Source: a virus | Virus record (IMG/VR): IMGVR_UViG_3300044638_008303 | Coordinates: 1 to 64,000 of that record | Strand: one strand, 5' to 3' | DNA length: 64,000 nucleotides | Position numbers and translations under genes: made by a program | Shown: positions 1-64,000 of the stretch, piece after piece | Layout: each line of letters starts with the position of its first letter | How positions within the stretch are numbered: the first letter of the stretch is position 1 | Notes under the pieces: generated by a model | Databases searched by the model: none | The model's input: only the letters and a program-made list of their open reading frames with translations | What the model was told of the DNA's origin: nothing

Positions 1-190
1 ACATTAGCCATTTTAGCCAAATATTCAAATTAAACCAGGTTTTCCAAGTAGATTTGTATTCAAGAGGATCAATAATATTGATTTTTTTAGTACTCGCGCC
101 AAAGTCTTTAACATAAGTTTTCATTTTTTCAATTTTACGAGTTGGCTTAACTACTTTATTTGGTTTAATTTTTACCTGTTTGTTTTTCAT
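1..190 (-). CDS. Hypothetical protein, partial (runs off the window edge)
   Basis: Not in the ORF track. ATG at 190 overlaps the upstream TGA (ATGA), and the frame stays open to position 1 (MKNKQVKIKPNK...WKTWFNLNIWLKWLM). Confidence 0.7.
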   Translation of the reverse strand, partial: MKNKQVKIKPNKVVKPTRKIEKMKTYVKDFGASTKKINIIDPLEYKSTWKTWFNLNIWLKWLM

Positions 191-1344
191 GGCATAAATC
201 CTATCTTTGGTTTTTCTAAACTTTTAATATTACTAATAAGTTCTTCATCACTTTTTGCATAATAAATATCTGCAAGAGTCATATTATCTTCTGCTTTGAT
301 ATCAATGTCAAGTTTTTTAATAAGTTTTGCCGCTTGTTTCTCGTTAAGACCTTGGAATGAATACTCTGCTTTTAAACGCCCCTTTCTTAGAAGGGCTTCG
401 TCAATATCTTGACGATCACAATTATAGGTGACAATCACATTCAATTTAAGAACGTCGCCCAGAATACCATCGGTCATATTTAGAAGAGTTGATACAAGAG
501 AGGGTTGATCTGAAAGATGACGCTTAGTAAGTGCTTTTTCGGCATCTTCGAGAATCATAACACAATCAGTTTTTTTCTTCAGTAGGCTTAAGATCGACGG
601 GTTAGTAATTTCATCCACGAAAGAAGTTGGAAAGAAAATAACGTCTTTCTTAAGAATTGACGCCAAGTATCTTATGTAAGTTGTTTTACCAGTCCCAGGT
701 CTACCATGAAGCATGTACAGTCCAGACGAATTTTCATGAAGTGATTTAATCATTTTTTCACTTACTGATTCAAAGCCTTCTCCATAGTTCAATCCAATAT
801 CAAAAGTTTCTGGTAAGTTAATATTGAATTTTGAAAAATTAAAATTACCATAATCTTGGTTTACCATGAAAATATTTGGACGTTTATCTGTATCCATAAA
901 CTCTCTAAATTCTTCATCCACACATTTTTTGCTGGTAGGATAATAAAACATTAATTTGCATTTATCTTTATCCCGCCCACTTTCAGAATTAATTTGTATA
1001 AAATTATCTTTATAGAAGTAAATTGAACCGTCTTCATAATCAAAGCTAGGAAGAATAACTTCCCCGCCAATCATGAATGGTTCTTCGCCTTCTTCTTGTT
1101 CTAATTCTTCGATAGTTTTTGAAATTAAAACTTCTTCACCAATTTGAACAAGTTGACCGCCGTTTTTATTAAGATAGTCAATAATTTTATCTTTAAAGAA
1201 ATTTTCTCTATATCTTTTATATGATGGCATGTCCCCCTCATACAAGGAAGTAATTAAAGCGATTGGATTGAGGAATTCAGAATGAAATAATCCAGCTAGA
1301 GTTAATTCGGGTAATTTAGATTTTGGGATTCTATAAGAGTTCAT
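187..1344 (-). CDS. AAA+ ATPase (BCS1-like/classical AAA clade)
   Basis: Walker A GRPGTGKT, Walker B MILEDAE, SRH-like LLNMTDG...DEALLRKGR. Start moved to ATG 1344, just after the upstream stop. Confidence 0.85.
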   Translation of the reverse strand: MNSYRIPKSKLPELTLAGLFHSEFLNPIALITSLYEGDMPSYKRYRENFFKDKIIDYLNKNGGQLVQIGEEVLISKTIEELEQEEGEEPFMIGGEVILPSFDYEDGSIYFYKDNFIQINSESGRDKDKCKLMFYYPTSKKCVDEEFREFMDTDKRPNIFMVNQDYGNFNFSKFNINLPETFDIGLNYGEGFESVSEKMIKSLHENSSGLYMLHGRPGTGKTTYIRYLASILKKDVIFFPTSFVDEITNPSILSLLKKKTDCVMILEDAEKALTKRHLSDQPSLVSTLLNMTDGILGDVLKLNVIVTYNCDRQDIDEALLRKGRLKAEYSFQGLNEKQAAKLIKKLDIDIKAEDNMTLADIYYAKSDEELISNIKSLEKPKIGFMP

Positions 1345-1345
1345 A

Positions 1346-1534
1346 TTAAAAAGGATCGAAACCAAATTTTAAAGAAAATGCTTGTTCCACTAAAGCTTTT
1401 TTATGCAGCTTTGAGTTTAACGCAAGGTATAAACTATTTTCAAATTCACGATTTTGATCTTTTTCAAAAACATGAACAAGTATTTCTGATAATCTTTTAA
1501 TCTCTTTTTTTGTTGGTTTTTTAAATTTGCTCAT
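1346..1534 (-). CDS. Small hypothetical protein
   Basis: 62 aa ORF, co-oriented and abutting the AAA gene, with a TTGATT-N16-TATAAT element upstream. Confidence 0.65.
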   Translation of the reverse strand: MSKFKKPTKKEIKRLSEILVHVFEKDQNREFENSLYLALNSKLHKKALVEQAFSLKFGFDPF

Positions 1535-1600
1535 AATAGAGAACTTGCTTCACACGCTTTATTTATTATACATATAATTAATTAATAATCAAGAAGAAAG

Positions 1601-1682
1601 TGCTGATGATAGGAGTCGAACCTACACTTCCGAAGAAAACAGATCCTAAGTCTGTCGCGGCTGCCAGTTACGCCACATCAGC
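1601..1682 (-). tRNA. tRNA-Leu(TAG)
   Basis: Reverse complement GCTGATG..TGG..ACAGA-CTTAGGA-TCTGT, long variable arm, GTTCGA T-loop, CATCAGC-A. No encoded CCA. Confidence 0.95.
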
Positions 1683-1686
1683 ATTT

Positions 1687-1759
1687 TGGAGGTGACAGGG
1701 CTCGAACCTGCTACCTTGACCTTGCAAAGGTCCTGCTCTACCAGATGAGCTACACCCCC
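1687..1759 (-). tRNA. tRNA-Ala(TGC)
   Basis: Acceptor GGGGGTG/CACCTCC with the G3:U70 Ala identity pair, anticodon loop TT-TGC-AA, GTTCGAG T-loop. Confidence 0.95.
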
Positions 1760-1760
1760 T

Positions 1761-1844
1761 AAAATGTGAGCAGTTTACCCGCGACTGCTCAGGGAAAACC
1801 ACAACCAGCGGAAAGTCGGCGCCTTTTACGAGATAATCCCAAAA
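1761..1844 (-). ncRNA. Putative structured RNA (hairpin/pseudoknot) between tRNA-Val and tRNA-Ala
   Basis: GC-rich spacer with a perfect 8-bp stem TGAGCAGT/ACTGCTCA. The loop GGG can pair with the adjacent CCC. Confidence 0.4.
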
Positions 1845-1916
1845 TACGCGATGAGAGGATTGAACTCCCGACCTTGTCCGTGTAAAGGACCTGCTCTACC
1901 GCTAAGCTAATCGCGC
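1845..1916 (-). tRNA. tRNA-Val(TAC)
   Basis: Acceptor GCGCGAT/ATCGCGT-A, anticodon loop TT-TAC-AC, GTTCAAT T-loop. Confidence 0.95.
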
Positions 1917-1931
1917 TAAAATTTCAAAAAA

Positions 1932-2201
1932 CTATTTATGATTAAATTTAAACCATGTATAGACTAATATTATACACATTACTAAACCAACTGAGTAATT
2001 TGCAAACCACCAAATTCCAAACTGGGTTAAAAACATGTATACCATTCCAGATATATAACCACAAATTGACATTAATATCAATGCTAAAGATACATCTTTA
2101 GAAGAACGATTTTTAAAAATTTTTAAAATTTGAGGTATATAACAAAACATAAAACTGATTGTCATTATTATTCCAAATATTTGTGCCAATGTTTCTTTCA
2201 T
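1932..2201 (-). CDS. PQ-loop / SemiSWEET-family small membrane transporter
   Basis: Three TM helices and the motif YIPQILKIFKNRSSKDVS. ATGA coupling at 2198-2201. Confidence 0.8.
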   Translation of the reverse strand: MKETLAQIFGIIMTISFMFCYIPQILKIFKNRSSKDVSLALILMSICGYISGMVYMFLTQFGIWWFANYSVGLVMCIILVYTWFKFNHK

Positions 2202-2620
2202 AAGCAAATTCTGGGTAATTTAAATTTCTTTTCAAACCATTTTATAAGTTTTTTTCTTTCACTTTTTAAATATGCAAAACGATACTGTCCAAATATTTTT
2301 CTCATACCCCAAGTGTCCCATTCACGTTTTGCCCAATGTTCTACCCAATTTTCCGCTTTAAAAGACTTAATCGCAGAATAATCATGCTCTTTATGAAATT
2401 TTGTCCAAATACCTTTTCGTACGCAATAAATATGTCCTAACTCATGAAAAACTGCTTCTGCCATAGCTCTTCTTGGTAATTTTTTATCTATATAAATTAT
2501 TTCTTTCTCAGTATCTGCTTCTCCATCTAATTCTTTGTTAAAACGGGTACGAAATGCAACTTTAACTTCATATTGAAGACAAATTTGTCGTAAAAAACGT
2601 ACTGTTTTTTCTCTATTCAT
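2198..2620 (-). CDS. HExxH metallopeptidase-like protein (ImmA/IrrE-like)
   Basis: IYIDKKL...VFHELGH...AENW pattern. Confidence 0.65.
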   Translation of the reverse strand: MNREKTVRFLRQICLQYEVKVAFRTRFNKELDGEADTEKEIIYIDKKLPRRAMAEAVFHELGHIYCVRKGIWTKFHKEHDYSAIKSFKAENWVEHWAKREWDTWGMRKIFGQYRFAYLKSERKKLIKWFEKKFKLPRICL

Positions 2621-2626
2621 ATTATT

Positions 2627-2655
2627 ATTTTAATTTTTAAAATTAAAACTATCTA
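2627..2655 (-). promoter_or_regulatory. sigma70-like promoter, leaderless configuration
   Basis: TAGATA-N17-TAAAAT ending 6 nt before ATG 2620. Confidence 0.45.
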
Positions 2656-2661
2656 TTTTAT

Positions 2662-2667
2662 GTGTAA
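2662..2667 (+). promoter_or_regulatory. GTGTAA motif (putative late promoter)
   Basis: 9 nt before ATG 2677; the motif recurs upstream of other genes. Confidence 0.55.
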
Positions 2668-2676
2668 ATAATCTTA

Positions 2677-3015
2677 ATGAATTCTTCTCTTATTAAAACA
2701 GAATTTTTGGCAACTGGTCAATCTGCTCCTTTTACCGGACAATGGGTAAATACAGCTTTATGTAAAAATGGTTTTATAGTGGTATATGCTAGCGGTTCTA
2801 GTGTTAGCATTGATTTACAAGCTAAGACAGAATTAAATCAAAACCCTGTGTTTTTAGAAGGTGGTTCGGCTGAAGCTGTATCTTTTTATACAGCAACAGG
2901 AATTGGGGCTGGATATGGAGATCCAATATTTTTTGACTCACCAATCGCAGAAATTAGATTAGCAGCTACAGCTGGTAATGCCCCAGTATTTGCTTATATA
3001 ACTTACCAAAATTAA
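2677..3015 (+). CDS. Small beta-rich hypothetical protein, probably virion-associated
   Basis: Ala/Gly/Thr-rich with ATG/FTG/ASG peptide motifs; GTGTAA upstream. Confidence 0.6.
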   Translation: MNSSLIKTEFLATGQSAPFTGQWVNTALCKNGFIVVYASGSSVSIDLQAKTELNQNPVFLEGGSAEAVSFYTATGIGAGYGDPIFFDSPIAEIRLAATAGNAPVFAYITYQN

Positions 3016-3230
3016 TCATTAAGTTCTTCTTCGCGTTTGGGTCGCGGTTTAAATCCAGTTTTTCTTTTATTTATATAGGCCATATTTGGCTCTAATTTAT
3101 ATTCGGGATTATCTGAATGGGATTGAGAATCTTCAACTGTCCACATCCCCATATAAGTCCACTTCATTTTTTTATCAAGCTTTTTCCAAAGCTCGCTTGT
3201 CTTTAACGATTGAAAAGAAGGCCAGTACAT
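3012..3230 (-). CDS. Small hypothetical protein
   Basis: 72 aa ORF tiling between its neighbours. Confidence 0.6.
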   Translation of the reverse strand: MYWPSFQSLKTSELWKKLDKKMKWTYMGMWTVEDSQSHSDNPEYKLEPNMAYINKRKTGFKPRPKREEELND

Positions 3231-3237
3231 ACTCTTA

Positions 3238-3726
3238 TTATGTTAAAAATTTTTTAAAAAGTCCAGTCTTTTTTTTATTTTCACTTTCAATAAAGATATT
3301 AAAATACTCAAAAATACCTTTGTTCCATACTAATAAATATTTAAAAATTTCAATAGCTGGCATTATACCCATGCCCATAATTTCCTCATTTATGATTCTT
3401 TCGTGTTCTTCAAAATTATCCATGAAATCATATAAATAATCAAGAACTTTTTGCTTGTCTTCGAAAACAGCAGAATCAACCATAATTTCTGAAAACCATT
3501 GTCCTTCGACTCTTTTTTTAGAAGATTTAAATACGCTAGTGAAAACAATATATTGATCGGATTCTTTAAGATATACTCCAAATATAATATAGAATAAATT
3601 TTTTGTTTTCCGTTTGCTAAATTTTTTAGAAAGATCTCCTACAAGACGTTTTGGAACAGCACCAAACATTACATCAAGATGCAGCCCATCTAATTGTTCC
3701 ATATTTAAAAGTTGTTGTAAATCCAT
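3238..3726 (-). CDS. Hypothetical protein
   Basis: 162 aa ORF with normal composition. Confidence 0.7.
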   Translation of the reverse strand: MDLQQLLNMEQLDGLHLDVMFGAVPKRLVGDLSKKFSKRKTKNLFYIIFGVYLKESDQYIVFTSVFKSSKKRVEGQWFSEIMVDSAVFEDKQKVLDYLYDFMDNFEEHERIINEEIMGMGIMPAIEIFKYLLVWNKGIFEYFNIFIESENKKKTGLFKKFLT

Positions 3727-3771
3727 GAATATAAAATATTATAGTAATTTTATAATTAAATATATAAAAAA

Positions 3772-3777
3772 GTGTAA
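3772..3777 (+). promoter_or_regulatory. GTGTAA motif (putative late promoter)
   Basis: 8 nt before ATG 3786. Confidence 0.55.
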
Positions 3778-3785
3778 TTAATTAA

Positions 3786-4694
3786 ATGAAAGAAAATTTT
3801 TTACTACCCGGTGATGAAATTAAACATACTGGTGATATTCAAACCCTATCAGATATTATAGATTGGGGTATAATTGATTTTGACGTTCCTAAATTATGGC
3901 TTAAGAACAAAGGAGAAAATATTTCCATAATGGTTTGTGATACTGGCATAATAGATCATATAGATTTAAAAGATAATATAGATTACGAAAAAGCTGCAAG
4001 TTTTATTAAAAATGAAGATTATATAGATCATCAAGGTCATGGAACTTGTGTTGCTGGAGTTATTGCCGCAAAAGAATCTGGCTTTGGTATAGTAGGTGTA
4101 GCCCCCAAATCAAAAATTATTCCGGTAAAATCTTTGTCTAATAAGGGTTTCGCCAATAATAAAAGCTTAGAGCAAACATTAGAATATGCAATAAAAATTA
4201 AACCAGATATTATAAATATGTCTTTAGGTGGTCAATATCAACAAGGTCCTATCTTTCATCAATTCTTAAAAGAATTATATAATTTAAATATTCCTGTTGT
4301 TTGTGCTATGGGAAATTATGGTGAAAATTACTCATGTTTCCCTGCGGATTATCCCGAAACAATAGGTGTTACTTCATATAGAAAAGACCGAAATATTTCT
4401 GATTTCTCTTCTAGAAGTAATGATGCAGATTTTGCACTTCCTGGAGAAGATATTTTGACAACAAATTTGAATAATCAATATTCTATTGTAAATGGAACTA
4501 GTTTTTCCGCACCATTTTTATCAGGTTTAATTGCTATTATGTTATCAGAAGCTAAAAAGAAAAATATTTTGTATACAGTATCTCAAATTAAAGATATCTT
4601 AATTCGTAGTTCTGTCGATTACGGTCCAGAAGGAAAAGATAATCTTTTTGGTTATGGTATTATAGATGTTAATAAATTAGATAGTTTAATCTAA
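3786..4694 (+). CDS. Subtilisin-like S8 serine peptidase
   Basis: Catalytic triad motifs DTG, HGTCVAG and GTSFSAP; INMSLG; C-terminal GYG. Confidence 0.93.
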   Translation: MKENFLLPGDEIKHTGDIQTLSDIIDWGIIDFDVPKLWLKNKGENISIMVCDTGIIDHIDLKDNIDYEKAASFIKNEDYIDHQGHGTCVAGVIAAKESGFGIVGVAPKSKIIPVKSLSNKGFANNKSLEQTLEYAIKIKPDIINMSLGGQYQQGPIFHQFLKELYNLNIPVVCAMGNYGENYSCFPADYPETIGVTSYRKDRNISDFSSRSNDADFALPGEDILTTNLNNQYSIVNGTSFSAPFLSGLIAIMLSEAKKKNILYTVSQIKDILIRSSVDYGPEGKDNLFGYGIIDVNKLDSLI

Positions 4695-5336
4695 CCATTT
4701 AAGCGCTTTACTTATATTTATAAAATTACTTATAAATAAGTTTTTAATTTCTACTGCAATTTCCCTATGTTCTTTTTGGGTATCCTGAGTTGCTCTCAAA
4801 TCTATATAATGAATCCAAGAACGGATTGTACCTGACATATAGAGTGTTGTTTGCGTATTTAAAGGCAATAACATTCTAGCACATTCTTTGGCAATTCCTT
4901 TTGCAATTAATTTATTATAAATATTAACGCACTGATTTTGCGCTTGTTCAATTTCTTCTTTTAGTTCGAGATAACTTCCAATATCAATTGGTTCGTCACC
5001 GACTTGTCGATTTGTTTTACCCTGCTTTCTTAATTCAATATATTCTAATTCTGTTGCGGCAGAATATCTTTGACTAAATTCCTGAAAAGAAAAACTTCTA
5101 TGTCGTAAAATTTGAGCAGCAATTGCACGACTTGTCTTAATTTCTACGGTCATAGAAACCATCTCAAATGGACTCCAATGCTTATGTTTAATAAGATATT
5201 CTAAAAGTTTAGGTGCAGTTTCTGTATTCAGTTGGTTGGTTGGATTGCTTACTCTCGCACAATAAGAGATTAATTCTTCTGGATTATTAATACCAGTAAC
5301 GTATGGGTTTGATAAAGAAATTAACTTAACATTCAT
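4686..5336 (-). CDS. thyX: FAD-dependent thymidylate synthase
   Basis: ThyX motif RHRSFSFQEFSQRY, plus HWSPFE and KECARMLLP. Confidence 0.95.
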   Translation of the reverse strand: MNVKLISLSNPYVTGINNPEELISYCARVSNPTNQLNTETAPKLLEYLIKHKHWSPFEMVSMTVEIKTSRAIAAQILRHRSFSFQEFSQRYSAATELEYIELRKQGKTNRQVGDEPIDIGSYLELKEEIEQAQNQCVNIYNKLIAKGIAKECARMLLPLNTQTTLYMSGTIRSWIHYIDLRATQDTQKEHREIAVEIKNLFISNFINISKALKWLD

Positions 5337-5342
5337 TAATAA

Positions 5343-5371
5343 ATGATATAATTAAATGAATTAAAATTCAA
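5343..5371 (-). promoter_or_regulatory. sigma70-like promoter, leaderless configuration
   Basis: TTGAAT-N17-TATCAT ending 6 nt before ATG 5336. Confidence 0.6.
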
Positions 5372-6027
5372 GATTTATCTTTATTAGGTTCAAATTGGTA
5401 AAAATATAATTCTTCATCGCCAGCAAACCAGCGACTACCAGTTTGTTCACAAGAGAATTCTTTACTAAATACTTTCCATTTTTCGTGACCTTTTAATTCT
5501 TTACCAATAAAAGCGCCCCCATCACGCCAAACAATACGATTTCCGGGCTGGAAAAAATATTGACCACCCTTGCCAATTAAAAGATGCCCCTGTTTATGAC
5601 CTCCAGGATTTTCACTTTGCCCAGTTTGGTGTTGTGGTCCATAAGCCCAGTCAAACGTCATTAAATATGTAGCATCATGCCATTCTCGATTTTTCAATAC
5701 AATTTTACAAGCACTATGTTTTAAATATTCGTACCTATTAACTGTAACATATGGAGAGTAACAATCCCAAAGTTCTAACCAATCTAATGGAAAGTTAGTT
5801 AAACCTTCTTCTGGGAGAAGATCTGTTAAATAATGGATAGGAACACGAGCATGTACGCTACCCATTTCAGTCATTACAGAAAAAAGGGCACAACGCCGAT
5901 TTAAAGAGGTAAACCCAAACACTTCTACCGGAATAAACTCATTTGTACTCCTAGGTTCTTTATCATGTAAAAAACTTGTATCTAAATAAGCAGAAAAAAG
6001 TGGTATATCTGTATTAATATATGCCAT
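5368..6027 (-). CDS. Hypothetical phage protein
   Basis: 219 aa ORF with LWDC, HKQGH and QPGNRIVW motifs; function not recognised. Confidence 0.75.
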   Translation of the reverse strand: MAYINTDIPLFSAYLDTSFLHDKEPRSTNEFIPVEVFGFTSLNRRCALFSVMTEMGSVHARVPIHYLTDLLPEEGLTNFPLDWLELWDCYSPYVTVNRYEYLKHSACKIVLKNREWHDATYLMTFDWAYGPQHQTGQSENPGGHKQGHLLIGKGGQYFFQPGNRIVWRDGGAFIGKELKGHEKWKVFSKEFSCEQTGSRWFAGDEELYFYQFEPNKDKS

Positions 6028-6031
6028 TTAA

Positions 6032-6037
6032 GTGTAA
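6032..6037 (+). promoter_or_regulatory. GTGTAA motif (putative late promoter)
   Basis: 24 nt before ATG 6062. Confidence 0.45.
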
Positions 6038-6061
6038 TATATAATATCATACATTTTTACC

Positions 6062-6400
6062 ATGCTTACTTCTAATAAAAATACTAAAAAAATTGTAGCA
6101 AATAACCCAAAACCTGTACAATTGTCAGATTTTTTATCTTTTGATAACATATGGAAATTGGCAATTTTGGCTTTTATGGTTGCCAGTTTATATTTGCAGA
6201 ATAATTTTATTACAAAAAATGAATTTACCCAAACAGAAGAAAAAGTACAAAGGATTGAACTTGTTCTTGGACAGTTAGAAATTAAAAATCAAATAGATCT
6301 TTCACAAAATAAAACACTAGAACTAATAGAAATAAGGTTAAGGCAGATAGAGCAAATGGTTGCTATTTTGGAATCTAGGCGAAATGAAAAAACAAACTAA
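6062..6400 (+). CDS. Single-TM coiled-coil membrane protein (possible lysis accessory)
   Basis: TM segment IWKLAILAFMVASLYL followed by a heptad-like tail. Confidence 0.6.
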   Translation: MLTSNKNTKKIVANNPKPVQLSDFLSFDNIWKLAILAFMVASLYLQNNFITKNEFTQTEEKVQRIELVLGQLEIKNQIDLSQNKTLELIEIRLRQIEQMVAILESRRNEKTN

Positions 6401-6596
6401 AAAAATAATAAATTTAATACTTAAATCAATGCTAATCGTTTCAATGGTATTATTTAGTATTTCGGTATGTCTCTTTTCGGCAAGAGTTGGTTTTGGGTTT
6501 AATTTTGGACCGCCATTTTGTTGGGCCTCATTTTTACAAATGGGGCTTTTTATGTTAAGTGGCTGGGCTTTTAATAAAGAATTATTTTATACTTAA
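6384..6596 (+). CDS. Small two-TM membrane protein
   Basis: Two hydrophobic segments; ATG 6384 overlaps the previous gene. Confidence 0.55.
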   Translation: MKKQTKKIINLILKSMLIVSMVLFSISVCLFSARVGFGFNFGPPFCWASFLQMGLFMLSGWAFNKELFYT

Positions 6597-7624
6597 AAGT
6601 AAGTAATATTACCAACTTGTTTAAGAGCATGATTAATCATGCGAATGTCATCTTTACTTATAGATTTTAAATTAGAAATCTCTTCTAATGCTGGTTTAAA
6701 ATATGGCGCATGATCCAGAATAAATGTTTTAAAATGAGCGTCACTAAAAAACAATGACGTAATACGCTCATTGTCAATAGTAGGCAAAAAGAATTTCATG
6801 TAATCAACTTTCCGTTTAATAATAGGTAATGCAGCCTGAAAATTATTCTCATCATTAAAAAATTGTTGGGCTTTTTTCGCATCTTTTAATTTATAAAGAC
6901 TTTTAATTTTATCCTCAAGACTACCCAATTTAAGAGTAGCAATTAATTTTGTGGGATTCGTTTCCATTGGGAGAACATCAAATACGTCACCCCCTTCTTT
7001 CTGAATTTCTAAAGCATAATCAAGTCTACGTGGAGAAACAAGTTTTTTAGCTTTATCCGGCATTCCATTCCACCATTCGAGTGCAGACTTGGCCCAATCA
7101 TTACCAAATTTATTTTGAAAATATTCAATGTCAGGGATGAATGGAACTTTAATCCGAACTTGAAAACGGTCTACTTGGGCGCCATCAAGCTCTTCAACAT
7201 CATATTCTTCATCATCATCGCTTGGATTAATTGCGGCCCAAACAACTTTAAGATTTGGAAATTTACGACCATTAATACTTTTAAACTGAATTAATTCCAT
7301 TGTAGCATTGCGAATCTTTTTATGGCTACGATTATACTCATCAATAAAAATAGCTTCAACAGTATTATCTGACATCTTTTCTGGAAGAACAAATGAAAGA
7401 ACATAATCATTTCCTTTTTTTATTTCTTTTGGAACTCCTACAAAGTCCACCCAAGGATCAAGAGTAGAGCCGGAAAAATAAAGCCAGTTTTTGCAATTTT
7501 GGCTGAATACTTCTGTAACAAGACTAGTTTTACCAGTTCCGTGACGACCTTCAAGTAATACATTCTTACCAATTTTAAAATATTGATTTAATTTATTTTT
7601 AATTGTATTAATGTCTTGGGCCAT
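6593..7624 (-). CDS. MoxR-like AAA+ ATPase
   Basis: GRHGTGKT, IFIDEYNR, AAINP, DRF and SPRR motifs. Confidence 0.88.
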   Translation of the reverse strand: MAQDINTIKNKLNQYFKIGKNVLLEGRHGTGKTSLVTEVFSQNCKNWLYFSGSTLDPWVDFVGVPKEIKKGNDYVLSFVLPEKMSDNTVEAIFIDEYNRSHKKIRNATMELIQFKSINGRKFPNLKVVWAAINPSDDDEEYDVEELDGAQVDRFQVRIKVPFIPDIEYFQNKFGNDWAKSALEWWNGMPDKAKKLVSPRRLDYALEIQKEGGDVFDVLPMETNPTKLIATLKLGSLEDKIKSLYKLKDAKKAQQFFNDENNFQAALPIIKRKVDYMKFFLPTIDNERITSLFFSDAHFKTFILDHAPYFKPALEEISNLKSISKDDIRMINHALKQVGNITYF

Positions 7625-7655
7625 ATTTGTATTATAAGATAATTTGAATTAAAGT

Positions 7656-8894
7656 CTATTCAAAATTTTTAAGCTCATGCACTTTGCAACCATGTGGAAT
7701 GTAGGCGATTGTTGAATCATCAGTTAAAAACCAATTCCATTTTTTTCTTTGATCTTCTGGAATTTGAGCTCCGTTTCCCCAACCGTCCGTAAGAATCCAT
7801 ACAAATGGTTTTGTTTTATGTTTATTATATATAAAATCAGTAATACAACGGAAACTTGTTCCACCCCCTCCATCTAGTTTTTGTTTTTTTAAATCTACTT
7901 CATATACCACAGTATCAAAAGCAAAATATTTAACGTCAAATTTTTCTGGATCAAGGCTTTTAGCTGCATTAAAAAATCTCGGAGCTAATCCCCAGCATGA
8001 TCCACTAGTATCCATAAAAAACCAAGTTGCAATTTTTTCACTTTCGGTTTTTCTTAATGTTTGTTCTATATCGGAGGGAAGAAAGATATTAAAATTAAGA
8101 TTATAAAGACGACGATCTTTCATTACCCAATGAGATTCTAAACCTTCATCTTTAGACATTTTTTTTTCAAAACGGCGAATAACACTTTCCCATTTTTTCT
8201 TATACTGAGTTGGTTTATTATTAATTTTTTGAATTAATCCACCTTTAGTATTACCTATGGATTTATCTTCATTTTTACGTGTATTTTTTTCAGCATCTTC
8301 GGTAATATTTTTAAGGCTTTCTGAATCTTCTTCGGAAAGATTGTTGATAATTTGCTGCACGGAATCTTCTGGAAAATCTCCAAGACCGCTATGATCATTT
8401 ACAAGACGTTTGTTTTTTACAAACTTGGAATCTTTTAAAAGTCTATTATAATAGTATTCAAAATTATTCCATGGTAGAATATTTGGATCATTATCAAATG
8501 AATTATCAAGCCAATAATATTCTGTTTTAGGATCAATTTCTTTACGATTAAATTTAAAGTATTTAGCAAGACTTTCATTTACAACAATATCCATCGCTTG
8601 GTTTGCTAAGTTAGACATTTTTTTACCAGCACGTTTTCCATGAGAATTAATAACGTGAAGACATTCGTGAGCAATAATAAATTTTTTGTTATGTTCTGAC
8701 TGTTTTTCCCAAAATTTTTTATTAATTAAAAATTCAATACAGTTACCTTCTTTATTAAAACCCACGCATGCAGTAGGAATATTATTGCTATAAACAGGCT
8801 TAACCAAGCGCCAAAATTGATAAAATACCCCGTGATGCTCAAGAAGAGATTCCAGAATTTGTCTGTATTCTTCATATGTAAGATTTTGGTTCAC
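7656..8894 (-). CDS. Metallopeptidase-like + VWA-like domain protein (DUF2201-type)
   Basis: HECLH zinc motif and NQAMD; C-terminal MIDAS DTSGS...GGGT...LTDG. Confidence 0.85.
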   Translation of the reverse strand: MNQNLTYEEYRQILESLLEHHGVFYQFWRLVKPVYSNNIPTACVGFNKEGNCIEFLINKKFWEKQSEHNKKFIIAHECLHVINSHGKRAGKKMSNLANQAMDIVVNESLAKYFKFNRKEIDPKTEYYWLDNSFDNDPNILPWNNFEYYYNRLLKDSKFVKNKRLVNDHSGLGDFPEDSVQQIINNLSEEDSESLKNITEDAEKNTRKNEDKSIGNTKGGLIQKINNKPTQYKKKWESVIRRFEKKMSKDEGLESHWVMKDRRLYNLNFNIFLPSDIEQTLRKTESEKIATWFFMDTSGSCWGLAPRFFNAAKSLDPEKFDVKYFAFDTVVYEVDLKKQKLDGGGGTSFRCITDFIYNKHKTKPFVWILTDGWGNGAQIPEDQRKKWNWFLTDDSTIAYIPHGCKVHELKNFE

Positions 8895-9178
8895 AAAAAT
8901 TCTTTTTCAGCCGCCTGTTTTAATTCTTCAGCATCTTGATAATAACCAGCATTTGCTAAGATTGTGGGGGTATAAATAATCCAATGCTCACCTTCATCTT
9001 TCATTCGATTGTGAAAAACTCGTAAAATGGCCCCCAATTGAATTGAATCTTCTTCTGTTTTAAGTGATTCTAAAAGAGACTCAACTCCACGGGTGGCAAT
9101 TTCAGAAGGGTCAGAATCAATATTAGCCTTTATATTTTTTGACCAATCAACGCCTTCTACTGTCCATGTTACTATCAT
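8891..9178 (-). CDS. Hypothetical protein
   Basis: 95 aa ORF with ATGA coupling to the next gene. Confidence 0.7.
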   Translation of the reverse strand: MIVTWTVEGVDWSKNIKANIDSDPSEIATRGVESLLESLKTEEDSIQLGAILRVFHNRMKDEGEHWIIYTPTILANAGYYQDAEELKQAAEKEFL

Positions 9179-9187
9179 ATATTCAAT

Positions 9188-9216
9188 ATGATAGAACTAT
9201 TTTATTTATGAGTCAA
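9188..9216 (-). promoter_or_regulatory. sigma70-like promoter
   Basis: TTGACT-N17-TATCAT ending 9 nt before ATG 9178. Confidence 0.65.
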
Positions 9217-9222
9217 TAAGAT

Positions 9223-10104
9223 TTACCAACTCTTACAAGCCCAATATCTCGCTTTATATTTTGGGCCTGGGTTTGAACAATTGTGTCGGGCACGAAAACT
9301 TTTTCTGCGAGCTGGAATATTTTTTTTAATTTTCATATTCGGATCTCCGAATCTTACAATAACAACATTACCACTTTGATTCTTAACATACACGGCAAAT
9401 TTTTTAGGACCGCCTGGGGTTCGAAATGGTTTATTTAAAGTTACTTTTCTTCCTTGATATTCAGAACCTTGAGCTTTTTTCCAAGCTTCTTTTGAAGGAC
9501 GATCTTTATCTCCAGGTTTTGCTGGCTTATAATTTTTGCCTTCTCTTTTCTTTTTGCGCCTAATATTTTCCCAAAGACCTGGTCTTTCTTTTGCAATATC
9601 AATTTCTACAACATCGTTTTCATCAAATGCGACTTCTTCAGCCGTAACATATTCCGATTCTTCTGGGATATAAAGATTATCTACAGTAAGATCTTCTGCC
9701 GCAGCATCGACCTCAGACTCTTCCATTTCGTCATCATTATCTTCAACGAACATTACATAATTATGAATCGTAAGCATGTAATCTTCTGTAATTGCAATCT
9801 TTCCTTGTAACCAAGATTCCGTTAAATTTTCTTTAACCATTGGGTCATTTAAAGATTGTAAGATATTATCCGCATGCTTTTTAATTGAATTTATAGAACC
9901 AACCGACATTTCATAAAAATCATTTTTATACTCCTCTAAGCTATCAGAAGCTGCAATATTTGCATCAGCTTTTTTAAATTGGGAATAACATACGGCGGCA
10001 CGTTGTTTTTGATCAGGGAATTCTTTATTCATTATTTCGTCGCCCATACAACGAGAAACAAAATCGTCCTGTTTTTCTGATTTTTTTGGAGTAACTAAGG
10101 GCAT
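9223..10104 (-). CDS. Modular phage protein with acidic linker and basic C-terminal modules
   Basis: N-terminal FVSRCM...RAAVC module, acidic middle, GLWENIRRKK module and a VRFGDPNM...RKSFRARHNC...YWAC module. Confidence 0.75.
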   Translation of the reverse strand: MPLVTPKKSEKQDDFVSRCMGDEIMNKEFPDQKQRAAVCYSQFKKADANIAASDSLEEYKNDFYEMSVGSINSIKKHADNILQSLNDPMVKENLTESWLQGKIAITEDYMLTIHNYVMFVEDNDDEMEESEVDAAAEDLTVDNLYIPEESEYVTAEEVAFDENDVVEIDIAKERPGLWENIRRKKKREGKNYKPAKPGDKDRPSKEAWKKAQGSEYQGRKVTLNKPFRTPGGPKKFAVYVKNQSGNVVIVRFGDPNMKIKKNIPARRKSFRARHNCSNPGPKYKARYWACKSW

Positions 10105-10150
10105 AATATATAATTTACATTAATTATAAAATTCTGTACATATATAATAA

Positions 10151-10156
10151 GTGTAA
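10151..10156 (+). promoter_or_regulatory. GTGTAA motif (putative late promoter); divergent ATGTAA at 10115-10120 on the minus strand
   Basis: 9 nt before ATG 10166; the variant lies 10 nt before ATG 10104. Confidence 0.55.
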
Positions 10157-10165
10157 AAATACATA

Positions 10166-10963
10166 ATGTACGGAAGAAAAATATACGCAGATAATAGAAT
10201 TTTTATAAATAACGTAGAAATTCTAGGCGTTACTGATTTCAATAGTAATCTAGAAATTCCAACTGAATATACACGGGTGCTTGGAACATCTTATGGATCA
10301 CTAGAGAGAACTGGTCCAGATGTTAAAAATGTCAGTATTACTAAATATTTAACACCAAATGAACCATTAAGATATTTTACTGGTATACAACCTTGCAATG
10401 GTATTCTTATTTATGGTAGCAAAAATTTATCTTTTGAAAACGCTTATCTTACAAATTATAGTATGTCTTGCGCCGTTGGAGAAATAGCAGTTACACAAAC
10501 AGATTTTGAAATATATGGTAGAATTGGAGGGGATCTTCAAGTTACCCCTAGTAATTTACCACAACAGTCTACAAATCTGGACATCTCACATTTCGGGAAT
10601 ATCCATTTACAGACAAGTGAAGGTAATACAAACAGAATTGTATCTTTTGATATTTCAATTGACTGTAAAAGAGTACCTTATTATGTTTTAGGAAGTTCTT
10701 TTCCAGCGGATATTTATTTAAACAAACCTTTAGAAGTCGAATTAATTATTGGGGTGGAGGTTGATGATTACGAGTGTAATAATATTCAAACAGTTTTATG
10801 CAATTCTAAAAAGGATATCTATTTAGAATTAAAAAATTGTAATAATACAAGCACTATGGAATCATTTTTACTACCAAACGCAGTATTAACAGCCGAAAAT
10901 ATCGGCGTTAGTTTAGATAATTCCTCGCGTGTAGAATTAACTTATAAATCCTTTATTCATTAA
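10166..10963 (+). CDS. Putative tail tube/baseplate-hub-like structural protein
   Basis: Beta-rich, with two internally similar halves (FENAYLTNYS and LPNAVLTAEN). Confidence 0.55.
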   Translation: MYGRKIYADNRIFINNVEILGVTDFNSNLEIPTEYTRVLGTSYGSLERTGPDVKNVSITKYLTPNEPLRYFTGIQPCNGILIYGSKNLSFENAYLTNYSMSCAVGEIAVTQTDFEIYGRIGGDLQVTPSNLPQQSTNLDISHFGNIHLQTSEGNTNRIVSFDISIDCKRVPYYVLGSSFPADIYLNKPLEVELIIGVEVDDYECNNIQTVLCNSKKDIYLELKNCNNTSTMESFLLPNAVLTAENIGVSLDNSSRVELTYKSFIH

Positions 10964-10965
10964 TT

Positions 10966-11760
10966 ATGTCACAATTTAGCGCACAAAATGTAAAAGTCAA
11001 CTTTGGTGGAACGGAAATTTTCGCAACAAGCGTTTCTGTTGAGCAAACAAAAAGCACGGAAGCAGTTAGAACCTTGGGTAATTTTTTATCACAAGGACAA
11101 GTTCCAACGGGTCCAGTTGAAACAACAATAAGTATTGATTATCTTTTAAAAGATGGGGCAGACCCGTTTAAAACTGTTAGTGATAGTATCGCAAGTGGGC
11201 CACTAGCTTACGCACCACAGGGAACACAAGGTTTAGCTATAGCCGGAACCACTATGAATAAAATTTACATGACTTCGCATAGTGTCACAGCTGAAGCCGA
11301 AGGTCTTGTTAATGGTTCTGTAAGTTTTGTTAACTTTGCCAAAGATGGTATAAATCTTCCTAATCAAGCTCAGGGCGTTGCTTCTAAAGCCCAATCTTAT
11401 TCATTCGCACACGGTTTTTCAAGCACTGTCGCTGGTGGATCTCAAGCTGTTGGTTTTACTTATGAATGTAGTTTTGAATGGGAACCTGTACTTTTGATGG
11501 GAAAACAAGGGGAGCCAGACCAAAATGGTTTACTATTTAATGGTGGTTCTCAAAGTCTAACCGTAAGAGGAGTTGGCGCTTCGAAAAGTGTTAAATTCTG
11601 TCCACAAACAGAATCGGCAAGCGCATCAGCCGTTGCTTTAAGTTGTAGCTCCGCTGGGTCAACTCAGTACCAAGTACAAGGAGATATTACTGCTGGTGGT
11701 TTTAGTGCTCAAACAGATGGTTTCCAAGAGGGGTCTTTTACCGTAACAAAACTTCTGTAA
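10966..11760 (+). CDS. Putative tail tube-like structural protein
   Basis: Ser/Thr/Gly-rich beta protein; N-terminus parallels the previous gene. Confidence 0.5.
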   Translation: MSQFSAQNVKVNFGGTEIFATSVSVEQTKSTEAVRTLGNFLSQGQVPTGPVETTISIDYLLKDGADPFKTVSDSIASGPLAYAPQGTQGLAIAGTTMNKIYMTSHSVTAEAEGLVNGSVSFVNFAKDGINLPNQAQGVASKAQSYSFAHGFSSTVAGGSQAVGFTYECSFEWEPVLLMGKQGEPDQNGLLFNGGSQSLTVRGVGASKSVKFCPQTESASASAVALSCSSAGSTQYQVQGDITAGGFSAQTDGFQEGSFTVTKLL

Positions 11761-11762
11761 TT

Positions 11763-14297
11763 TTATTTTAAGTCTCGCATATTTTTGTAGATTTTACAAT
11801 CTTGCTTAACAATTTCATCTGCAAAAATAGCGTCAGTCCCTTTAAGACGACCCTTTACAATTACAATATCTCCTTCTTCGGGAAACTGTCCTCCGTTTTT
11901 AGCTTTACAATCTTCAAAAAGATTAAAACGCCCATCGAACATTAATACGGAAACTTTCCCAGTATCATCAGAAACAGTAGCTTTAAAAAATTTATTGCCG
12001 TTCCTTGACTTAGACTGTCTTGGCGTTTCAGTAATTTCTCCAATGATTAATACCCTATCATTATCCTCTTTTGTTTCAAAAGCATCTTTAATTGTAATAA
12101 AATTATGGTTTCCTTGTTTAAAAATACTTGTGAGATTTTCGCTATAACTAAAACCCAGACAATTCTTTTCATAAAAATAATTAGTAAGTGCTTCATTACG
12201 ACTATTTAATTCATAGATTTGCTTGTAAGACGCATATTTTTTCTTAAATGTTTCAAAACGCGATTCTTTAATTTGTTTTTTATCTACAAGCAATTGAATA
12301 ATGCTAAGGATATTTTTATTTTCGCCTTCATCGTGCAAACCCTTGACAAGACGTTTTTCTTTATCAGTCAAAAGATTGAAAGCCTGTACTTGTAAAACAA
12401 GGTGTGGACGCGAAGAACCAAGATCGTCAAGAGCCCCAGCTTGAATAAGAGATGAAACAATGCCAATATTTAATCCAGCCTGTTTTGCAGCCAAGAAACA
12501 GTCAATTTTATTATCATATTCCCCACGGAATTTAATAAGTTTTTCAATTGAGCTATCTGAAACGCCTTTAATTGCACTTAAACCATATCTGATATTTTTG
12601 CCTTCGACTGTAAATCCTATGTCTGATTTCAATAAGCTCGGCGGAAGCAATTTTATATTAAAATAAGGCAGTTCTCTCTCGATCTGTCTGATTTCATCCA
12701 TGGGATCAGGAAGCTTTTGAATAGCGTTAAGACATGCCGTAAAAAATTCCAAAGGATACTTATATTTGAGATAAACAGTCAAGGCTCCGAGATATGCTAC
12801 ACAATACGAGTGCGATTTATTAAAACTGTAGTCAGCGGAATCCAACATGACTTTCCAAATAGCTTCCGCAACCTGTTCTCCAAACCCATTCTTTTCACAG
12901 GTCTCGAAAACTTTATCTTTCCACTTGGGCATTTCATCGCGTTTCTTTTTACCAATAATACGGCGAATATATTCAGATTCGTCCGCTGTAAAACCAACTG
13001 TGACAAGAGCTTGAATTAATTGTTCTTGATAAAGAGGAAGATTACGTGTTTCTGCAAATACTGGCGCGAGTTTTTCATGTGGGGCTTCTCCACTAAAATT
13101 AATGTAATCTTTTTCGTAAGCAAGGGCTCCAGGTCGGGCTATAGCATTTACGTCACTCAAATGTGCGATATTCGCTGGCCGAATGTTTTTACAAACACGA
13201 TAAGCGCAATCCGCACTAATTTGGTATAGACCGTAAGGAAGCAAATCTTCGCGTTGAAGATGGGTATAAACCTCTGGGTTATCATCTAAATTAATATCTT
13301 CAAATTTTTCTGGAATTAATTCAAATACATTTTTAATAATTTCATTACTAATGAGCCCAAGAAGATCAAGTTTGATACCAAACTTTGCCGCAGTATTCAT
13401 TTCATAAGAAATAGTTAACTCGCCTTCTTTATTTATCTCGACGGGGGCAAACTTGTCAAGAGGATGATATGAAATGAAGTATCCACTAGCATGGGTTGAC
13501 TTACCACGAATCAATCCGCGCAATTTTAAAGCAACTTGGTAAGTTTCTGGATAACGATCAGCCCAATCGCGGAATTTTTCACTATTTTTGTAGGAATCCT
13601 CAATATCTTCAACAACTCCGAAATGCTTGCCAATAGTATCTGCCAAATGACTAGCATCTTCTTCCGAAGCCTCATTCATGATTTTAAAAGTATCTTTAAC
13701 AAGAATCTTGCCAGAAAAAGTTGAAACAGAGGAAATTTTGCAAACTTTATTCGGGTAACATTTTTTAAGCCACTCGATAATTTCGTCACGAACTCCGCCC
13801 AAGTTGATATCAACATCTGGAGCAAGATCCCCTTGAATATAAGTAATTCCATCGATTACTTCTTTTTTAGCGCGAGTCTTTGAAATAAAACGGGTAAAGA
13901 AAAGATTCTTGTCAATTGGGTCTACCCCTGTAACTCCTATTAAATAAAAGATAAGACTTCCCGCTGCAGACCCGCGACCCCAGTCAATAAAAGCCCCTAG
14001 TTGACGAGCCTTATTAATAACACGCCACACGAGAAGAAAGTAATCAATAAATCCAAGATCTTTGACAATCTCAAACTCTTCCTTAATTCTATCAAGGTAA
14101 ACTTTCTTTTTATGTTCTGGAATTTTATCACGAAACTTCTTCCACCCTTCGTTTACCAACTGTTGTAGAAATTGTTCGTTTGTCTCGGCTTTTTCGGCTA
14201 ATAAGCCTTTCTCTTCTTTTGTAAAAGAAATATTTGGCAACCTTACAAGGTTGACATTCTTCATTTCAATATTTTTAAATTGTTCTAAAAATTTCAT
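11763..14297 (-). CDS. dnaE: DNA polymerase III alpha (DnaE-type) core lacking the PHP domain
   Basis: GRGSAAGSL, PDVD, THASG, KLDLLG, YQEQ, YSFNKSH, YGLSAIKGV and a C-terminal OB fold. Confidence 0.93.
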   Translation of the reverse strand: MKFLEQFKNIEMKNVNLVRLPNISFTKEEKGLLAEKAETNEQFLQQLVNEGWKKFRDKIPEHKKKVYLDRIKEEFEIVKDLGFIDYFLLVWRVINKARQLGAFIDWGRGSAAGSLIFYLIGVTGVDPIDKNLFFTRFISKTRAKKEVIDGITYIQGDLAPDVDINLGGVRDEIIEWLKKCYPNKVCKISSVSTFSGKILVKDTFKIMNEASEEDASHLADTIGKHFGVVEDIEDSYKNSEKFRDWADRYPETYQVALKLRGLIRGKSTHASGYFISYHPLDKFAPVEINKEGELTISYEMNTAAKFGIKLDLLGLISNEIIKNVFELIPEKFEDINLDDNPEVYTHLQREDLLPYGLYQISADCAYRVCKNIRPANIAHLSDVNAIARPGALAYEKDYINFSGEAPHEKLAPVFAETRNLPLYQEQLIQALVTVGFTADESEYIRRIIGKKKRDEMPKWKDKVFETCEKNGFGEQVAEAIWKVMLDSADYSFNKSHSYCVAYLGALTVYLKYKYPLEFFTACLNAIQKLPDPMDEIRQIERELPYFNIKLLPPSLLKSDIGFTVEGKNIRYGLSAIKGVSDSSIEKLIKFRGEYDNKIDCFLAAKQAGLNIGIVSSLIQAGALDDLGSSRPHLVLQVQAFNLLTDKEKRLVKGLHDEGENKNILSIIQLLVDKKQIKESRFETFKKKYASYKQIYELNSRNEALTNYFYEKNCLGFSYSENLTSIFKQGNHNFITIKDAFETKEDNDRVLIIGEITETPRQSKSRNGNKFFKATVSDDTGKVSVLMFDGRFNLFEDCKAKNGGQFPEEGDIVIVKGRLKGTDAIFADEIVKQDCKIYKNMRDLK

Positions 14298-14926
14298 ATT
14301 TCAATTGTCAAAATTTGTTTCTTAAAAATCTCAAGACATTTTTCATTATCATAAACAGCATCGTGAGCTTTTAAATCGTTATATTCAATATCATAAAGAC
14401 CACAAAGATGTTTAACTGAAGTCTTAACTCCTTTTTTAACATAATGATACATTTGATATTGCCAAGCTGTTCTATTTTCTGGAACAGATTTTAATCCCAT
14501 GTATATACCTTTTTGAATACATTGTATATCTAAAACACGATTAAGATATGAAAAGTCTGATTTAAGACCTAAAATTCTACGCAATGTATTAATAACATAA
14601 ATATCGAATCCAAAAAGATTTGCGCCCACTATCAAATATTCTGGATTATAAAGATAGCTTTCAAAAAGTTGGAGAACTTCTTTTGGGTCTTCAGATTTTT
14701 CTTTCCAATTATTATAATCAAATCTTGTAATTCTAGCCGCATCAGCAGAAACATTCAAATCTTTCCAATAAAGCATGTGATCTTCATTTTTAACAATTTT
14801 ATGATCATCATAAACTAACCAAGAAAGTTGCCATGGTCTAGTTAAAGCTAACGCTAAAGATTCGGTTTCCGTGTCGAAAACAATATATTTTTGCTTTTTA
14901 TTAAAACGTAGAAGATTACTCTGCAT
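14294..14926 (-). CDS. DEDDh 3'-5' exonuclease (DnaQ/epsilon-like)
   Basis: FDTET, FDI and HDAVYD motifs. Confidence 0.9.
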   Translation of the reverse strand: MQSNLLRFNKKQKYIVFDTETESLALALTRPWQLSWLVYDDHKIVKNEDHMLYWKDLNVSADAARITRFDYNNWKEKSEDPKEVLQLFESYLYNPEYLIVGANLFGFDIYVINTLRRILGLKSDFSYLNRVLDIQCIQKGIYMGLKSVPENRTAWQYQMYHYVKKGVKTSVKHLCGLYDIEYNDLKAHDAVYDNEKCLEIFKKQILTIEI

Positions 14927-15668
14927 TTTCTTTCAGTGCCTCCATACAAAATTCTTGACTTCCAAAATGACGCAACTCTGGTTTTTGAAATGTCGTTCGA
15001 TTTAAAATACAACGATAAGTCATGTAGGATTTAAAATCTTTTCTCTCACGATAATAAATTGTTTTAGACGAAACGACCTCATGATCTTTAATTGTTTCTT
15101 TAATATGACTACTTAAAAGATCGTCAAATGGCAAACCATTACTTTCAATAAAGTATACTGGATCTGTAAAATCTAATTCTGGAACGCATTGCCGACCATA
15201 AAGAAGATTATAATAAACGTAAGAATCGTAAAATGGAACGGCAAGCAAAAGATTTTTACTCCAATTCTCTTTTAAAGTTTTAAAATCAAGACGAGCTTTT
15301 CCGTTATAAATTCCTTTTGTCGTAGAAATATTATGCAATTTAATTAAATCTGTAAATGAATTTTTAAGAGCAAAAATAATAAATTTACTTTCTGTAAGTT
15401 CGGACTCTGGAGTTTTATTATCAATATCTTGGCAAACGTTTACTCGATACCCAAAACGTAGATTTAAACCTGCTTTTTTTGAATTTTCATAAGCTTCTAC
15501 CATTCCAGTTAAGGTGTTATCAACAATAAAAACATCTTCAATACCATAGTCTTTACAAATATCAAATACAGAGTCGGGTTGGTTTAAAGCACGATTCTCT
15601 ATAGGAGAATATGGCTCTAAAGTAAGAACCGAACTCAAAGAGTAGTTTGATCTAAAGATTGGTAGCAT
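14916..15668 (-). CDS. Stand-alone PHP domain of Pol III alpha
   Basis: MLPIFRSNYS...L, DNTLTGMVEAY, FGYR, LIKL...RLDF. Start moved to ATG 15668. Confidence 0.78.
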   Translation of the reverse strand: MLPIFRSNYSLSSVLTLEPYSPIENRALNQPDSVFDICKDYGIEDVFIVDNTLTGMVEAYENSKKAGLNLRFGYRVNVCQDIDNKTPESELTESKFIIFALKNSFTDLIKLHNISTTKGIYNGKARLDFKTLKENWSKNLLLAVPFYDSYVYYNLLYGRQCVPELDFTDPVYFIESNGLPFDDLLSSHIKETIKDHEVVSSKTIYYRERKDFKSYMTYRCILNRTTFQKPELRHFGSQEFCMEALKENAE

Positions 15669-15676
15669 TGAACCTA

Positions 15677-15705
15677 ATATTAACAATACTTTTTTTAAAA
15701 GTCAA
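15677..15705 (-). promoter_or_regulatory. sigma70-like promoter for the polymerase genes
   Basis: TTGACT-N17-TAATAT ending 8 nt before ATG 15668. Confidence 0.6.
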
Positions 15706-16690
15706 AGTCATTATTTGATTGAGTTTGCTTCCAAGCTGGACATCCTTCATATTTTCTTACTTCAATACGATATTCGGGTTTTAAATCTTTTTCTTTAAAC
15801 TCTTCATTTGCAAAAATTGATTTAATAGTTTTACCATCTTTATCAATAAGAACTTTATACTCAATTGGATCTAAATATGGACAGCGCCATCCAGATTTTG
15901 TTTTACACATCCATTTGCGACTAAATTCGCTAGAAGCAAAATTTGAACGAGCTTTTTTTTCATCAAAGTTTTTTAGATATTCGCTAATATATTCAAGGTA
16001 ATGCTCGAAACCAATTAATTCTTCTTCATTAAAATGTGGGCATTCTCTTTCTGGATCGTCTGGATATCTTAGAAATAAGAATCTAACTAAAACATCTTTT
16101 TGTTTTTTATATTTTTTACGGAGGGCTAATGAATACATCATCCCTTGTAAATTACTTTCTAGCTCGTCGCCTCTAAAAGCTTTTTTACTAGATTTAAAAT
16201 CTCTAATAATCATTTGCTTTTTATCTTTAAAAATTCGATCAACAAATCCACCAATTCTATACTTAGGCTCTTCACTAATAATATCGAACTCCCATTCTGA
16301 ACCAATAAGTTTATAATCTCCAATAAAATCAAATTTTAAACCAACTAAAATCATCTCATCTATACATTTAAGATTAGTTATTTCCTGCCCGCTCTTTTTA
16401 AGAGGTGCGACCATTTCATCTAAATCCAATCCTTCGCGCTTGGCAGCCTTTATAATTAATTTAAAAACTGCAAGAGACTTTAGACACGTTTTGTTTTTTA
16501 CAATTTCTTTAACGTAATGCTCGTGCCGAGGATTAGCTAAGACTTCAAAAATTAAATGGGCTACAGTACCTCGCATCGCCCCTGAATTATTCTTTTGTGG
16601 CAATTTAAGATTATAATTGCAATAATACATCCAAGAACATGATTGTAATGTCTTGATTCTACTGGCTGAAAGTTTGATTAGTTCACTCAT
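15695..16690 (-). CDS. PD-(D/E)XK nuclease (RecB/AddB/Cas4-like, possible Fe-S cluster)
   Basis: LSASRI..C, GTVAH, SEWEF, GFVDR, DFKS, QGMMY and C-terminal Cys cluster. Start at ATG 16690 (ATGA overlap). Confidence 0.85.
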   Translation of the reverse strand: MSELIKLSASRIKTLQSCSWMYYCNYNLKLPQKNNSGAMRGTVAHLIFEVLANPRHEHYVKEIVKNKTCLKSLAVFKLIIKAAKREGLDLDEMVAPLKKSGQEITNLKCIDEMILVGLKFDFIGDYKLIGSEWEFDIISEEPKYRIGGFVDRIFKDKKQMIIRDFKSSKKAFRGDELESNLQGMMYSLALRKKYKKQKDVLVRFLFLRYPDDPERECPHFNEEELIGFEHYLEYISEYLKNFDEKKARSNFASSEFSRKWMCKTKSGWRCPYLDPIEYKVLIDKDGKTIKSIFANEEFKEKDLKPEYRIEVRKYEGCPAWKQTQSNNDFDF

Positions 16691-17109
16691 AATGGGTATG
16701 TCGGATCGACTTGATGACAAGAAATTCCATAGAATTTAAAAATATCTATTGATTTAGTATCTCTATTATAGAGTTCTTTAAAAATAACATGTTTAATTCC
16801 ATAAGCAGCAATATTAGTTGCACAGGAAGAACAAGGCAAAAGAGTACAAGCTAAAAGTTTGCCTTCCCCCATTTTAATTCTAGCCAAGGCATTGCTTTCT
16901 GCATGAATCATGTAAGGTCTTCTAGCATCACGATCCGCCCAAAACTCTGGAGTAACGTTTACGCCAGCAGCAAGACCATTATATGCGACAGCAAGGACTT
17001 CGTTATGATGCCCCAAAACACATGCCCCAACCTGTTGATGTGGATCTTCCGATCTACGCATAGCAATAGTGGCTAGATTCATCGCATGTTCTTCCCAAGT
17101 GCTTCTCAT
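16687..17109 (-). CDS. dCMP deaminase
   Basis: RSEDP..QVGA, HAESNA and PCSSC motifs. Confidence 0.92.
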   Translation of the reverse strand: MRSTWEEHAMNLATIAMRRSEDPHQQVGACVLGHHNEVLAVAYNGLAAGVNVTPEFWADRDARRPYMIHAESNALARIKMGEGKLLACTLLPCSSCATNIAAYGIKHVIFKELYNRDTKSIDIFKFYGISCHQVDPTYPL

Positions 17110-17999
17110 AAATTTGAATACCATTGTTGATTTTCTTCTATCGTCTGATCTCCAAAGTCATTCTTATAAGGATGAATAATATTAATTTGGGCGGGGTCAA
17201 AAAACTCTACAAGCGTTGAGCGTATCTTTGTAGCTGCTTTTTGCCCCGCCCTGTTTTCATCATTGTTGGTCGCAATGATGATACTATCGGGATCAAGACG
17301 AACCATCGCTTTTAACAGGCCTCCACCAGCCTCAGTCCCGAAAGTAATCCCAGTATTTTTAATACCACTCTCCCAAAGAGAAAGCATATCTCCAATACTT
17401 TCAACAAGAATTAATTGTTTTTTTTCTTTAATAAATTGATGGTTAAATATAAATGGGTAAGCCCATTCATTCTTACGTCCAATATGTTTCCATTTAATTT
17501 TTGATTTACCAGTTATATCTCTACCAGAAAATCCTTGAATTTTTTTACGAGCATTAAAAATTGGAAATACATATCTTTGATACATTTTACCTTCTGTACA
17601 AACACCGCCTTCAAAAACTTTTAAAGTTTTATCACTAATACCCCTTCTGTTCCAATATGACCCATCAGGTTTTAAATCAACAACGTCTTCACTAGAAAAA
17701 TATTTCACACTTTTATGAAATGGGTCTTCAACATCATTATTAAAACCAGTATAATATTTTGCTTTATCTTCTAAGATTTGCTCAACTTGTTTGATATCTT
17801 TTAGTTTTAAAGTTAACTTCAAGAATTCTTCTAAAGAAAAACTATGACCTGTAACAAAATCTTTAACCATATTTGTTTGTAGATAAATAGCTACTGATCC
17901 AGGGTCATCACCACCACGATAGCGAGCAGTACAAGTAAGATAACTACCATAGTTCCTAGGATTACACCCAGCATCTTTTAAGAGTTCTAAAAGTCTCAT
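17106..17999 (-). CDS. DnaG-like primase (TOPRIM)
   Basis: RYVFPI...GFSGR, LVESIGD and NNDENRAG; sits next to DnaB. Confidence 0.85.
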   Translation of the reverse strand: MRLLELLKDAGCNPRNYGSYLTCTARYRGGDDPGSVAIYLQTNMVKDFVTGHSFSLEEFLKLTLKLKDIKQVEQILEDKAKYYTGFNNDVEDPFHKSVKYFSSEDVVDLKPDGSYWNRRGISDKTLKVFEGGVCTEGKMYQRYVFPIFNARKKIQGFSGRDITGKSKIKWKHIGRKNEWAYPFIFNHQFIKEKKQLILVESIGDMLSLWESGIKNTGITFGTEAGGGLLKAMVRLDPDSIIIATNNDENRAGQKAATKIRSTLVEFFDPAQINIIHPYKNDFGDQTIEENQQWYSNL

Positions 18000-19468
18000 A
18001 TTACTTCTTCTTGTAGTTGGTTATTTTCACGATCAAAAATATTTACATTCACACCATTTTGGTTGTTTACAATATCTTGTAAAGTTCCTTTTTCTTCCAC
18101 ATTAAAATTATCAACATTAAATGATATAAAATTTTTGCGGTATACTGGACGATTATTCTCAATTACTCGAACAAGATCATTATGTCCGTGTGCATGTTGA
18201 CCTTGATATCTAGATGCAAGCTCAATCATTTTATGTGTTCCGAATTGAGCACCATCTTCGGCTTGTTCTTCAAGAGTTTTGCGCCTAAAAATCCCAACAT
18301 AGGCAGCAAACCATTGAAGACGGTCTGATTGGGCAATAGCACTAGAATCGTCGGCTCCATTTTCGGCGCTACGATTCAATTGGCAAGCAGTAAGAATTGG
18401 AATATTCATACGAACAGAAAGCTCCTTAAGACGATCTACTTTATCACCGATAAGTTGATATTCCTGTTTACCTTTTTCTATTTCTCCTGTTAGTTTAATA
18501 TAGTCATAAACAACAATAGCGGGATTGCCACGCCCGACTTGGCCAAGATACCAACGCTGAATAATTGATTCAATTTCCGCAATTGGTTTTCCTGCTACTT
18601 GTAAATGCTTTACTTTGCCCTGTGCTTTTGCAAGCTCTGATTTCTTACTATTCCATTTGGCCAGAAGTTCTTTATTGTTTCTGAACTGTCCTGTTTCAAG
18701 CCACCACATTGGAATGCCAGTAATGCTACTAGCAATACGAAAACGAATTACGTTTGTTTGCATTTCGGTATCCAAAATAAGAGCCTGCATGTTTGGATTA
18801 ACCAGCGTTGCTTTTGAACAAATATCGCTAAGAATAGTTGATTTACCATGTTTTGGACGACTCACCCATGCGTAAAGCTCTCCTGGCCTCAATCCTCCAT
18901 ACATTTTATTAAAAAGTTTATATGGGGTAAGATATCCTGTTTCTGTAATAGGATTATTAGCTCTTTCTTCAACCATCTTTTCGATGTCTTGGAAAAGATC
19001 TTCTGGATTAGATTCTAAATCATAAGCGGTAATCTTATCATTGTACATTTTATCTGCAAATGATATGATTTCATCTGGAGATTTATCTCCGGAATTTTCC
19101 ATTGATTCCGCAATCAAAGATGCTGTTTCTGCAATCTCACGGCGAATTGTGATTGTTTTTAAATTTTTACAAGCGTCAACTAATGATTTTTGACTAATTT
19201 TGAGAAAAGCAATGCTTTCAAGGTAATCAAAAATATTAAAGTCTTGTTTAAAATTAATTCCCAAGTTTTTAATTTTTTCTCCAAGTATTACTGGATCAAG
19301 CGGCTGACCCTTCATGATCTGACCTTTTATAACACTAAAAATAGTTTTATGACCATTCGAAAAATCATTCTCATTGATAAAGTGAGAAACTTCAAAATAT
19401 ACTTGTGGGTATTTAAGAAAACCAGCTAGGACGTGTTTTTCTATTTGTACACTACGAATAGAATTCAT
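17996..19468 (-). CDS. dnaB: Replicative DNA helicase
   Basis: SRPKHGKS, DTEM, VYDYIKL and QLNR motifs. Confidence 0.93.
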   Translation of the reverse strand: MNSIRSVQIEKHVLAGFLKYPQVYFEVSHFINENDFSNGHKTIFSVIKGQIMKGQPLDPVILGEKIKNLGINFKQDFNIFDYLESIAFLKISQKSLVDACKNLKTITIRREIAETASLIAESMENSGDKSPDEIISFADKMYNDKITAYDLESNPEDLFQDIEKMVEERANNPITETGYLTPYKLFNKMYGGLRPGELYAWVSRPKHGKSTILSDICSKATLVNPNMQALILDTEMQTNVIRFRIASSITGIPMWWLETGQFRNNKELLAKWNSKKSELAKAQGKVKHLQVAGKPIAEIESIIQRWYLGQVGRGNPAIVVYDYIKLTGEIEKGKQEYQLIGDKVDRLKELSVRMNIPILTACQLNRSAENGADDSSAIAQSDRLQWFAAYVGIFRRKTLEEQAEDGAQFGTHKMIELASRYQGQHAHGHNDLVRVIENNRPVYRKNFISFNVDNFNVEEKGTLQDIVNNQNGVNVNIFDRENNQLQEEVI

Positions 19469-19469
19469 A

Positions 19470-20066
19470 TTAAATCTTATCTTTAATTACTGCATTAAAA
19501 GCTTTTTCGGCAAACTCTCTCATATTTTCTTGTTTATTTTCGTCAGTAAAGGTTGGCCAAAGGATCTTGTAATCAGCACTATTTTGAATAATTGAATCAT
19601 TAATTGATTCATCCATATTTGCTGGAGGCACTATTTCACCATTAATTGCAATTCTTTGCAAGTGAATAAGAATATTATTTTCTTTCGCCTTTAACCAGCT
19701 AACCTCATCCTCATCATATTGTTGATAACGAACATCAGGAATAATACAAACATCTGGTTGAAATTTTTGTACCCTTTTATCTAAAAGATTTGTCCAATAT
19801 TTACCCTCTGTTTGTTGACGTTTTACTTTACCATACCAAACTAAAAATTCACGAAAGGTTGCTTTTTCTTCATTATTATCTGTAAATACATTTAAACCAA
19901 GATATTGTTTAATAAAATCTTTACAATCCTCTTTAAGAGGTTGGGCCAAAGAAGTTCTATAGATTGTTTTGCCTTTATGTGACCTAATAAGATTTTCAAT
20001 CTCAAGTGCCAAACTATCCTTCCCAGATCTGGCAACACCAGCTATACCAATGTACAATACGCTCAT
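19470..20066 (-). CDS. Deoxynucleoside monophosphate kinase
   Basis: GVARSGKDS, LAQPLK, REFL and IPDVRY..E. Confidence 0.85.
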   Translation of the reverse strand: MSVLYIGIAGVARSGKDSLALEIENLIRSHKGKTIYRTSLAQPLKEDCKDFIKQYLGLNVFTDNNEEKATFREFLVWYGKVKRQQTEGKYWTNLLDKRVQKFQPDVCIIPDVRYQQYDEDEVSWLKAKENNILIHLQRIAINGEIVPPANMDESINDSIIQNSADYKILWPTFTDENKQENMREFAEKAFNAVIKDKI

Positions 20067-20072
20067 CAGTAT

Positions 20073-20101
20073 ATGATAGCGAAACTTTTTTTGATATTCA
20101 A
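20073..20101 (-). promoter_or_regulatory. sigma70-like promoter, leaderless configuration
   Basis: TTGAAT-N17-TATCAT ending 6 nt before ATG 20066. Confidence 0.6.
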
Positions 20102-20102
20102 G

Positions 20103-20516
20103 CTAAATTTCTATATCAAATTTTTCTTTTATCCATTCTGGTGATAAATTAATAATTTCATTTTCAAATATTTCAATAATACGAAATCCATTCATTTCTA
20201 ACCATTGATATTTTTGTAAATCTCTTTTAACGCTATTTTTAAATCCAGTTTTAGTTTTATGAAAATGTTTCACAAATTTATCATGTTGAAGACCATGTGT
20301 TTCTACTGCAATTTTTTTTGTAAAATTTATAAGATCACATTTCATTCGAGTCCCAAAAACTGGAAATTCCTCTACTACTACATGGGTATTCCAGCAGTGT
20401 TGAAAGAATTTTTTTACATTAAATTGGACTTTGCTTTTACATGGCTTGTCCCAGTCAATTAAAAAACGATTAATCGTTTTATTGACTTCTTTTCCAAAAA
20501 TATTTTTAAATTTCAT
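20103..20516 (-). CDS. DUF559/Vsr-like endonuclease
   Basis: EFPV...D...IAVETHGLQH...RDLQK..W...NGF. Confidence 0.75.
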   Translation of the reverse strand: MKFKNIFGKEVNKTINRFLIDWDKPCKSKVQFNVKKFFQHCWNTHVVVEEFPVFGTRMKCDLINFTKKIAVETHGLQHDKFVKHFHKTKTGFKNSVKRDLQKYQWLEMNGFRIIEIFENEIINLSPEWIKEKFDIEI

Positions 20517-21546
20517 TCAAATCGTTATGAACCATCTCGTTAACTAAATCTTCAAAAGAATATTTAGGATACCAATTTAATTCAGATTTAGCTTTTTGTG
20601 GATTGCCAAGTAGCAAATCTACTTCAGCTGGCCTATAAAAAATAGGATTAATTTTTACTAAAATTTTATTATTATATATAAATTTTTCATTTATTCCTTC
20701 ACCTTCCCAGTAACCATTAATATTAATTAAATTAAATGCTTTTTCAATAAATTCTTTTACAGTATGTGTTTCTCCAGAAGCTAATAAATATTCTTTTGGA
20801 TCTTTTTGATTAAGCATTATCCAAATACCATAAACAAAATCTTTCGCATGGCTCCAGTCTCTCTTAGCATAAATATTACCCAATTCTAAAGGTTCAAATT
20901 CATATTTATATTCTAAAGCTTTTTTGATATTTGATATTTTTTTTGTAATTTTTCTTGTAACAAATTCTTCGCCACGCCTTGGGCTCTCATGATTATACAA
21001 TAAGCCTTGAATTGCAAAAAGATTATAGCTCTCTCTATATACTTTAACAATATGTCTTGCAGCAGCTTTTGCTGCTCCGTATGGACTTCTTGGTTTTAAT
21101 GGATGAGTTTCATCTTGAGGGCTATAATCAACGTTACCAAGTTCTTCAGAAGAGCCAGCGTTATAAAATCGACAATTTGGAGCATGTTTTCTTATAGCTT
21201 CTAAACATCTAATAACACCGACAGCATCAATATCAAAAGTTTGTTCTGGAATTTGCCAAGAAGCACCAACAAAACTTTGTGCAGCTAAGTTAATAAAATA
21301 ATCTGGTTGTATTTCTCTTACGATATTATCTATTGATTGTGAGTCGGTTAAATCCCCAGTTATTAATTCAAATCTTGGGTTGTTCAATAGGTGTTTGATG
21401 TTATGATAATTATTTGTAGAAGCTCTTCTTATCATTCCAAAGATTTTATAAGTAGTATTTTCTAAAAGAAAATCTGCCATATAACTTCCATCTTGACCAG
21501 TTACTCCAGTAATAATTACTGTTTTTTTAGCATCTTTATTTTCCAT
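20506..21546 (-). CDS. gmd: GDP-mannose 4,6-dehydratase
   Basis: GVTGQDGSY, NLAAQS, SPYGAAK, NHESPRRG, RDW and RPAEVDLL. Confidence 0.95.
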   Translation of the reverse strand: MENKDAKKTVIITGVTGQDGSYMADFLLENTTYKIFGMIRRASTNNYHNIKHLLNNPRFELITGDLTDSQSIDNIVREIQPDYFINLAAQSFVGASWQIPEQTFDIDAVGVIRCLEAIRKHAPNCRFYNAGSSEELGNVDYSPQDETHPLKPRSPYGAAKAAARHIVKVYRESYNLFAIQGLLYNHESPRRGEEFVTRKITKKISNIKKALEYKYEFEPLELGNIYAKRDWSHAKDFVYGIWIMLNQKDPKEYLLASGETHTVKEFIEKAFNLININGYWEGEGINEKFIYNNKILVKINPIFYRPAEVDLLLGNPQKAKSELNWYPKYSFEDLVNEMVHNDLNEI

Positions 21547-21979
21547 ATTTTTTATTTATATATAATAATGGAAAATCTGTGCATATCCCAAAAATATTTT
21601 TAGTTATTTTTTGTTTTTTGGTCAAGACTAAAATTGAATTATTTCTTATTTCTTTATTAGGATACGTCCATATGTAATTTTTAGAAGTTAGTGTAAAATC
21701 ATCATTCTGATGCCAAAAACAATGTATTTTTTTATTTTTTAACATTAAACTTAATGCATCTAAATTTTTAGCATGACACCAAAGTTTATTATTTTGAAGA
21801 AACGATTCTTTTATTGAATAAATTGGTTTATCATGCCCTAAGTACCATTTATTATTCTTAAACCACACATCTATTTCAACATCAAAACCATTATTTAAAG
21901 CAATATTAATTGCGGGTATAGAATTTTCTGTAAAAGGATTTGGCCCATTTAAATTTCCTCTATGCGAAATTATAATCAT
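21536..21979 (-). CDS. PLC-like/glycerophosphodiester phosphodiesterase-fold protein
   Basis: IISHRGN, ENS, DVEIDV, LGHD and GICTD. Confidence 0.75.
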   Translation of the reverse strand: MIIISHRGNLNGPNPFTENSIPAINIALNNGFDVEIDVWFKNNKWYLGHDKPIYSIKESFLQNNKLWCHAKNLDALSLMLKNKKIHCFWHQNDDFTLTSKNYIWTYPNKEIRNNSILVLTKKQKITKNIFGICTDFPLLYINKKYGK

Positions 21980-22584
21980 TATTTTCTTTTAAAAGAAATA
22001 TTAACTTCATTATTATGAATATCATTGCTAGTTATGTTTAAAATTTCAAAATTATTTGATAATAAAAAATCTATGCATTCCTGTTTTGTGTTCTGTTGAT
22101 TATACAAAATATCATTTTCACTTGCAGCTTCTAAAATACCTGCTTCAACAAGTGTTATATATTTACCTAGACCTTTTAAGACATTTAGATCTGAGCCTTG
22201 TGTATCTATGTGAAGATACGTAATATAGGGTATATTATGTTCTTCTATAAAAGAGTCTAATCTTATAACGTCTACTTCTATTTTTTCTGTAACTGTAAAA
22301 TCAGGCCTATTTATCCAACGTGTTTTTGATTTTTCTGAAAAATTTAAAAGAGAACTGCACCCCCAATCGGCGTTTCCCGCAATATTAAAAGTAGCTTTAC
22401 CATTAAAATCTGATACCGCTTTTTTAATTAAAAAATAATTTGTTTTATCAAGAATTTTATTTTCAATGTATTTAATTAAAAATGGGGTTGGTTCAAAAGC
22501 ATAAACAATATTTGAAGGATCATTCGCAAGAAACAAAGAAGATTCCCCATTATTCGCCCCAATGTCAAAATAAATTTTTTTCAT
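21979..22584 (-). CDS. FkbM-family SAM methyltransferase
   Basis: FDIGANNG, AFEP, RLD and HIDTQGSD. Confidence 0.88.
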   Translation of the reverse strand: MKKIYFDIGANNGESSLFLANDPSNIVYAFEPTPFLIKYIENKILDKTNYFLIKKAVSDFNGKATFNIAGNADWGCSSLLNFSEKSKTRWINRPDFTVTEKIEVDVIRLDSFIEEHNIPYITYLHIDTQGSDLNVLKGLGKYITLVEAGILEAASENDILYNQQNTKQECIDFLLSNNFEILNITSNDIHNNEVNISFKRK

Positions 22585-23942
22585 AAAGAATAGTTTTTAG
22601 TGAAATAAGATAAGTCCTCTGGAGTTCCTAATCCCCACATTTTTTTAATATTAAAAGATTTTATTATTTTTTTATCGTTAATTGCTTCATTAAACACTGG
22701 GCAAACATAAAATTCATTATTAACTCTAATGTTTTTTTGAATCATTTGTTCTGCATATTTTACAAAATCAGAACCTTTTTTCCAAAAATAATAGCCAACT
22801 GTTGCTATATTTGATATTGGATTTTTTTCAGCAACCTCTGTAATAATACCATCATTGTTTAATTTAACAAAAGACCACTTAGGATGTGTTGATTCAAATG
22901 TAACGATACCTCCGTCTGCATTGGTTTCTTGCATTTTGTACATAAATTCATTAGAATCCCATTCTGCAAACTGATCTGAATTTGCAAAAAACAATGGGTT
23001 ATCATTATTTATATAAGTTTTAGCTAATAAAGCGGTACATGCCGCCCCTTCTGTTAAATCATTAGTTTCAACTATTTGGCAATTAGGCGTTAATAAATTA
23101 AGTAACGTATCTAAATTATATTTATCACGATGATTTTTTTGAACTACATATATATAATTCGCATCTAGATTAAGATTTTCAATAACTACTTGAATCATTG
23201 GTTTACCGTTTACTTCAATTAATGGTTTCGGAAACGTGTACCCAGCCTGTTCAAATCGACTTCCTGCCCCAGCCATAGGGATAAGAACGTTTAGTTTTTC
23301 ATTTTTCCATTTTGGTATCATATTTATTTGTTTATTTAAGTATTTATAAATATTATTATATGTAACATTTTTTGACGATTCAACTCTCATTATATGAGCT
23401 TTTGATCTATTAGCTGCCAATAGTCCATAAGGAGAGTCTTCAATTATTAAAGTCTCTTCTGGTAAACATTTCATCATTGAAATTGCTTTCCAATACATTT
23501 CAGGATGAGGTTTTGAATTTTCAACATCTTCGTTTGATAATATTAGATCAAAATATTCAATAATTCCAAGTTTACATAATATTACAAAAACTGTTTTACG
23601 TATACTATTACTACAACATGCAATTTTATATCCTTCTTTTAATAAAGATTCTAGACAATTTTGAAGTTGTAAAGAAGGCTTAATATTATTAAGTTTTAAT
23701 AAAGTTATTCGTTGTTTTTCTTTCCAAATTTTTTCATAATTATCGACTGGTAATCCTTTATCTAGAGTAAGCATTTCGAGCTTTTGTTTAGTTTTTAAAC
23801 CATCATATCTATTTAAATGTTCATCCCATTCTATTTTATATTTTGGGCCAAGCGCTTCATTAAGAGCATCAAAATGAATATTTTTCGCTTCAATTAGTAC
23901 TCCATCTAAATCAAAGATTATTAATTTTATAGATTGTTTCAT
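22581..23942 (-). CDS. HAD phosphatase fused to a sugar nucleotidyltransferase
   Basis: N-terminal DLDGVL, KPHP, EDS; C-terminal PMAGAGSRF...PKPL, AEK, EFY and LGTPED. Confidence 0.88.
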   Translation of the reverse strand: MKQSIKLIIFDLDGVLIEAKNIHFDALNEALGPKYKIEWDEHLNRYDGLKTKQKLEMLTLDKGLPVDNYEKIWKEKQRITLLKLNNIKPSLQLQNCLESLLKEGYKIACCSNSIRKTVFVILCKLGIIEYFDLILSNEDVENSKPHPEMYWKAISMMKCLPEETLIIEDSPYGLLAANRSKAHIMRVESSKNVTYNNIYKYLNKQINMIPKWKNEKLNVLIPMAGAGSRFEQAGYTFPKPLIEVNGKPMIQVVIENLNLDANYIYVVQKNHRDKYNLDTLLNLLTPNCQIVETNDLTEGAACTALLAKTYINNDNPLFFANSDQFAEWDSNEFMYKMQETNADGGIVTFESTHPKWSFVKLNNDGIITEVAEKNPISNIATVGYYFWKKGSDFVKYAEQMIQKNIRVNNEFYVCPVFNEAINDKKIIKSFNIKKMWGLGTPEDLSYFTKNYSL

Positions 23943-23966
23943 TATTTTATATTTATTAAAAGTTTT

Positions 23967-24605
23967 TTATAAAAAAGTTCTATTTGGTAATAATTTGTAA
24001 GAAGAACAGTCAAATTCTTCAATCATACAATTATTATATTTAATTAATTTTTCTAAAACTACTTCAGGATTCCAACTATTATCAAATATATTATAAACAG
24101 AATATAAATCTTTCATTTTTATGGAGTTTTTTAAATAATTGAAATTACCAGCTATAAAGTGATCATTTATACCAAATCCCTTGCTAGGATGATATATTTT
24201 AGGAACAAAGCAAATATTTTTAGTAAAATCAAAAATATATTTTGTTTCAAATATTAAGTCTGTTCTACATTTTATAATAAAGTCATAATCATGATTTAAA
24301 TTTTCAATAAAATTATAAATTTTTAAATTATGAAAAAATTGGGAATAATGTCCTATTCGACCATAATTTAAGTTTGAGTTATTTTTTAACTGTTGAGTGT
24401 ATGGAAAATTTATTTGATTTAAATATTCTTCTGTAGGTTCATTATTTTTTATTACAAAATTGAATAAGGTATTGTCAAAAACTTGACTATCCCATGTAGA
24501 AATTAAAAATTCTAAATTATGTTCTGGAAATAATTTATAATAATTGTTTTTTACAATTTCAATGTTGTCTCTAATTTTGCCCCAAAAACAAATTAAACCT
24601 TTCAT
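23967..24605 (-). CDS. Putative glycan-biosynthesis protein (GT-A/WavE-like)
   Basis: ISTW, IIKCRTDL, INDHF and NPE pattern within the sugar island. Confidence 0.5.
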   Translation of the reverse strand: MKGLICFWGKIRDNIEIVKNNYYKLFPEHNLEFLISTWDSQVFDNTLFNFVIKNNEPTEEYLNQINFPYTQQLKNNSNLNYGRIGHYSQFFHNLKIYNFIENLNHDYDFIIKCRTDLIFETKYIFDFTKNICFVPKIYHPSKGFGINDHFIAGNFNYLKNSIKMKDLYSVYNIFDNSWNPEVVLEKLIKYNNCMIEEFDCSSYKLLPNRTFL

Positions 24606-24643
24606 TTTTTAAAAAAAATTGATTTTTGTTATTATTAACTTAT

Positions 24644-25342
24644 TTAGTTCCATATACAAACCCTATTTTTAAATCCATATTCTGTTGTATAATAATCTCT
24701 TTTAAACCCTTCAGACTTTAACCATGGATTTAATGTAGATCCAATATCTAAATAAATATTATTTGAATTAAATTTGAATAATTGATGCGCTAGGATATTT
24801 CCAAACGGACCAGCACAAAATAAAAATAAACTATTTTTTATATTTTCTTTTTGAATTTCTTGTATTAAATTATAATTTTTAATAAAAGCTGTCTCTTCTA
24901 CTGGGTAAAACTTTTCTAATTTAAAAGGTAAATTTTGAATTTGAGAATTTTTATTTGCAATAAGGTAAACCTTATGATTTTGATATTCTGAAATAAAATT
25001 TTCTTTATAAAATTTATAATTAGAATTTACAAATATATTTGCAAAAGTTAAATGCTCATTATCTTGACCACTCATTTCTTTCATGTTAAAATGTTCTTGC
25101 CCCCCACAACATTCGCAACTTATACCAACATAATAATTTAGATCCTTAAATTGAAATGATTCAATCAGCTTTTGTCGATAGAATTCGGTTTCATTATTGT
25201 TTAAATAATTAAATTCTCCATTATTTATATTATAACCATTTATAATTGCCCATTCTCCATCAGCATATTTACTAAAACTAAATGGATGTTTTCTTTGAAG
25301 TTTCTCAAAAATTTTTTTTATTTCTTCATTAAATATTTTCAT
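24644..25342 (-). CDS. DUF1792 / GT-D-fold-like glycosyltransferase
   Basis: SFSKYADGE, LFCAGP and LDIGS parallel the GT-D motifs RFGDGE, LGP and DIGH. Confidence 0.6.
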   Translation of the reverse strand: MKIFNEEIKKIFEKLQRKHPFSFSKYADGEWAIINGYNINNGEFNYLNNNETEFYRQKLIESFQFKDLNYYVGISCECCGGQEHFNMKEMSGQDNEHLTFANIFVNSNYKFYKENFISEYQNHKVYLIANKNSQIQNLPFKLEKFYPVEETAFIKNYNLIQEIQKENIKNSLFLFCAGPFGNILAHQLFKFNSNNIYLDIGSTLNPWLKSEGFKRDYYTTEYGFKNRVCIWN

Positions 25343-26312
25343 TAATTATTTTTATTATTCTATCACTAGAAAATCCATCTCCATATGGGCAGTCTTCATT
25401 AATAATATAATCAATAACTAAATTATCAAAAATATTTTCTAAACTTGACGGAGATAAACACAAATGTAAATGATTTGTATTAATAGCTTCCGGTCTTTCT
25501 GTTGTTTTTCTGCATACAATTACTTTTTTATTAAAAAAAGAACCTTCTTCTTGTAGCCCACCGCTATCAGTAATTACTAATTTACATTCAACTAATAAAT
25601 TTAACAAATCTTTATATTTTAATGGCTCGACAACTTTAACATTTTGTAATAAGTTTTTATGTCGAATTACATTTGGATTAGGATGTATTGGAAGTATAAA
25701 TTCTAAATTTGGATATTTTTTTGCAAGCTTGTCTATTTCTACAAACCATTTTTCCATCAAATGATGATTTTCTCTTCTATGTAGTGTTACTAAAACTTTA
25801 TTGGCATATGTACATTTTTCTTTATATTCTAATAAATTATCTAATATCGTATTTCCTACAACAAAGCATTCTCCATTTGTTTTTTCGTTAGTTAAGTTAT
25901 GTTTAGATAAAGTTGTGGGGCAAAAATTAACATGAGATAATCTTGATATCATTTGTCGATAACCTTCTTCTGGATATGGATGTTCCAAATTATAACTTCT
26001 CAATCCAGCTTCTAGATAATAAATCTTTTTGCATTGATGAAATGCTGCCAAAGCACACCCAAAAGCAGAAGCAGTATCTCCTTGTACTAGTACAGAGTCA
26101 AAATCATCATTGGGAAATTGTAATAAGCAATCAGCAATAATTTGATCTAGTCTAGAATTATTATTATTAATATTAATTTTATAATCTACTTGAATATCTT
26201 TTAATAAATCTATATGCTGCCCAGTAAATAAAAGTTTATAGCTTTTAAGTTTGCTTAGTAAGGGTTTAATTTTAAGCCATTCTGGGCGCGTACCAAAACA
26301 TAATAAAATCAT
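25329..26312 (-). CDS. wecB: UDP-N-acetylglucosamine 2-epimerase (non-hydrolysing)
   Basis: GTRPE, TGQH, QGDT, EAGLRS, HRREN, TDSGGLQEE, ERPE and YGDG. Confidence 0.93.
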   Translation of the reverse strand: MILLCFGTRPEWLKIKPLLSKLKSYKLLFTGQHIDLLKDIQVDYKININNNNSRLDQIIADCLLQFPNDDFDSVLVQGDTASAFGCALAAFHQCKKIYYLEAGLRSYNLEHPYPEEGYRQMISRLSHVNFCPTTLSKHNLTNEKTNGECFVVGNTILDNLLEYKEKCTYANKVLVTLHRRENHHLMEKWFVEIDKLAKKYPNLEFILPIHPNPNVIRHKNLLQNVKVVEPLKYKDLLNLLVECKLVITDSGGLQEEGSFFNKKVIVCRKTTERPEAINTNHLHLCLSPSSLENIFDNLVIDYIINEDCPYGDGFSSDRIIKIINENI

Positions 26313-26313
26313 A

Positions 26314-27045
26314 TTAAATTTGATTTATAACTTTAAAACCTTTGCTTACAATATAATTTAAATAATTATACATTTCTGGAATTGCAAATTTACAAGTTGC
26401 TTCTACACCATCACCATATTCTACTGCTTTTAAGCTTCCCCACATTTCTTTGTCATTTTTTGGATGCGGTGGCACATAAGTTTTTAATCCATAATGTTTT
26501 TGAATAGCATAAGAAAAATGCATATCTTCACCAGCGAAAAAGAATTCTTTTGGTGGCATTTCATACCAATAAGCAGATAACCACTCTTTTTCAAAAAACC
26601 AACAGTGACCCACAATATCTACATGCGCGACTTCTTCATTTGCTGTTTCCCAGCCTATACCATGAGTGTGATGGTAAGAATGTTGATTCTGAAATATAAT
26701 TCCTCGAGTACCTAGTAATCCTCTATGTGTCTGAATTGTATTTAAACAATTTTCTAACCATTTAGATCCTGGAATTGTATCATCATCAAAAATACAAACA
26801 TATTTTGTTTTTGCGTTTAGGGCATATGCAAAACGTGACCATACCCCTAAATTTGTATTACAAACCGCTGTAACGCAATTTTGTTTCACTGAGTCCGGAA
26901 ATTTATCATATGTTTCTGGGTGAAAATTTTGCCATAAAAATATATTTTTGGGCTGAACTGTTTGTTTTTGAATGGAATTAAATTGTTCCTCTAAAGTTGA
27001 GGAACGTCGATAACCATTTAGAATTACTGTAATAGAATCATCCAT
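26314..27045 (-). CDS. GT-A fold glycosyltransferase
   Basis: YVCIFDDD (DxD) and GEDM. Confidence 0.8.
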   Translation of the reverse strand: MDDSITVILNGYRRSSTLEEQFNSIQKQTVQPKNIFLWQNFHPETYDKFPDSVKQNCVTAVCNTNLGVWSRFAYALNAKTKYVCIFDDDTIPGSKWLENCLNTIQTHRGLLGTRGIIFQNQHSYHHTHGIGWETANEEVAHVDIVGHCWFFEKEWLSAYWYEMPPKEFFFAGEDMHFSYAIQKHYGLKTYVPPHPKNDKEMWGSLKAVEYGDGVEATCKFAIPEMYNYLNYIVSKGFKVINQI

Positions 27046-27053
27046 TGAATTTA

Positions 27054-28019
27054 TTATAATAGATTATTTAAAAAATGTCCAAGTTTTTCTGTTTCTTTTT
27101 TGTTATTAATTATTTGGCGTATTACTTTTGCTGTTGTACTTTGTAAAAAGTATCTATAATCCTTACTTTCGGTTAAGGCTTTAAGTTTAGCATAATATTC
27201 TTCAGGAGTTTCGAAAAATAAAGCCGTAATATTTTCTATAGACCATTGCATTAAACTTTTATTTTGAGCTAATTGCCGATGTAAAAAAACTGGTTTTCCA
27301 CAAGCCATACTTTCAATTATCGCCATTCCATATCCTTCTAAACCTTTAATATGTTGTGTAGCAATACTAGATTTTAAAGTTTTAGTTAATTCTTCTTGGG
27401 TACTATGGGTATGATAATGATAATCAATAAATGGAGTTAATTTTTGTAATTCTTTACTATATAAATATTCTTTATTGAAATTTTTTTCATATTCTGAAAT
27501 ATAAATTCCAATTATATTGCTATCCGTTTGACCTTCGAAAGAACATCTATCATAATCTACCCATGGTTTATAATATAAATAATTTAATTTATATTTATTA
27601 CTTAACATATATCCAGTATAATCAGCACAAAGATAATTTTGTGAAACGTAAAATGGATATGCTCCATCCCAATAATCATTACCGCTATAAAATGCTAATT
27701 TAGATTTATCTTTTAAATGTAGCCATAGCTCATTTAATACTTCGAATTGTGATTCAAAATTAGATATAAATAAAATTTCGGGTTTTAAATCTAAAATTTC
27801 TTCTTTATTTAAAACTTTAACATTTTTATGTTTAAAAAATAAGTCGGCTTTTTCTTGCGTCCACTGTTCATTCCAAACAAATTGGCTAAATTGATTTGGA
27901 GGTCTATGTGTTATTTTATATTCATTAGATGGTAAAATTAACGTATACCCCAAAAAATTAAAAGCTTCCGCGATTCCTTTTGTTAAATTTTTATGAATAT
28001 CCGGCCAAAAAATGTTCAT
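27054..28019 (-). CDS. GT-B (GT4-like) glycosyltransferase
   Basis: EGYGMAIIESMACGKPV (EX7E). Confidence 0.8.
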   Translation of the reverse strand: MNIFWPDIHKNLTKGIAEAFNFLGYTLILPSNEYKITHRPPNQFSQFVWNEQWTQEKADLFFKHKNVKVLNKEEILDLKPEILFISNFESQFEVLNELWLHLKDKSKLAFYSGNDYWDGAYPFYVSQNYLCADYTGYMLSNKYKLNYLYYKPWVDYDRCSFEGQTDSNIIGIYISEYEKNFNKEYLYSKELQKLTPFIDYHYHTHSTQEELTKTLKSSIATQHIKGLEGYGMAIIESMACGKPVFLHRQLAQNKSLMQWSIENITALFFETPEEYYAKLKALTESKDYRYFLQSTTAKVIRQIINNKKETEKLGHFLNNLL

Positions 28020-29113
28020 TATTTAGCTAATATATTCTTAAATTTATTAAATAAATAATTACATATTTTTTGATTAGTCTCTAAAAATGTACGTAATTGA
28101 TCCATTCCTTGAATTTTTTCTGGAAAATTCTCTGAAAGGTCTTCTTTAATGTCTTTAATTAACCCTTCGTCAAAAGCAATCCAAGCCCCACTTTTTTTGG
28201 CAAAACCCCATTGAATAAGCATGTCAGCAATTTCATACTCTGTCCAAATACTTTTACCGTCACTTCGGCCATGACGAATTGGATAAGTAACTTCTACTCC
28301 ATCTTTTTCGTTTGTAGTTTTACGAAGAAGAATTTTTGACCAGTGCCCAATAATCTTATCACCTTCTATTATTTGATCAGATTTATACCTTGGTTGAAAT
28401 TCAAAAATCCAGTCAGCGTAGTGCTGCAAAGCATTACCTCCAGAACTATTAGTAAGTTTAGGGTCACCTTTCGCATATGGATTAATTTGAACATTTGAGC
28501 GAACTTGAGAAATAAGCCCGCAAATATGCCCAAATGTAGAAAGTGGTAACATTATTCTACGAAGAAAATTTGAAGTAAGAACGGCTCCAGCAGCAACTTT
28601 TGCACTATCTTCAAATCCTTTACTTAAATCATTTTTAGAAATAAGAGCGTCCATACTATCAATCAAAAAATAATAACGAGTATTTTCTGGATTATTTTTA
28701 ATAAGTTCTAGAATTAAAGTGGCGACATTTTCATATATATTAGAGCGTAATACAAAACATGTACCTTTGTCCCATTTTTCTGGATCGTCTACAAAATTAA
28801 CACCAGATATTTTTTTGACATTAGAATTAAGCCTTCCCTCCGCTTTTACTAAAAAGCCTTTAGAATTAGGAACGGTTTTTAAAAAATTATTCATAATAAG
28901 CAAAGCGGAACTTGTTTTTCCCCCGCCGCTCACTCCTGTAAAACGAATAATTGCAGGAACCTCAAGTGTACCACCAAGTTCCGAATCTAAAAGAAGAGAC
29001 CCGGTAGACACTTGAAAAACTTGTTCGTCTTCAAAATTATAATGCGAATCTTTATTATCTTTAAGATGTGAAGATAATATACTTTTACCTGTTAGACTGT
29101 TTTCTTTTGCCAT
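28019..29113 (-). CDS. recA: RecA/UvsX-like recombinase
   Basis: STGSLLLD..LGG, GVSGGGKTS, IDSM, SQVR and GGNALQHY. Confidence 0.88.
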   Translation of the reverse strand: MAKENSLTGKSILSSHLKDNKDSHYNFEDEQVFQVSTGSLLLDSELGGTLEVPAIIRFTGVSGGGKTSSALLIMNNFLKTVPNSKGFLVKAEGRLNSNVKKISGVNFVDDPEKWDKGTCFVLRSNIYENVATLILELIKNNPENTRYYFLIDSMDALISKNDLSKGFEDSAKVAAGAVLTSNFLRRIMLPLSTFGHICGLISQVRSNVQINPYAKGDPKLTNSSGGNALQHYADWIFEFQPRYKSDQIIEGDKIIGHWSKILLRKTTNEKDGVEVTYPIRHGRSDGKSIWTEYEIADMLIQWGFAKKSGAWIAFDEGLIKDIKEDLSENFPEKIQGMDQLRTFLETNQKICNYLFNKFKNILAK

Positions 29114-29445
29114 AGATTTAGAAATTCTCTTAAGTTCAGAGCTTTAACTAAATCATAACCTTCTTTGTCTTCAAAAGCAATATTATTATTTTCTATTTCA
29201 AACTTTTTTATTTCAGGTAAATTTAAATTAAATTTTTTATATTCTTGATTTAAAAATTTACGCCCATCATCTGATAAAAACCAACACAAGCTATTTAATT
29301 TAAAATTTAATTCTAAACTATTCCAAAATTGTTCATTAGGAAAAATTTTAAATAAACTTTTGACCATTTTCATTTCTCTTGGCCAAATAATATTATTATT
29401 ATCTTTTAATAATTTTTTAATAAAGTCTTTTTTATTTAGACTCAT
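29092..29445 (-). CDS. Hypothetical protein
   Basis: 117 aa ORF in the operon. Confidence 0.7.
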   Translation of the reverse strand: MSLNKKDFIKKLLKDNNNIIWPREMKMVKSLFKIFPNEQFWNSLELNFKLNSLCWFLSDDGRKFLNQEYKKFNLNLPEIKKFEIENNNIAFEDKEGYDLVKALNLREFLNLWQKKTV

Positions 29446-29629
29446 ATTCGTTACAATGAATACATATATCGGGTTCTACTTTTAGAATATTTTTTTTATA
29501 ACAAAAATACCCTTTAACTTCATAATTACCCCCTTGACAAGAACATCTTTGAACAGTTTTAGAAATTTCTTGTTCAGATCTATGTTTACATGTATCAAAT
29601 TTTGATGGTAACTGTTGAACTTCACTCAT
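29432..29629 (-). CDS. Small Cys-rich protein
   Basis: Six Cys in 65 aa; GTGTAA 9 nt upstream. Confidence 0.65.
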   Translation of the reverse strand: MSEVQQLPSKFDTCKHRSEQEISKTVQRCSCQGGNYEVKGYFCYKKNILKVEPDICIHCNEYESK

Positions 29630-29638
29630 AAATATATT

Positions 29639-29644
29639 TTACAC
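29639..29644 (-). promoter_or_regulatory. GTGTAA motif (putative late promoter)
   Basis: 9 nt before ATG 29629. Confidence 0.55.
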
Positions 29645-29658
29645 TTATTTTATAATTT

Positions 29659-30084
29659 TTAACCATATTCTTCATTTTCTTCATCTGGTGGTTCATAATT
29701 CCGTTCATTTTTTAGAGTAGTAATAAAAAAATTTTCTATTTTACTTAAAACATTATTATATTTTTCCTGATATATTTCTGTACTTTCTGTTATTTCATCG
29801 TTATTTTGAAGTGCCGAATAGAATACATTTTTAGGGGAATTTAAAATATCATTAATAATTTTTAAATCTGAACTTGCTATATTTTGATGTGCAAATTTTT
29901 TCCATGTTTTAATAAATTCTTTATGAACGTGTTTCTCTTTAAAATCATTTTCTTCATTAATATGATTTGCTATATAATTAAAACAAAAAAATAACATTGA
30001 CCATTGTAAGTTTTGCATAAACTTAGTCTCCAATGTTTCATCCATTGAATCACGTAGCTGTTTATGTATATCCTTATTTTTCAT
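29659..30084 (-). CDS. Hypothetical protein
   Basis: 141 aa ORF coupled to the RNR stop codon. Confidence 0.7.
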   Translation of the reverse strand: MKNKDIHKQLRDSMDETLETKFMQNLQWSMLFFCFNYIANHINEENDFKEKHVHKEFIKTWKKFAHQNIASSDLKIINDILNSPKNVFYSALQNNDEITESTEIYQEKYNNVLSKIENFFITTLKNERNYEPPDEENEEYG

Positions 30085-32063
30085 TATTTAATCGGGCATG
30101 CGCCACCCTCACACTCAATGCCCTCCAATGCGTCATTACCAATATTTTGATTTATGTTAATTACAGGTTTAACTTTAGCTTTTTTGATTTGATATATTTC
30201 TTTACTAATTTCTTCGTATGGGGCTTGTTTAAACCCATGTTTTTGCCTCAAAAGAAAACTAACTGATTTAATTCCATTTTCATAGTTTTCAGCAAGCCAT
30301 TTTTTTAAATCATTGAGCTCTTCTTCACTATAATATGCTGTAACACTAACAGCATTATCTGACCAGACCTCTTGGAGTTTTTTAACCATTTCAAGTTGCT
30401 TAATAACTCCCATATCGTCTGCAAATAATGCACCATCAGGGGTTTCACATGGAAATTCTACGACAACGGTATCATGATTTTCAGACCCATCAAAATTAAC
30501 AACATATTCAACATTATAACCAAGATCACGACAATAAGATACTAGCGCATCATTGCTTGCCATACGAACTCTCCGAATATAATATTTCGAATACGCTGGG
30601 TGTACACCTGGTGTAGATCCACCTAAAAGACTTAGGGTGCCGCTTGGTTTAATTGTAGTAAGTTTAATACTACGATTCCACCCACGTTCTTTACTCCATT
30701 CTTTATCAAATTTACGAAGTTCTTTATAACAAGAATCAAGCCAATCAATTTTGTCAAGAGATTGACAAATACCAGTAACCCCTAATCCAAGACGCATATT
30801 TTTATGTACAATTTTATTTGTCTCTTCATGAATAAAAGGTAGGGCTGCAATCGCTTTTTGAGTTTTATATAAAAGTTTAGCACAAAGAATTAGTTCTTCT
30901 TTTGAGGAAATATTATTTAAATATAATTCAGAAAGATTACAGCATTCATAAGAAGCTAGGCTAATTTCTCCACAAGGATTTGTCCCAACGACATTATCTT
31001 CATCGGTAGGATAAAGATTACTATCTTTCATAAGACCATCTTTAAGACGGCCATATTTTTGCGACAAAGGAAGGTTAAAAAATCCATAAGGCTCTCCTTT
31101 AGCAAAACCTGTTTCGCTATCTAATACATAACCATTACTCCATATCTCATTTGAAATATGAGAGAAATCATCAGCATAAATTGTATTATTCGACATTGCT
31201 CTCCAGTTAGGAATATTTCCTAACGACCAATTTTTTGCACGTAAAAATAAGTAATCGTCTGGATCTCCAATAGCAATTTGTGCGCTACGGCGGACATTTC
31301 CAGAAACAACAATCCCACCAATGATATTACAAATATCAAGAACATCAATAGAACGAAGTTTTTTCCCTTCTCTAGTTTGAAAAATTTTATTAATTTTATC
31401 GATACCTTCAATCAAAATTTGTGGACCGCTAGCAATACCACCAAACCCACCAATACGCTCACCAGCCCCACGAATAAGAATTGTTGAATAATTAAAAGAT
31501 TTACCTTTTACAAAAAAGGCTTCTAACACCCTCTCTAAAAGACGAATCCATCCTTCACGACTATCAGGAACAATAAAATCTGCATCTTTTGTATTTTTAT
31601 GAACTATATTGACATCTTTTTTAATACGTGGTAACTCATGAATATCTTCACGACGAATAGAGAAACCTACGCCACCACCAAGCATTAAATTTTCAAACAG
31701 AAAAAGAAATGAACGAATACTATTAATTGATACATTCCAGCAATTAAGAAGAGAATTTGCTCCAAAACGTTCTACAGTTGGAGTCCCAAGTTGCCAAAGC
31801 ATCCTTCCAGCAAAATTACATTTGAGATTAAAGATAAGATCAAAAAGTTGCTCAGCTTCTTCTTGAGTATAATTCGCTCCAATTTTTTGTGCGCCATTGA
31901 TGCAACGACGAATAGTGTCTTGCCATTCTTCTGTCTTCCCATCTTCTTTAAGACGGGCATATGTTCTTTTATAAACAATGTATCCTAGTCCATTAAAACC
32001 CCAATTTGGTTGTTTGTTGCTATACTTGCTAGCAAATTTCTCTGTAATAATTTCTGTGTTCAT
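30084..32063 (-). CDS. nrdJ: Class II (adenosylcobalamin-dependent) ribonucleotide reductase, monomeric RTPR-type
   Basis: LLNC, GGGVG, GNVRRSA, TNPCGEI, TIKPSGT and C-terminal CEGGACPIK; no beta-subunit gene nearby. Confidence 0.9.
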   Translation of the reverse strand: MNTEIITEKFASKYSNKQPNWGFNGLGYIVYKRTYARLKEDGKTEEWQDTIRRCINGAQKIGANYTQEEAEQLFDLIFNLKCNFAGRMLWQLGTPTVERFGANSLLNCWNVSINSIRSFLFLFENLMLGGGVGFSIRREDIHELPRIKKDVNIVHKNTKDADFIVPDSREGWIRLLERVLEAFFVKGKSFNYSTILIRGAGERIGGFGGIASGPQILIEGIDKINKIFQTREGKKLRSIDVLDICNIIGGIVVSGNVRRSAQIAIGDPDDYLFLRAKNWSLGNIPNWRAMSNNTIYADDFSHISNEIWSNGYVLDSETGFAKGEPYGFFNLPLSQKYGRLKDGLMKDSNLYPTDEDNVVGTNPCGEISLASYECCNLSELYLNNISSKEELILCAKLLYKTQKAIAALPFIHEETNKIVHKNMRLGLGVTGICQSLDKIDWLDSCYKELRKFDKEWSKERGWNRSIKLTTIKPSGTLSLLGGSTPGVHPAYSKYYIRRVRMASNDALVSYCRDLGYNVEYVVNFDGSENHDTVVVEFPCETPDGALFADDMGVIKQLEMVKKLQEVWSDNAVSVTAYYSEEELNDLKKWLAENYENGIKSVSFLLRQKHGFKQAPYEEISKEIYQIKKAKVKPVININQNIGNDALEGIECEGGACPIK

Positions 32064-32136
32064 CTTAGTATTATAAATTATACATCAATATGATTTAAGT
32101 AGCAAAAAAATAAAAATTATCAAAATGAAAATTAAT

Positions 32137-32475
32137 TTATTGAACAGTTTTTGGTGTATGGTTAAGATTACGTTTTTGTTTCCAGTCTTTAACATAACTT
32201 TTTTTAACTGGATCGTTTTTGCTACCACCGCGTTTTTCACTTAATTCTTTTGAAAGATCCATCATTTCACCAAAAGTTCCCGCCTTATTAGTTTTATCCA
32301 TAAAAGCTCGTTTAGAGTATGGATCTATATTTGCGTCAATACTAGCTTGTGGAACAACAAATTCCCTAGTCCATTTAAGACCTTCTTCATCAATATATAT
32401 TTTTTCATCATTCATGTGAAAAAATATTTCACGAATTTCTCCAGAATTTGGATGGCTAAACAAATAATAAGGCAT
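32137..32475 (-). CDS. FmdB-like ribbon protein lacking the Zn cysteines
   Basis: MPYYLF...GE..E..F.M...W.R pattern. Confidence 0.55.
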   Translation of the reverse strand: MPYYLFSHPNSGEIREIFFHMNDEKIYIDEEGLKWTREFVVPQASIDANIDPYSKRAFMDKTNKAGTFGEMMDLSKELSEKRGGSKNDPVKKSYVKDWKQKRNLNHTPKTVQ

Positions 32476-32478
32476 ACC

Positions 32479-32619
32479 TTATTTTACTTGTTTCTTATTA
32501 TTTTTTCTAATTTGATAAGCTCTTGGAGACATTCTACGTAATTCACCGTTTGGCATACGCATGTATTCTGTACCATCTTTAAATTTAATTTTTTCGCCAA
32601 TATTTGTTATTGTTTCCAT
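32479..32619 (-). CDS. Small basic hypothetical protein (46 aa, not in the ORF track)
   Basis: METITNIGEKIKFKDGTEYMRMPNGELRRMSPRAYQIRKNNKKQVK fills the gap between co-oriented genes. Confidence 0.65.
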   Translation of the reverse strand: METITNIGEKIKFKDGTEYMRMPNGELRRMSPRAYQIRKNNKKQVK

Positions 32620-32620
32620 A

Positions 32621-33712
32621 TTAAATATTTTTCATTATATCTAGAATCGAGTCTACCATTTTAGAATATGTAAATTGCTCTTGAAGTTTTAACCCTTCTG
32701 TATTAATAGGATTTTTTGTATAACGAGATTCTACTTCATCTAACCCATTAAGGAAATCATTTTCATTCCAATCAAAAATATTGCCTTGATTAAATTCCAT
32801 TCCAGGTTTAAAAAATATATTATCATAACATGGTATTTTTCCATTTGGTTGGATTAATACTGCATTATCTTTATTCATCCAGTCTTTATATGCGTGAGCA
32901 TTCAAACCTAAACAATGTTTTCCCAAAGCCACAGATTGAAATTCTGGTAACCCCCAGCCTTCTCCACCACTCATTGCTAAAACTATATCTATATTATTTA
33001 GCAAATCATTATACATTTCATTAGATGGCATATAATTTAAAAAATTAATATTAAAATAATTTTTGCCATTTAAAGCCTGTCCAATTATTTGAGATTGTAA
33101 ACTTGGATCTAGAAAATGATTAAATATAGCGCAATTTAAAGAATATTTTGGATTATTTCCATACTTTTGAGCCCACAAAGAAAGTGTTTTTAAATGACGT
33201 TTACGCTGAGGTTCTAATTTACCGAATAAACCAAATTGTATACTATTATTATTTCTTTTTACAGATTTTTGAAAATGAGTAGAATCAAAAGCAAGCGGTA
33301 TATAATCAACATTATTAAGACCTAGAGAGTGAAAGATTGATACTGCATAATTGCTAGATAACAAAACTTTTTCATTATTCTTTATAATATTGATTTCTGT
33401 TGCTGTTGGAGAATCTACTTCATAAAAAGATAACAAAACTTGTTTATTAGAAAAACTTTCAAGACTTCCAATAAAATGCCATAGTTTAAATATTGGGTTT
33501 TTTTTACTATGTTCTTTATAAGCGGAACTTATAGAAGACTGAATCCAAGAAAAAAAATCTGGATCATTTTTTTGTGTATTAAAATCTACATTCCCACCTA
33601 TTGGGAATAGGTTAATAGATAACTTTCTCTCATAGAGTTCTCTTAGAATTGAGAACGATACTTGTCCTAGAGATGTAGGATTTAATGGTAAATTAAAAGA
33701 TAGTTTTGCCAC
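32621..33712 (-). CDS. GT-B (GT4-like) glycosyltransferase
   Basis: GKLEPQRKR and EGWGLPEFQSVALGK; GTG start. Confidence 0.8.
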   Translation of the reverse strand: MAKLSFNLPLNPTSLGQVSFSILRELYERKLSINLFPIGGNVDFNTQKNDPDFFSWIQSSISSAYKEHSKKNPIFKLWHFIGSLESFSNKQVLLSFYEVDSPTATEINIIKNNEKVLLSSNYAVSIFHSLGLNNVDYIPLAFDSTHFQKSVKRNNNSIQFGLFGKLEPQRKRHLKTLSLWAQKYGNNPKYSLNCAIFNHFLDPSLQSQIIGQALNGKNYFNINFLNYMPSNEMYNDLLNNIDIVLAMSGGEGWGLPEFQSVALGKHCLGLNAHAYKDWMNKDNAVLIQPNGKIPCYDNIFFKPGMEFNQGNIFDWNENDFLNGLDEVESRYTKNPINTEGLKLQEQFTYSKMVDSILDIMKNI

Positions 33713-33715
33713 GAA

Positions 33716-34018
33716 TTAGAATGGAATCTCTTCTGTTTTTTCTTCTTTAGAAACTTTAGAAGTTTCGTTATTTACTGTTGATTTTTTTTCTGTTTTTATT
33801 TCGGGTACTGCATTCTTTACAGGACCGTTGTCATAATAAATACGATAATCTGGTTGATTAGAACCTTCAGTTTTATATTTATTTTTAAAAACAATTACGC
33901 TAATTTCTTCGCCAGATTTAGATTTAATCTTTCCAGTAAGGAATTGATTTCCAGTTTTTGAGCTTTTAATCCAAAAAGCGCCAGCTTCTTCGAGTTTAGG
34001 TTTTTCGTTTGTATCCAT
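33716..34018 (-). CDS. DUF736-like putative ssDNA-binding protein
   Basis: GAFW..S..G..FLTG, KNKYK...QPDYRI and an SSB-like acidic tail EEIPF. Confidence 0.65.
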   Translation of the reverse strand: MDTNEKPKLEEAGAFWIKSSKTGNQFLTGKIKSKSGEEISVIVFKNKYKTEGSNQPDYRIYYDNGPVKNAVPEIKTEKKSTVNNETSKVSKEEKTEEIPF

Positions 34019-34023
34019 AATCT

Positions 34024-34611
34024 TTATATATTAGAATAAATTGATTTATTTGTCAATTTTTTTTTCGCAAAGTTTATAAATTTATTATGCCAATTTAAAA
34101 CAGTTTGTGGCGTAACATTAAGAATTTCAGCAATTTCCGAATAATTTAAAATTCGTTCTTTATTATGAAAATAACGATAGTAAATAGCGTTTTTTGTATT
34201 TGGATCAGTTATATCATTAAATAAATCTATAATTGTGTTTACTAATTCTTTTTGGTTAGATAACTGATTTTTTTTATTTAAATCGTTTATAAAAAATTCT
34301 AAATGTTGATCTTCAATTGGTATTAATTTGGAATTTTTATTTTTAAAGTTTAAGCAAAAAAATCTAATTTGATTACCTAGCCATGTAGAAAATTTGCTTC
34401 CTTTTTGTGGATTAAAAGATTTTGCGGCGTTAAAAATAATCCAATATTTATTATCGTTAAGTTCATTAAGATCAAGATTACATGAGGCGCAATATTTTTT
34501 CCCAATATTAAAAATCATTCCACCATGCTTATCGACTAATTTTTTTAAACTTTCATTGCATTGTTTATTAACGATTTTTTTTATTAATTTTTCATCATTA
34601 TCTGATTTCAT
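34024..34611 (-). CDS. Phage sigma70-family RNA polymerase sigma factor
   Basis: Region 2 AAKSFNPQKGSKFSTW; region 4 HTH YSEIAEILNVTPQTV. Start at ATG 34611. Confidence 0.85.
   Translation of the reverse strand: MKSDNDEKLIKKIVNKQCNESLKKLVDKHGGMIFNIGKKYCASCNLDLNELNDNKYWIIFNAAKSFNPQKGSKFSTWLGNQIRFFCLNFKNKNSKLIPIEDQHLEFFINDLNKKNQLSNQKELVNTIIDLFNDITDPNTKNAIYYRYFHNKERILNYSEIAEILNVTPQTVLNWHNKFINFAKKKLTNKSIYSNI
34028..34056 (-). promoter_or_regulatory. sigma70-like promoter
   Basis: TTGACA-N17-TAATAT ending 9 nt before ATG 34018. Confidence 0.7.
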
Positions 34612-34618
34612 TTTATTC

Positions 34619-34647
34619 AAAATAATCGTTATTGATTTGAAAGTCAA
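34619..34647 (-). promoter_or_regulatory. sigma70-like promoter of the sigma gene
   Basis: TTGACT-N17-TATTTT ending 7 nt before ATG 34611. Confidence 0.5.
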
Positions 34648-34683
34648 ACATTTTTTTGATTTCTTAAAAAAAGATAATATAAT

Positions 34684-34731
34684 TTTGTGAGCAAAGCGAA
34701 CAAATCGAAGCCGAACAAAGTGAGGTTTCGA
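34684..34731 (+). other. Tandem hairpins with GA-NN-AAA-NN-GA caps
   Basis: TTTGT-GA-GC-AAA-GC-GA-ACAAA followed directly by TCGAAGCC-GA-AC-AAA-GT-GA-GGTTTCGA. Confidence 0.6.
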
Positions 34732-34770
34732 AATAAGAAATGTTCCTTTACTTTAACTTTTTTTATAGTA

Positions 34771-35169
34771 ATGTCAAGTTTATTTTTAATTTTACTCTGT
34801 TGTTTAGGGGCCTTAATAATACATTTATGGTTTTATTCTGATTTTGTAGCATACTATGTTAGAACATTTAAAATTTTAATACCAGTTAAAATCTATAATT
34901 GGCTATTAATAGATGAATATTTAAATAACCAAGATCCAGATTTATTCTTTGATAGTTACATTGAATATCTTTTTGTAAAACGATCTTTTGCAAAATCTTT
35001 TAAAACAAAATTTTTTCTAAAACTTTTTTCATGTATAACATGTTTTACTGTATGGATTTCTATAATTATATCTGTAATATATGGTAACATGATGTATGTA
35101 GGTCTAATTTTTATTCTTTTACGTCTTTTAGATTATATTCTTAGATTTGTTTTAAAAAAGAAAATATAA
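34771..35169 (+). CDS. Membrane protein with CxxC..W motif (DUF1360-like)
   Basis: TM segments and LFSCITCFTVW. Start moved to ATG 34771. Confidence 0.6.
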   Translation: MSSLFLILLCCLGALIIHLWFYSDFVAYYVRTFKILIPVKIYNWLLIDEYLNNQDPDLFFDSYIEYLFVKRSFAKSFKTKFFLKLFSCITCFTVWISIIISVIYGNMMYVGLIFILLRLLDYILRFVLKKKI

Positions 35170-35174
35170 TATAC

Positions 35175-35609
35175 ATGAAAAAATTAGATTTTTGTAAACC
35201 AACTAAATCTGTTACTGGATCATGGATAACTTTTGGACTAACCCAGGATCAAGAAGATCAAAAAAAGAACGGGTTTTATGTAAACATGATTCGTCAAGCT
35301 GGATGGAATAATGAGACTAAAAATGGAACATTTAAAGAAAACGTTAATAACCCAGAAAAACATAAAAGAATTAAACTTAGTGAAAATGATATTGCTGAAA
35401 CTCTTTTAGTATTAGGATCAAATGGAGAAAAAAAATGGTCAACAGTCCATGCTGGAAAAACGCCTATTTTTGTAGAGCCTTTTATTCGTGAAGAAAAACA
35501 TGTTGGCTATCTAATTAAATTAGGTGGAATTAGTATTGCGTTAAATTTTGCAGAAACTCTTCGTCTTCAAGAATATTTAAAATTGACTTTACAACAAATG
35601 TATTTATAA
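35175..35609 (+). CDS. Hypothetical protein, possibly a Whirly/PC4-like ssDNA-binding fold
   Basis: Repeated beta-beta-beta-helix pattern (IKLSENDIAE and IALNFAETLRL). Confidence 0.45.
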   Translation: MKKLDFCKPTKSVTGSWITFGLTQDQEDQKKNGFYVNMIRQAGWNNETKNGTFKENVNNPEKHKRIKLSENDIAETLLVLGSNGEKKWSTVHAGKTPIFVEPFIREEKHVGYLIKLGGISIALNFAETLRLQEYLKLTLQQMYL

Positions 35610-35618
35610 TACATTAAT

Positions 35619-37535
35619 ATGCGTAAAAAAAGAGTTTTATTTTTGACAGATTATGCTGGAGCGTTTACTGGCTTTGGTAAACAATGTAAACTACTTTTAA
35701 CATATTTATATAAAACAGGTAAATATGAGATATTAAATGCCGCACAAGGAACTCCTAAACATGGTGCGCATACAACTAAATTTCCATGGAAAACTGTAGG
35801 GGTCCTTCCAGATGACCCACAACAAATACAACAAATTAATCAAGACCCAAATTTAGCAAGAAATGCTGCTTATGGAGCTTTAGAAATTAATAATATTGTT
35901 AAAGAATTTAAACCAGATGTTATTTTCTCAGTTAACGACACTTGGGGCTCTCAGTTTGTAGTTGACATGCCATTTTTTAATAAAATAACTACTGTTTGTT
36001 GGAATACATTTGACTCCTTACCCTTGCTTCCAGACACCATAGAAAAAGCACCAAAAATTAAACATTATTGGACATGGAGTGATTTCGCAAGGAAAGAATT
36101 GCATAAACATAATTTTAATCATGTTCAAAATCAATATCCATTAGTTAATACAGATAGTTTTTATAAGCTACCAGATTCAAAAATATCTGAAATTAAAAAT
36201 CGTTTTGGTTTACCTCTAGATTCTTTTATTATAGGTTTTGTTTTTAGAAACCAACTAAGAAAATTAATAAATACCCAAATCGAAGCATATGCGTTATTCA
36301 AAAAACATAATCCAGAAATAAAAAATACATTTTTATATACACATACTCATTATGGAGAAGGATGGGATATTCATAGATTATGCCAACAATATGGAGTAGA
36401 TCCCAAAGAAGTTCTTTGTACGTATATATGCAAAGAAACTCGTCAATATTTTATTGCCCCATTCCATGGTCAAGATGTCGAAAACCCCGTTACCAAAAAG
36501 AAAACTTTAATTACTGCAAACGTAGGACTTGGAGTTACAGATGAGCAATTAAATGAAATTTATAATATATTTTCTTTGTATTCCCATCCAGCAACATCTG
36601 GAGCTTGCGAATTACCATGTGTTGAAGCGGCTTTAACAGAAAAAATTATTACAACTGCCCCATATTCTTTTGGCGAAGATATTATTGAAAATAATAAAGG
36701 AAGTATCGCCATGAAATTTACTTTTTATACAGAACATGGTACACAATTTCTAAAATCCCAACCATCAGCTTACGAACTTTCTAAAATTTTCAAAAAAGTT
36801 TATGAAATGAAGCCGCAGCTTAAATATCAAATGGAGCAAGAGTCAAGAAAGTGGGCTTTAGAAAATTATGGAATAGAAGTTAATGGAAAAAGAATCGAAA
36901 ATTTTATAGATGAACAGTTAATTTTAGAAGAAGAAATTTTCAATTTTTCAGAAAGTAAAAATAATCCAAACCCAAATGCGAAAGTAGAAGATAACGCTGA
37001 TAATAAAGAATGGGTAAAATCATTATATAAACTAATTTTAGATAGAGATATTTTAGACCAAGACGAAGGACTTATTCATTGGCTTCAAAAACTTGAGCAA
37101 AATGTTTCAAAAGATCAAATCGAAAATTATTTTAGACAAGTCGCTAAAGAAGATCTTGCTAAAAATAACCCTGTAAATTTTGAAGATATTTTAGATAAAG
37201 ATGATGCTGGACGTAGAGCTTTAATCGTTATTCCCGAAAGTATCGGTGACGTATTTATGATAACAAGTCTTTTTGAATCGTTCAAAAATGTATATCCTGA
37301 TTATCATTTATATATAGCTACAAAACAAGAATATTTTGATATTTTAATTGCCAATCCATACGTACATAAAGTTATTCCATATGTACCACAAATGGACAAT
37401 CTAATGTGGCTTGAAGGCGCTGGAGAACATAAAGGATTTTTCGAAATAGCCTTTTTGCCACATATTGGAACTCAAAGAATTTTAAATTATTTACATAATG
37501 GTAAAGATATTATAGAATTTGATATAAAAAAATAA
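35619..37535 (+). CDS. Multidomain glycosyltransferase: GT4-like + DUF4214-like + GT9 N-terminal half
   Basis: TGFG, RNQLRK and GACELPCVEA; then LYKLILDR..D..GLIHW; then IGDVFMITS...L.ANPYV. Confidence 0.78.
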   Translation: MRKKRVLFLTDYAGAFTGFGKQCKLLLTYLYKTGKYEILNAAQGTPKHGAHTTKFPWKTVGVLPDDPQQIQQINQDPNLARNAAYGALEINNIVKEFKPDVIFSVNDTWGSQFVVDMPFFNKITTVCWNTFDSLPLLPDTIEKAPKIKHYWTWSDFARKELHKHNFNHVQNQYPLVNTDSFYKLPDSKISEIKNRFGLPLDSFIIGFVFRNQLRKLINTQIEAYALFKKHNPEIKNTFLYTHTHYGEGWDIHRLCQQYGVDPKEVLCTYICKETRQYFIAPFHGQDVENPVTKKKTLITANVGLGVTDEQLNEIYNIFSLYSHPATSGACELPCVEAALTEKIITTAPYSFGEDIIENNKGSIAMKFTFYTEHGTQFLKSQPSAYELSKIFKKVYEMKPQLKYQMEQESRKWALENYGIEVNGKRIENFIDEQLILEEEIFNFSESKNNPNPNAKVEDNADNKEWVKSLYKLILDRDILDQDEGLIHWLQKLEQNVSKDQIENYFRQVAKEDLAKNNPVNFEDILDKDDAGRRALIVIPESIGDVFMITSLFESFKNVYPDYHLYIATKQEYFDILIANPYVHKVIPYVPQMDNLMWLEGAGEHKGFFEIAFLPHIGTQRILNYLHNGKDIIEFDIKK

Positions 37536-37536
37536 T

Positions 37537-38742
37537 ATGCACATACTTGAACAATATGCTTTAAATTGTGGTTTAAAAATAGGTAAGCCACATATATATG
37601 AAAAATTTTTTCCAATGCCTTTTGAAAAATATCTTACTTTCAATCCATTTGGAAAATTTAATTCTAGAAAATATTCTTATTGGCAAGAAGTCGTAGATTT
37701 ACTGCTTCCTATATTAAATAAACATAATATACATATAGTTCAAATAGGTGGTAAAGATGAGCGAGGATACCAGAACTGTTTTCAATTAATGGGTCAAACA
37801 AGTTTTAACCAAACCGCACACATTATTAATAATAGTTTATTACATTTTGGCGTGGATAGTTTTCCAATACATATAGCTTCTCATTTTGATAAAAAAATTG
37901 TAGGACTTTATTGTAACATGTATGCTTCACAATCAAAACCATACTGGTCAAATGAAAAAAATGTAATCTTATTACAGGCAGATTTAAACGGTAAAAAGCC
38001 TTCTTATGCCGCAGAAGAAAATCCTAAAACAATTGATCGAATTAAACCCGAAACAATCGCTAATTCAATTATAAAATTATTAAATTTAGAAGAAAAAATA
38101 AATTTTGAAACAACATTTATTGGTGATAAATATGGACATCTGCTTTTGGAATCAACGCCCTCAACAATTGTGCCACCAAATATTTTACCAAATATTTTAT
38201 TAAATATAAGATTTGATTATGTTAAAACGATTGAAGAAAAAGATTATGTATCAATTTTTAACAATTTAAATATTAGAGACTGTGCCTTTATTACCGATAA
38301 GTTTATTGATCTCAAGAAGTTTTATAATTTAAAACATAAAATTAAAAATATATTTTATGATATTAGTTCTACAGAAATAGATTTTAATTTTTTAAATGAG
38401 CTATATAGTTTAAATTTTAAAGTCGATTTTGTTTTTAATAAGTCAAAAGAGCCAAATGAAGAAATATTAAATTCTAAAAAACTTCAATTAATTAACCACC
38501 AGGAAGTAATAAATGTTATTGAAAACTCTAATCAAGATTTTAAAAATTTAACACAATCAAGTTTATTTTATAAAAGCAAAAAATTATTATTTGATAATAA
38601 TAGCATTTACTTAAGTAAAGCTGGTTATTTAGAAAATAAACCTATAATTGTAAATGATTTAAATATATCTCAAAAAATTTCTGAAATCAGTAATATTGAT
38701 AATTTAAAAGAAGACTTTGATTATATATTATTATATAAATAA
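37537..38742 (+). CDS. GT9 (heptosyltransferase-like) C-terminal half plus extension
   Basis: RKY.YW, IVQIGG, GQTSFNQ and GVDSFPIHIA...KIVGLY. Confidence 0.75.
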   Translation: MHILEQYALNCGLKIGKPHIYEKFFPMPFEKYLTFNPFGKFNSRKYSYWQEVVDLLLPILNKHNIHIVQIGGKDERGYQNCFQLMGQTSFNQTAHIINNSLLHFGVDSFPIHIASHFDKKIVGLYCNMYASQSKPYWSNEKNVILLQADLNGKKPSYAAEENPKTIDRIKPETIANSIIKLLNLEEKINFETTFIGDKYGHLLLESTPSTIVPPNILPNILLNIRFDYVKTIEEKDYVSIFNNLNIRDCAFITDKFIDLKKFYNLKHKIKNIFYDISSTEIDFNFLNELYSLNFKVDFVFNKSKEPNEEILNSKKLQLINHQEVINVIENSNQDFKNLTQSSLFYKSKKLLFDNNSIYLSKAGYLENKPIIVNDLNISQKISEISNIDNLKEDFDYILLYK

Positions 38743-38746
38743 TAGT

Positions 38747-38775
38747 TTGACATTTTAAGCAAAATTTAAGATACT
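38747..38775 (+). promoter_or_regulatory. sigma70-like promoter, leaderless configuration
   Basis: TTGACA-N17-GATACT ending 6 nt before ATG 38782. Confidence 0.7.
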
Positions 38776-38781
38776 TATCTT

Positions 38782-39540
38782 ATGTCAGATAAAATCGTTT
38801 ATAAATATAAAGATACTGTTAATAAATTTAAAAGGGATGTTAATGGTCTATTAGAATGCATTAATTATATCTTTAATCAAGATAATACGATAAATTGGAG
38901 ATCAATGATAAACAAAGAGTATCTTGTTCCCAATAGAGACTCTTTTAAAAATCAAAAAGATATCAATTTAAAAGAAATTGATGTTACAACCCTTGCGGAT
39001 AACCAACTTCTTATTCTTTTAGCCGGAATAAAAGAACTAGCTCAAATACGTGGATATACAAATGTTAATTATGACATTGTTCAGGCCCAACCAGATTATG
39101 TAGCGGTTAAATGTACAATTGATTGGATACCCAATTATGAAACAGCTATGGAAAAAGTTTCGTTTTCTGCTTTAGCAGACGCTCATCTTGATAATACCAA
39201 GGATTTTGCAAAAAACTTTTTGATGGCTATTGCTGAAAATCGCGCATTTATTCGTGCAGTTCGTAGCTTCCTTAAAATTAATATTGTTGGTAATGATGAA
39301 ATGGGAAAAACAACACACATTGATTCAGAAGTCGAGCCAAATACGTTAGCAACACAACCAATTGCCCTACTCCAAAAGACAATGGAAGAATATAATATTT
39401 CGTTTGAACAAATTAAAGAGAGGGCCGTTCAGAAAAAAATGGAAAATGCCGAAGAATGGTCTAAAATTGAAGATATTTCTCCGCTAGCTATGTTTACTAT
39501 CATAAGTGGAATTAAGAATAAAAATAATAAAAAATCTTAA
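38782..39540 (+). CDS. Putative single-strand annealing protein (Rad52/Sak-like)
   Basis: GIKELA..RG and AIAENRAFIRAVR motifs. Confidence 0.5.
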   Translation: MSDKIVYKYKDTVNKFKRDVNGLLECINYIFNQDNTINWRSMINKEYLVPNRDSFKNQKDINLKEIDVTTLADNQLLILLAGIKELAQIRGYTNVNYDIVQAQPDYVAVKCTIDWIPNYETAMEKVSFSALADAHLDNTKDFAKNFLMAIAENRAFIRAVRSFLKINIVGNDEMGKTTHIDSEVEPNTLATQPIALLQKTMEEYNISFEQIKERAVQKKMENAEEWSKIEDISPLAMFTIISGIKNKNNKKS

Positions 39541-40527
39541 TCATGTAGAAGATGAAGAACTTCCACGGTCTTCTCTAAAGATTTTTTTGCAATCTTCTTC
39601 TTTATAATCATCTATTCCCGGATTACCAATTCTAGCAGAATCTTCAAATGTATCCCAATTCATTGTTGCACAAGCGTTTCTATTAACGGTCGAAATAGAT
39701 CCATTGATAATTGCCGACGATGAAATAAGATTAGGAAAAGAATTATTTCCAAACATTTGAATTACATTACCTTCAAAAGCGATTCCTCCAATTGTTTGAA
39801 GATTCCAGGGTCCGCCTTGAATAAGATCCCTCTCTGGTCTACCATCCAAACTTGAGATTCTTGAGACCGAAGAAAAAGCAGGCCCATTTATTCCAAGTGC
39901 GGGGCCAAACATTAAAATTACTCTAGGCCAATATTGACCTCTTGTAACTACAACATCACTAAAATCTATGGATAAAAAACCATTATTGGTTAGTCCAAAA
40001 TGATAAGAACCTATTGCAGTAGATCCTTCATTTACATCATTACGAAACGAACCTAAAACATTTTTAAGTTTGTTATCTAAATTTAATGGATTTTTACTAT
40101 TCTGGTCTTTTGGGGTTCCAATAATTTTTGCTTTACCTTGTGTAATTCCATAATTAATACCAGGTAGGGTTACACGAACTTTAGAACGGCCAATTACAGA
40201 AACTTGGGTTTGAGTGCTAAAGCTTACAACGCTTGCCTGTATAGCCCCTATCGCAGCGTTTAGGCCAGCTAAAGCGCCGACTATACCACCTGCTGTTCCC
40301 CCAGCAGATCCAAAAGCGCCGAAAGCATCTGTTGGTAAAATAGCAAAAGCTGAACATGTAAAAGTTCTATGCCTCCAAAATAATTTAGCAAATTGGCTTT
40401 GAGTAAACCAAACTGGCCTATCCGAACCAGGACCAGTTACAAAACTTCTTTCTGGTCTATTTTCAGGATTATCTAAATAAAAATTTCCTAAAACATTAAC
40501 ATTATTAAATATTCTTTTTTTACTCAT
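39541..40527 (-). CDS. Hypothetical virion protein
   Basis: Gly/Ala hydrophobic segment and C-terminal GSSSSST; end of the structural operon. Confidence 0.65.
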   Translation of the reverse strand: MSKKRIFNNVNVLGNFYLDNPENRPERSFVTGPGSDRPVWFTQSQFAKLFWRHRTFTCSAFAILPTDAFGAFGSAGGTAGGIVGALAGLNAAIGAIQASVVSFSTQTQVSVIGRSKVRVTLPGINYGITQGKAKIIGTPKDQNSKNPLNLDNKLKNVLGSFRNDVNEGSTAIGSYHFGLTNNGFLSIDFSDVVVTRGQYWPRVILMFGPALGINGPAFSSVSRISSLDGRPERDLIQGGPWNLQTIGGIAFEGNVIQMFGNNSFPNLISSSAIINGSISTVNRNACATMNWDTFEDSARIGNPGIDDYKEEDCKKIFREDRGSSSSST

Positions 40528-40546
40528 TTATATTATATGATAATTT

Positions 40547-41245
40547 TTAATTTCCGGCATCATTAGGATTTTTTAAAATACTAAAATGTCTACGACCCCC
40601 ATTCCCAAGATATGGAAATGGCACTGCACAAGGAATACCACTTGCTACTGTTGCTACCATTATTAGATCGCTGTCTAGAATTTGAAGCCATGTTGGAACA
40701 GATGACGATGAAGATGATGACTGACCATCTGGATTAGAAGGTGGTGCGATACTAGAACTGGATGACGGAACTTGATTTTTTTGGTCGCTATTTTTAAATT
40801 CATCGTCTAAGGTATAACCTATTAATGCGTAAGCTTTCGTTTGTCTAGCTCCAGCTCTATAAGTTTTTAAACGACCATCAGGGTGAAACTCAAAACCAGG
40901 TTCTATTTTATATAATTCTGGATAATTAGTCCAACCACCAGCAGGAGCTTGTTTTCCAACTTTTTCGCATTTAACACTAGCCCCAGAGACTTGAAGATTT
41001 GATAAAATGGTAAATTCTAAGTATAATTTTTCATTTTTTTCTTTATAGGGAATATTTTTTTCAAGATTGTCAATCGGAACAAAAGATCCAGTATCATAAG
41101 AATATTTAGAAAAAACAACCCCAGGACCAACCATAAAATTTACGCCTTGACTTTGACCAGATGCTTCTAGTATTTTAAATGAAATATTTAATTCTTGTTG
41201 AGGGCTTTCCACAAAATTAAAACGATTTCTTTTACTTGAGTTCAT
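40547..41245 (-). CDS. Hypothetical virion protein with Ser tracts
   Basis: PSSSSSIAPPSNPDGQSSSSSSSVP. Confidence 0.65.
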   Translation of the reverse strand: MNSSKRNRFNFVESPQQELNISFKILEASGQSQGVNFMVGPGVVFSKYSYDTGSFVPIDNLEKNIPYKEKNEKLYLEFTILSNLQVSGASVKCEKVGKQAPAGGWTNYPELYKIEPGFEFHPDGRLKTYRAGARQTKAYALIGYTLDDEFKNSDQKNQVPSSSSSIAPPSNPDGQSSSSSSSVPTWLQILDSDLIMVATVASGIPCAVPFPYLGNGGRRHFSILKNPNDAGN

Positions 41246-41256
41246 ATTTATTTTAT

Positions 41257-44200
41257 TTAAATAACTCCGGTTATTCTAAAATTAAAACCACTAATCCCAG
41301 TATTATTTATATTTTTGATTACCAATTCTGCAACGTCAATATTTGAGTTGGAAGCTGCATTTAATTGATTAAAATAACCAATAGTCGTATTTATAACAAA
41401 TGGGAATTCTCTCTCAAAAAATTGGTTATTAGTATATAAACCACTAATTCCTATATAATTATTTTCTCTAAAATTAATTTGATTCGTTAATGAAAAACCA
41501 GTTGATAAACCCCATATTCCAGAAAAATTTCTAATACCTTGAAAAGTTGACACGTTACCAGTAATATTTCCAGAACCAGAATTATTAGAATAAAATCCAG
41601 TCCCTAAAAGAAGTTCAGAAATATTACCAGTCATAATTGGATCTCTATTTACTCGTTGAGATGTAAAAGTTGAAACTCCAAATTCATCTATATCTAAAAT
41701 TCTTTCTCTAACAATTTTATATAATCTTGGGTAAAAATCAGTTCCAGATAAATAATTTATAATTTCTACACCGGTAGAATTAAAAAGTATATTTATATTA
41801 CCAGAAGAACCACTAATATTGCTATTTAATATAATTGTATCGTTGTCCCCAGTTGTAGCTGTTACTAAAAATAAACCTGGATCATTATTAATTGTATTAA
41901 TAAATACATTATTATTATTAAAATAAATTGGGGGTAAGAAAGAAGTATTATCAGAATTGAATGTTAAATCATTTCCATTTATAGATATAAAGTCAAAATT
42001 ATTTATATTATTATAATTTATAGAAATTATAGCTTCAGAATTAATAAATCCAGTTGGTTCTGGATAATAAGCAAACCGATCTCCAACTGGTGTTCCAGTA
42101 AAAACTAATCGACCAGTAGCATTTAATCTGCCACTAATAGTATTTCCAGAAACAATTCCTGTTATTGGATAATAACCAAGTACATCATATTTTACATACT
42201 CAACATTTTCAATTGTAGAATCAAAAGTTCCATTTGAAACTATTTCATGATACTGTACTGGGGAGCTTGCTAATCTGCCACCAAAAAGTAATTCTTGGTT
42301 AATAACCTCTGTTTTTACTGCTATTGCGTTTCCACTTATAATCCCACGCCCAGTAACAATTCCAGATATTGTTTCAGAAAAATATACAGATTGCGTTAAT
42401 GGGTTGTAAAAATAACGACTATTATCTGTATAAAAAACATTTCCGACACCAAGACCAGATGTTGTTAAAAATCCAGTTCCGCTTTCGCTAATAATTCTTC
42501 CAGAAACTTTATTAAAAATGACTAATTGTTCATTTTCTTCTATTTTTCTAACAAAAGGTGTCGCAAAAAATTTATAAATACCACTATCTTCTGGAATCAT
42601 CCTATAATTCCAAATACCAGAAATTTCTATTGGAAAAATTCCTTCTACATCAATAATATAATCTGCACCGATTGTGCATAGGGGCATAGATTTGTGTTCT
42701 GTTAAACTTCCTGTATCTAAAGTATATAAATTAACCTGTTGTACATAAAATGAGTCTTTTTGTAATAGAAGATCATCTGGATAAGAAATAAATCCAGATA
42801 GAGATACTCGATATTTATCATAAATTTTACTAATATCAAAACCAATATCTTGCGAATTTTGTAAAGAAGAGTTTAATCCTGGAAGATTTAAATTATTAAC
42901 GTTAAAATTCCATCCAGTTCTTATGATATGGTATTCTCCGATTGAATCCCCACCAGCACCGCCAGGTGGCCCTTCACCCGCTGCTTCACCACCCCCTCCT
43001 CCGGCCCCACCATCTCCACACAACTCTTGATTACTATTAGTTTGAACTAAATTACCGCTAGCGTCAATAGTATATTTTTTACATTCTTCTTTTGGAATGC
43101 TTACTGTTATCTCTTTAAAGGTTACGCTCGGCGGACATAAAGGATTTTGATTAAAAGTTACAGTTCGCTGTTGTTCACGTAATATAACATCTTTGCAACC
43201 TGAAGGGCCAGGAGGTTCTTCTCCCGGTTCGGGTAGACCTTCTTCTTCTTCTTCTTCTTCTTCTAAACCGCCACCCTCAGAACCCATAGACCTTTGAATC
43301 CTTTCAATTTTTGCAAAATCTCCAGATAAATTATTACGAACATCTAAAGTCTCCCATAATTGAGTGTTTTTGTTAAATCCTTCTAATTGAATATCTATAG
43401 GAACTAAATAATTCCAGCCTTTAAAAAATTGAGATGGAAGCCTTGTTTGTGAAAATATAGAAATTGAATAAGTCATATCACTTACGTCTTTTATTTGTGG
43501 GTAAGACCTCAAGGATATAAAATCAATTCTATTATTAAAATGACTTATTGGTAACATTCCAGTTTCTCCAGTATTTTTATAAAACTCCATCAGTTTTCCT
43601 GTAACAAATATTCCAGATTCTGTATTTTTTAAACATTCATAAGGATACCAAACTGGATAAGTCTCTAATATATTTACTTTTGCATTTAATTGGTCAACAA
43701 GAGAATCTAATGAATTAAAATCATTAGGATAATATAGTCTAAAACCAGTATTTAAATATGGTGGATAGTTACCCAAATGTAATTCTGAATATAATTTAGG
43801 AAAATTATAATTATAAAAACGCCAATCAATGTAGTCTCCACTAGACCAGTTATTATATAAAAGATATCCACTATAAATTAGATTCGTATATCTAATTTCC
43901 TCTCCACTTATTGAGACAAGACTATTATTAACTTCTGCAGTCTTAATTTCTGTCATTCTTGCTTTGGCAGAAACGCCTGATAAAAATAATTGAAAAGCTC
44001 CAGAATCTCTTAAATCGCCAGTAAAACAAATCTCCTCTGGTTCTGGGGTCCCTGCGACTTCACACTTACGATTTTTTGCGCAAAAATCTTGGAGTTCGTT
44101 AAAAGTTAAAACACTTAAAGTATTAAAATTTTGAGTATATAATATGGGATTTTTTTCTAAATTTAATACGTAAGCTTTTCCAGTTGCCGTGTTTATATCA

Positions 44201-45681
44201 ATATTTCCAGTATAAACAGTACGTCCCGATAAAACTCCAGAAACAACAATATCTATAGCATAAGAAAAAACATTGTTAGGCGTAAGACCCCCAATTGCCA
44301 TTCCGGTACTAACATCATATGTAGCCCATGCTCTATCATTCGTAAAATAAGCCAAATAACCGCTGTTTCTTGGTTGTTGTGGCCTAATACTTATTAATTG
44401 TTTATGATAATTACCAATAATATCTCTAGAATCATTTACTCCATAATTAATATGAAATCTATTTTGACCGCCCAAGCGTGTTGAAGTATCTAATTTTAAA
44501 ATAACGCCAGCTTCTTGATTATGAAAACCCGAAAGACCATAGCCAGAAAATTCTTTACCATATTCTAACCAACTCTCATTAGAAGTAATTAATGGTAATC
44601 TAGATTTATCAATTTTTTTATTTTCTATAAATATACCAGAGCCAGTTTCGTTGTATAACTTGATAAAAGTATCTTTAGTGTAATAAAGAGATCCCGTATC
44701 TAAACATTTACCAATACAAGAACCGGAGACGCCTTCAATATTCACTGTTACGTTTTTACCAGCCGGAAACCATTGTTCATTTCCTGGTTGAAAAATTGAA
44801 ACTATACCTGATCCAGTTAAGCCTAAAAGACTAACAACTCCATCCGTATCTAATGTAAAAAGTGGTGAAGAGGTACTATAAAATAGTGGTAAATTGCTAT
44901 TAGTGGTTGCTTGTAAAGAAAATGGCGGGCTAGTTATTACTTTATTATAAATATCAAAAGGTGTCGAAATAAATTGATTTTGCTTTTGGGCTGGACATGT
45001 CAAACATACGACTTCATATTCAAAACTAGTTGAAGACAATGTGGGGGATGTTGCTGTAAAGATTTTCGCCCTAAATCTATAAGTATCACCAGCAACGACA
45101 TTTAGAGGAATAAAATTCTCATTAACAGTGGCAATTCCATCTTGGTTATTGTCTCCATAAAAAGATTGTTCGCCTAAAACAATTTTATAATTAACTGTTG
45201 AAGTAGTATTAAAAGTGAAATCTTTTTCAAAATGCCATCCATTATAATATAAATTATGAGAAGCAAGATTTTGACTATTCGGGCTGCTACCAATAATAGA
45301 ACTATTGTTAGAAACAAAATTAACAAGTAATCCAGGTTGAGAAGCTGGAGTCCCACCAACCGTATATGCTTTAGTATTTTTATTAAAGGTAATTTTTGCC
45401 GTAACAGTACTATTTGCGGCCACATCAAGAGGAATTGGTCCTAAAGACGAGCGCAGAACGGCTATATTATTTGTCCCCCTACCGTACCAAATGTTTAAAC
45501 TTGTGTTAAGACCTTCCCAAACTCTAAATGGGTAGCTTTTTTGTATTGGAGCATTGGGGAATCCAAAATATCCTACAAGCAAATTTGAATCTGTTTGGCT
45601 GGAGAATAGTTGACCACTAACGCTTAAAGCGTCTAATCCAAATGGCCAGTCGCCACTACCCTGTATATAATAATTTGCCAT
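41257..45681 (-). CDS. Large virion/tail protein (1474 aa), [S/T]G-rich, with an Ig-like module
   Basis: Ig-like QNQFI...ATTNSNLPL...QPGN..W.PA; poly-Glu and Gly/Pro linkers. Confidence 0.75.
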   Translation of the reverse strand: MANYYIQGSGDWPFGLDALSVSGQLFSSQTDSNLLVGYFGFPNAPIQKSYPFRVWEGLNTSLNIWYGRGTNNIAVLRSSLGPIPLDVAANSTVTAKITFNKNTKAYTVGGTPASQPGLLVNFVSNNSSIIGSSPNSQNLASHNLYYNGWHFEKDFTFNTTSTVNYKIVLGEQSFYGDNNQDGIATVNENFIPLNVVAGDTYRFRAKIFTATSPTLSSTSFEYEVVCLTCPAQKQNQFISTPFDIYNKVITSPPFSLQATTNSNLPLFYSTSSPLFTLDTDGVVSLLGLTGSGIVSIFQPGNEQWFPAGKNVTVNIEGVSGSCIGKCLDTGSLYYTKDTFIKLYNETGSGIFIENKKIDKSRLPLITSNESWLEYGKEFSGYGLSGFHNQEAGVILKLDTSTRLGGQNRFHINYGVNDSRDIIGNYHKQLISIRPQQPRNSGYLAYFTNDRAWATYDVSTGMAIGGLTPNNVFSYAIDIVVSGVLSGRTVYTGNIDINTATGKAYVLNLEKNPILYTQNFNTLSVLTFNELQDFCAKNRKCEVAGTPEPEEICFTGDLRDSGAFQLFLSGVSAKARMTEIKTAEVNNSLVSISGEEIRYTNLIYSGYLLYNNWSSGDYIDWRFYNYNFPKLYSELHLGNYPPYLNTGFRLYYPNDFNSLDSLVDQLNAKVNILETYPVWYPYECLKNTESGIFVTGKLMEFYKNTGETGMLPISHFNNRIDFISLRSYPQIKDVSDMTYSISIFSQTRLPSQFFKGWNYLVPIDIQLEGFNKNTQLWETLDVRNNLSGDFAKIERIQRSMGSEGGGLEEEEEEEEGLPEPGEEPPGPSGCKDVILREQQRTVTFNQNPLCPPSVTFKEITVSIPKEECKKYTIDASGNLVQTNSNQELCGDGGAGGGGGEAAGEGPPGGAGGDSIGEYHIIRTGWNFNVNNLNLPGLNSSLQNSQDIGFDISKIYDKYRVSLSGFISYPDDLLLQKDSFYVQQVNLYTLDTGSLTEHKSMPLCTIGADYIIDVEGIFPIEISGIWNYRMIPEDSGIYKFFATPFVRKIEENEQLVIFNKVSGRIISESGTGFLTTSGLGVGNVFYTDNSRYFYNPLTQSVYFSETISGIVTGRGIISGNAIAVKTEVINQELLFGGRLASSPVQYHEIVSNGTFDSTIENVEYVKYDVLGYYPITGIVSGNTISGRLNATGRLVFTGTPVGDRFAYYPEPTGFINSEAIISINYNNINNFDFISINGNDLTFNSDNTSFLPPIYFNNNNVFINTINNDPGLFLVTATTGDNDTIILNSNISGSSGNINILFNSTGVEIINYLSGTDFYPRLYKIVRERILDIDEFGVSTFTSQRVNRDPIMTGNISELLLGTGFYSNNSGSGNITGNVSTFQGIRNFSGIWGLSTGFSLTNQINFRENNYIGISGLYTNNQFFEREFPFVINTTIGYFNQLNAASNSNIDVAELVIKNINNTGISGFNFRITGVI

Positions 45682-45711
45682 TTATATAATTTTCCTTATT
45701 CCTTTATAAAA

Positions 45712-45717
45712 TTACAC
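45712..45717 (-). promoter_or_regulatory. GTGTAA motif followed by an AAGGAATAAGG leader
   Basis: 30 nt before ATG 45681. Confidence 0.5.
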
Positions 45718-45778
45718 TATATTATTTATTATGATACCAATACAATCTACAGAGTTATTAACATAAAATTGTGAATTA

Positions 45779-48700
45779 TTAATATTTAATTAAAGCATCA
45801 ATACCACTCAAAATATTATTATTTAAAGAAATTTTTTCCATTGGAGTATGATATAATGGTTGGTTTAATAGATTATTTTCAAAACCTGGGGGGGTTACAA
45901 TCCCGCCCCCATCTACAGGTGGGTTAATCCCTGGTATAAAACATTCATAACCAGGTTTAATGTCCCAAGAACCATTTGGGCAAACTGGATTAAATTGAAG
46001 ATCTTGACATGACACGCATACAAACTCATTTAATGCGAATGGTGTGAATTTATGTACAGTACTATTACGTCCTATTTCACTACAGCGTCTTTCAGAAGTA
46101 ACTTGATATATACTTTCAAATCTAAGATAACATTCATTAAGCGTTGAGCAACACCAACATTGTCCCGCGCTACCAGCGTCAGTTTCACAACAACCAAACA
46201 CAAAATCTGACAAATTTATACATTCGTTCGCATAAAATTTTAAATCACCGCTGTTAAGAACAGTTAATATATTACGCCCAAAATTAAACTTTATCAAATC
46301 TGATTTTTGATTTGCGATTGTAAATGTTGGTGGCTCATTTACTCCAAGAAGAGAGGCGTCATAAACAGTATATCCATAACCAGAAATAAACTTAATTTTT
46401 GGATCTATTGAGTTATTAAAGCTCACAGCTGGTAGATCAAAACTCTGACCAATTTTATCATCTTGATTGTCTCCATATAAGTCAGGAGAAAATCTTTTCC
46501 AATTATTGTTTTCTTTTGAATATTTTTCAAAAACTACAATACCTGCAGTATTAAACTCTGATTGATCATCAGTACCGATACATCCGATACTACGATAACT
46601 TGGATACCCATCAAATCTTTGTACTAATTGAACTTTATAACCGTATTGCATATTAGATCTCCAACCATGATTTATATCATAATTTGTATCAGTATCAGAA
46701 GGGCCGATAATTAATCCATTAAATTTATTTTTAGAAATAAAAATACTACTAAAATTAGAACTATTAATAGAGTCTATTAAATTCCAAGTTTCTCCGTAAT
46801 CATAAGAAATATAAACATTATCAACTGATGTGGCAATTTGAATTTCTCCATTATCATTTATAGCGATATCAATCCAATTATTTGTAATACTTTTTCCGAC
46901 CCAAGATTGTCCATAATTTCTTGAAACAAAAATTTGGATATTATTACCAACTACCGTTTGAAATTGACCGTCTAAACTCATATCAACTTTTTGGTAAGGT
47001 CTAGAGAATTGACGTAAAACCCAGTTAACTCCATAATCATCAGAAGTATGAATGTTACCATTAAAAGCAACGGCTGTTTGATATTTACCATCTTTTGAAA
47101 TAGAAACACTTCTCCAATTTTTATTAGTTAATAATACAGGATGATTAATAGTAGACCAGTTAACTCCATAATCATTAGATCTATAAATTCTATTATTGGA
47201 AGCAACCGCAATTTGTATTTGACCATTTGAACTAATTTTAATAGACTCCCAAGAATTTACTATTCCTCGAAGCGTCCAATTTTTTCCAAAATTATCTGAC
47301 ACATAGATATTATCATTAAAAGCAACGGCTGTTTGATATTTACCATTTTCTGAAATAGCAACATCTTTCCACTGCTTATTAGTATTAACTACGGGGTGAA
47401 CAACTTCGTTCCATGTAATTCCATAATTTCTGGAAGTAAATACTTTTCCATTATTTACTACTATTGTTTGAAAAATAGCATCATAACTTGATCCAATTTT
47501 ACAATTTCCAAGTAAAAATGGGTTTGGAGATTTTGGTGACAATGAAATCTGATTAAAATTTTTACCAGAATTAATAGAAAACCACCCATTATTAGAATTT
47601 GTAATTAAACCAATAATATAATTATATTTTTCTTTATTTTTATTTAAAGCCGTTGTAATTAATTCGGCATTTACAACCGCTGTATTAAAATCCACTACCG
47701 ACCAAGAGATTCCATAATCCTTAGACTCATAAACACTAGTTAAAGTACAAGCTAATTGAATATCACCACGACCGTTTAAACTAACACTATTCCAACTTAA
47801 TTCTGTAAATGATTCTATCCAAGTGACTCCATAATCATGAGATACAAAAATTTTACTCATTTCAGCTACAGCTGTTTGAAACTGTCCGGTATCACTTATA
47901 TCAAGCTTTTTCCATTGTTTCGCTCCTTGGTATCCTTGAGACCAAGTGGCTCCATAATCATTAGATCTATAAATTTCGCCAATACCAGAAGACTCATTCC
48001 AAGCAAGAGCGGTTTGATATTTACCGTCTTCAGACATTGCAATTGCCGTCCAATTTTTAATAATATTAATCGTAGTTAAGTTATTACCATTATAAACTAA
48101 TATATTTCCATTATTTTCTAATATTGTTTTATATCCGTTATTAGAAGACCAATCTTTCGTAGCTGCCATAGCCGCATCCCTATCATCAATTCCAATAATT
48201 TCTAGATCTGGGTTAAAAGGTCCTGGTGGTAATACCGTAGAAGACAAACCTACAGGATAATAATCTAAAAGAAGTTGGTGTCGAACTAAACGATCCCAAT
48301 AGAAAGAACCTCCCCTTTTTATAAAATTTGGATCATGATTTGTAGGCCCATTATATACATTTCCCCATGCCAACCATAAACTAAGATTATTTGTATTACT
48401 TAGGTCTGGTTTAACTAATGATATGTCTCGCCAAACCCTCCTATCAAAAATCGTAATATCATCATAGTATTGGTTTGTAAAATTGACAACTTTAAATCTA
48501 GACATCGCCGGTGGACTGTCAAAAAAACTGATATCAACAATTCCACCACCCACTAAAACAGGATCAGATATACTAGGCTCTATGAACTCTTCTCTATCGT
48601 CAAAAAATTTAGATTTCCAGTTTGCGAAATAATTTTGTTTAGGATTCGCATAATAAGTTACAGTATTTCTAGCCATTGCTAATAAATTAGCTCTTGAATC

Positions 48701-51394
48701 CAAAATTAAACTACCTCTATTTAAATCTTTCAAAGCTCTAATTGAATTATATGGAATCGGCATTGGATCTGGTAAGATACCTTTAAAACAAGCGTTAGTA
48801 ACTACATCATCTACGCCACCATAATTTGATAAAAGATCAATACAATTATTAATATTCTGATCTGAATAATTTCTCCAATTAGTGACTTGCCAAGGGTATG
48901 GAACATTTTCATAACTATAATATGAAGTTGAAAAATTTTCAGCACATTCATCCAATTCATTACAAATACTAGCGCCTTCTTGAATTAACCATACCGATGA
49001 TCCACCAAAAAAAGGATCGTCCGGAATTGTCCGAATTACTCTCCTACGAATTCTTGAAAAAGGTTCTGATATTCTTAATATATGGTTCCATCTACCATAT
49101 TGATTATTTGGATCCGAATTTAAACTATCTGGAACGTAATACCCCAAAAGACTAGTATTAATATTATTTTGACAAGTCCTAACTATATAAAATCCAGGGT
49201 CTGGAACCCCATTTAAACAAAAACCATAAGCCCTAGATTGGTAACTTTTTGAATTATATGGTTTTGAGGTAGAGCCTAGCGTCGGTAAACTTTCATGCAA
49301 AAGATAAATAATTTCATCTCTAGCTAATACAGCTCGCCATGCTCCATCTTTTTCTGGCATTCTATAAAAAGGAGAGCAAAATGATTGTACCATACCCTTT
49401 TTTCCATTATTGAAAGGGTCTGAAATTATAAAATTAATTTTTTCGTCACTAATTGGAAATGTTTGATTTGTTATTATTCTACCCTCCCATTCGCCTGGCG
49501 GTGGCGGCAGTTCAGACTTGTTACAAGGCTCCATAAGAGGATCTACAGCACCTTCTTTTGTAATTAACCTTGCAAAACTTTTTGTAAGCATATCAACATC
49601 CCACCCATAGGCCATATCTTTAGTATAAATCTCTAAATCTTCACGAAGATTTATATTTTCATATAAAAATGGAGAAATATAAGTATTATAAATTTCCCAA
49701 TTACCATAAGAATCAGGCCTAACAAAATATGGGTATTCTGGTGAGCTAATAAGTGGTGAAGATGTTACCCCATAAGGAAGATAATAAACATAAACTTTAT
49801 TTAAATTTGGTAAACCTACAATCAAAGCATATGAATTAATAGCAACTGAAACCCCTGCATATTCTAAACCTGGGGGGAGATCATAATTTAATTGATTCTG
49901 GGTTTCTACAAAAGATCCATAATCATCATATCGTTGAATTTTAAATGTTTTAACATATATAGATTTTGGTTCGTTTGTATTTATATCATAATAAGCTCCG
50001 GCAATTGCGCAAGATGAATTCCCACAAATATCAAAAGCAATTGAAATTCCAAATCGAGATATTTCTGTCGGAGTAGATGCTGGGCCGTTGATTGTTTGTA
50101 ATTTTTTAAATGAATATTTAGTTTTAACTATCCAAACACCTGTAAAAAAATCTAAACGAGATAAATCAATAGGTTCAATTTCGTATATATTTACCTTATT
50201 ACTATTAGGAATACCGACAATTACTATAGTTCCAAATAAGACTTTCGCATACTCTTTATCTAAACTATAATGTTTCCAGAATAATTTACGAGAAGAAATA
50301 ATTCTATTATCTGGATAAATAGATTGTTGATCAAAACTAAAATCTTCAGAAGATAATTCTGAAAAAAATAATTCATTAGATATTAATATATCTGTAATGT
50401 CTTGATCACCTGGTGTAATTTCAACAATACCCTGGTCCTTATAACATAAATCAGATGCTGATTGAGTACATTCTGGCTCAACAGAGATGTTTCCATTTAA
50501 AGAAATCTTAACAAGACCATTAAAATATGTTTCTTTATAGTAAGTAAATTTGCCACCTATCAATATTTCTGTAACAGGATTCTGACCTATTGATGGAATT
50601 ATATCATAAACAGTATCGTCAAATCCCGAGCCAGATTGAAAATTATTACTTAAATTACCATTTGATTGTAAACTAATAATTCTATTAGCTGGATTATTTT
50701 TATAATTTAAAAATGAGCCACCAATAAAAATTTGATTTTGGCTACGATAATAAATAGCTCGTACTTCATTATCAAACCCAGGGCCAATATCAAAAGTATT
50801 ATCTATATTACCATCTGAGTTTAAAATAACTAGCCTATTTTTATTAATATTATTATAAGTAGTAAATTTTCCACCAACAATAATTCTATTATCATTACTA
50901 ATAGGATGTATATTATAAACATCATCATTGAATCCAGATCCAATATTAAATAATTGATCTATGCTACCATCTTCATTTAAACGAATTATTTTATTTCTGT
51001 TTTGGCCATTATATGAAGTAAATGATCCGCCAATTAGAATTTTACCATCAGATTGCTGGGTAATAAATTCAACATCACCATTAAAACCACTACCAATATT
51101 AAATGATCCATCTATACTACCATCTTCATTTAAACGGATTATTCTATTTCTGTTTTGACCATTATAGGAGGTAAAAGACCCGCCAATTAAGATTTTTTTA
51201 TTTTGTTGTATATATATTTTTTTTACATTATTATTAAAACCAGAGCCAATTTGAAAACTATCATCAATAGTTCCATATTTTGTTAAATATATAATTCTAT
51301 TTGATATAGTACCTCTAAATTGTGTAAACTCTCCGCCCAAAAAAATTCCAGAATCAGTATATGCGGTTGTTAAAACTTTATCATTAAAATGCAT
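45779..51394 (-). CDS. Large tail fibre/adhesin-like protein (1871 aa) with delta-60 and Asp-box/BNR propellers and a Cys-rich C-terminus
   Basis: Repeats DGKILIGGSFTSYNG.NRN.IIRLNEDGSID at the N-terminus; many SxDYGxTW repeats. Confidence 0.8.
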   Translation of the reverse strand: MHFNDKVLTTAYTDSGIFLGGEFTQFRGTISNRIIYLTKYGTIDDSFQIGSGFNNNVKKIYIQQNKKILIGGSFTSYNGQNRNRIIRLNEDGSIDGSFNIGSGFNGDVEFITQQSDGKILIGGSFTSYNGQNRNKIIRLNEDGSIDQLFNIGSGFNDDVYNIHPISNDNRIIVGGKFTTYNNINKNRLVILNSDGNIDNTFDIGPGFDNEVRAIYYRSQNQIFIGGSFLNYKNNPANRIISLQSNGNLSNNFQSGSGFDDTVYDIIPSIGQNPVTEILIGGKFTYYKETYFNGLVKISLNGNISVEPECTQSASDLCYKDQGIVEITPGDQDITDILISNELFFSELSSEDFSFDQQSIYPDNRIISSRKLFWKHYSLDKEYAKVLFGTIVIVGIPNSNKVNIYEIEPIDLSRLDFFTGVWIVKTKYSFKKLQTINGPASTPTEISRFGISIAFDICGNSSCAIAGAYYDINTNEPKSIYVKTFKIQRYDDYGSFVETQNQLNYDLPPGLEYAGVSVAINSYALIVGLPNLNKVYVYYLPYGVTSSPLISSPEYPYFVRPDSYGNWEIYNTYISPFLYENINLREDLEIYTKDMAYGWDVDMLTKSFARLITKEGAVDPLMEPCNKSELPPPPGEWEGRIITNQTFPISDEKINFIISDPFNNGKKGMVQSFCSPFYRMPEKDGAWRAVLARDEIIYLLHESLPTLGSTSKPYNSKSYQSRAYGFCLNGVPDPGFYIVRTCQNNINTSLLGYYVPDSLNSDPNNQYGRWNHILRISEPFSRIRRRVIRTIPDDPFFGGSSVWLIQEGASICNELDECAENFSTSYYSYENVPYPWQVTNWRNYSDQNINNCIDLLSNYGGVDDVVTNACFKGILPDPMPIPYNSIRALKDLNRGSLILDSRANLLAMARNTVTYYANPKQNYFANWKSKFFDDREEFIEPSISDPVLVGGGIVDISFFDSPPAMSRFKVVNFTNQYYDDITIFDRRVWRDISLVKPDLSNTNNLSLWLAWGNVYNGPTNHDPNFIKRGGSFYWDRLVRHQLLLDYYPVGLSSTVLPPGPFNPDLEIIGIDDRDAAMAATKDWSSNNGYKTILENNGNILVYNGNNLTTINIIKNWTAIAMSEDGKYQTALAWNESSGIGEIYRSNDYGATWSQGYQGAKQWKKLDISDTGQFQTAVAEMSKIFVSHDYGVTWIESFTELSWNSVSLNGRGDIQLACTLTSVYESKDYGISWSVVDFNTAVVNAELITTALNKNKEKYNYIIGLITNSNNGWFSINSGKNFNQISLSPKSPNPFLLGNCKIGSSYDAIFQTIVVNNGKVFTSRNYGITWNEVVHPVVNTNKQWKDVAISENGKYQTAVAFNDNIYVSDNFGKNWTLRGIVNSWESIKISSNGQIQIAVASNNRIYRSNDYGVNWSTINHPVLLTNKNWRSVSISKDGKYQTAVAFNGNIHTSDDYGVNWVLRQFSRPYQKVDMSLDGQFQTVVGNNIQIFVSRNYGQSWVGKSITNNWIDIAINDNGEIQIATSVDNVYISYDYGETWNLIDSINSSNFSSIFISKNKFNGLIIGPSDTDTNYDINHGWRSNMQYGYKVQLVQRFDGYPSYRSIGCIGTDDQSEFNTAGIVVFEKYSKENNNWKRFSPDLYGDNQDDKIGQSFDLPAVSFNNSIDPKIKFISGYGYTVYDASLLGVNEPPTFTIANQKSDLIKFNFGRNILTVLNSGDLKFYANECINLSDFVFGCCETDAGSAGQCWCCSTLNECYLRFESIYQVTSERRCSEIGRNSTVHKFTPFALNEFVCVSCQDLQFNPVCPNGSWDIKPGYECFIPGINPPVDGGGIVTPPGFENNLLNQPLYHTPMEKISLNNNILSGIDALIKY

Positions 51395-51414
51395 AAATTA
51401 TTATAATATTAAAA

Positions 51415-51420
51415 TTACAC
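51415..51420 (-). promoter_or_regulatory. GTGTAA motif (putative late promoter)
   Basis: 20 nt before ATG 51394. Confidence 0.5.
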
Positions 51421-51435
51421 CATTTAAATTTAATT

Positions 51436-54400
51436 TTAATAAAAATTAAGAAACCCACTATTCAGATAAGATGTGCCTATCCATAATCTTGTTTTTATAT
51501 TTCCATTATTAAAGAACCCAAGGTAATCAGAAGGATAAAAAATTGTAGTACCTAACGTAGAATTAGGGTATTTATTTAATAAAATATCATATAAATACCA
51601 TTTAAATGGTTCCATAATATTATTCCTATAAGTCCAAACTGCTCCAGAATTTTGATTATAACCGGGGCTACTAACGGTAATATTAATAGCGCCTCTTAAA
51701 GAAGGGCCTGTATCATAATAATTCTTGCCGTAAGTTATAATTTTTGAACCAAAAAGACTATTTGGAGCACCAGTTAATTTATTATAAAAAGACCAACCAA
51801 TATTTTTATCACCAGTATAAATAGAAACTGCGCCAGCTTGTAATCCATTTGTCGAATCATATGGAGCACCAATCGTTATGACATTTCCATTTTCATCCAT
51901 TGAAATACTATTTCCAAATCTACTATTAAAACTTCCAGTTAAACTATTTTTTAAAGACCATGTATTATTATTATTATTGTAACTATAAACTAAACAACCA
52001 GTATTTAAATTACCAGTACCACCAACAATTAAAACATCTCCTGAAAAATTAGTTTGTAAATTTAAACCAAAATTACCATTATTAACTGTAGAAGATAATT
52101 TTTGCTTAAAACCCCAATTACTAACAGAATTACCTGTATAATAGTAAACGGCACCTTGATTTAAACTATTATCACTGTCTTTAGGAGCGCCTACAAATAA
52201 ATCATTCTTATTATTTTTACCAAAATATATACTGTGCCCAAATCTACTATTAGAGCTACCAGTTAATGTTTGTTTTAGAATCCAATTATTATTTATATTT
52301 TCATATACATAAACGGCGCCACGATTCGAATCATTTGGGGCCCCTATAAAAATAATTTGTTCTGTTGGGTGCGTAGCTACAGAATACCCAAATTCAGAAT
52401 TTAAGACAGGGCCTGTAAAGCTTCTTATTAAACCTAAATAATTAATACTACGCGAATCACGTGAATAGAGTTGACAAGTGTTTAAATCACCACGCCCTAG
52501 TAAAATTACTTTTTGGTCAGTATAGACCGAATAGGATGTATCAATACTATATCCGTCTTTTAAGAAAGAACTATTATTGCTTAACCATTGTTCTGATGAT
52601 GATTCTTCTAAAGATAATTTTTTTTCTGTGATTGCTTTATGTAAATTAAAACTTGAAGGAATTTCTACAATCTCAAAATTATTGCCAGAATTAGAACTCA
52701 TAATCATAGGACCGTTCTTAATTAGACATATTGAATATTTATTATCATAACTAGATATTATTTTTGAATAATTTCTAAATTCATTTGTAAGCCTAAGATC
52801 TATAGTCCGATTATTATGATTGCCAGGATATAAAAATGTTGGGACACTGTTTTGGAAGGTGCCCGGATTTCCTGTAAAAATAGATTTTAAAGTTCTAATG
52901 CAGCATGGAGCTGGCGGAGGAGACAATACAATATCTGTAACAGGTCCTGATAAATTAATATCAAAAGAATTAAGTTTTCCATAATATGTATTACCACCAA
53001 AATTATTAAATGGGTCTGAATATTGATTCCATGTTTTTCCAGAATTATAAGATACATATAGACCCATTTCTTTTCTAGCGTCTGGACGTCTACTATAACC
53101 ATTAGCGTACCCTCCTGGTTGAGTTGGATCCCATATTCTTCCAGCAGAAAGTACTCCGGCAAACATTGTTTTACCATCATTTGAAATTGCAGCTGAAGCC
53201 CACATTCTACCATGACCAGTATAGCCATCTGGCGGGGCTGCCGAATTATCATCAGGACATGGTGGTTGATACTGTTCAGATACAAGTGCACCACATGGGG
53301 AACCACAATCAAAAGTATATGCAGTTTGGCCAACTCTGTTAGTTAGATATTTTGGCGACCAAGTTACACCATAATTATTTGAAACAAAAATTGGTGGGCA
53401 TCTTCTATTGGCCCTGGCCGATAATAATACTCCACCGATACCAGTATCAGCAGTTTCACATACTGCAATTTGATTTTGACCATCTCTACTCATTTTTATA
53501 CTAGCCCATGAATTACTTTCAGCTATGGGAGAATACCCACGAACTCCTTTATATCGCCAAGTTTCGCCAGAATTTGAGGACACGCAAATATTTCCTGTGA
53601 GACTAAATAATAATCCATAATAATTAATACAATTATTAGGAGATAAATCCCCAGTACAAACAAAATAATCAGAAACAGATGTAGTAATAAATCTTCCGTT
53701 ATCACTTATATCTACTGGGCCATAAGAAAATTTATCAGAAAAAGTAATATCGTTAAATGGAAAATTCCCCCATCTTGAAACATCTGAAAGATTTTTTCTA
53801 GCCCAAGTTATTCCATAATCATTTGAAACAAAGAATACACCGAAAGGTCCTGTTACCGCCATATGTTGTCCATTACTGCTCATAGCAGTATATTTCATAT
53901 TTGTAAAAGGAATATAATTAGGAAATGACATTTTAGGATGTATAATAGTTCCATCTATATCTTTATAATTATAATCTGGTTGAAACCATGTTTTTCCATA
54001 ATCGTGCGAAATTAATAATTCCGAACCATTTCTAACTGTTAGTATATATTGACCACCAGAACTTATATTTAAACTCTTGTTCCAGTTAGATCTATAATAG
54101 TAAGTTGTATCAACTACTCTTTCAAATGGGAAATCATCATCAGGATCAAATTCGCCGCTAGTACATTCAAAAGGTAAGCTTGGAATAAATTTACCACTAT
54201 TAAGACAATCTTTTAAGTTTAAAAATCTATTTGCTGGATACAAATAATCTTCAGTTTGAAATCCACTAAACTCACCAGCAATAGAATAAGAACATTGATC
54301 GCTATTAATATCGTATACTGTAGCCAAATTATTAATTATGGAGCTACTCGACGAACTACTCGACGAGCTACTCGACGAGCTACTCGACGAGCTACTCGAC

Positions 54401-57132
54401 GAGCTACTCGACGAGCTACTCGACGAGCTACTCGACGAACTAGAAAAAACTCTACACCAATTTGGATCAACAATATTATAAACCTCATCATATACCCATA
54501 ATTTAGTTCCTATCGAAAAACTGTTACATATTCGTGGCGGTTCGCAAGATAACCCTAATCTTATATCTCTAAAATTATTAAAATAATTTACAGAATTAAT
54601 GTAATATGTGCCGTTATAATTATTATTCCCTAAAATTAATATTTGATCACCAACAGAAGATCGGATACTTGGTATAATAGATGGGTTTAAATATAATAAT
54701 CTTACCATTTTCTGCCCAAAATTTTGTGTATTACATATTTGAAATTCTAAACCGTAATTAAAATTATCTCCTGAAAAGATTGGGTTTTGACTATTTATAA
54801 AAGTAATTGAACCGGATTTTTCAACAGAATATTGTTTTTTAGGCCAGTTTGAAAAACATTCCGACCAACAGTTCGTAATACTTGAATTATTAATAAAATA
54901 AAAATCTGGATTATCTATTGTAAAATAAATAATTGTTGGGTCACATGGGTATAATAAATTAGATTCTATACTAATATCGGTAATAGAAGGCACTATACCA
55001 GTGTCAAATATGGTAAATGGTTCTAATGTTGTTAATGTTTCTTCCCAACCCCCGCCATTATAATTGTTAGGAATTGGTTGTAAAATTGGATCTAAACCGC
55101 TTAAAAAGCCACTTTCAAATTCTAATTTTACATTGGGAACATCAAAAAGATGATAAAATTTTCCACTACCAGATGGCGTTTCCCCTAATCTGGAAATTCT
55201 TGTTCTACCGCCGGTTGGATGTCCGTCATATAATTGATAGTTCCCACTTATAAGTTGAAAATAACTATTTTCAAAAAATCTTTCTTCTTCCCCAGAAATT
55301 GGTCGTAATATATATCCAGTATATTGGAAATTATAAGTTGTATCATCTTTAAAACATTGATTAGCAGTAACAAAAGATGGGATTTCATTAATTTCTATAG
55401 TTTCCGGAATTTTAGGATCACAAAAAGTTATATTTAAACCTGTTGAAGCTATACCATCGAAAAAGCCAGTAGAACTATTAAGAACAACTGAACCATCGAC
55501 AGGATTAAATCCTGCCCCATCTTGATTCCAAAATAAAAAAGATTCTCCAGTTATTATTCCAACATAAGGTTTAAAAATAGTCCATTTACCAGGTTCAAAA
55601 TTTAGTAAATAATCTCCGATAAGTTTACCGCTTGTTCTTCCCCCAGTTGCTAAAGCCCCCCCAGTAATTTTAAAAAATCCAGTAACATTCCCCGTAGGAG
55701 AAAGAGGCGGAGATACTAATCTGATAGTTTCATACTCAGATTGGTCAAAAAATAAAAATAATCCGCCAGTATACCGAAAAAATTTTGTTGCAAAACCAGT
55801 TCTTGTAGCAGTTTCATAATCATAGTCAAAAGAATATTGGGAACATATAGAATTACTTAAATTTGAAGAACAGATAGCGTTATAAGCTGATTCACTAATT
55901 GGAGGTGGTACAAAATTACCGCTACTATTAAGATACCAACCTCTTTTAGCATCTGGCACGACACCTGTTACCAAACCAGAATAAAAACCTGTTAACAAAC
56001 CACCTTGAAAATTTATAAACCCACTAAATAAAATATTACCCTTACTACCCCGTGCTGAAATATTTGTTAATGAATATATGTCTCCTATCCCAGAAGCTAA
56101 TTTATCATATTTTTTTTCTATATATTGATCATCTGCAATTCTAAAAAAGCTTGCAATTCCAGAGCCTGTTCCGTATTCATAATAATTTCTTAGCGTATTG
56201 AATCCGCTAACCAACCCCGATACGTTTCCATATAAAAAACCGCTCCCTTCTATAAAACCAGATACAGTTTGGTTTGTTAAAAAAGCAGTTCTTTCTATTG
56301 GTATAAAATAATCCCCAGTAAAACCACTAATATATTTTAACTGAATAGATAATTCAATATCTTTTTCATCGTAAAAAGATAAAATATAATTTACAGTATT
56401 ATTGTTAGCAATATTATCTTGTTCCGGCCCAAAAGAAAGATATTGAATTTGGTCTTCTGGCGTTTCTAATATAAAACCAGAAACAGTAATATCAAAATTT
56501 AAAACTCCTATATTTGTATATAGAGTAATTGGTAAGGAAGAAGTTCCAATTATTAAGCCCGTATTAACTAAATTAAAAGAACCAGAGCTAGAAGGATTAA
56601 TTAAAAAATTATTTGGTAAATTGAGAAAAAAATTATTATCTGATAAAAATCCCGAAAATACATTTATAACACTGGAACCATTATTAAAAATAGTTATTGG
56701 TATGTTGGTATTTTGATAAATATATTCTTTAAAAGTATCTATAAAAAATACGGGTCTTTTCCCATAAATTATAAAATTATTAACATCAATAAAATTAGGA
56801 TTACCACTTAAAATAAAAGAAGATAGACTAAAATCGTTTTTATTTTCAGCTCCATAAAGAAGACTATTATTTTTATATAAGTCAAAATAATTTTGACCTA
56901 TATTACCGGAAAAATTTATATTTTCGTTACCAGCATAATTACCAATAAGATAATTGTTTTTATTATAAATTTTATTATTTTTTAAATTAAAAATATGTAA
57001 AAGCTGGTTTTCTCCAGAAAAATAAAAATTAAAATTTTGATTGCCAGTTACTTCTTGGGGTAGCAAATTTAAATTCCAACTAATTTTATTTTGTGGATAT
57101 ATACTTTTCGAAAATATGCCAGAAATTGTCAT
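51436..57132 (-). CDS. Large tail/virion protein (1898 aa): [S/T]G-rich N-terminus, poly-Ser linker, Asp-box and FG-GAP propellers
   Basis: SHDYGKTW/SNDYGITW repeats and FG.S...IGAP...GAVY repeats. Confidence 0.8.
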   Translation of the reverse strand: MTISGIFSKSIYPQNKISWNLNLLPQEVTGNQNFNFYFSGENQLLHIFNLKNNKIYNKNNYLIGNYAGNENINFSGNIGQNYFDLYKNNSLLYGAENKNDFSLSSFILSGNPNFIDVNNFIIYGKRPVFFIDTFKEYIYQNTNIPITIFNNGSSVINVFSGFLSDNNFFLNLPNNFLINPSSSGSFNLVNTGLIIGTSSLPITLYTNIGVLNFDITVSGFILETPEDQIQYLSFGPEQDNIANNNTVNYILSFYDEKDIELSIQLKYISGFTGDYFIPIERTAFLTNQTVSGFIEGSGFLYGNVSGLVSGFNTLRNYYEYGTGSGIASFFRIADDQYIEKKYDKLASGIGDIYSLTNISARGSKGNILFSGFINFQGGLLTGFYSGLVTGVVPDAKRGWYLNSSGNFVPPPISESAYNAICSSNLSNSICSQYSFDYDYETATRTGFATKFFRYTGGLFLFFDQSEYETIRLVSPPLSPTGNVTGFFKITGGALATGGRTSGKLIGDYLLNFEPGKWTIFKPYVGIITGESFLFWNQDGAGFNPVDGSVVLNSSTGFFDGIASTGLNITFCDPKIPETIEINEIPSFVTANQCFKDDTTYNFQYTGYILRPISGEEERFFENSYFQLISGNYQLYDGHPTGGRTRISRLGETPSGSGKFYHLFDVPNVKLEFESGFLSGLDPILQPIPNNYNGGGWEETLTTLEPFTIFDTGIVPSITDISIESNLLYPCDPTIIYFTIDNPDFYFINNSSITNCWSECFSNWPKKQYSVEKSGSITFINSQNPIFSGDNFNYGLEFQICNTQNFGQKMVRLLYLNPSIIPSIRSSVGDQILILGNNNYNGTYYINSVNYFNNFRDIRLGLSCEPPRICNSFSIGTKLWVYDEVYNIVDPNWCRVFSSSSSSSSSSSSSSSSSSSSSSSSSSSSSSSSSSSIINNLATVYDINSDQCSYSIAGEFSGFQTEDYLYPANRFLNLKDCLNSGKFIPSLPFECTSGEFDPDDDFPFERVVDTTYYYRSNWNKSLNISSGGQYILTVRNGSELLISHDYGKTWFQPDYNYKDIDGTIIHPKMSFPNYIPFTNMKYTAMSSNGQHMAVTGPFGVFFVSNDYGITWARKNLSDVSRWGNFPFNDITFSDKFSYGPVDISDNGRFITTSVSDYFVCTGDLSPNNCINYYGLLFSLTGNICVSSNSGETWRYKGVRGYSPIAESNSWASIKMSRDGQNQIAVCETADTGIGGVLLSARANRRCPPIFVSNNYGVTWSPKYLTNRVGQTAYTFDCGSPCGALVSEQYQPPCPDDNSAAPPDGYTGHGRMWASAAISNDGKTMFAGVLSAGRIWDPTQPGGYANGYSRRPDARKEMGLYVSYNSGKTWNQYSDPFNNFGGNTYYGKLNSFDINLSGPVTDIVLSPPPAPCCIRTLKSIFTGNPGTFQNSVPTFLYPGNHNNRTIDLRLTNEFRNYSKIISSYDNKYSICLIKNGPMIMSSNSGNNFEIVEIPSSFNLHKAITEKKLSLEESSSEQWLSNNSSFLKDGYSIDTSYSVYTDQKVILLGRGDLNTCQLYSRDSRSINYLGLIRSFTGPVLNSEFGYSVATHPTEQIIFIGAPNDSNRGAVYVYENINNNWILKQTLTGSSNSRFGHSIYFGKNNKNDLFVGAPKDSDNSLNQGAVYYYTGNSVSNWGFKQKLSSTVNNGNFGLNLQTNFSGDVLIVGGTGNLNTGCLVYSYNNNNNTWSLKNSLTGSFNSRFGNSISMDENGNVITIGAPYDSTNGLQAGAVSIYTGDKNIGWSFYNKLTGAPNSLFGSKIITYGKNYYDTGPSLRGAINITVSSPGYNQNSGAVWTYRNNIMEPFKWYLYDILLNKYPNSTLGTTIFYPSDYLGFFNNGNIKTRLWIGTSYLNSGFLNFY
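54340..54444 (-). repeat. 12-bp tandem repeat (GAGCTACTCGAC x8 plus a partial copy) encoding about 35 Ser
   Basis: Eight units at 54341-54436, one with a G>A variant, in frame within the 1898-aa gene. Confidence 0.97.
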
Positions 57133-60086
57133 AAAGTTAATACTTTAGTATTACTAGTTCTTTGACTGGTTCTGGTATATAAATCTTTTAATATTTGATA
57201 ATTACCACCCGCGCCAACGCCCCCGCCCATACTAACTGGTTTTATATATTTATCTAGTAAACTAGATAAAGAAGTACCCATTCCGGGCGGTTGAAATAAC
57301 TTATCACTAAATTCATACTGTGTAAAAACGCCATCACTTGAAATAATTAAACTTAAAGAAGATAATCCCTCTTCAACTTTAAAATTTTCAGGAATTAAAC
57401 CCGCAAGTTTAAAACTTATAAATTTTAATGGATCTGAATATGAATAAGATTGCATATTAGCTAAATCTTTTACATAAGCCTCTAATAATGCTTCATTTGG
57501 GATACAACTTCCACCAAATAAATTAAGAAAATTTTCTGCAATATCATTTATGTAATAATCAACGGAATAAACTTTTGTTGGATTTTTTACTGAAACACTA
57601 TTAATTAATTCTATTTTTGGAATAAAAACAGGTATATCATCAGAGCATTTGACAAAAACTCTGTATCCTTTTGTGTAACTACTATTTAAATAACTTGGAT
57701 TAGGGTCGCTAAGATTCGCTTGAGTAGTAAAAGCTTGCGCCATATCTTGGGTTTGTTCACTAAAGGACTGTACTGGGGGAAAAATTTTCATTCCAGGTAC
57801 AGAAATTTCTATACAGGAAGAAGATTGAAGGCCCCATTTACCACGATTTACTAAGATCGTTTTTCCGTCCGCCCCCTGTCTTTCTAAATAATGATTTTCT
57901 GCTATTTCTTGATTAGGATGTTTATCAATTAATTGGGCGCTTAATTTCCAATCTTTTAACTCTTTTACTATAAAAAGTTTTATACTTGTATCGTATTTTG
58001 CTTGAGGATACAAATCGAATAATAAATTCGGCCTGCCATCAACTGTACCAAATTTTTTAAAACATTGATCCCCATGCCAATTGAATAAAGTTTGATACCA
58101 TTTAGTTGCATATTCTAGTTCTGGAAGCCATTTCGTATTGGCTCTTTCCCATAATAAAAAACCTTTAGTTGAATATATCTCAGGTTTTTTTTCTTTTACC
58201 GTTGATTGAAGAGTATTTTTTCTTTCATCTCGTTTGATTTTATTTTCACTAAGCCCTGCTTTAAATTTTGATTTAAGAAATCTTCCTAGTATAGATTGTT
58301 TCGCATGTCCAAAATTAAAAATCTTAATATTATCCATATTTTGACCAATTTTTATAAAATTACCGCTACCATCTTCTGGAGGACCCTCTACATTACATTC
58401 TGATTTAGCGTTACTACTATTGGGAACATTAGTTGAAAATAAACGGTAGAAATGTTTTCCTAAAAAATTAGTAGCTAAATTTTGTTCAGTTTCTATCATT
58501 TGGCTCCAACCATCTTCATTTACTTTCGCAATAAAAAAATAATATTTTGGATCTTCTGGAGTGCCACCGCCAAGCATATAAAATTCTCTTTGTTGTCGTG
58601 TCATCAAAGTATCTCTTATTAAAAAAAACTTATTTTGCTGTTCTCCTATTAGTTTTGGATGAAAAACGTTGTAAACTTCCATATCACCAAAAAATTTTAA
58701 TGTTTTTTTGTCAGCAGGTTCAGTTGCTGGACTCCCATCTTCTTCATAATTATCTGGGGAACTTTCAAAATAAGAATCGGTAATAGTCATATCACTTGAT
58801 GTCGTGGTATTCCCAATAGTTCTAGTATTAGATGCGTTGTTAGAGGAACCTGGTGATTGACTACTTGGTGAAGAAGCGGGTGCTGAAGAACTACTAGATG
58901 GCGCAGAACTAGAAGAAGAATTGGATGAGCTAGAAGACCCTGAAGAACTAGAAGAGCCAGCAGACATTTTATAATTATCGTTTAATACTTTATGATTTAA
59001 AATTCCATAATAAGAAAACCAAAAAAAACTATTTCTTAAATCTACGCTATAATAATTAAGAGTTACGCCTATTTCTTTTGCTACTAAATCACTTTTTATT
59101 ACTGCATTCGGTACGGCTGAATTATTTGATTTTCCATCAAGAGTTGATAATTCTGCAAAACTTAAAGGTTTTAAATTTTGATAGGTATCATTTTCACAAC
59201 TATATGAACGAGGACCCCCAGGTTTGTTAAAAGGACCAATAAAACCTCTACTATAAGTACCTTCTAAAGTTGTTTTATATTTTAAATCAGTAACATTTTT
59301 TATGTTTTTAGCCGTTTCATAAGATATTAATTTTGAATTAGTAATTAAAACTGTTCTATCAATAATTTTTAACTCATTTTTTAGCGCATCGTAATAAAAT
59401 GTTAAGCCAAGGTCATCCATCCAACTATTTAAGACATTTCTTAAATTTCCAACATGTTGAGCTTTGGGAAGATATACTTTAGATGCATCAAAAGTAATTA
59501 TTATTTCTGTAACTTTTGCTTTAATTTGATTAATTAAATTATGAAATGTATAGTAAACAGGGTAGTTTTCCCAGTTAGTAGTTTCCGCATCGCATATTGA
59601 CTTATATTTAGTTGGCGGCATAAATGGACATGGGTCACATGGATCAATCTGAAGTTTTGTTTCTGTATAATCCACAATAGAATCTAAATTTTTGTCACAG
59701 GGATGATACTGTTTACCAACAAGTATAAGATTAGATGGATTAGAGTTAGCGCTCCTTTTTCCATGTATAGTATTTAAGCCAACAAACCATTGATCTAATT
59801 TTATAGATTTATCAACATATTCTAATTTTAATACTTTTTGCTCAGTAGTTGAGTCTAATTCTGTACTTATTAAGTAACCTTTAAATGTAAAGTCTCCAAC
59901 TGTAATCGTTTCTTCTTTTTCTAAATCAGGTTCGGGCGGATTATAAGTTCCAAGTTTATTTGCAATCGTCACACTTAATTTACTTGGACTACTACCACCA
60001 TTAAATTGCCAATTAAAGTCTATAATACCATCATCGCCTTGTAATCCAGGAACTGAAATTTTATCAATTGTAATTTGTTGTGACAT
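57129..60086 (-). CDS. Putative baseplate hub/tail protein (985 aa) with a Ser-rich insert
   Basis: Hub-like beta-rich N-terminus and SAGSSSSSGSSSSSNSSSSSAPSSSSSAP insert. Confidence 0.6.
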   Translation of the reverse strand: MSQQITIDKISVPGLQGDDGIIDFNWQFNGGSSPSKLSVTIANKLGTYNPPEPDLEKEETITVGDFTFKGYLISTELDSTTEQKVLKLEYVDKSIKLDQWFVGLNTIHGKRSANSNPSNLILVGKQYHPCDKNLDSIVDYTETKLQIDPCDPCPFMPPTKYKSICDAETTNWENYPVYYTFHNLINQIKAKVTEIIITFDASKVYLPKAQHVGNLRNVLNSWMDDLGLTFYYDALKNELKIIDRTVLITNSKLISYETAKNIKNVTDLKYKTTLEGTYSRGFIGPFNKPGGPRSYSCENDTYQNLKPLSFAELSTLDGKSNNSAVPNAVIKSDLVAKEIGVTLNYYSVDLRNSFFWFSYYGILNHKVLNDNYKMSAGSSSSSGSSSSSNSSSSSAPSSSSSAPASSPSSQSPGSSNNASNTRTIGNTTTSSDMTITDSYFESSPDNYEEDGSPATEPADKKTLKFFGDMEVYNVFHPKLIGEQQNKFFLIRDTLMTRQQREFYMLGGGTPEDPKYYFFIAKVNEDGWSQMIETEQNLATNFLGKHFYRLFSTNVPNSSNAKSECNVEGPPEDGSGNFIKIGQNMDNIKIFNFGHAKQSILGRFLKSKFKAGLSENKIKRDERKNTLQSTVKEKKPEIYSTKGFLLWERANTKWLPELEYATKWYQTLFNWHGDQCFKKFGTVDGRPNLLFDLYPQAKYDTSIKLFIVKELKDWKLSAQLIDKHPNQEIAENHYLERQGADGKTILVNRGKWGLQSSSCIEISVPGMKIFPPVQSFSEQTQDMAQAFTTQANLSDPNPSYLNSSYTKGYRVFVKCSDDIPVFIPKIELINSVSVKNPTKVYSVDYYINDIAENFLNLFGGSCIPNEALLEAYVKDLANMQSYSYSDPLKFISFKLAGLIPENFKVEEGLSSLSLIISSDGVFTQYEFSDKLFQPPGMGTSLSSLLDKYIKPVSMGGGVGAGGNYQILKDLYTRTSQRTSNTKVLTL

Positions 60087-62951
60087 TTAATTATTATATA
60101 TTATATCTGGTAACTGTTCTAAAAATAGAACCCCAGTTTTTAGATTTAAACTTGATAATTCATTATAATCTTCATTATACGATTGTCTTATACCATTTAC
60201 ATATATTTCCGACAATCTTTCGTAATATTTTTGTGGAGAATAAGAGTAAGGCTTTCCACTTTCTATATATGAATAATCGTAATTTTTAGGAACAAAGCAT
60301 AAATTACCAGTAATTCCCGTATAGAAAGAATAATTATTAAAAGTAATGTTATTTGAAGAATAAACTAACCCCCCAGCGTTAACTGATGAACTTGGAGCGC
60401 CCTGTACAAAAATTGACCCATCATTATTTAAGCTAAGATGTTTTCCATGATATGGAGAAACCTGACCGCTAGGAATTTCTTGATGAAAAGCCCACCCAAT
60501 ATTTAAATTACCTGTAAATATTATAGTACTATCACCTTCATTTTTTGCTGTAGCTATAATTGTTCCATTATTATTAATATCAATACTCGAACCAATTATA
60601 CCAGTAATTACTTGTTTTAATACCCATTCATTATTTAAATCTCCTGTATAAATAGAAATACCAGAAGAACTCCCGAAATTACCGATTACACACACATTAC
60701 CCATGCCATTACATGCGACATCCCATCCAAAGTAAGGAATCTGAGTACTAGGTTTTAATATGTTTTTAATACCCCAACCAACTAAAGAATTTCCAGTATA
60801 TATAATTGCTGACCCCGTAAAATTACTCTGATCATTTGGCGCTCCTACTACTAAAATTGTACCGTCATTATTGGTATCCATAGAGTTACCTATTTGCTTA
60901 CAATTATTAATTGAACTTAACTGTTGTTTGAAATTCCATCCATTATTTATATCACCGGTAAAAATAACTACAGTTCCATTTCGATCATTATTAAAAGGAG
61001 CCCCAACTGCTAAAACTGTACCGTCATTATTAGATGTAGTTGCATAACCAAACCATCCTACAGCATCATAAATAATTTCAATTTCTTCATCCTCAATTAT
61101 TTCAATAGATTCCTCATAAGGTAAATCATTTTTATATTTCCATCCATTATTTGCATCACCAGTATAAATAGAAACCTTATTTATTCCGAAGCTACCTATC
61201 ATCAATAAATTAGCACTACTATTAGTTGCAAGACTATTACCAAAAAATTCATTATTTAGGATACCAGTGATTGTTTGTTTTACATTCCAGCCAAGAATTG
61301 AATTCCCAGTGTATATAGCTACAACTCCTCTAGCAGTATTTTGTAAATAATCGCCCACTATTATTACAGATTCGTCATTATTTATTCTACTACTTCTATA
61401 ACTCCTACTATTAAAAATATTCTGTAACTCATCTCTTAAATCATAATTATTATCAATACTATAATGTATATTTTCAGTTAATTTTTGCCCATTAAAAAAT
61501 ATATTAAAACTACTATTTGATAGCGATGGGATAGAAATAGATGATTCTATATATAGATCTTCATAACATACGGTTTCCCCGGTATTAAAATCAACAAAAA
61601 TAGAGTCTGAAGATGGTTGGCCATATAAATTAAAAGGAACAATTTTTCCGTTTTCTACGCCATAATCATTTTTAACAATTCTTATTAAATCTGGATTGTA
61701 AGAATTACTTAAATCAATAAGTTCTCCAGACGTTTGATATTGCCCATTAATAAATAAAGATTCGTTTTCTATAGTGCGGTTGGGTAAATAGTAACCATAA
61801 TCAAACCTATTTTGAGATAAAAATAAATTTTTATTATTAATTTTACTTATATCTCCAGTAATTAAACCAATTTCTATTAAATCGTCATTTATTTTATCTG
61901 TTGTAAATTTTATATAATCTTTGTTATAATTATTAAATTTATTCAAATTTCTTTTCAAAGAAATCGTTAAAGGTTCATTAAAAAATTGAAAAAATGAACC
62001 GGTAAGAAGAGTAAAGCCATATAACGGTCTTAAACCGTATAATGGGCTATTAGTATATCCAACTGTCTGAAAACCCCAATCATCATATATAACACCTGTT
62101 GCAGTTCTTTGAAAACCTGTAATATATAATCCGCTTCCAGTAATTTCATATCTTCGTCCTGTGATTCCCGTCACAAGACCTGACGCTAAAGCGCCTCCAG
62201 ACGCATAAGTATCATGAATAAAGCCTGTATAAATAAAAGGTAATTCTCGATTAAATAATCCAGAACCCACAATAAAATTATCGATATACCCCAAAAATGG
62301 TTGATTATTATTATATGAATTAATTGACTCAGGGTTATATCCTATATATAAATTTTTTGGATTGTATATAAAGTTTGAATTAATATTAAAATTAGAATTA
62401 ATTACCGAATTTTGAACAAAATTAAAGTAGCCAAAATTTACAGTGTTATTAGAAATATTTAAATATACACTAGATTTATTTGATAAATTAGACTCTTGAA
62501 CAAAAACTCTTGAACCAGATGGTTCAAAATATTCAAAATAAAGATTATTATTAGCCGTAACACCAAATTCAAAACCTTGATTAACATTTATAAAGTAAGT
62601 ACTACCATCTTCATTATATTGTAAAATATTATCTTTTGTAATACTAGATATTAAAGTACTAGATCCAACCCTTATTTTTTCAAAATCTATAATAAAAGTA
62701 GAATCATTATAATTTATAAAATTATTTATACCAGTTATTCTTGCGTAATTACCAGAAAAATATCCACGACCACTTGTTGACCATAATTCATAAGGAAAAG
62801 GAATTATATTTGCAGATAAACGCCCAGAATTAATTCCATTATTTTTTATAGTAGACCCGGTTTCTAAAAAGTTATATCTTAAAACTAATTTAGAATAAAT
62901 ATCTGGACGGGCAAACTGTATAAAATATAGATTATCTTCAATTTTATTCAT
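60087..62951 (-). CDS. Virion protein (954 aa) with a LamG/ConA-like N-terminus and an inserted FG-GAP propeller
   Basis: LYIG...FLGYIDNF; FG...LAVGAP...G.V.IFTG repeats; NG(Q/I) tail-protein repeats. Confidence 0.75.
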   Translation of the reverse strand: MNKIEDNLYFIQFARPDIYSKLVLRYNFLETGSTIKNNGINSGRLSANIIPFPYELWSTSGRGYFSGNYARITGINNFINYNDSTFIIDFEKIRVGSSTLISSITKDNILQYNEDGSTYFINVNQGFEFGVTANNNLYFEYFEPSGSRVFVQESNLSNKSSVYLNISNNTVNFGYFNFVQNSVINSNFNINSNFIYNPKNLYIGYNPESINSYNNNQPFLGYIDNFIVGSGLFNRELPFIYTGFIHDTYASGGALASGLVTGITGRRYEITGSGLYITGFQRTATGVIYDDWGFQTVGYTNSPLYGLRPLYGFTLLTGSFFQFFNEPLTISLKRNLNKFNNYNKDYIKFTTDKINDDLIEIGLITGDISKINNKNLFLSQNRFDYGYYLPNRTIENESLFINGQYQTSGELIDLSNSYNPDLIRIVKNDYGVENGKIVPFNLYGQPSSDSIFVDFNTGETVCYEDLYIESSISIPSLSNSSFNIFFNGQKLTENIHYSIDNNYDLRDELQNIFNSRSYRSSRINNDESVIIVGDYLQNTARGVVAIYTGNSILGWNVKQTITGILNNEFFGNSLATNSSANLLMIGSFGINKVSIYTGDANNGWKYKNDLPYEESIEIIEDEEIEIIYDAVGWFGYATTSNNDGTVLAVGAPFNNDRNGTVVIFTGDINNGWNFKQQLSSINNCKQIGNSMDTNNDGTILVVGAPNDQSNFTGSAIIYTGNSLVGWGIKNILKPSTQIPYFGWDVACNGMGNVCVIGNFGSSSGISIYTGDLNNEWVLKQVITGIIGSSIDINNNGTIIATAKNEGDSTIIFTGNLNIGWAFHQEIPSGQVSPYHGKHLSLNNDGSIFVQGAPSSSVNAGGLVYSSNNITFNNYSFYTGITGNLCFVPKNYDYSYIESGKPYSYSPQKYYERLSEIYVNGIRQSYNEDYNELSSLNLKTGVLFLEQLPDIIYNN

Positions 62952-62953
62952 AA

Positions 62954-64000
62954 TTAACCTCCATATAATTTTGTTTCTGCTGAATACTGTAATTCAAAAT
63001 CATATCTTACAGTGGTATCTTTTGTCATCGAACAAGTTTTTTTTACTAAAAATTCATTTGCAAAATTTTCAGAGTTTTTAAGTTCAGTATATATGGATGC
63101 CGCTGCCGCTAAAACATCCTCTTGTATTCCCTCGTTTTCAGATAAAGCTGTACCTTGAATAGATATTTCACCCCTTGTTTTAGCTTTAACATTTATCAAA
63201 CCTTGAGAACCGTCAAGAAATTGAATTGGATTTTTTATTGGTATGGATGGAGTATAATCAATATTATATTCAAAATTAAAAACTTGACCTTGTAAATTTT
63301 GTGGTATTAAAGAAGAGTCATCGAATGAAACATTAAAATTTGTTGAAAAACTTGCGCTATTTGTTGTAATTGAGGAACTTTTAGGCAGTGTAAAAACAGG
63401 GGGCGGGGTAACATTCGGAAAATATTTAGTATACTCTGTTTGGCATGATTCATTTAAAGGCGGGTCGAAGCTATTTAATTGACTTATGTTTGTTTTTCGT
63501 TCTTTTTGATGTTTTTTTTGAAACGTCGCTGTACCATTCACGCTAACTGTTCTTATATCATTTACAACATCATGATCAGCAGTTGTTTCTGATAAAATTA
63601 ATTTATCTATAATAATATTATTAAAAGTATAACTAAAAGTTATCGTATTATTTAACTCGTCTTCGTCAACAGAAAAATTAATAGCCCTAGGATCTATAGT
63701 TTGCCCATTAGAACCTATATCTGCGGCATATTTCTCAATCGGAATTTTTTTAAATTCGTCTCGCAGTGTTTCAATTGTCATATCTTGTGGTCCAGATAGA
63801 GCGCCTTGAACTGTAATTAAAGTTGTTCCAGCTTTTTTATCTTCCGAAGATTCTATTGAAACATTTAAAAATGTACTAGATTGTGAATTTTGATTGTATT
63901 TAAATTCAACGTCAACACTTATAGAACCATCTAACCTATTAACTACCTGTCTAAAAGATAAAGGTTTGATATTTGAAGGTGGCGAACCCATTCCTGGTAA
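62954..64000 (-). CDS. Tail/baseplate structural protein, 5'-partial
   Basis: Frame is open upstream of ATG 63991 to the window edge; repeated beta motifs (ITVQGAL, VSVNGTA, ISIQGTA). Confidence 0.65.
   Translation of the reverse strand, partial: LPGMGSPPSNIKPLSFRQVVNRLDGSISVDVEFKYNQNSQSSTFLNVSIESSEDKKAGTTLITVQGALSGPQDMTIETLRDEFKKIPIEKYAADIGSNGQTIDPRAINFSVDEDELNNTITFSYTFNNIIIDKLILSETTADHDVVNDIRTVSVNGTATFQKKHQKERKTNISQLNSFDPPLNESCQTEYTKYFPNVTPPPVFTLPKSSSITTNSASFSTNFNVSFDDSSLIPQNLQGQVFNFEYNIDYTPSIPIKNPIQFLDGSQGLINVKAKTRGEISIQGTALSENEGIQEDVLAAAASIYTELKNSENFANEFLVKKTCSMTKDTTVRYDFELQYSAETKLYGG

Follow-up and report, generated by a model that had tools for sequence, protein, structure and literature searches.

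A conserved glycosyltransferase core, a hypervariable sugar cassette and [ST]G-rich tail proteins in an uncultured aquatic phage: a possible virion glycosylation system

Why does a phage carry a large set of sugar genes beside its tail module, and what do their products modify? We addressed this question in a 64,000-nucleotide stretch of viral DNA (the window), in which the locus spans positions 20,103 to 62,951. An earlier note had proposed that the phage builds a glycan and attaches it to Ser/Thr sites on its tail proteins. The phage is uncultured and aquatic, about 150-180 kb in size. Its lineage consists of virulent phages of about 140-180 kb that replicate with a DnaE-type polymerase; no close cultured relative was found, the best DnaE match being at most 28% identical. 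We compared 20 relatives.

Results

The sugar genes form a conserved core and a hypervariable cassette

The first group of sugar genes is conserved across the lineage and comprises the following:

20506-21546, minus strand: Gmd, GDP-mannose 4,6-dehydratase (PF16363, E 1.6e-116; TIGR01472, 388.9 bits against a cut-off of 415)
32621-33712, minus strand: GT4b, core glycosyltransferase (phrog_2170 glycosyltransferase, E 4e-14)
35619-37535, plus strand: GT4c, joined to DUF4214 and a C-terminal GT9 N-domain-like segment (phrog_2170, E 3e-9; PF13946, E 4e-6)
37537-38742, plus strand: GT9 C-domain (aa about 30-190) and about 210 aa without assigned function (PF01075, 33.4 bits, above gathering score)
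38782-39540, plus strand: u252, conserved 252-aa phage protein (68-89% identical in relatives, 43% in G012)

Gmd contains both the GVTGQDG (GxxGxxG) and YGAAK (YxxxK) motifs. All 20 relatives have it, in most cases flanked by the u141 and u117 orthologues; it belongs to the core genes of this lineage and has moved to another place in the present phage. GT4b is 63-82% identical in the 17 relatives whose DNA spans the locus and 41% identical in the distant relative G012, and GT4c is 67-86% identical in close relatives, with its last 120 aa 50% identical in G012. The tail of GT4c (aa 541-585) resembles a heptosyltransferase N-terminus at an E value of only 0.009, and the GT9 C-domain ORF also matches the C-termini of heptosyltransferase I, II and III models. 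This C-half is a separate ORF in G001, G002 (1-nt gap), G005 (25-nt gap) and G012 as well. The last gene of the GT4c-GT9 operon is u252, which has no Pfam match; the operon adjoins the end of the tail module convergently, and does so even where RecA identity falls to 44%. Wherever the fetched DNA of a relative reaches them, Gmd, GT4b and GT4c are present, and none of the relatives compared was found to lack the core glycosyltransferases.

The second group is a hypervariable cassette between the RecA-like gene and ORF 20103-20516, which holds 5-13 genes across the lineage. In the window, the borders and contents are:

20103-20516, minus strand: border ORF on the DnaB side, 137 aa (weak match to endonuclease-like DUF559, PF04480, E 0.002, below cut-off)
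21536-21979, minus strand: ORF of 147 aa (phrog_34507, a function-less family, E 5e-25)
21979-22584, minus strand: FkbM-family methyltransferase (PF05050, E 3e-21; TIGR01444)
22581-23942, minus strand: fusion of a beta-phosphoglucomutase-like HAD domain and a sugar-1-phosphate nucleotidyltransferase (PF13419, E 3e-30; PF00483, NTP_transferase, E 9e-13; TIGR02009/TIGR01990)
23967-24605, minus strand: ORF of 212 aa, no Pfam match
24644-25342, minus strand: GT-D (DUF1792-type) glycosyltransferase (fold match and DXE motif; Pfam 21.5 against a cut-off of 27)
25329-26312, minus strand: WecB, non-hydrolysing UDP-GlcNAc 2-epimerase (PF02350, E 1e-66; TIGR00236, 229 bits, above the 210 cut-off)
26314-27045, minus strand: GT2, GT-A fold (PF00535, 30.9 bits, above gathering score)
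27054-28019, minus strand: GT4a, GT4-like (PF00534, 26.1 bits against a cut-off of 26.4; NF038229, E 5e-6)
28019-29113, minus strand: RecA/UvsX-like recombinase, the other fixed border (PF00154, E 4e-11)

The RecA-like gene is 75-98% identical in the 20 relatives, and ORF 20103-20516 is 64-94% identical in 17 of them; the three without a match (L005, L006 and L008) are represented by DNA that stops within the cassette. Nucleotide similarity breaks at about 20520, the border on the DnaB side, and picks up again at about 28017-28038. The commonest family among the relatives' cassette genes is FkbM (8 of 79 family representatives), ORF 21536-21979 is found in just four relatives, and the GT-D gene occurs in 3 of the 20 close relatives. 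GT2, WecB and GT-D also lie side by side in three MAG contigs, and by gene order appear to be a three-gene module that moves together. Among the Atlas structure neighbours of the 212-aa ORF are some clusters with Sulfotransfer_2 (39% of members; TM 0.76), a lead that possibly points to a sulfotransferase-like fold.

Pfam and NCBIfam profile matches place all four of the claimed sugar-processing genes (Gmd, the FkbM methyltransferase, the HAD-nucleotidyltransferase and WecB) in the window. Six of the approximately seven claimed glycosyltransferases are supported, namely GT2, three GT4-like enzymes, the split GT9 and GT-D; we grade GT4a as borderline because its PF00534 score falls just under the cut-off. 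The seventh, described as WavE-like, found no support: neither u252 nor ORF 23967-24605 carries a glycosyltransferase signal. These assignments support a phage predicted to be equipped for GDP-6-deoxyhexose- and ManNAc-type donors plus their methylation. The donor and methylation genes for the proposed methylated deoxy/amino-sugar glycan are encoded, but the idea of one defined glycan is not supported, since the block of FkbM, HAD-nucleotidyltransferase, GT-D, WecB, GT2 and GT4a is swapped wholesale in most relatives.

The cassette encodes a glycosyltransferase of the GT-D fold

The DUF1792/GT-D-like identity given to gene 24644-25342 was borne out by structure comparison. The NCBIfam matches of this protein, like its Pfam match, lie below cut-off. 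Its AF2 model (pLDDT 92.8) has the DUF1792 structures 4PHR, 4PFX and 5V4A as best Foldseek matches (E 4e-8), at 15-17% sequence identity. There are 867 homologues, many with PF08759, and the residues D28-G-E30 (DXE) are invariant. Solved GT-D enzymes act on the O-linked glycans of serine-rich adhesins.

Three distal tail proteins share an [ST]G signature

The label "structural" rests here on position downstream of the tape measure and on fold. The tape measure was confirmed in relative G001 (phrog_4211, E 1.7e-52), and no PHROG family matched the putative tail proteins of the window, which are:

39541-40527, minus strand: 328-aa protein at the tail-module end, S5 at the C-terminus, [ST]G depleted (orthologues 28-29% identical, without poly-Ser)
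40547-41245, minus strand: 232-aa tail-module protein, S5 and S7 within a Pro/Ser linker (orthologues 34-39% identical, without poly-Ser)
41257-45681, minus strand: 1474-aa distal tail protein, enriched 2.7 times in [ST]G
45779-51394, minus strand: 1871-aa protein, DUF5122 (PF17164, E 5e-44) and BNR beta-propeller repeats, without [ST]G enrichment
51436-57132, minus strand: 1898-aa distal tail protein, [ST]G-rich conserved N-part (aa 1-700), S35 linker, BNR and FG-GAP propeller modules
57129-60086, minus strand: 985-aa hub-like protein, two conserved domains joined by a Ser-rich linker (aa 376-460)
60087-62951, minus strand: 954-aa distal tail protein (s954), lectin-like jelly-roll with long beta-hairpins (aa 1-520) followed by FG-GAP-like repeats, enriched 2.5 times in [ST]G

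Three proteins had been described as saturated with [S/T]-G, and three large tail-distal proteins do contain the dipeptide 2.1-2.7 times as often as expected (z 6.4-9.5), with observed/expected counts of 64/23.8 in 41257-45681 (z 9.5), 70/32.9 in 51436-57132 (z 7.7) and 35/14.2 in 60087-62951 (z 6.4). Enrichment reaches 3.3-3.9 times in aa 281-800 and 931-1474 of the first and 3.2-3.9 times within aa 1-700 of the second. Reversed to G[ST], the dipeptide shows no enrichment (0.7-1.1 times), and every Ser, Thr and Gly codon family is used; the signal therefore lies at the peptide level. Counts are depleted in the hub-like protein (2/11.1, 0.18 times) and in the 1871-aa protein (13/20.8).

The signature persists in orthologues that are just about 30% identical. 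Orthologues of the 1474-aa protein (29-50% identical) remain enriched 3.2-3.7 times and have 54-57% of motif sites in common. About half of [ST]G sites are positionally shared, compared with 25-35% for other Ser/Thr. The 22 motif columns are about 80% Ser/Thr, with exchange between the two in 11, and replacements are mainly I, Y, V and L, consistent with strand positions. In the family of the s954 N-domain, all 72 representatives are enriched (1.7-4.2 times). An AF2 model of s954 (pLDDT 80.7), for which Foldseek matched lectin-like jelly-roll domains, places the checked motifs at strand-to-loop junctions. No homology is detectable among the three [ST]G-rich families, and the enrichment is absent from T4 fibres. 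Together, these data support a real, lineage-wide signature that is not a generic fibre trait and that, judged from the aligned columns, favours hydroxyl residues; the motif could also be purely structural and cap strands in fibre-type beta structure.

Poly-Ser tracts are non-conserved linkers

All four poly-Ser tracts reported in structural-region proteins are present, among them:

54340-54444, minus strand: S35 tract, aa 897-931 of the 51436-57132 protein, a 12-nt tandem repeat TCGTCGAGTAGC in about 8 copies (codon read-out)

The hub-like protein has four S5 runs at aa 378-401. As conserved acceptors, however, the tracts did not hold: they are 12-/15-nt tandem-repeat (minisatellite) linkers at module junctions. 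Relatives of the hub-like protein align over aa 23-380 and 459-937, excluding the linker, and those of the 51436-57132 protein align over aa 1 to about 800 only. G001, G005 and G012 have no poly-Ser, and G002, which itself lacks GT-D, has a huge S111 tract made of a 15-nt repeat; across six genomes, poly-Ser does not track GT-D as the suggested co-variation would have it. Our preferred reading is that the tracts are flexible linkers able to expand rather than the defining acceptor.

Such linkers would fit the absence of any linked system, in which the sugar genes are auxiliary with another target (some other protein of phage or host, or a glycoconjugate, soluble or secreted), poly-Ser marks slippage-prone linkers, [ST]G is a fold-level quirk and their co-occurrence is coincidental. 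Independent recombination of cassette and tail proteins points the same way, as do the DUF4214 and u252 partners without known function. We nevertheless judge this account unlikely, given that the core glycosyltransferases and the signature are both kept down to 44% RecA identity, and that the motif recurs in families without detectable homology and not in T4 fibres.

Gene content bears on the target of the enzymes

None of 184 cassette and glycosyltransferase proteins has polytopic membrane topology, and four complete relatives contain no Bac_transf priming transferase, Wzx flippase or tyrosine integrase. A soluble, multi-enzyme glycosyltransferase set with a true GT-D fold member is thus supported. 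Soluble enzymes could still remodel the host envelope by acting on host lipid-linked or LPS-core intermediates, borrowing host priming, flipping and ligation machinery to alter the surface glycan; superinfection block, or progeny kept from re-adsorbing to debris, would be possible benefits. The cassette would then vary because host-strain glycans vary, and [ST]G would be an unrelated structural motif. The gene content is of O-antigen/capsule type (Gmd, WecB, RmlC, DegT, GT2, GT4, GT9, methyl- and acetyltransferases), LPS heptosyltransferases belong to GT9, whose classical substrate is LPS core, and a cassette between conserved flanking genes recalls bacterial O-antigen loci. Glycosyltransferase-rich hypervariable regions of pelagimyophages and cyanophages are read in the literature as changing the host surface, and host O-chain change is the default reading of comparable soluble arsenals (PMC7029224). 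We consider envelope remodelling somewhat unlikely all the same. With no integrase in the four complete relatives, classical lysogenic seroconversion does not apply; priming, flipping and polytopic proteins are absent from the cassettes and from these four genomes; and the lineage-wide [ST]G signature is left unaccounted for. Furthermore, the same cassette (92% nucleotide identity) occurs with tail proteins only 33-50% identical, which is unexpected if sugar genes and receptor-binding proteins both follow the host strain.

The sugar genes sit amid replication and nucleotide-metabolism genes (dNMP kinase, dCMP deaminase, ThyX, RNR, RecA and DnaB), a setting that would suit variable glycans on modified phage bases, with the cassette in an arms race with modification-dependent nucleases to evade restriction. 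Diverse virus-encoded DNA glycosylation has been reported (Pyle et al. 2024, as cited in PMC12619734). DNA as the target is nonetheless very improbable: a search for the ThyA-family route found no dCMP/dUMP hydroxymethylase in three complete relatives, and ThyX with dCMP deaminase points to ordinary dTMP synthesis. To our knowledge, 6-deoxyhexose, ManNAc and O-methylation chemistry has not been described on DNA.

Discussion

A plausible explanation is that the phage sugar-coats its own tail, and we tentatively favour glycosylation of the virion tail by the phage's own enzymes, at somewhat less than an even chance. We favour it because the 184 proteins include no polytopic one and because priming transferase, flippase and integrase are absent from four complete relatives, and a ThyA-family hydroxymethylase from three; because of the GT-D fold with its DXE motif and the conserved convergence of GT4c-GT9-u252 with the tail module; because [ST]G is strong, orientation-specific, conserved and found in three families without detectable homology but not in T4 fibres; and because one cassette pairs with divergent tail proteins. 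The system would be two-tiered and fully soluble. Its conserved tier (Gmd, GT4b and the operon of the GT4c-DUF4214-GT9 N-half fusion, GT9 C-half and u252) would supply a GDP-6-deoxyhexose donor and start or build a core glycan, which the hypervariable cassette would elaborate. In the present phage, ManNAc-type sugars would be added via WecB with GT2 and GT-D, the HAD-nucleotidyltransferase would provide a further nucleotide sugar and FkbM would add O-methyl groups. The acceptors, as a best guess, would be side-chain hydroxyls of the phage's distal tail proteins, at [ST]G sites where a strand passes into a turn, modified in the cytoplasm before or during assembly, and the glycan may act as shield or adhesin. 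Against tail glycosylation, the motif is missing from the 1871-aa and hub-like proteins, poly-Ser and GT-D do not co-vary and GT9 enzymes classically act elsewhere; the operon lies on the strand opposite to the tail genes, so that adjacency may mark only a module border.

Earlier work describes similar hypervariable regions, rich in glycosyltransferases, in pelagi- and cyanomyophages, as host-recognition clusters with LPS-type genes (PMC7029224), including those of P-SSM2 (as cited in PMC10611076) and S-SCSM2R (PMC12801897). These too are large aquatic virulent phages, with many glycosyltransferases, Gmd and epimerase-type genes in or beside hypervariable regions near tail fibres, and function is a proposal in both cases. 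They are T4-like, whereas the present lineage has a DnaE-type polymerase and a cassette sharply bounded from RecA to a fixed ORF, apart from a conserved glycosyltransferase core; the literature searched held no report of an [ST]G signature in them.

Mycobacteriophage virion O-glycosylation (Freeman et al. 2023, as cited in PMC12619734 and PMC11256854) offers another parallel. Both cases involve soluble phage-encoded glycosyltransferases with Ser/Thr of the phage's own structural proteins as proposed cytoplasmic targets. Those phages reportedly use one or two glycosyltransferases on capsid and tail-tube subunits, at their Ser/Thr-rich C-terminal tails, whereas the present phage has at least six together with donor-synthesis genes and a hypervariable cassette, and the sites proposed for it are [ST]G motifs scattered through distal tail proteins, the capsid and tube proteins lying outside the window.

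The serine-rich-repeat adhesin systems (GtfA/B and the DUF1792 GT-D enzyme dGT1; PDB 4PHR, 4PFX, 5V4A) share the GT-D fold and DXE motif, and their stepwise cytoplasmic O-glycosylation of Ser/Thr on a surface fibre protein resembles our proposal. Here, in contrast, GT-D sits in a variable cassette, there is no GtfA/B pair or accessory Sec system, and poly-Ser forms homopolymer linkers without GT-D co-variation instead of SRR repeats.

Chloroviruses and mimiviruses use their own Gmd, glycosyltransferases and sugar methyltransferases to place methylated deoxy-sugar glycans on virion proteins independently of the host. They are giant viruses of eukaryotes, in which the capsid protein carries its glycans through N-linked or atypical bonds, and the comparison made here is at the level of generic enzyme families. 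The polymorphic flagellin islands of Campylobacter, Pseudomonas and Aeromonas combine sugar-biosynthesis genes with soluble transferases that modify exposed Ser/Thr of a self-assembling filament protein in the cytoplasm with no strict sequon. They serve as an analogy only; neither Maf/Fgt-type transferases nor pseudaminic/legionaminic acid pathways turned up here. The GT9-like autotransporter heptosyltransferases TibC and Aah, which have a GT9 fold, O-glycosylate Ser in the repetitive beta-structure of a surface protein; the present GT9 is divided between two ORFs and bears only a weak resemblance to LPS heptosyltransferase models.

An undescribed lineage of aquatic phages

The window has a G+C content of about 30% and carries a set of replication and nucleotide-metabolism genes that includes DnaB, primase, dCMP deaminase, dNMP kinase and ThyX, together with a RecA-like recombinase, a class II RNR and a sigma factor. 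PHP and exonuclease domains are encoded next to the DnaE-type polymerase in ORFs of their own, and the replicative polymerase is apparently split over three adjacent ORFs:

11763-14297, DnaE-type polymerase (DnaE core)
14294-14926, RNase T-like exonuclease
14916-15686, PHP

A RecA-like protein of 75-98% identity occurs on 20 IMG/VR contigs, four of which, at 140-178 kb and with direct terminal repeats, represent complete genomes. The nearest cultured phages are distant, with DnaE proteins at most 28% identical. A deep relative (G012, a 139-kb contig) shares RNR, RecA and DnaB at 65%, 44% and 32% identity, respectively. This contig (CAZDRR010000001.1; fetched locus L039, 41914-58597 of G012:C1), which also has a tape measure and tail genes, was deposited within a Candidatus Saccharibacteria MAG; either it was placed in the wrong bin or it points to the host.

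The replication genes are followed by a run of very large minus-strand ORFs. In one relative (G001), the tape measure is a 1960-aa ORF (phrog_4211, E 1.7e-52) located two genes upstream of the 62954-63991 orthologue; the window ORFs from 62951 down to 39541 therefore stand where distal tail, baseplate and fibre proteins are canonically encoded. No PHROG family matched any of these ORFs, and when the large tail proteins were scanned with PHROG and Pfam, only repeat families came back. A pattern search of IMG/VR with the 60087-62951 protein retrieved no relatives, and queries with three distant family members (P0160, P0182 and P0137) added a single record from the same lineage.

A conserved glycosyltransferase core and a swappable cassette

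The main sugar loci and the ORFs beside them lie as follows:

20103-20516, ORF bounding the cassette
23967-24605, cassette ORF
24644-27045, GT2-WecB-GT-D module of the cassette
28019-29113, RecA-like gene bounding the cassette
32621-33712, glycosyltransferase GT4b
35619-37535, glycosyltransferase GT4c
37537-38742, GT9 ORF
38782-39540, u252

Family models, PHROG and fold comparisons bear out the enzyme list of an earlier note on this DNA in essentials, except for a 'WavE-like' gene, which was not found among the window ORFs. Gmd, the FkbM methyltransferase, a fusion of a HAD (beta-phosphoglucomutase-like) domain with a nucleotidyltransferase, WecB and GT2 are strongly supported, and GT4b and GT4c are backed by a phage glycosyltransferase PHROG. 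Six glycosyltransferase ORFs have support in all, phage-encoded glycosyltransferases being a feature of virion O-glycosylation systems of the mycobacteriophage type; GT4a is borderline. Gmd matches PF16363 across its full length (389.8 bits), contains both the GVTGQDG and the Y156xxxK160 motifs, and scores slightly below the equivalog cut-off of TIGR01472 (388.9 versus 415 bits). Sequence searches of the PDB with GT4b, GT4c and GT9 yielded nothing informative. The cassette ORF at 23967-24605 belongs to no sequence family, and its Atlas model resembles phage clusters carrying Sulfotransfer_2 or PRK domains (TM 0.72-0.79); judged from this model, a role as sugar sulfotransferase or sugar kinase is possible.

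The two Rossmann domains that a GT9 heptosyltransferase (GT-B fold) holds in a single polypeptide are here divided between two ORFs. The C-domain in 37537-38742 is solid (PF01075, 33.4 bits), and an N-domain-like segment at the end of 35619-37535 gives a weak match (E 0.009); this tail is the best-conserved part of GT4c in the distant relative (50% identity). Because the two-ORF arrangement is kept in G001, G002, G005 and G012, with a 25-nt spacer in G005, the split is not a sequencing frameshift.

The DUF1792/GT-D-like gene proposed in the earlier note can now be identified firmly from its homologues, an invariant D-G-E, its model and its Foldseek matches. The AF2 model (pLDDT 92.8, pTM 0.91) shows the GT-D fold, one Rossmann-like domain that differs from both GT-A and GT-B, and its top three Foldseek matches are all DUF1792 structures (E 4e-8 to 9e-6, probability 1.00, TM 0.51-0.60). 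An N-terminal DXE is present as D28-G29-E30, invariant across 39 homologues, which we take to be the catalytic metal-binding motif by analogy with 4PHR. The protein scores 21.5 bits against PF08759, short of the gathering cut-off of 27; many of its 867 homologues carry PF08759, which is precomputed on many of those with 57-77% identity. GT-D moves as a unit with GT2 and WecB (window 24644-27045, L038 7257-9675, L040 6225-8708; 46-61% identity), and contigs from two MAGs, one of Falkowbacteria (432 kb) and one of SAR202, also carry the three-gene module.

Mapping the window proteins onto the 20 relatives separated core from cassette. Gmd is present in 20 of 20, GT4b (63-82% identical) in all 17 relatives whose fetched DNA spans its locus, and GT4c (67-86% identical) in all 16 that span it. 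From the RecA stop codon to ORF 20103-20516, by contrast with this core, the content is replaced among relatives, and only L001, L012 and L014 have the window's cassette. The relatives' cassettes measure 3.9 kb to >10 kb and comprise 5-13 genes on a single strand, fully coding. The 184 cassette and glycosyltransferase proteins form 83 families; among 79 family representatives, Pfam most often identified FkbM methyltransferases (8), Gmd/epimerase-type SDRs (6), GT2 (5), GT1/4 (4) and class I methyltransferases (4), along with GT9, GT6, WecB, DegT aminotransferase, C-methyltransferase, RmlC and hexapeptide acyltransferase. At the nucleotide level, the window and L012 are 92% identical in the cassette and 77-80% identical in the RecA-to-GT4c flank, a difference in sequence divergence that points to recent cassette exchange. 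The conserved boundary ORF 20103-20516 itself has a weak match to DUF559, a Vsr-like endonuclease family (E 0.002).

The deep relative retains Gmd, GT4b, the GT2-WecB-GT-D module and the GT4c-GT9-u252 operon, the last of these convergent with the final tail gene as in the window. New in this undescribed lineage of DnaE-encoding phages are the contrast between a conserved core and a cassette with sharp boundaries, and the tail-protein signature described below.

A Ser/Thr-Gly signature in distal tail proteins

Three tail proteins that the earlier note had described as saturated with Ser/Thr-Gly dipeptides ([ST]G) are enriched 2.1-2.7x relative to shuffles (z 6.4-9.5). The reverse dipeptide, G[ST], shows no enrichment in these proteins, and the [ST]G sites draw on all Ser, Thr and Gly codon families; the signal is thus at the level of the peptide and not that of a DNA word. 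Our analysis covered distal tail proteins; the genes for capsid and tube are located beyond the window. Enrichment of 1.4-3.95x recurs in the orthologues of G001, G002, G005 and G007 and in G012 ORFs resembling s954 (the 954-aa distal tail protein at 60087-62951), reaching at least 2.0 in clear orthologues, despite an identity of no more than 26-50% to the proteins of the window. Neither the hub-like protein nor the tape measure is enriched, and the long-fibre proteins of T4 lack the signature (1.0-1.3x).

An exhaustive profile search with residues 1-520 of s954 yielded 72 cluster representatives, all 72 of which are enriched in [ST]G (median 3.0x, versus 0.95x for the reverse dipeptide). Between orthologues of ~30% identity, about half of the [ST]G sites fall in shared positions compared with 25-35% for other Ser/Thr, a difference to which the aligner's own preference for sharing may contribute. 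In a 40-sequence alignment, the motif occupies 22 columns in which Ser or Thr makes up about 80% of residues; half of these columns mix Ser and Thr, and the usual substitutes are I, Y, N and G. The signature is strongest (3-4x) in conserved N-terminal or core parts and weaker (1.5-1.65x) in swappable BNR/FG-GAP propeller modules. BLAST and profile-profile comparison (probability about 1%) detected no homology among the three motif-rich families.

In the model of the s954 N-terminal domain, long beta-hairpins follow a lectin-like jelly-roll, with matches at the level of fold only. Residues 20-250 best match, in fold, the carbohydrate-binding domains of clostridial neurotoxins (TM about 0.3, 9-15% identity). 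As modelled, the jelly-roll fits a glycan-binding receptor domain. Mapped by hand onto the model, its [ST]G motifs lie at strand-to-loop junctions. The properties of the motif fit an exposed, hydroxyl-dependent site and a strand-capping structural motif equally well.

Poly-Ser tracts as probable expandable linkers

The poly-Ser tracts that the earlier note had put forward as acceptors are present at the positions it gave, and they sit where conservation between relatives stops or breaks: after about residue 800 in the 51436-57132 family and between two conserved domains in the hub-like protein (57129-60086). A 12-nt tandem repeat encodes the S35 tract, and the S111 tract of G002 is built from one of 15 nt. 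The G002 tail module has poly-Ser of 111, 34, 26, 21, 14 and 13 residues in four proteins (L034 1616-4912, or G002:C1:81616-84912, and neighbours). Across six genomes, GT-D and poly-Ser show no association.

Presence of GT-D and poly-Ser in the window and relatives' genomes
Genome, GT-D, poly-Ser
Window, yes, yes
G007, yes, yes
G012, yes, no
G002, no, yes
G001, no, no
G005, no, no

Since the two are distributed independently of each other, we rejected poly-Ser as an acceptor of GT-D of the serine-rich-repeat type. We read the tracts as expandable linkers, which may or may not be glycosylated.

Possible acceptors of the glycan

Large aquatic phages often carry glycosyltransferase arsenals, and a target has been demonstrated for none. 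In T4-like aquatic phages, glycosyltransferase-rich hypervariable regions lie near the tail fibres, their target unknown (PMC7029224); in mycobacteriophages, virion glycosylation is established (as cited in PMC12619734 and PMC11256854). In the mycobacteriophage-type system, the capsid or tail-tube subunits have C-terminal extensions rich in Ser/Thr, whereas the candidate sites here are in distal tail proteins. Glycosylation of DNA is highly improbable. It is weakened by the lack, in three complete relatives, of the ThyA-family hydroxymethylase (PF00303) that makes the hydroxymethyl pyrimidine of the T4-type pathway, a search in which control genomes gave matches.

Glycosylation of the virion tail by phage-encoded enzymes is, in our view, a serious possibility, if short of probable. 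It is favoured by the deep conservation of the GT4c-GT9-u252 operon beside the tail module, and by the joint retention of core glycosyltransferases and the [ST]G motif across a lineage in which all members examined had glycosyltransferases. One cassette also occurs with very different tail proteins, an arrangement that favours the virion and would be unexpected if the cassette had to match the glycan of the host strain. Host-envelope modification by hijacking host lipid-linked intermediates, the usual view of pelagimyophage and cyanophage arsenals (PMC7029224), we rate as somewhat unlikely, and its classical form, lysogenic seroconversion, is weakened by the lack of a tyrosine integrase in four complete relatives. 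Of the components of an O-antigen or capsule-type locus (Wzx/Wzy or ABC; priming transferase, flippase/polymerase or transporter), the two searched by model, the priming transferase Bac_transf (PF02397) and the Wzx flippase (PF01943), are absent from the four complete relatives. The enzyme set is wholly soluble, with 0 of 184 proteins polytopic in the membrane. That there is no linked system, or that the target is another one, we consider unlikely.

A specific form of virion glycosylation, which we put forward tentatively and think rather unlikely in its entirety, is that phages of the lineage O-glycosylate their distal tail proteins, with a short [S/T]-G that caps strands as the sequon. The conserved soluble core (Gmd, GT4b and the split GT4c/GT9) would lay down a base glycan, and swapping of the bounded sugar cassette would diversify the outer part. 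Such a system would in effect give the virion its own phage-encoded 'serotype' locus.

The lineage lends itself to a test: its conserved glycosyltransferase core is small, its swappable cassette has clean boundaries, and its candidate acceptor motif has strong statistics and is kept in three tail-protein families without detectable homology. Were tail proteins the acceptor, environmental phages would join mycobacteriophages in glycosylating their virions, and tail surfaces would gain a second layer of diversity, based on glycans; were it the host envelope, the cassette would be a clear case of a virulent phage with strain-matched surface-remodelling genes. Either outcome would help to annotate thousands of metagenomic phage glycosyltransferases.

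GTGTAA boxes and the position of Gmd

We considered the hexamer GTGTAA as a possible sign of joint expression of glycosyltransferase and tail genes. It is not over-represented in the window overall (23 occurrences, 28.7 expected) and is absent upstream of the GT4c operon. Copies at 2662, 3772, 6032, 10151, 29639, 45712 and 51415 lie 9-31 nt upstream of seven start codons, and the genes downstream include a subtilase (3786-4694), two tail genes and a small ORF that precedes the run formed by RecA and the cassette. Most relatives encode Gmd upstream of RecA; in the window, the gene closes the cassette at its far end. Its site in most relatives corresponds to a 214-nt gap in the window (29446-29659, minus strand) between ORFs 29092-29445 and 29659-30084, which holds a small Cys-rich ORF starting at ~29623, 9 nt past a GTGTAA box. 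This may be a remnant of the former Gmd promoter, which would have stayed in place when the gene moved.

Follow-up and report, generated by a model that had tools for sequence, protein, structure and literature searches.

The window, by which we mean the whole 64,000-nucleotide stretch analysed (positions 1 to 64,000 of IMG/VR record IMGVR_UViG_3300044638_008303), derives from an uncultured low-GC phage and encodes, on its minus strand, a tail-fibre operon on which a plus-strand trio of genes converges. Ser-Gly and Thr-Gly pairs, counted together as [S/T]G and tested against 2000 shuffles of each protein, occur at about two to three times chance in p1474, p1898 and p954 (z 6-9), three of the phage's five giant tail proteins, and in relatives from an aquatic phage clade that share the excess. 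The genes and modules concerned are the following, with observed and expected [S/T]G counts in brackets.

2677..3015, plus strand: p112, a stand-alone copy of one of the fibre modules
20506..28019, minus strand: variable sugar-nucleotide/glycosyltransferase island
35619..39540, plus strand: conserved trio convergent on the fibre operon, comprising GT1_638 (35619-37535), GT9_401 (37537-38742) and p252 (38782-39540)
39541..41245, minus strand: p328 and p232, two small, conserved proteins whose genes follow p1474
41257..45681, minus strand: p1474, enriched in [S/T]G, the final giant gene in the tail-fibre operon
41260..42681, minus strand: p1474 residues 1001-1474, conserved C-terminal module, enriched (z 4.0-5.9 in three segments)
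43582..44781, minus strand: p1474 residues 301-700, enriched unannotated module (21 vs 5.2, z 7.7)
45779..51394, minus strand: p1871, DUF5122 propeller and BNR/Asp-box protein (Pfam PF17164, PF15899), not enriched (13 vs 20.7)
51436..57132, minus strand: p1898, enriched giant tail protein
51439..52452, minus strand: p1898 residues 1561-1898, FG-GAP region (PF14312, 45.8 bits), mildly enriched (z 2.2)
52453..54132, minus strand: p1898 residues 1001-1560, BNR/Asp-box region, not enriched (11 vs 9.0, z 0.8)
54853..57132, minus strand: p1898 residues 1-760, main enriched module (42 vs 12.6, z 9.2)
57129..60086, minus strand: p985, conserved tail-module protein, depleted (2 vs 11.1, z -3.2)
60087..62951, minus strand: p954, fibre or baseplate protein, enriched
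60372..61451, minus strand: p954 residues 501-860, predicted FG-GAP beta-propeller with one conserved Y/F-T-G per blade (z 2.1)
61962..62231, minus strand: p954 residues 241-330, four heptads of the form I-T-G-x-x-x-x, then a return strand with periodic Gly (z 4.9)
62954..63991, minus strand: p345, N-terminus cut by the window end, not enriched (1 vs 3.2)

Over their full lengths p1474 contains 64 [S/T]G against 23.8 expected (z 9.4), p1898 70 against 32.8 (z 7.6) and p954 35 against 14.3 (z 6.2), counts that none of the 2000 shuffles matched for any of these proteins. The most over-represented dipeptides of p1474 are SG and TG; TG holds that position in p1898 and p954, with SG ranking fourth in p1898 and reaching merely 12 against 8.9 expected in p954. 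Ser or Thr precedes 39-45% of all glycines in these proteins, and the reverse pairs GS and GT showed no enrichment in them. Because the excess survives shuffling confined to blocks of 15 or 30 residues as well as shuffling of whole proteins, overall and local composition are ruled out as its cause; S, T and G content, proposed in a preliminary description as the check on the signature, fails to explain it. A DNA-level cause is also ruled out, since Ser, Thr and Gly codon use is the same as in the rest of these genes, and the hexamers that encode the pairs number 64, 70 and 35 in frame 0 (p1474, p1898 and p954, respectively) versus one to five in other frames. Selection on the excess thus operates at the level of the peptide and not of the DNA.

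The excess goes beyond composition and is real, but it is not pervasive, as the preliminary description had called it. The runs quoted there from the 1474-, 1898- and 954-residue proteins are present in those genes, all three strongly enriched, whereas p1871 and p985 are depleted and BNR domains carry no excess. Pooled counts for p1871, p985, p345 and p328 fall well below expectation (17 vs 40, z -4.3); p328 is itself depleted (1 vs 6.0, z -2.4), p232 is near expectation (4 vs 3.0, z 0.6), and homologues of both occupy the same position in four related loci (L012-L015). Relatives of p985 have z-scores of -2.3 to 0.4, those of p345 are about 520-550 residues long, and depletion in other tail proteins is not general across the clade (z <= -2 in just five of 187 ORFs on the p252 side of the trio). 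The 41 non-tail ORFs left of position 39540 are neutral (73 [S/T]G vs 70.8), in agreement with the earlier impression that replication enzymes are free of the signature. The 112-residue protein at 2677, also thought to carry it, does not do so significantly (4 vs 1.9); it is 31-34% identical to the C-terminal domain of p954-like 714-residue proteins in two related loci (L005 and L007). The general O-glycosylation sequon of Bacteroidota, D-[S/T]-[AILVMT], was not over-represented in any of the seven tail proteins (z -1.2 to 0.6), and N-x-[S/T] was at expectation in the tail proteins.

When located along the proteins, the excess falls in unannotated beta-rich modules, is mild in FG-GAP blades and does not extend to BNR regions. 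p1474 had no match in Pfam or PHROG, and all 23 members of its family alignment are enriched (z 5.7-17.9). Its C-terminal module retains 46-57% identity across hosts with differing N-termini, many of its sites being [S/T]G in 87-100% of the alignment; the AF2 model of this module is poor (pLDDT 47). Homologues of residues 1-760 of p1898 in nine loci have z-scores of 7.8-12.8. The BNR region of p1898, which scores just under the PF02012 cut-off (26.6 vs 27 bits; about seven Asp-boxes listed), matches by BLAST that of p1871, for which PF15899 and PF02012 matches and about ten S-x-D-x-G-x-T-W boxes are listed; the FG-GAP region of p1898 is 31-32% identical to residues 495-840 of p954.

All 30 homologues of p954 are enriched (z 5.4-10.2), and its AF2 model has a pLDDT of 70.7. 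The heptads at residues 241-330, in which T264-G265 and T278-G279 are invariant across the 30 homologues, are modelled as a long hairpin at low confidence (pLDDT about 45-54); matches of this block to streptavidin (E about 1 or more) were treated as compositional. It is the sole periodic stretch among the window proteins, which rules out a single periodic repeat behind their excess. Residues 501-860 form a beta-propeller, judging from a confident AF2 model, Foldseek matches to WD40 propellers and integrin alpha headpieces (E 2e-11 to 2e-10) and precomputed PF14312 (FG-GAP_2) matches in homologues. As the preliminary description had noticed, FG-GAP blades carry the pair at a fixed position: Y/F-T-G occurs in six of six p954 blades, is 86-100% conserved among homologues and, in the model, places T-G among the last strand residues ahead of a hairpin.

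A single homologous domain common to p1474, p1898 and p954 is ruled out at the sensitivity of BLAST and hhalign, the enriched modules having no detectable mutual homology (hhalign probability <= 5%). Within families, by comparison, homologues as distant as about 26% identity retain the [S/T]G sites, both residues being kept in position at 26-35%. Ser and Thr exchange at most family-level sites (20 of 25 for the p954 family, 30 of 48 for that of p1474), and Thr makes up 49% of sites and Ser 51%, Thr being favoured relative to composition. Where Gly is lost it is replaced by N (2.7-fold over background) or A (about 5-fold). Lost Ser or Thr in the p1474 family gives way to N, D or P (1.9-2.6-fold); the pattern is less clear in the p954 family, in which such losses lead mostly to I, L, V or N. 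Flanking residues are hydrophobic or beta-branched, with F or Y at position -1 in about 19% of sites and no extended consensus. Relatives display the excess in at least three repeat classes: an array of period 7, collagen-like repeats and modules without periodicity. The same period as in p954 dominates a 2856-residue ORF of one relative (L096), for whose heptad array a PDB sequence search found no match, and in two others (L043 and L050) the excess is due to period-3 G-X-[S/T] repeats, with a Pfam Collagen match in L043.

We favour, with about even confidence, the explanation that the excess marks a short structural turn element rather than a chemical tag. The element would consist of a hydrophobic beta-strand residue, Ser or Thr, Gly and then further strand, the Gly occupying a positive-phi position in a tight turn, bulge or solenoid corner and the adjacent hydroxyl capping the backbone in ST- or Asx-turn fashion. 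ST-turns, Asx-turns and G1 beta-bulges place a hydroxyl- or carboxamide-bearing residue ahead of a positive-phi Gly at a strand end; in ST/Asx-turns the side-chain oxygen of residue i is hydrogen-bonded to the backbone NH of residue i+2, and N, D or P can replace S/T, and N or A the Gly. The excess, its selection at the level of the peptide, and the conservation, substitutions and distribution of the sites are shown directly; the turn geometry of the phage sites is inferred. The replacements of Gly by N or A and of Ser/Thr by N, D or P indicate a turn role, and since N, D and P cannot be O-glycosylated these losses count in its favour. Further support comes from the positional conservation with Ser/Thr exchange at 26-35% identity, from the flanking residues, the Thr preference and the strand-end placement of T-G before a hairpin, and from the resolution of the relatives' excess into repeats of period 7 or 3. 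We envisage a favoured strand-ender in fast-evolving, shuffled beta-rich fibre modules of one large uncultured aquatic phage clade, which would occur singly in FG-GAP hairpins, as 7-residue I-T-G arrays in p954 (hugely expanded in L096) and irregularly in p1474 and the N-terminal module of p1898.

Several observations weigh against this explanation. Seventeen structural proteins of T4, including the gp5 beta-helix, have z-scores of -1.6 to 2.1, and the Ag43 passenger has a z-score of -0.8, so that the excess is generic neither to fibres nor to beta-solenoids; an analogy to the V-x-G triple beta-helix of gp5 (4 vs 4.1 expected in the helix) and a generic property of beta-solenoid adhesins, as judged by Ag43, are both ruled out. 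Recurrence of the pair in non-homologous modules and in ten unlinked clusters (see below) resembles a shared selective pressure more than one fold. The turn that usually serves instead, N-G, is strongly avoided in just the enriched proteins yet used freely in p1871; losses of Ser/Thr in the p954 family go mostly to I, L, V and N; and the densest modules were modelled at low pLDDT (45-54 and 47).

A possible, though doubtful, alternative is that Ser/Thr-Gly at strand ends serves as a minimal motif at which a conserved, clade-wide soluble GT1-GT9-p252 module O-glycosylates the fibres. The putative enzymes of the trio would act on fibres in the host cytoplasm in the manner of TibC or Aah, the turn element would be both structural and a recognition motif, and the motif would have been selected into unrelated modules (heptad arrays, collagen-like repeats, propeller hairpins and irregular beta modules). 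GT1_638 matches PF00534 (weakly) and DUF4214. GT9_401 matches PF01075 (33.4 bits, cut-off 22) only over profile positions 106-229, in residues 31-145, and its NCBIfam matches to LPS heptosyltransferases are weak and far below cut-offs. p252 belongs to a phage-only family without known function. PDB sequence searches with GT1_638 and p252 gave no match, and the ESM Atlas returned no named relatives. The GT9 gene was present in 17 of 17 related records checked, with GT1 or p252 wherever sought, and is encoded by 185 viral contigs.

Gene arrangement argues for this alternative. Every relative examined has the trio abutting the fibre operon at its 3' end, and in all 32 fibre-seeded loci that extend far enough downstream the distance to the fibre stop codon is about 30 nt or less. 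Among 518 ORFs around the trio, 51 have z-scores of at least 5, all but one on the p252 side (the exception is truncated at the L085 edge), and 32 of these lack similarity to the window's families; the enriched ORFs come from ten clusters unlinked by BLAST, among them I-T-G arrays with a period of 7 residues and collagen-like G-X-[S/T] repeats. GT1 and p252 are 80-88% identical where fibres are just 34-47% identical. The window also encodes sugar-nucleotide enzymes, its variable island containing a GDP-mannose 4,6-dehydratase, an FkbM methyltransferase, a fusion of HAD and nucleotidyltransferase, a UDP-GlcNAc 2-epimerase, GT2 and GT1, together with a weak GT-D match. A preference for hydroxyls with avoidance of N-G across unrelated modules is equally in keeping with it. 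The preliminary description also named as refuting the case of buried turns of one beta-helix fold shared with phages lacking glycosyltransferases, yet no phage free of these enzymes was found to bear the excess: T4, which lacks them, does not, and a search for trio-less relatives with the neutral p985 marker yielded only trio-bearing phages.

What speaks for glycosylation nevertheless comes down to gene adjacency and the precedent of TibC and Aah. One relative (G011) keeps the trio beside tail giants without enrichment (z -1.5 to 0.6), 23 of 80 loci have no nearby ORF above z 3, and the enriched state switches at least four to seven times on the GT9 tree and does not track GT9 phylogeny. Three complete enriched genomes lack the accessory GT-D and GT2 genes, which rules out either as a second glycosyltransferase gene tracking the excess. 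Retention of the trio without enrichment, the repeated changes of state and the dispensability of accessory glycosyltransferases all support the turn element instead. A phmmer search of GT9_401 against all PDB chains, a set that we take to include TibC, gave no match at E up to 1; N, D and P are tolerated as replacements; p1871 and p985, likewise exposed tail proteins, lack the motif; and the trio could act on DNA, the host envelope or other virion proteins. The preliminary suggestion that a motif kept across different folds reflects selection for a recognition site accordingly stands as to selection, the excess exceeding composition, acting at the peptide level and recurring in non-homologous modules, while the motif is no more than a candidate modification site.

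It is improbable that the excess arose secondarily because chemically labile Asn-Gly and Asp-Gly turns, prone to deamidation and isomerisation, are selected against, with Ser/Thr as a substitute turn-former in long-lived extracellular fibres: the strong depletion of N-G in p1474 (3 vs 13.9 expected), L096 (10 vs 47) and L043 (4 vs 15.6) fits such a pressure, but p1871 in the same virion favours N-G (22 vs 14.9), T4 gp37 uses it freely, and the restriction to some modules is left unexplained. Most improbable of all is that an aromatic or aliphatic residue with S/T-G forms repeated carbohydrate-binding surfaces recognising host glycans, which would suit the F or Y at -1 and the lectin-like, BNR and FG-GAP domains of distal fibre proteins, since the sites are conserved across phages expected to differ in receptor-binding regions and show no extended binding-site consensus.

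If the turn element is purely structural, it represents a building block of phage fibres not recognised before, one form of which is an I-T-G repeat of 7 residues without Pfam or PDB match, and distal tail proteins could be found cheaply in metagenomes by this sequence signature. Should the pairs instead be glycan acceptors, they would imply a widespread, sequence-predictable glycosylation of receptor-binding virion fibres, a phage analogue of autotransporter heptosylation in which the sequon is structural and two residues long, bearing on host recognition, virion stability, and fibre annotation and engineering.

Among known systems, the GT9-related autotransporter heptosyltransferases TibC and Aah act on TibA, AIDA-I and Ag43, beta-helical adhesins in whose strand-loop-strand motifs they modify Ser only, and TibC heptosylates Ser-313 within N-S-G-G (PMC4358343). 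The likeness lies in a GT9-type gene adjoining that of a giant beta-rich surface protein (here a trio convergent on the fibre operon) and in a mapped acceptor, Ser-313, that precedes Gly in a turn. The candidate phage system differs in GT9_401, whose GT9 match is confined to the C-terminal part (half) of the profile and which shows no similarity to TibC that could be detected, in the near-equal and freely exchanging use of Thr and Ser, and in an [S/T]G excess that Ag43 lacks. In mycobacteriophages, as summarized in PMC12619734 from Freeman et al. 2023, glycans are O-linked to the S/T-rich C-termini of capsid and tail-tube subunits; phage-encoded glycosyltransferases beside structural genes are common to both systems, whereas the candidate sites here are spread inside fibre modules, the capsid and tube genes lying outside the window. 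Collagen-like G-X-Y proteins of bacteria and phages, with Thr or Ser at Y, are resembled by L043 and L050, the window's own proteins containing no collagen-like repeat. BNR/Asp-box propellers share their Asp-boxes with p1871 and p1898, in regions without excess. FG-GAP (PF14312) propellers share their blades with p954 and p1898, the T-G coming after the end of the FG-GAP_2 match and being conserved in the p954 family. From ST/Asx-turns, which to our knowledge do not normally produce a protein-wide dipeptide excess, the phage sites depart in frequency (39-63% of Gly follow Ser or Thr here, T4 fibres and Ag43 being at expectation); in their substitutions at both residues and in their position at strand ends, they fit.

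The window is low in GC (~30%) and is part of a phage genome for which no near relative was found among GenBank phages. Its giant tail proteins (p1474, p1898, p954, p1871 and p985) are encoded in a tail operon on whose end the three genes GT1_638, GT9_401 and p252, here termed the trio, converge.

Features of the fibre region
41257-63991, minus strand: distal part of the tail operon, encoding p345 (cut by the window end), p954, p985, p1898, p1871, p1474, p232 and p328
35619-37535, plus strand: GT1_638
37537-38742, plus strand: GT9_401
38782-39540, plus strand: p252

Gene order in nine related viral contigs runs tape measure, ~520-aa protein, p345-like, p954-like, p985-like and p1898-like. p345 (62954-64000) runs past the window end and its relatives have ~520-550 aa; it is therefore incomplete here. 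A gene for a subtilisin-family (S8) protease lies directly downstream of that for p112, a free fibre-module gene (window 2677-4694).

The excess of Ser-Gly and Thr-Gly pairs ([S/T]G) is a real, peptide-level and conserved signature of particular fibre modules. Compared with 2000 shuffles each, p1474 has 64 pairs against 23.8 expected (z 9.4), p1898 70 against 32.8 (z 7.6) and p954 35 against 14.3 (z 6.2), counts attained by 0/2000 shuffles; 39-45% of Gly in these proteins is preceded by Ser or Thr. SG and TG are the most over-represented dipeptides of p1474, while TG ranks first in both p1898 (SG fourth) and p954 (SG just 12 against 8.9). The reverse pairs GS and GT showed no excess in the same three proteins, and shuffling restricted to blocks of 15 or 30 residues left the [S/T]G excess unchanged. 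Because synonymous codon use at the pairs is the same as in the rest of the genes, and the encoding hexamers fall almost exclusively in frame 0 (64, 70 and 35, versus 1-5 in other frames), selection acts on the peptide.

Contrary to the preliminary description, the signature is not pervasive: p1871 has 13 pairs against 20.7 expected and p985 two against 11.1, and these two pooled with p345 and p328 are depleted (17 against 40, z -4.3). The 112-aa protein at 2677 (p112), cited there as a carrier, has a non-significant count of its own; it is a free-standing copy of a domain that p954-like proteins in the related loci L005 and L007 carry as a fusion. That replication enzymes lack the motif was borne out: over the replication and sugar region, with its 41 ORFs, the count is neutral (73 against 70.8). 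p328 (39541-40527) is Gly- and Ser-rich, with seven G-S and no S-G, each against 3.8 expected.

Within the enriched proteins the excess is domain-specific.

[S/T]G excess by region
p1898 residues 1-760: z 9.2
p1898 BNR region: z 0.8
p1898 FG-GAP region: z 2.2
p954 residues 241-330: z 4.9
p954 propeller: z 2.1
p1474 residues 1-300: z -0.6
p1474 residues 301-700: z 7.7
p1474 residues 1001-1474: z 4-6

BLAST and hhalign detected no homology between the three enriched module families (probability 5% or less). A single ORF at L007:14677-16614 fuses the p1898 N-terminal module (residues 1-352) with the p1474 C-terminal module (residues 1092-1473), which indicates that modules are shuffled among fibre genes. 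Flanks of the pairs are hydrophobic or beta-branched; neither an extended consensus nor a fixed spacing was found around them in window proteins, except in p954, which has four I-T-G-x-x-x-x heptads.

Enrichment is conserved in 30/30 p954 homologues (z 5.4-10.2) and 23/23 members of the p1474 family (z 5.7-17.9). T264-G265 and T278-G279 of p954 are invariant; at most family-level sites S and T exchange, and lost Gly becomes N or A. Lost S/T is replaced preferentially by N, D or P in the p1474 family, and by I, L, V or N in the p954 family. The AF2 model of p954 (pLDDT 70.7) is confident at a beta-sandwich (~residues 70-240) and the FG-GAP propeller, which Foldseek groups with WD40 and integrin alpha propellers; T-G in the blades occupies the last strand residues before the hairpin. 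The heptad block is modelled with low confidence as a long hairpin, and may fold only as an oligomer. The model of the p1474 C-terminus (pLDDT 47) was too poor for use. This substitution pattern and strand-end position, together with the persistence of the enzymes where the excess is absent, lead us to favour a structural turn element, a reading to which we give an even chance.

Rather less probable is that the pairs are acceptor sites, candidates for glycosylation. Recurrence of the excess across modules would fit this, as would the avoidance of N-G in enriched proteins but not in p1871, and the tight synteny of fibre genes with a GT9-type module. In a fibre-seeded search the trio was complete and ~30 nt or less from the fibre stop in 32/32 loci with enough downstream DNA. 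In genome G011, however, the trio is retained where a complete tail module ends, and the giants of that module (1717, 1787, 2214 and 2939 aa) are non-enriched (z -1.5 to 0.6). In addition, 23/80 GT9 loci have no nearby ORF above z 3, and the enriched state changes at least 4-7 times when mapped on a quickly built GT9 tree. Three complete enriched genomes lack the accessory GT-D and GT2 genes, and no solved chain showed detectable similarity to GT9_401. Relatives lacking the trio were sought via the neutral p985 marker; none was found.

The excess extends across a large phage clade and several repeat classes. In 80 GT9 loci there are 518 ORFs with a length of 300 aa or more. Of these, 51 have z values of 5 or higher and, one edge-truncated ORF excepted, lie on the p252 side. 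The 51 form 10 BLAST clusters, 32 of them lack BLAST or HMM similarity to the window's families, and the ORFs from loci L096, L043 and L050 described below belong to this set. GT9 was found in all related records checked (185 viral contigs carry relatives), and GT1 or p252 wherever sought.

Several further features of these loci were observed. At least 185 IMG/VR contigs retain the trio (window 35619-39540). Where the fibres of two phages share just 34-47% identity, their GT1 and p252 still share 80-88%; p252 belongs to a phage-only family with no assigned function. In locus L096, a 2856-aa ORF (11909-20479, minus strand) has 262 [S/T]G sites with a strong 7-residue period of I-T-G repeat arrays, 63% of Gly preceded by S/T, and 10 N-G against 47 expected; it matched nothing in Pfam or PDB, and the array may be an undescribed fibre repeat. 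Giant fibre ORFs adjoining the trio at L043:12374-16966 and L050:12039-19718 (minus strand) carry period-3 collagen-like G-X-[S/T] repeats, the former with a Pfam Collagen match. GT1_638 residues 541-585 weakly match the heptosyltransferase III N-terminus and GT9_401 just the C-terminal half of the GT9 profile, so that, judged from these matches, the GT9 fold appears split over two genes (window 37240-37960); retention of this layout in all relatives excludes a sequencing frameshift. Grouped at 20506-23942 are genes for a fused HAD-phosphatase and nucleotidyltransferase, an FkbM methyltransferase and a homologue of GDP-mannose 4,6-dehydratase, whose products might synthesize a nucleotide-activated heptose or 6-deoxy sugar. 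The sole GT9-family match in the genome collection, a 13.9-kb contig (NZWA01000027.1) with the whole trio, is binned in a Flavobacteriales MAG, a weak hint of the host group.

TibC transfers heptose onto Ser-313 in N-S-G-G (PMC4358343), a precedent for modification at such a pair, but it is restricted to Ser. Seventeen T4 structural proteins, all fibres and the gp5 beta-helix included, lie at z -1.6 to 2.1 with 10-25% of Gly preceded by S/T, and this lack of excess in classical fibres would also suit acceptor sites. The Ag43 passenger, a known substrate of TibC/Aah, likewise has no excess (15 against 17.9 expected). With T4 and Ag43 both at expectation, the signature is not generic to fibres or beta-solenoids.
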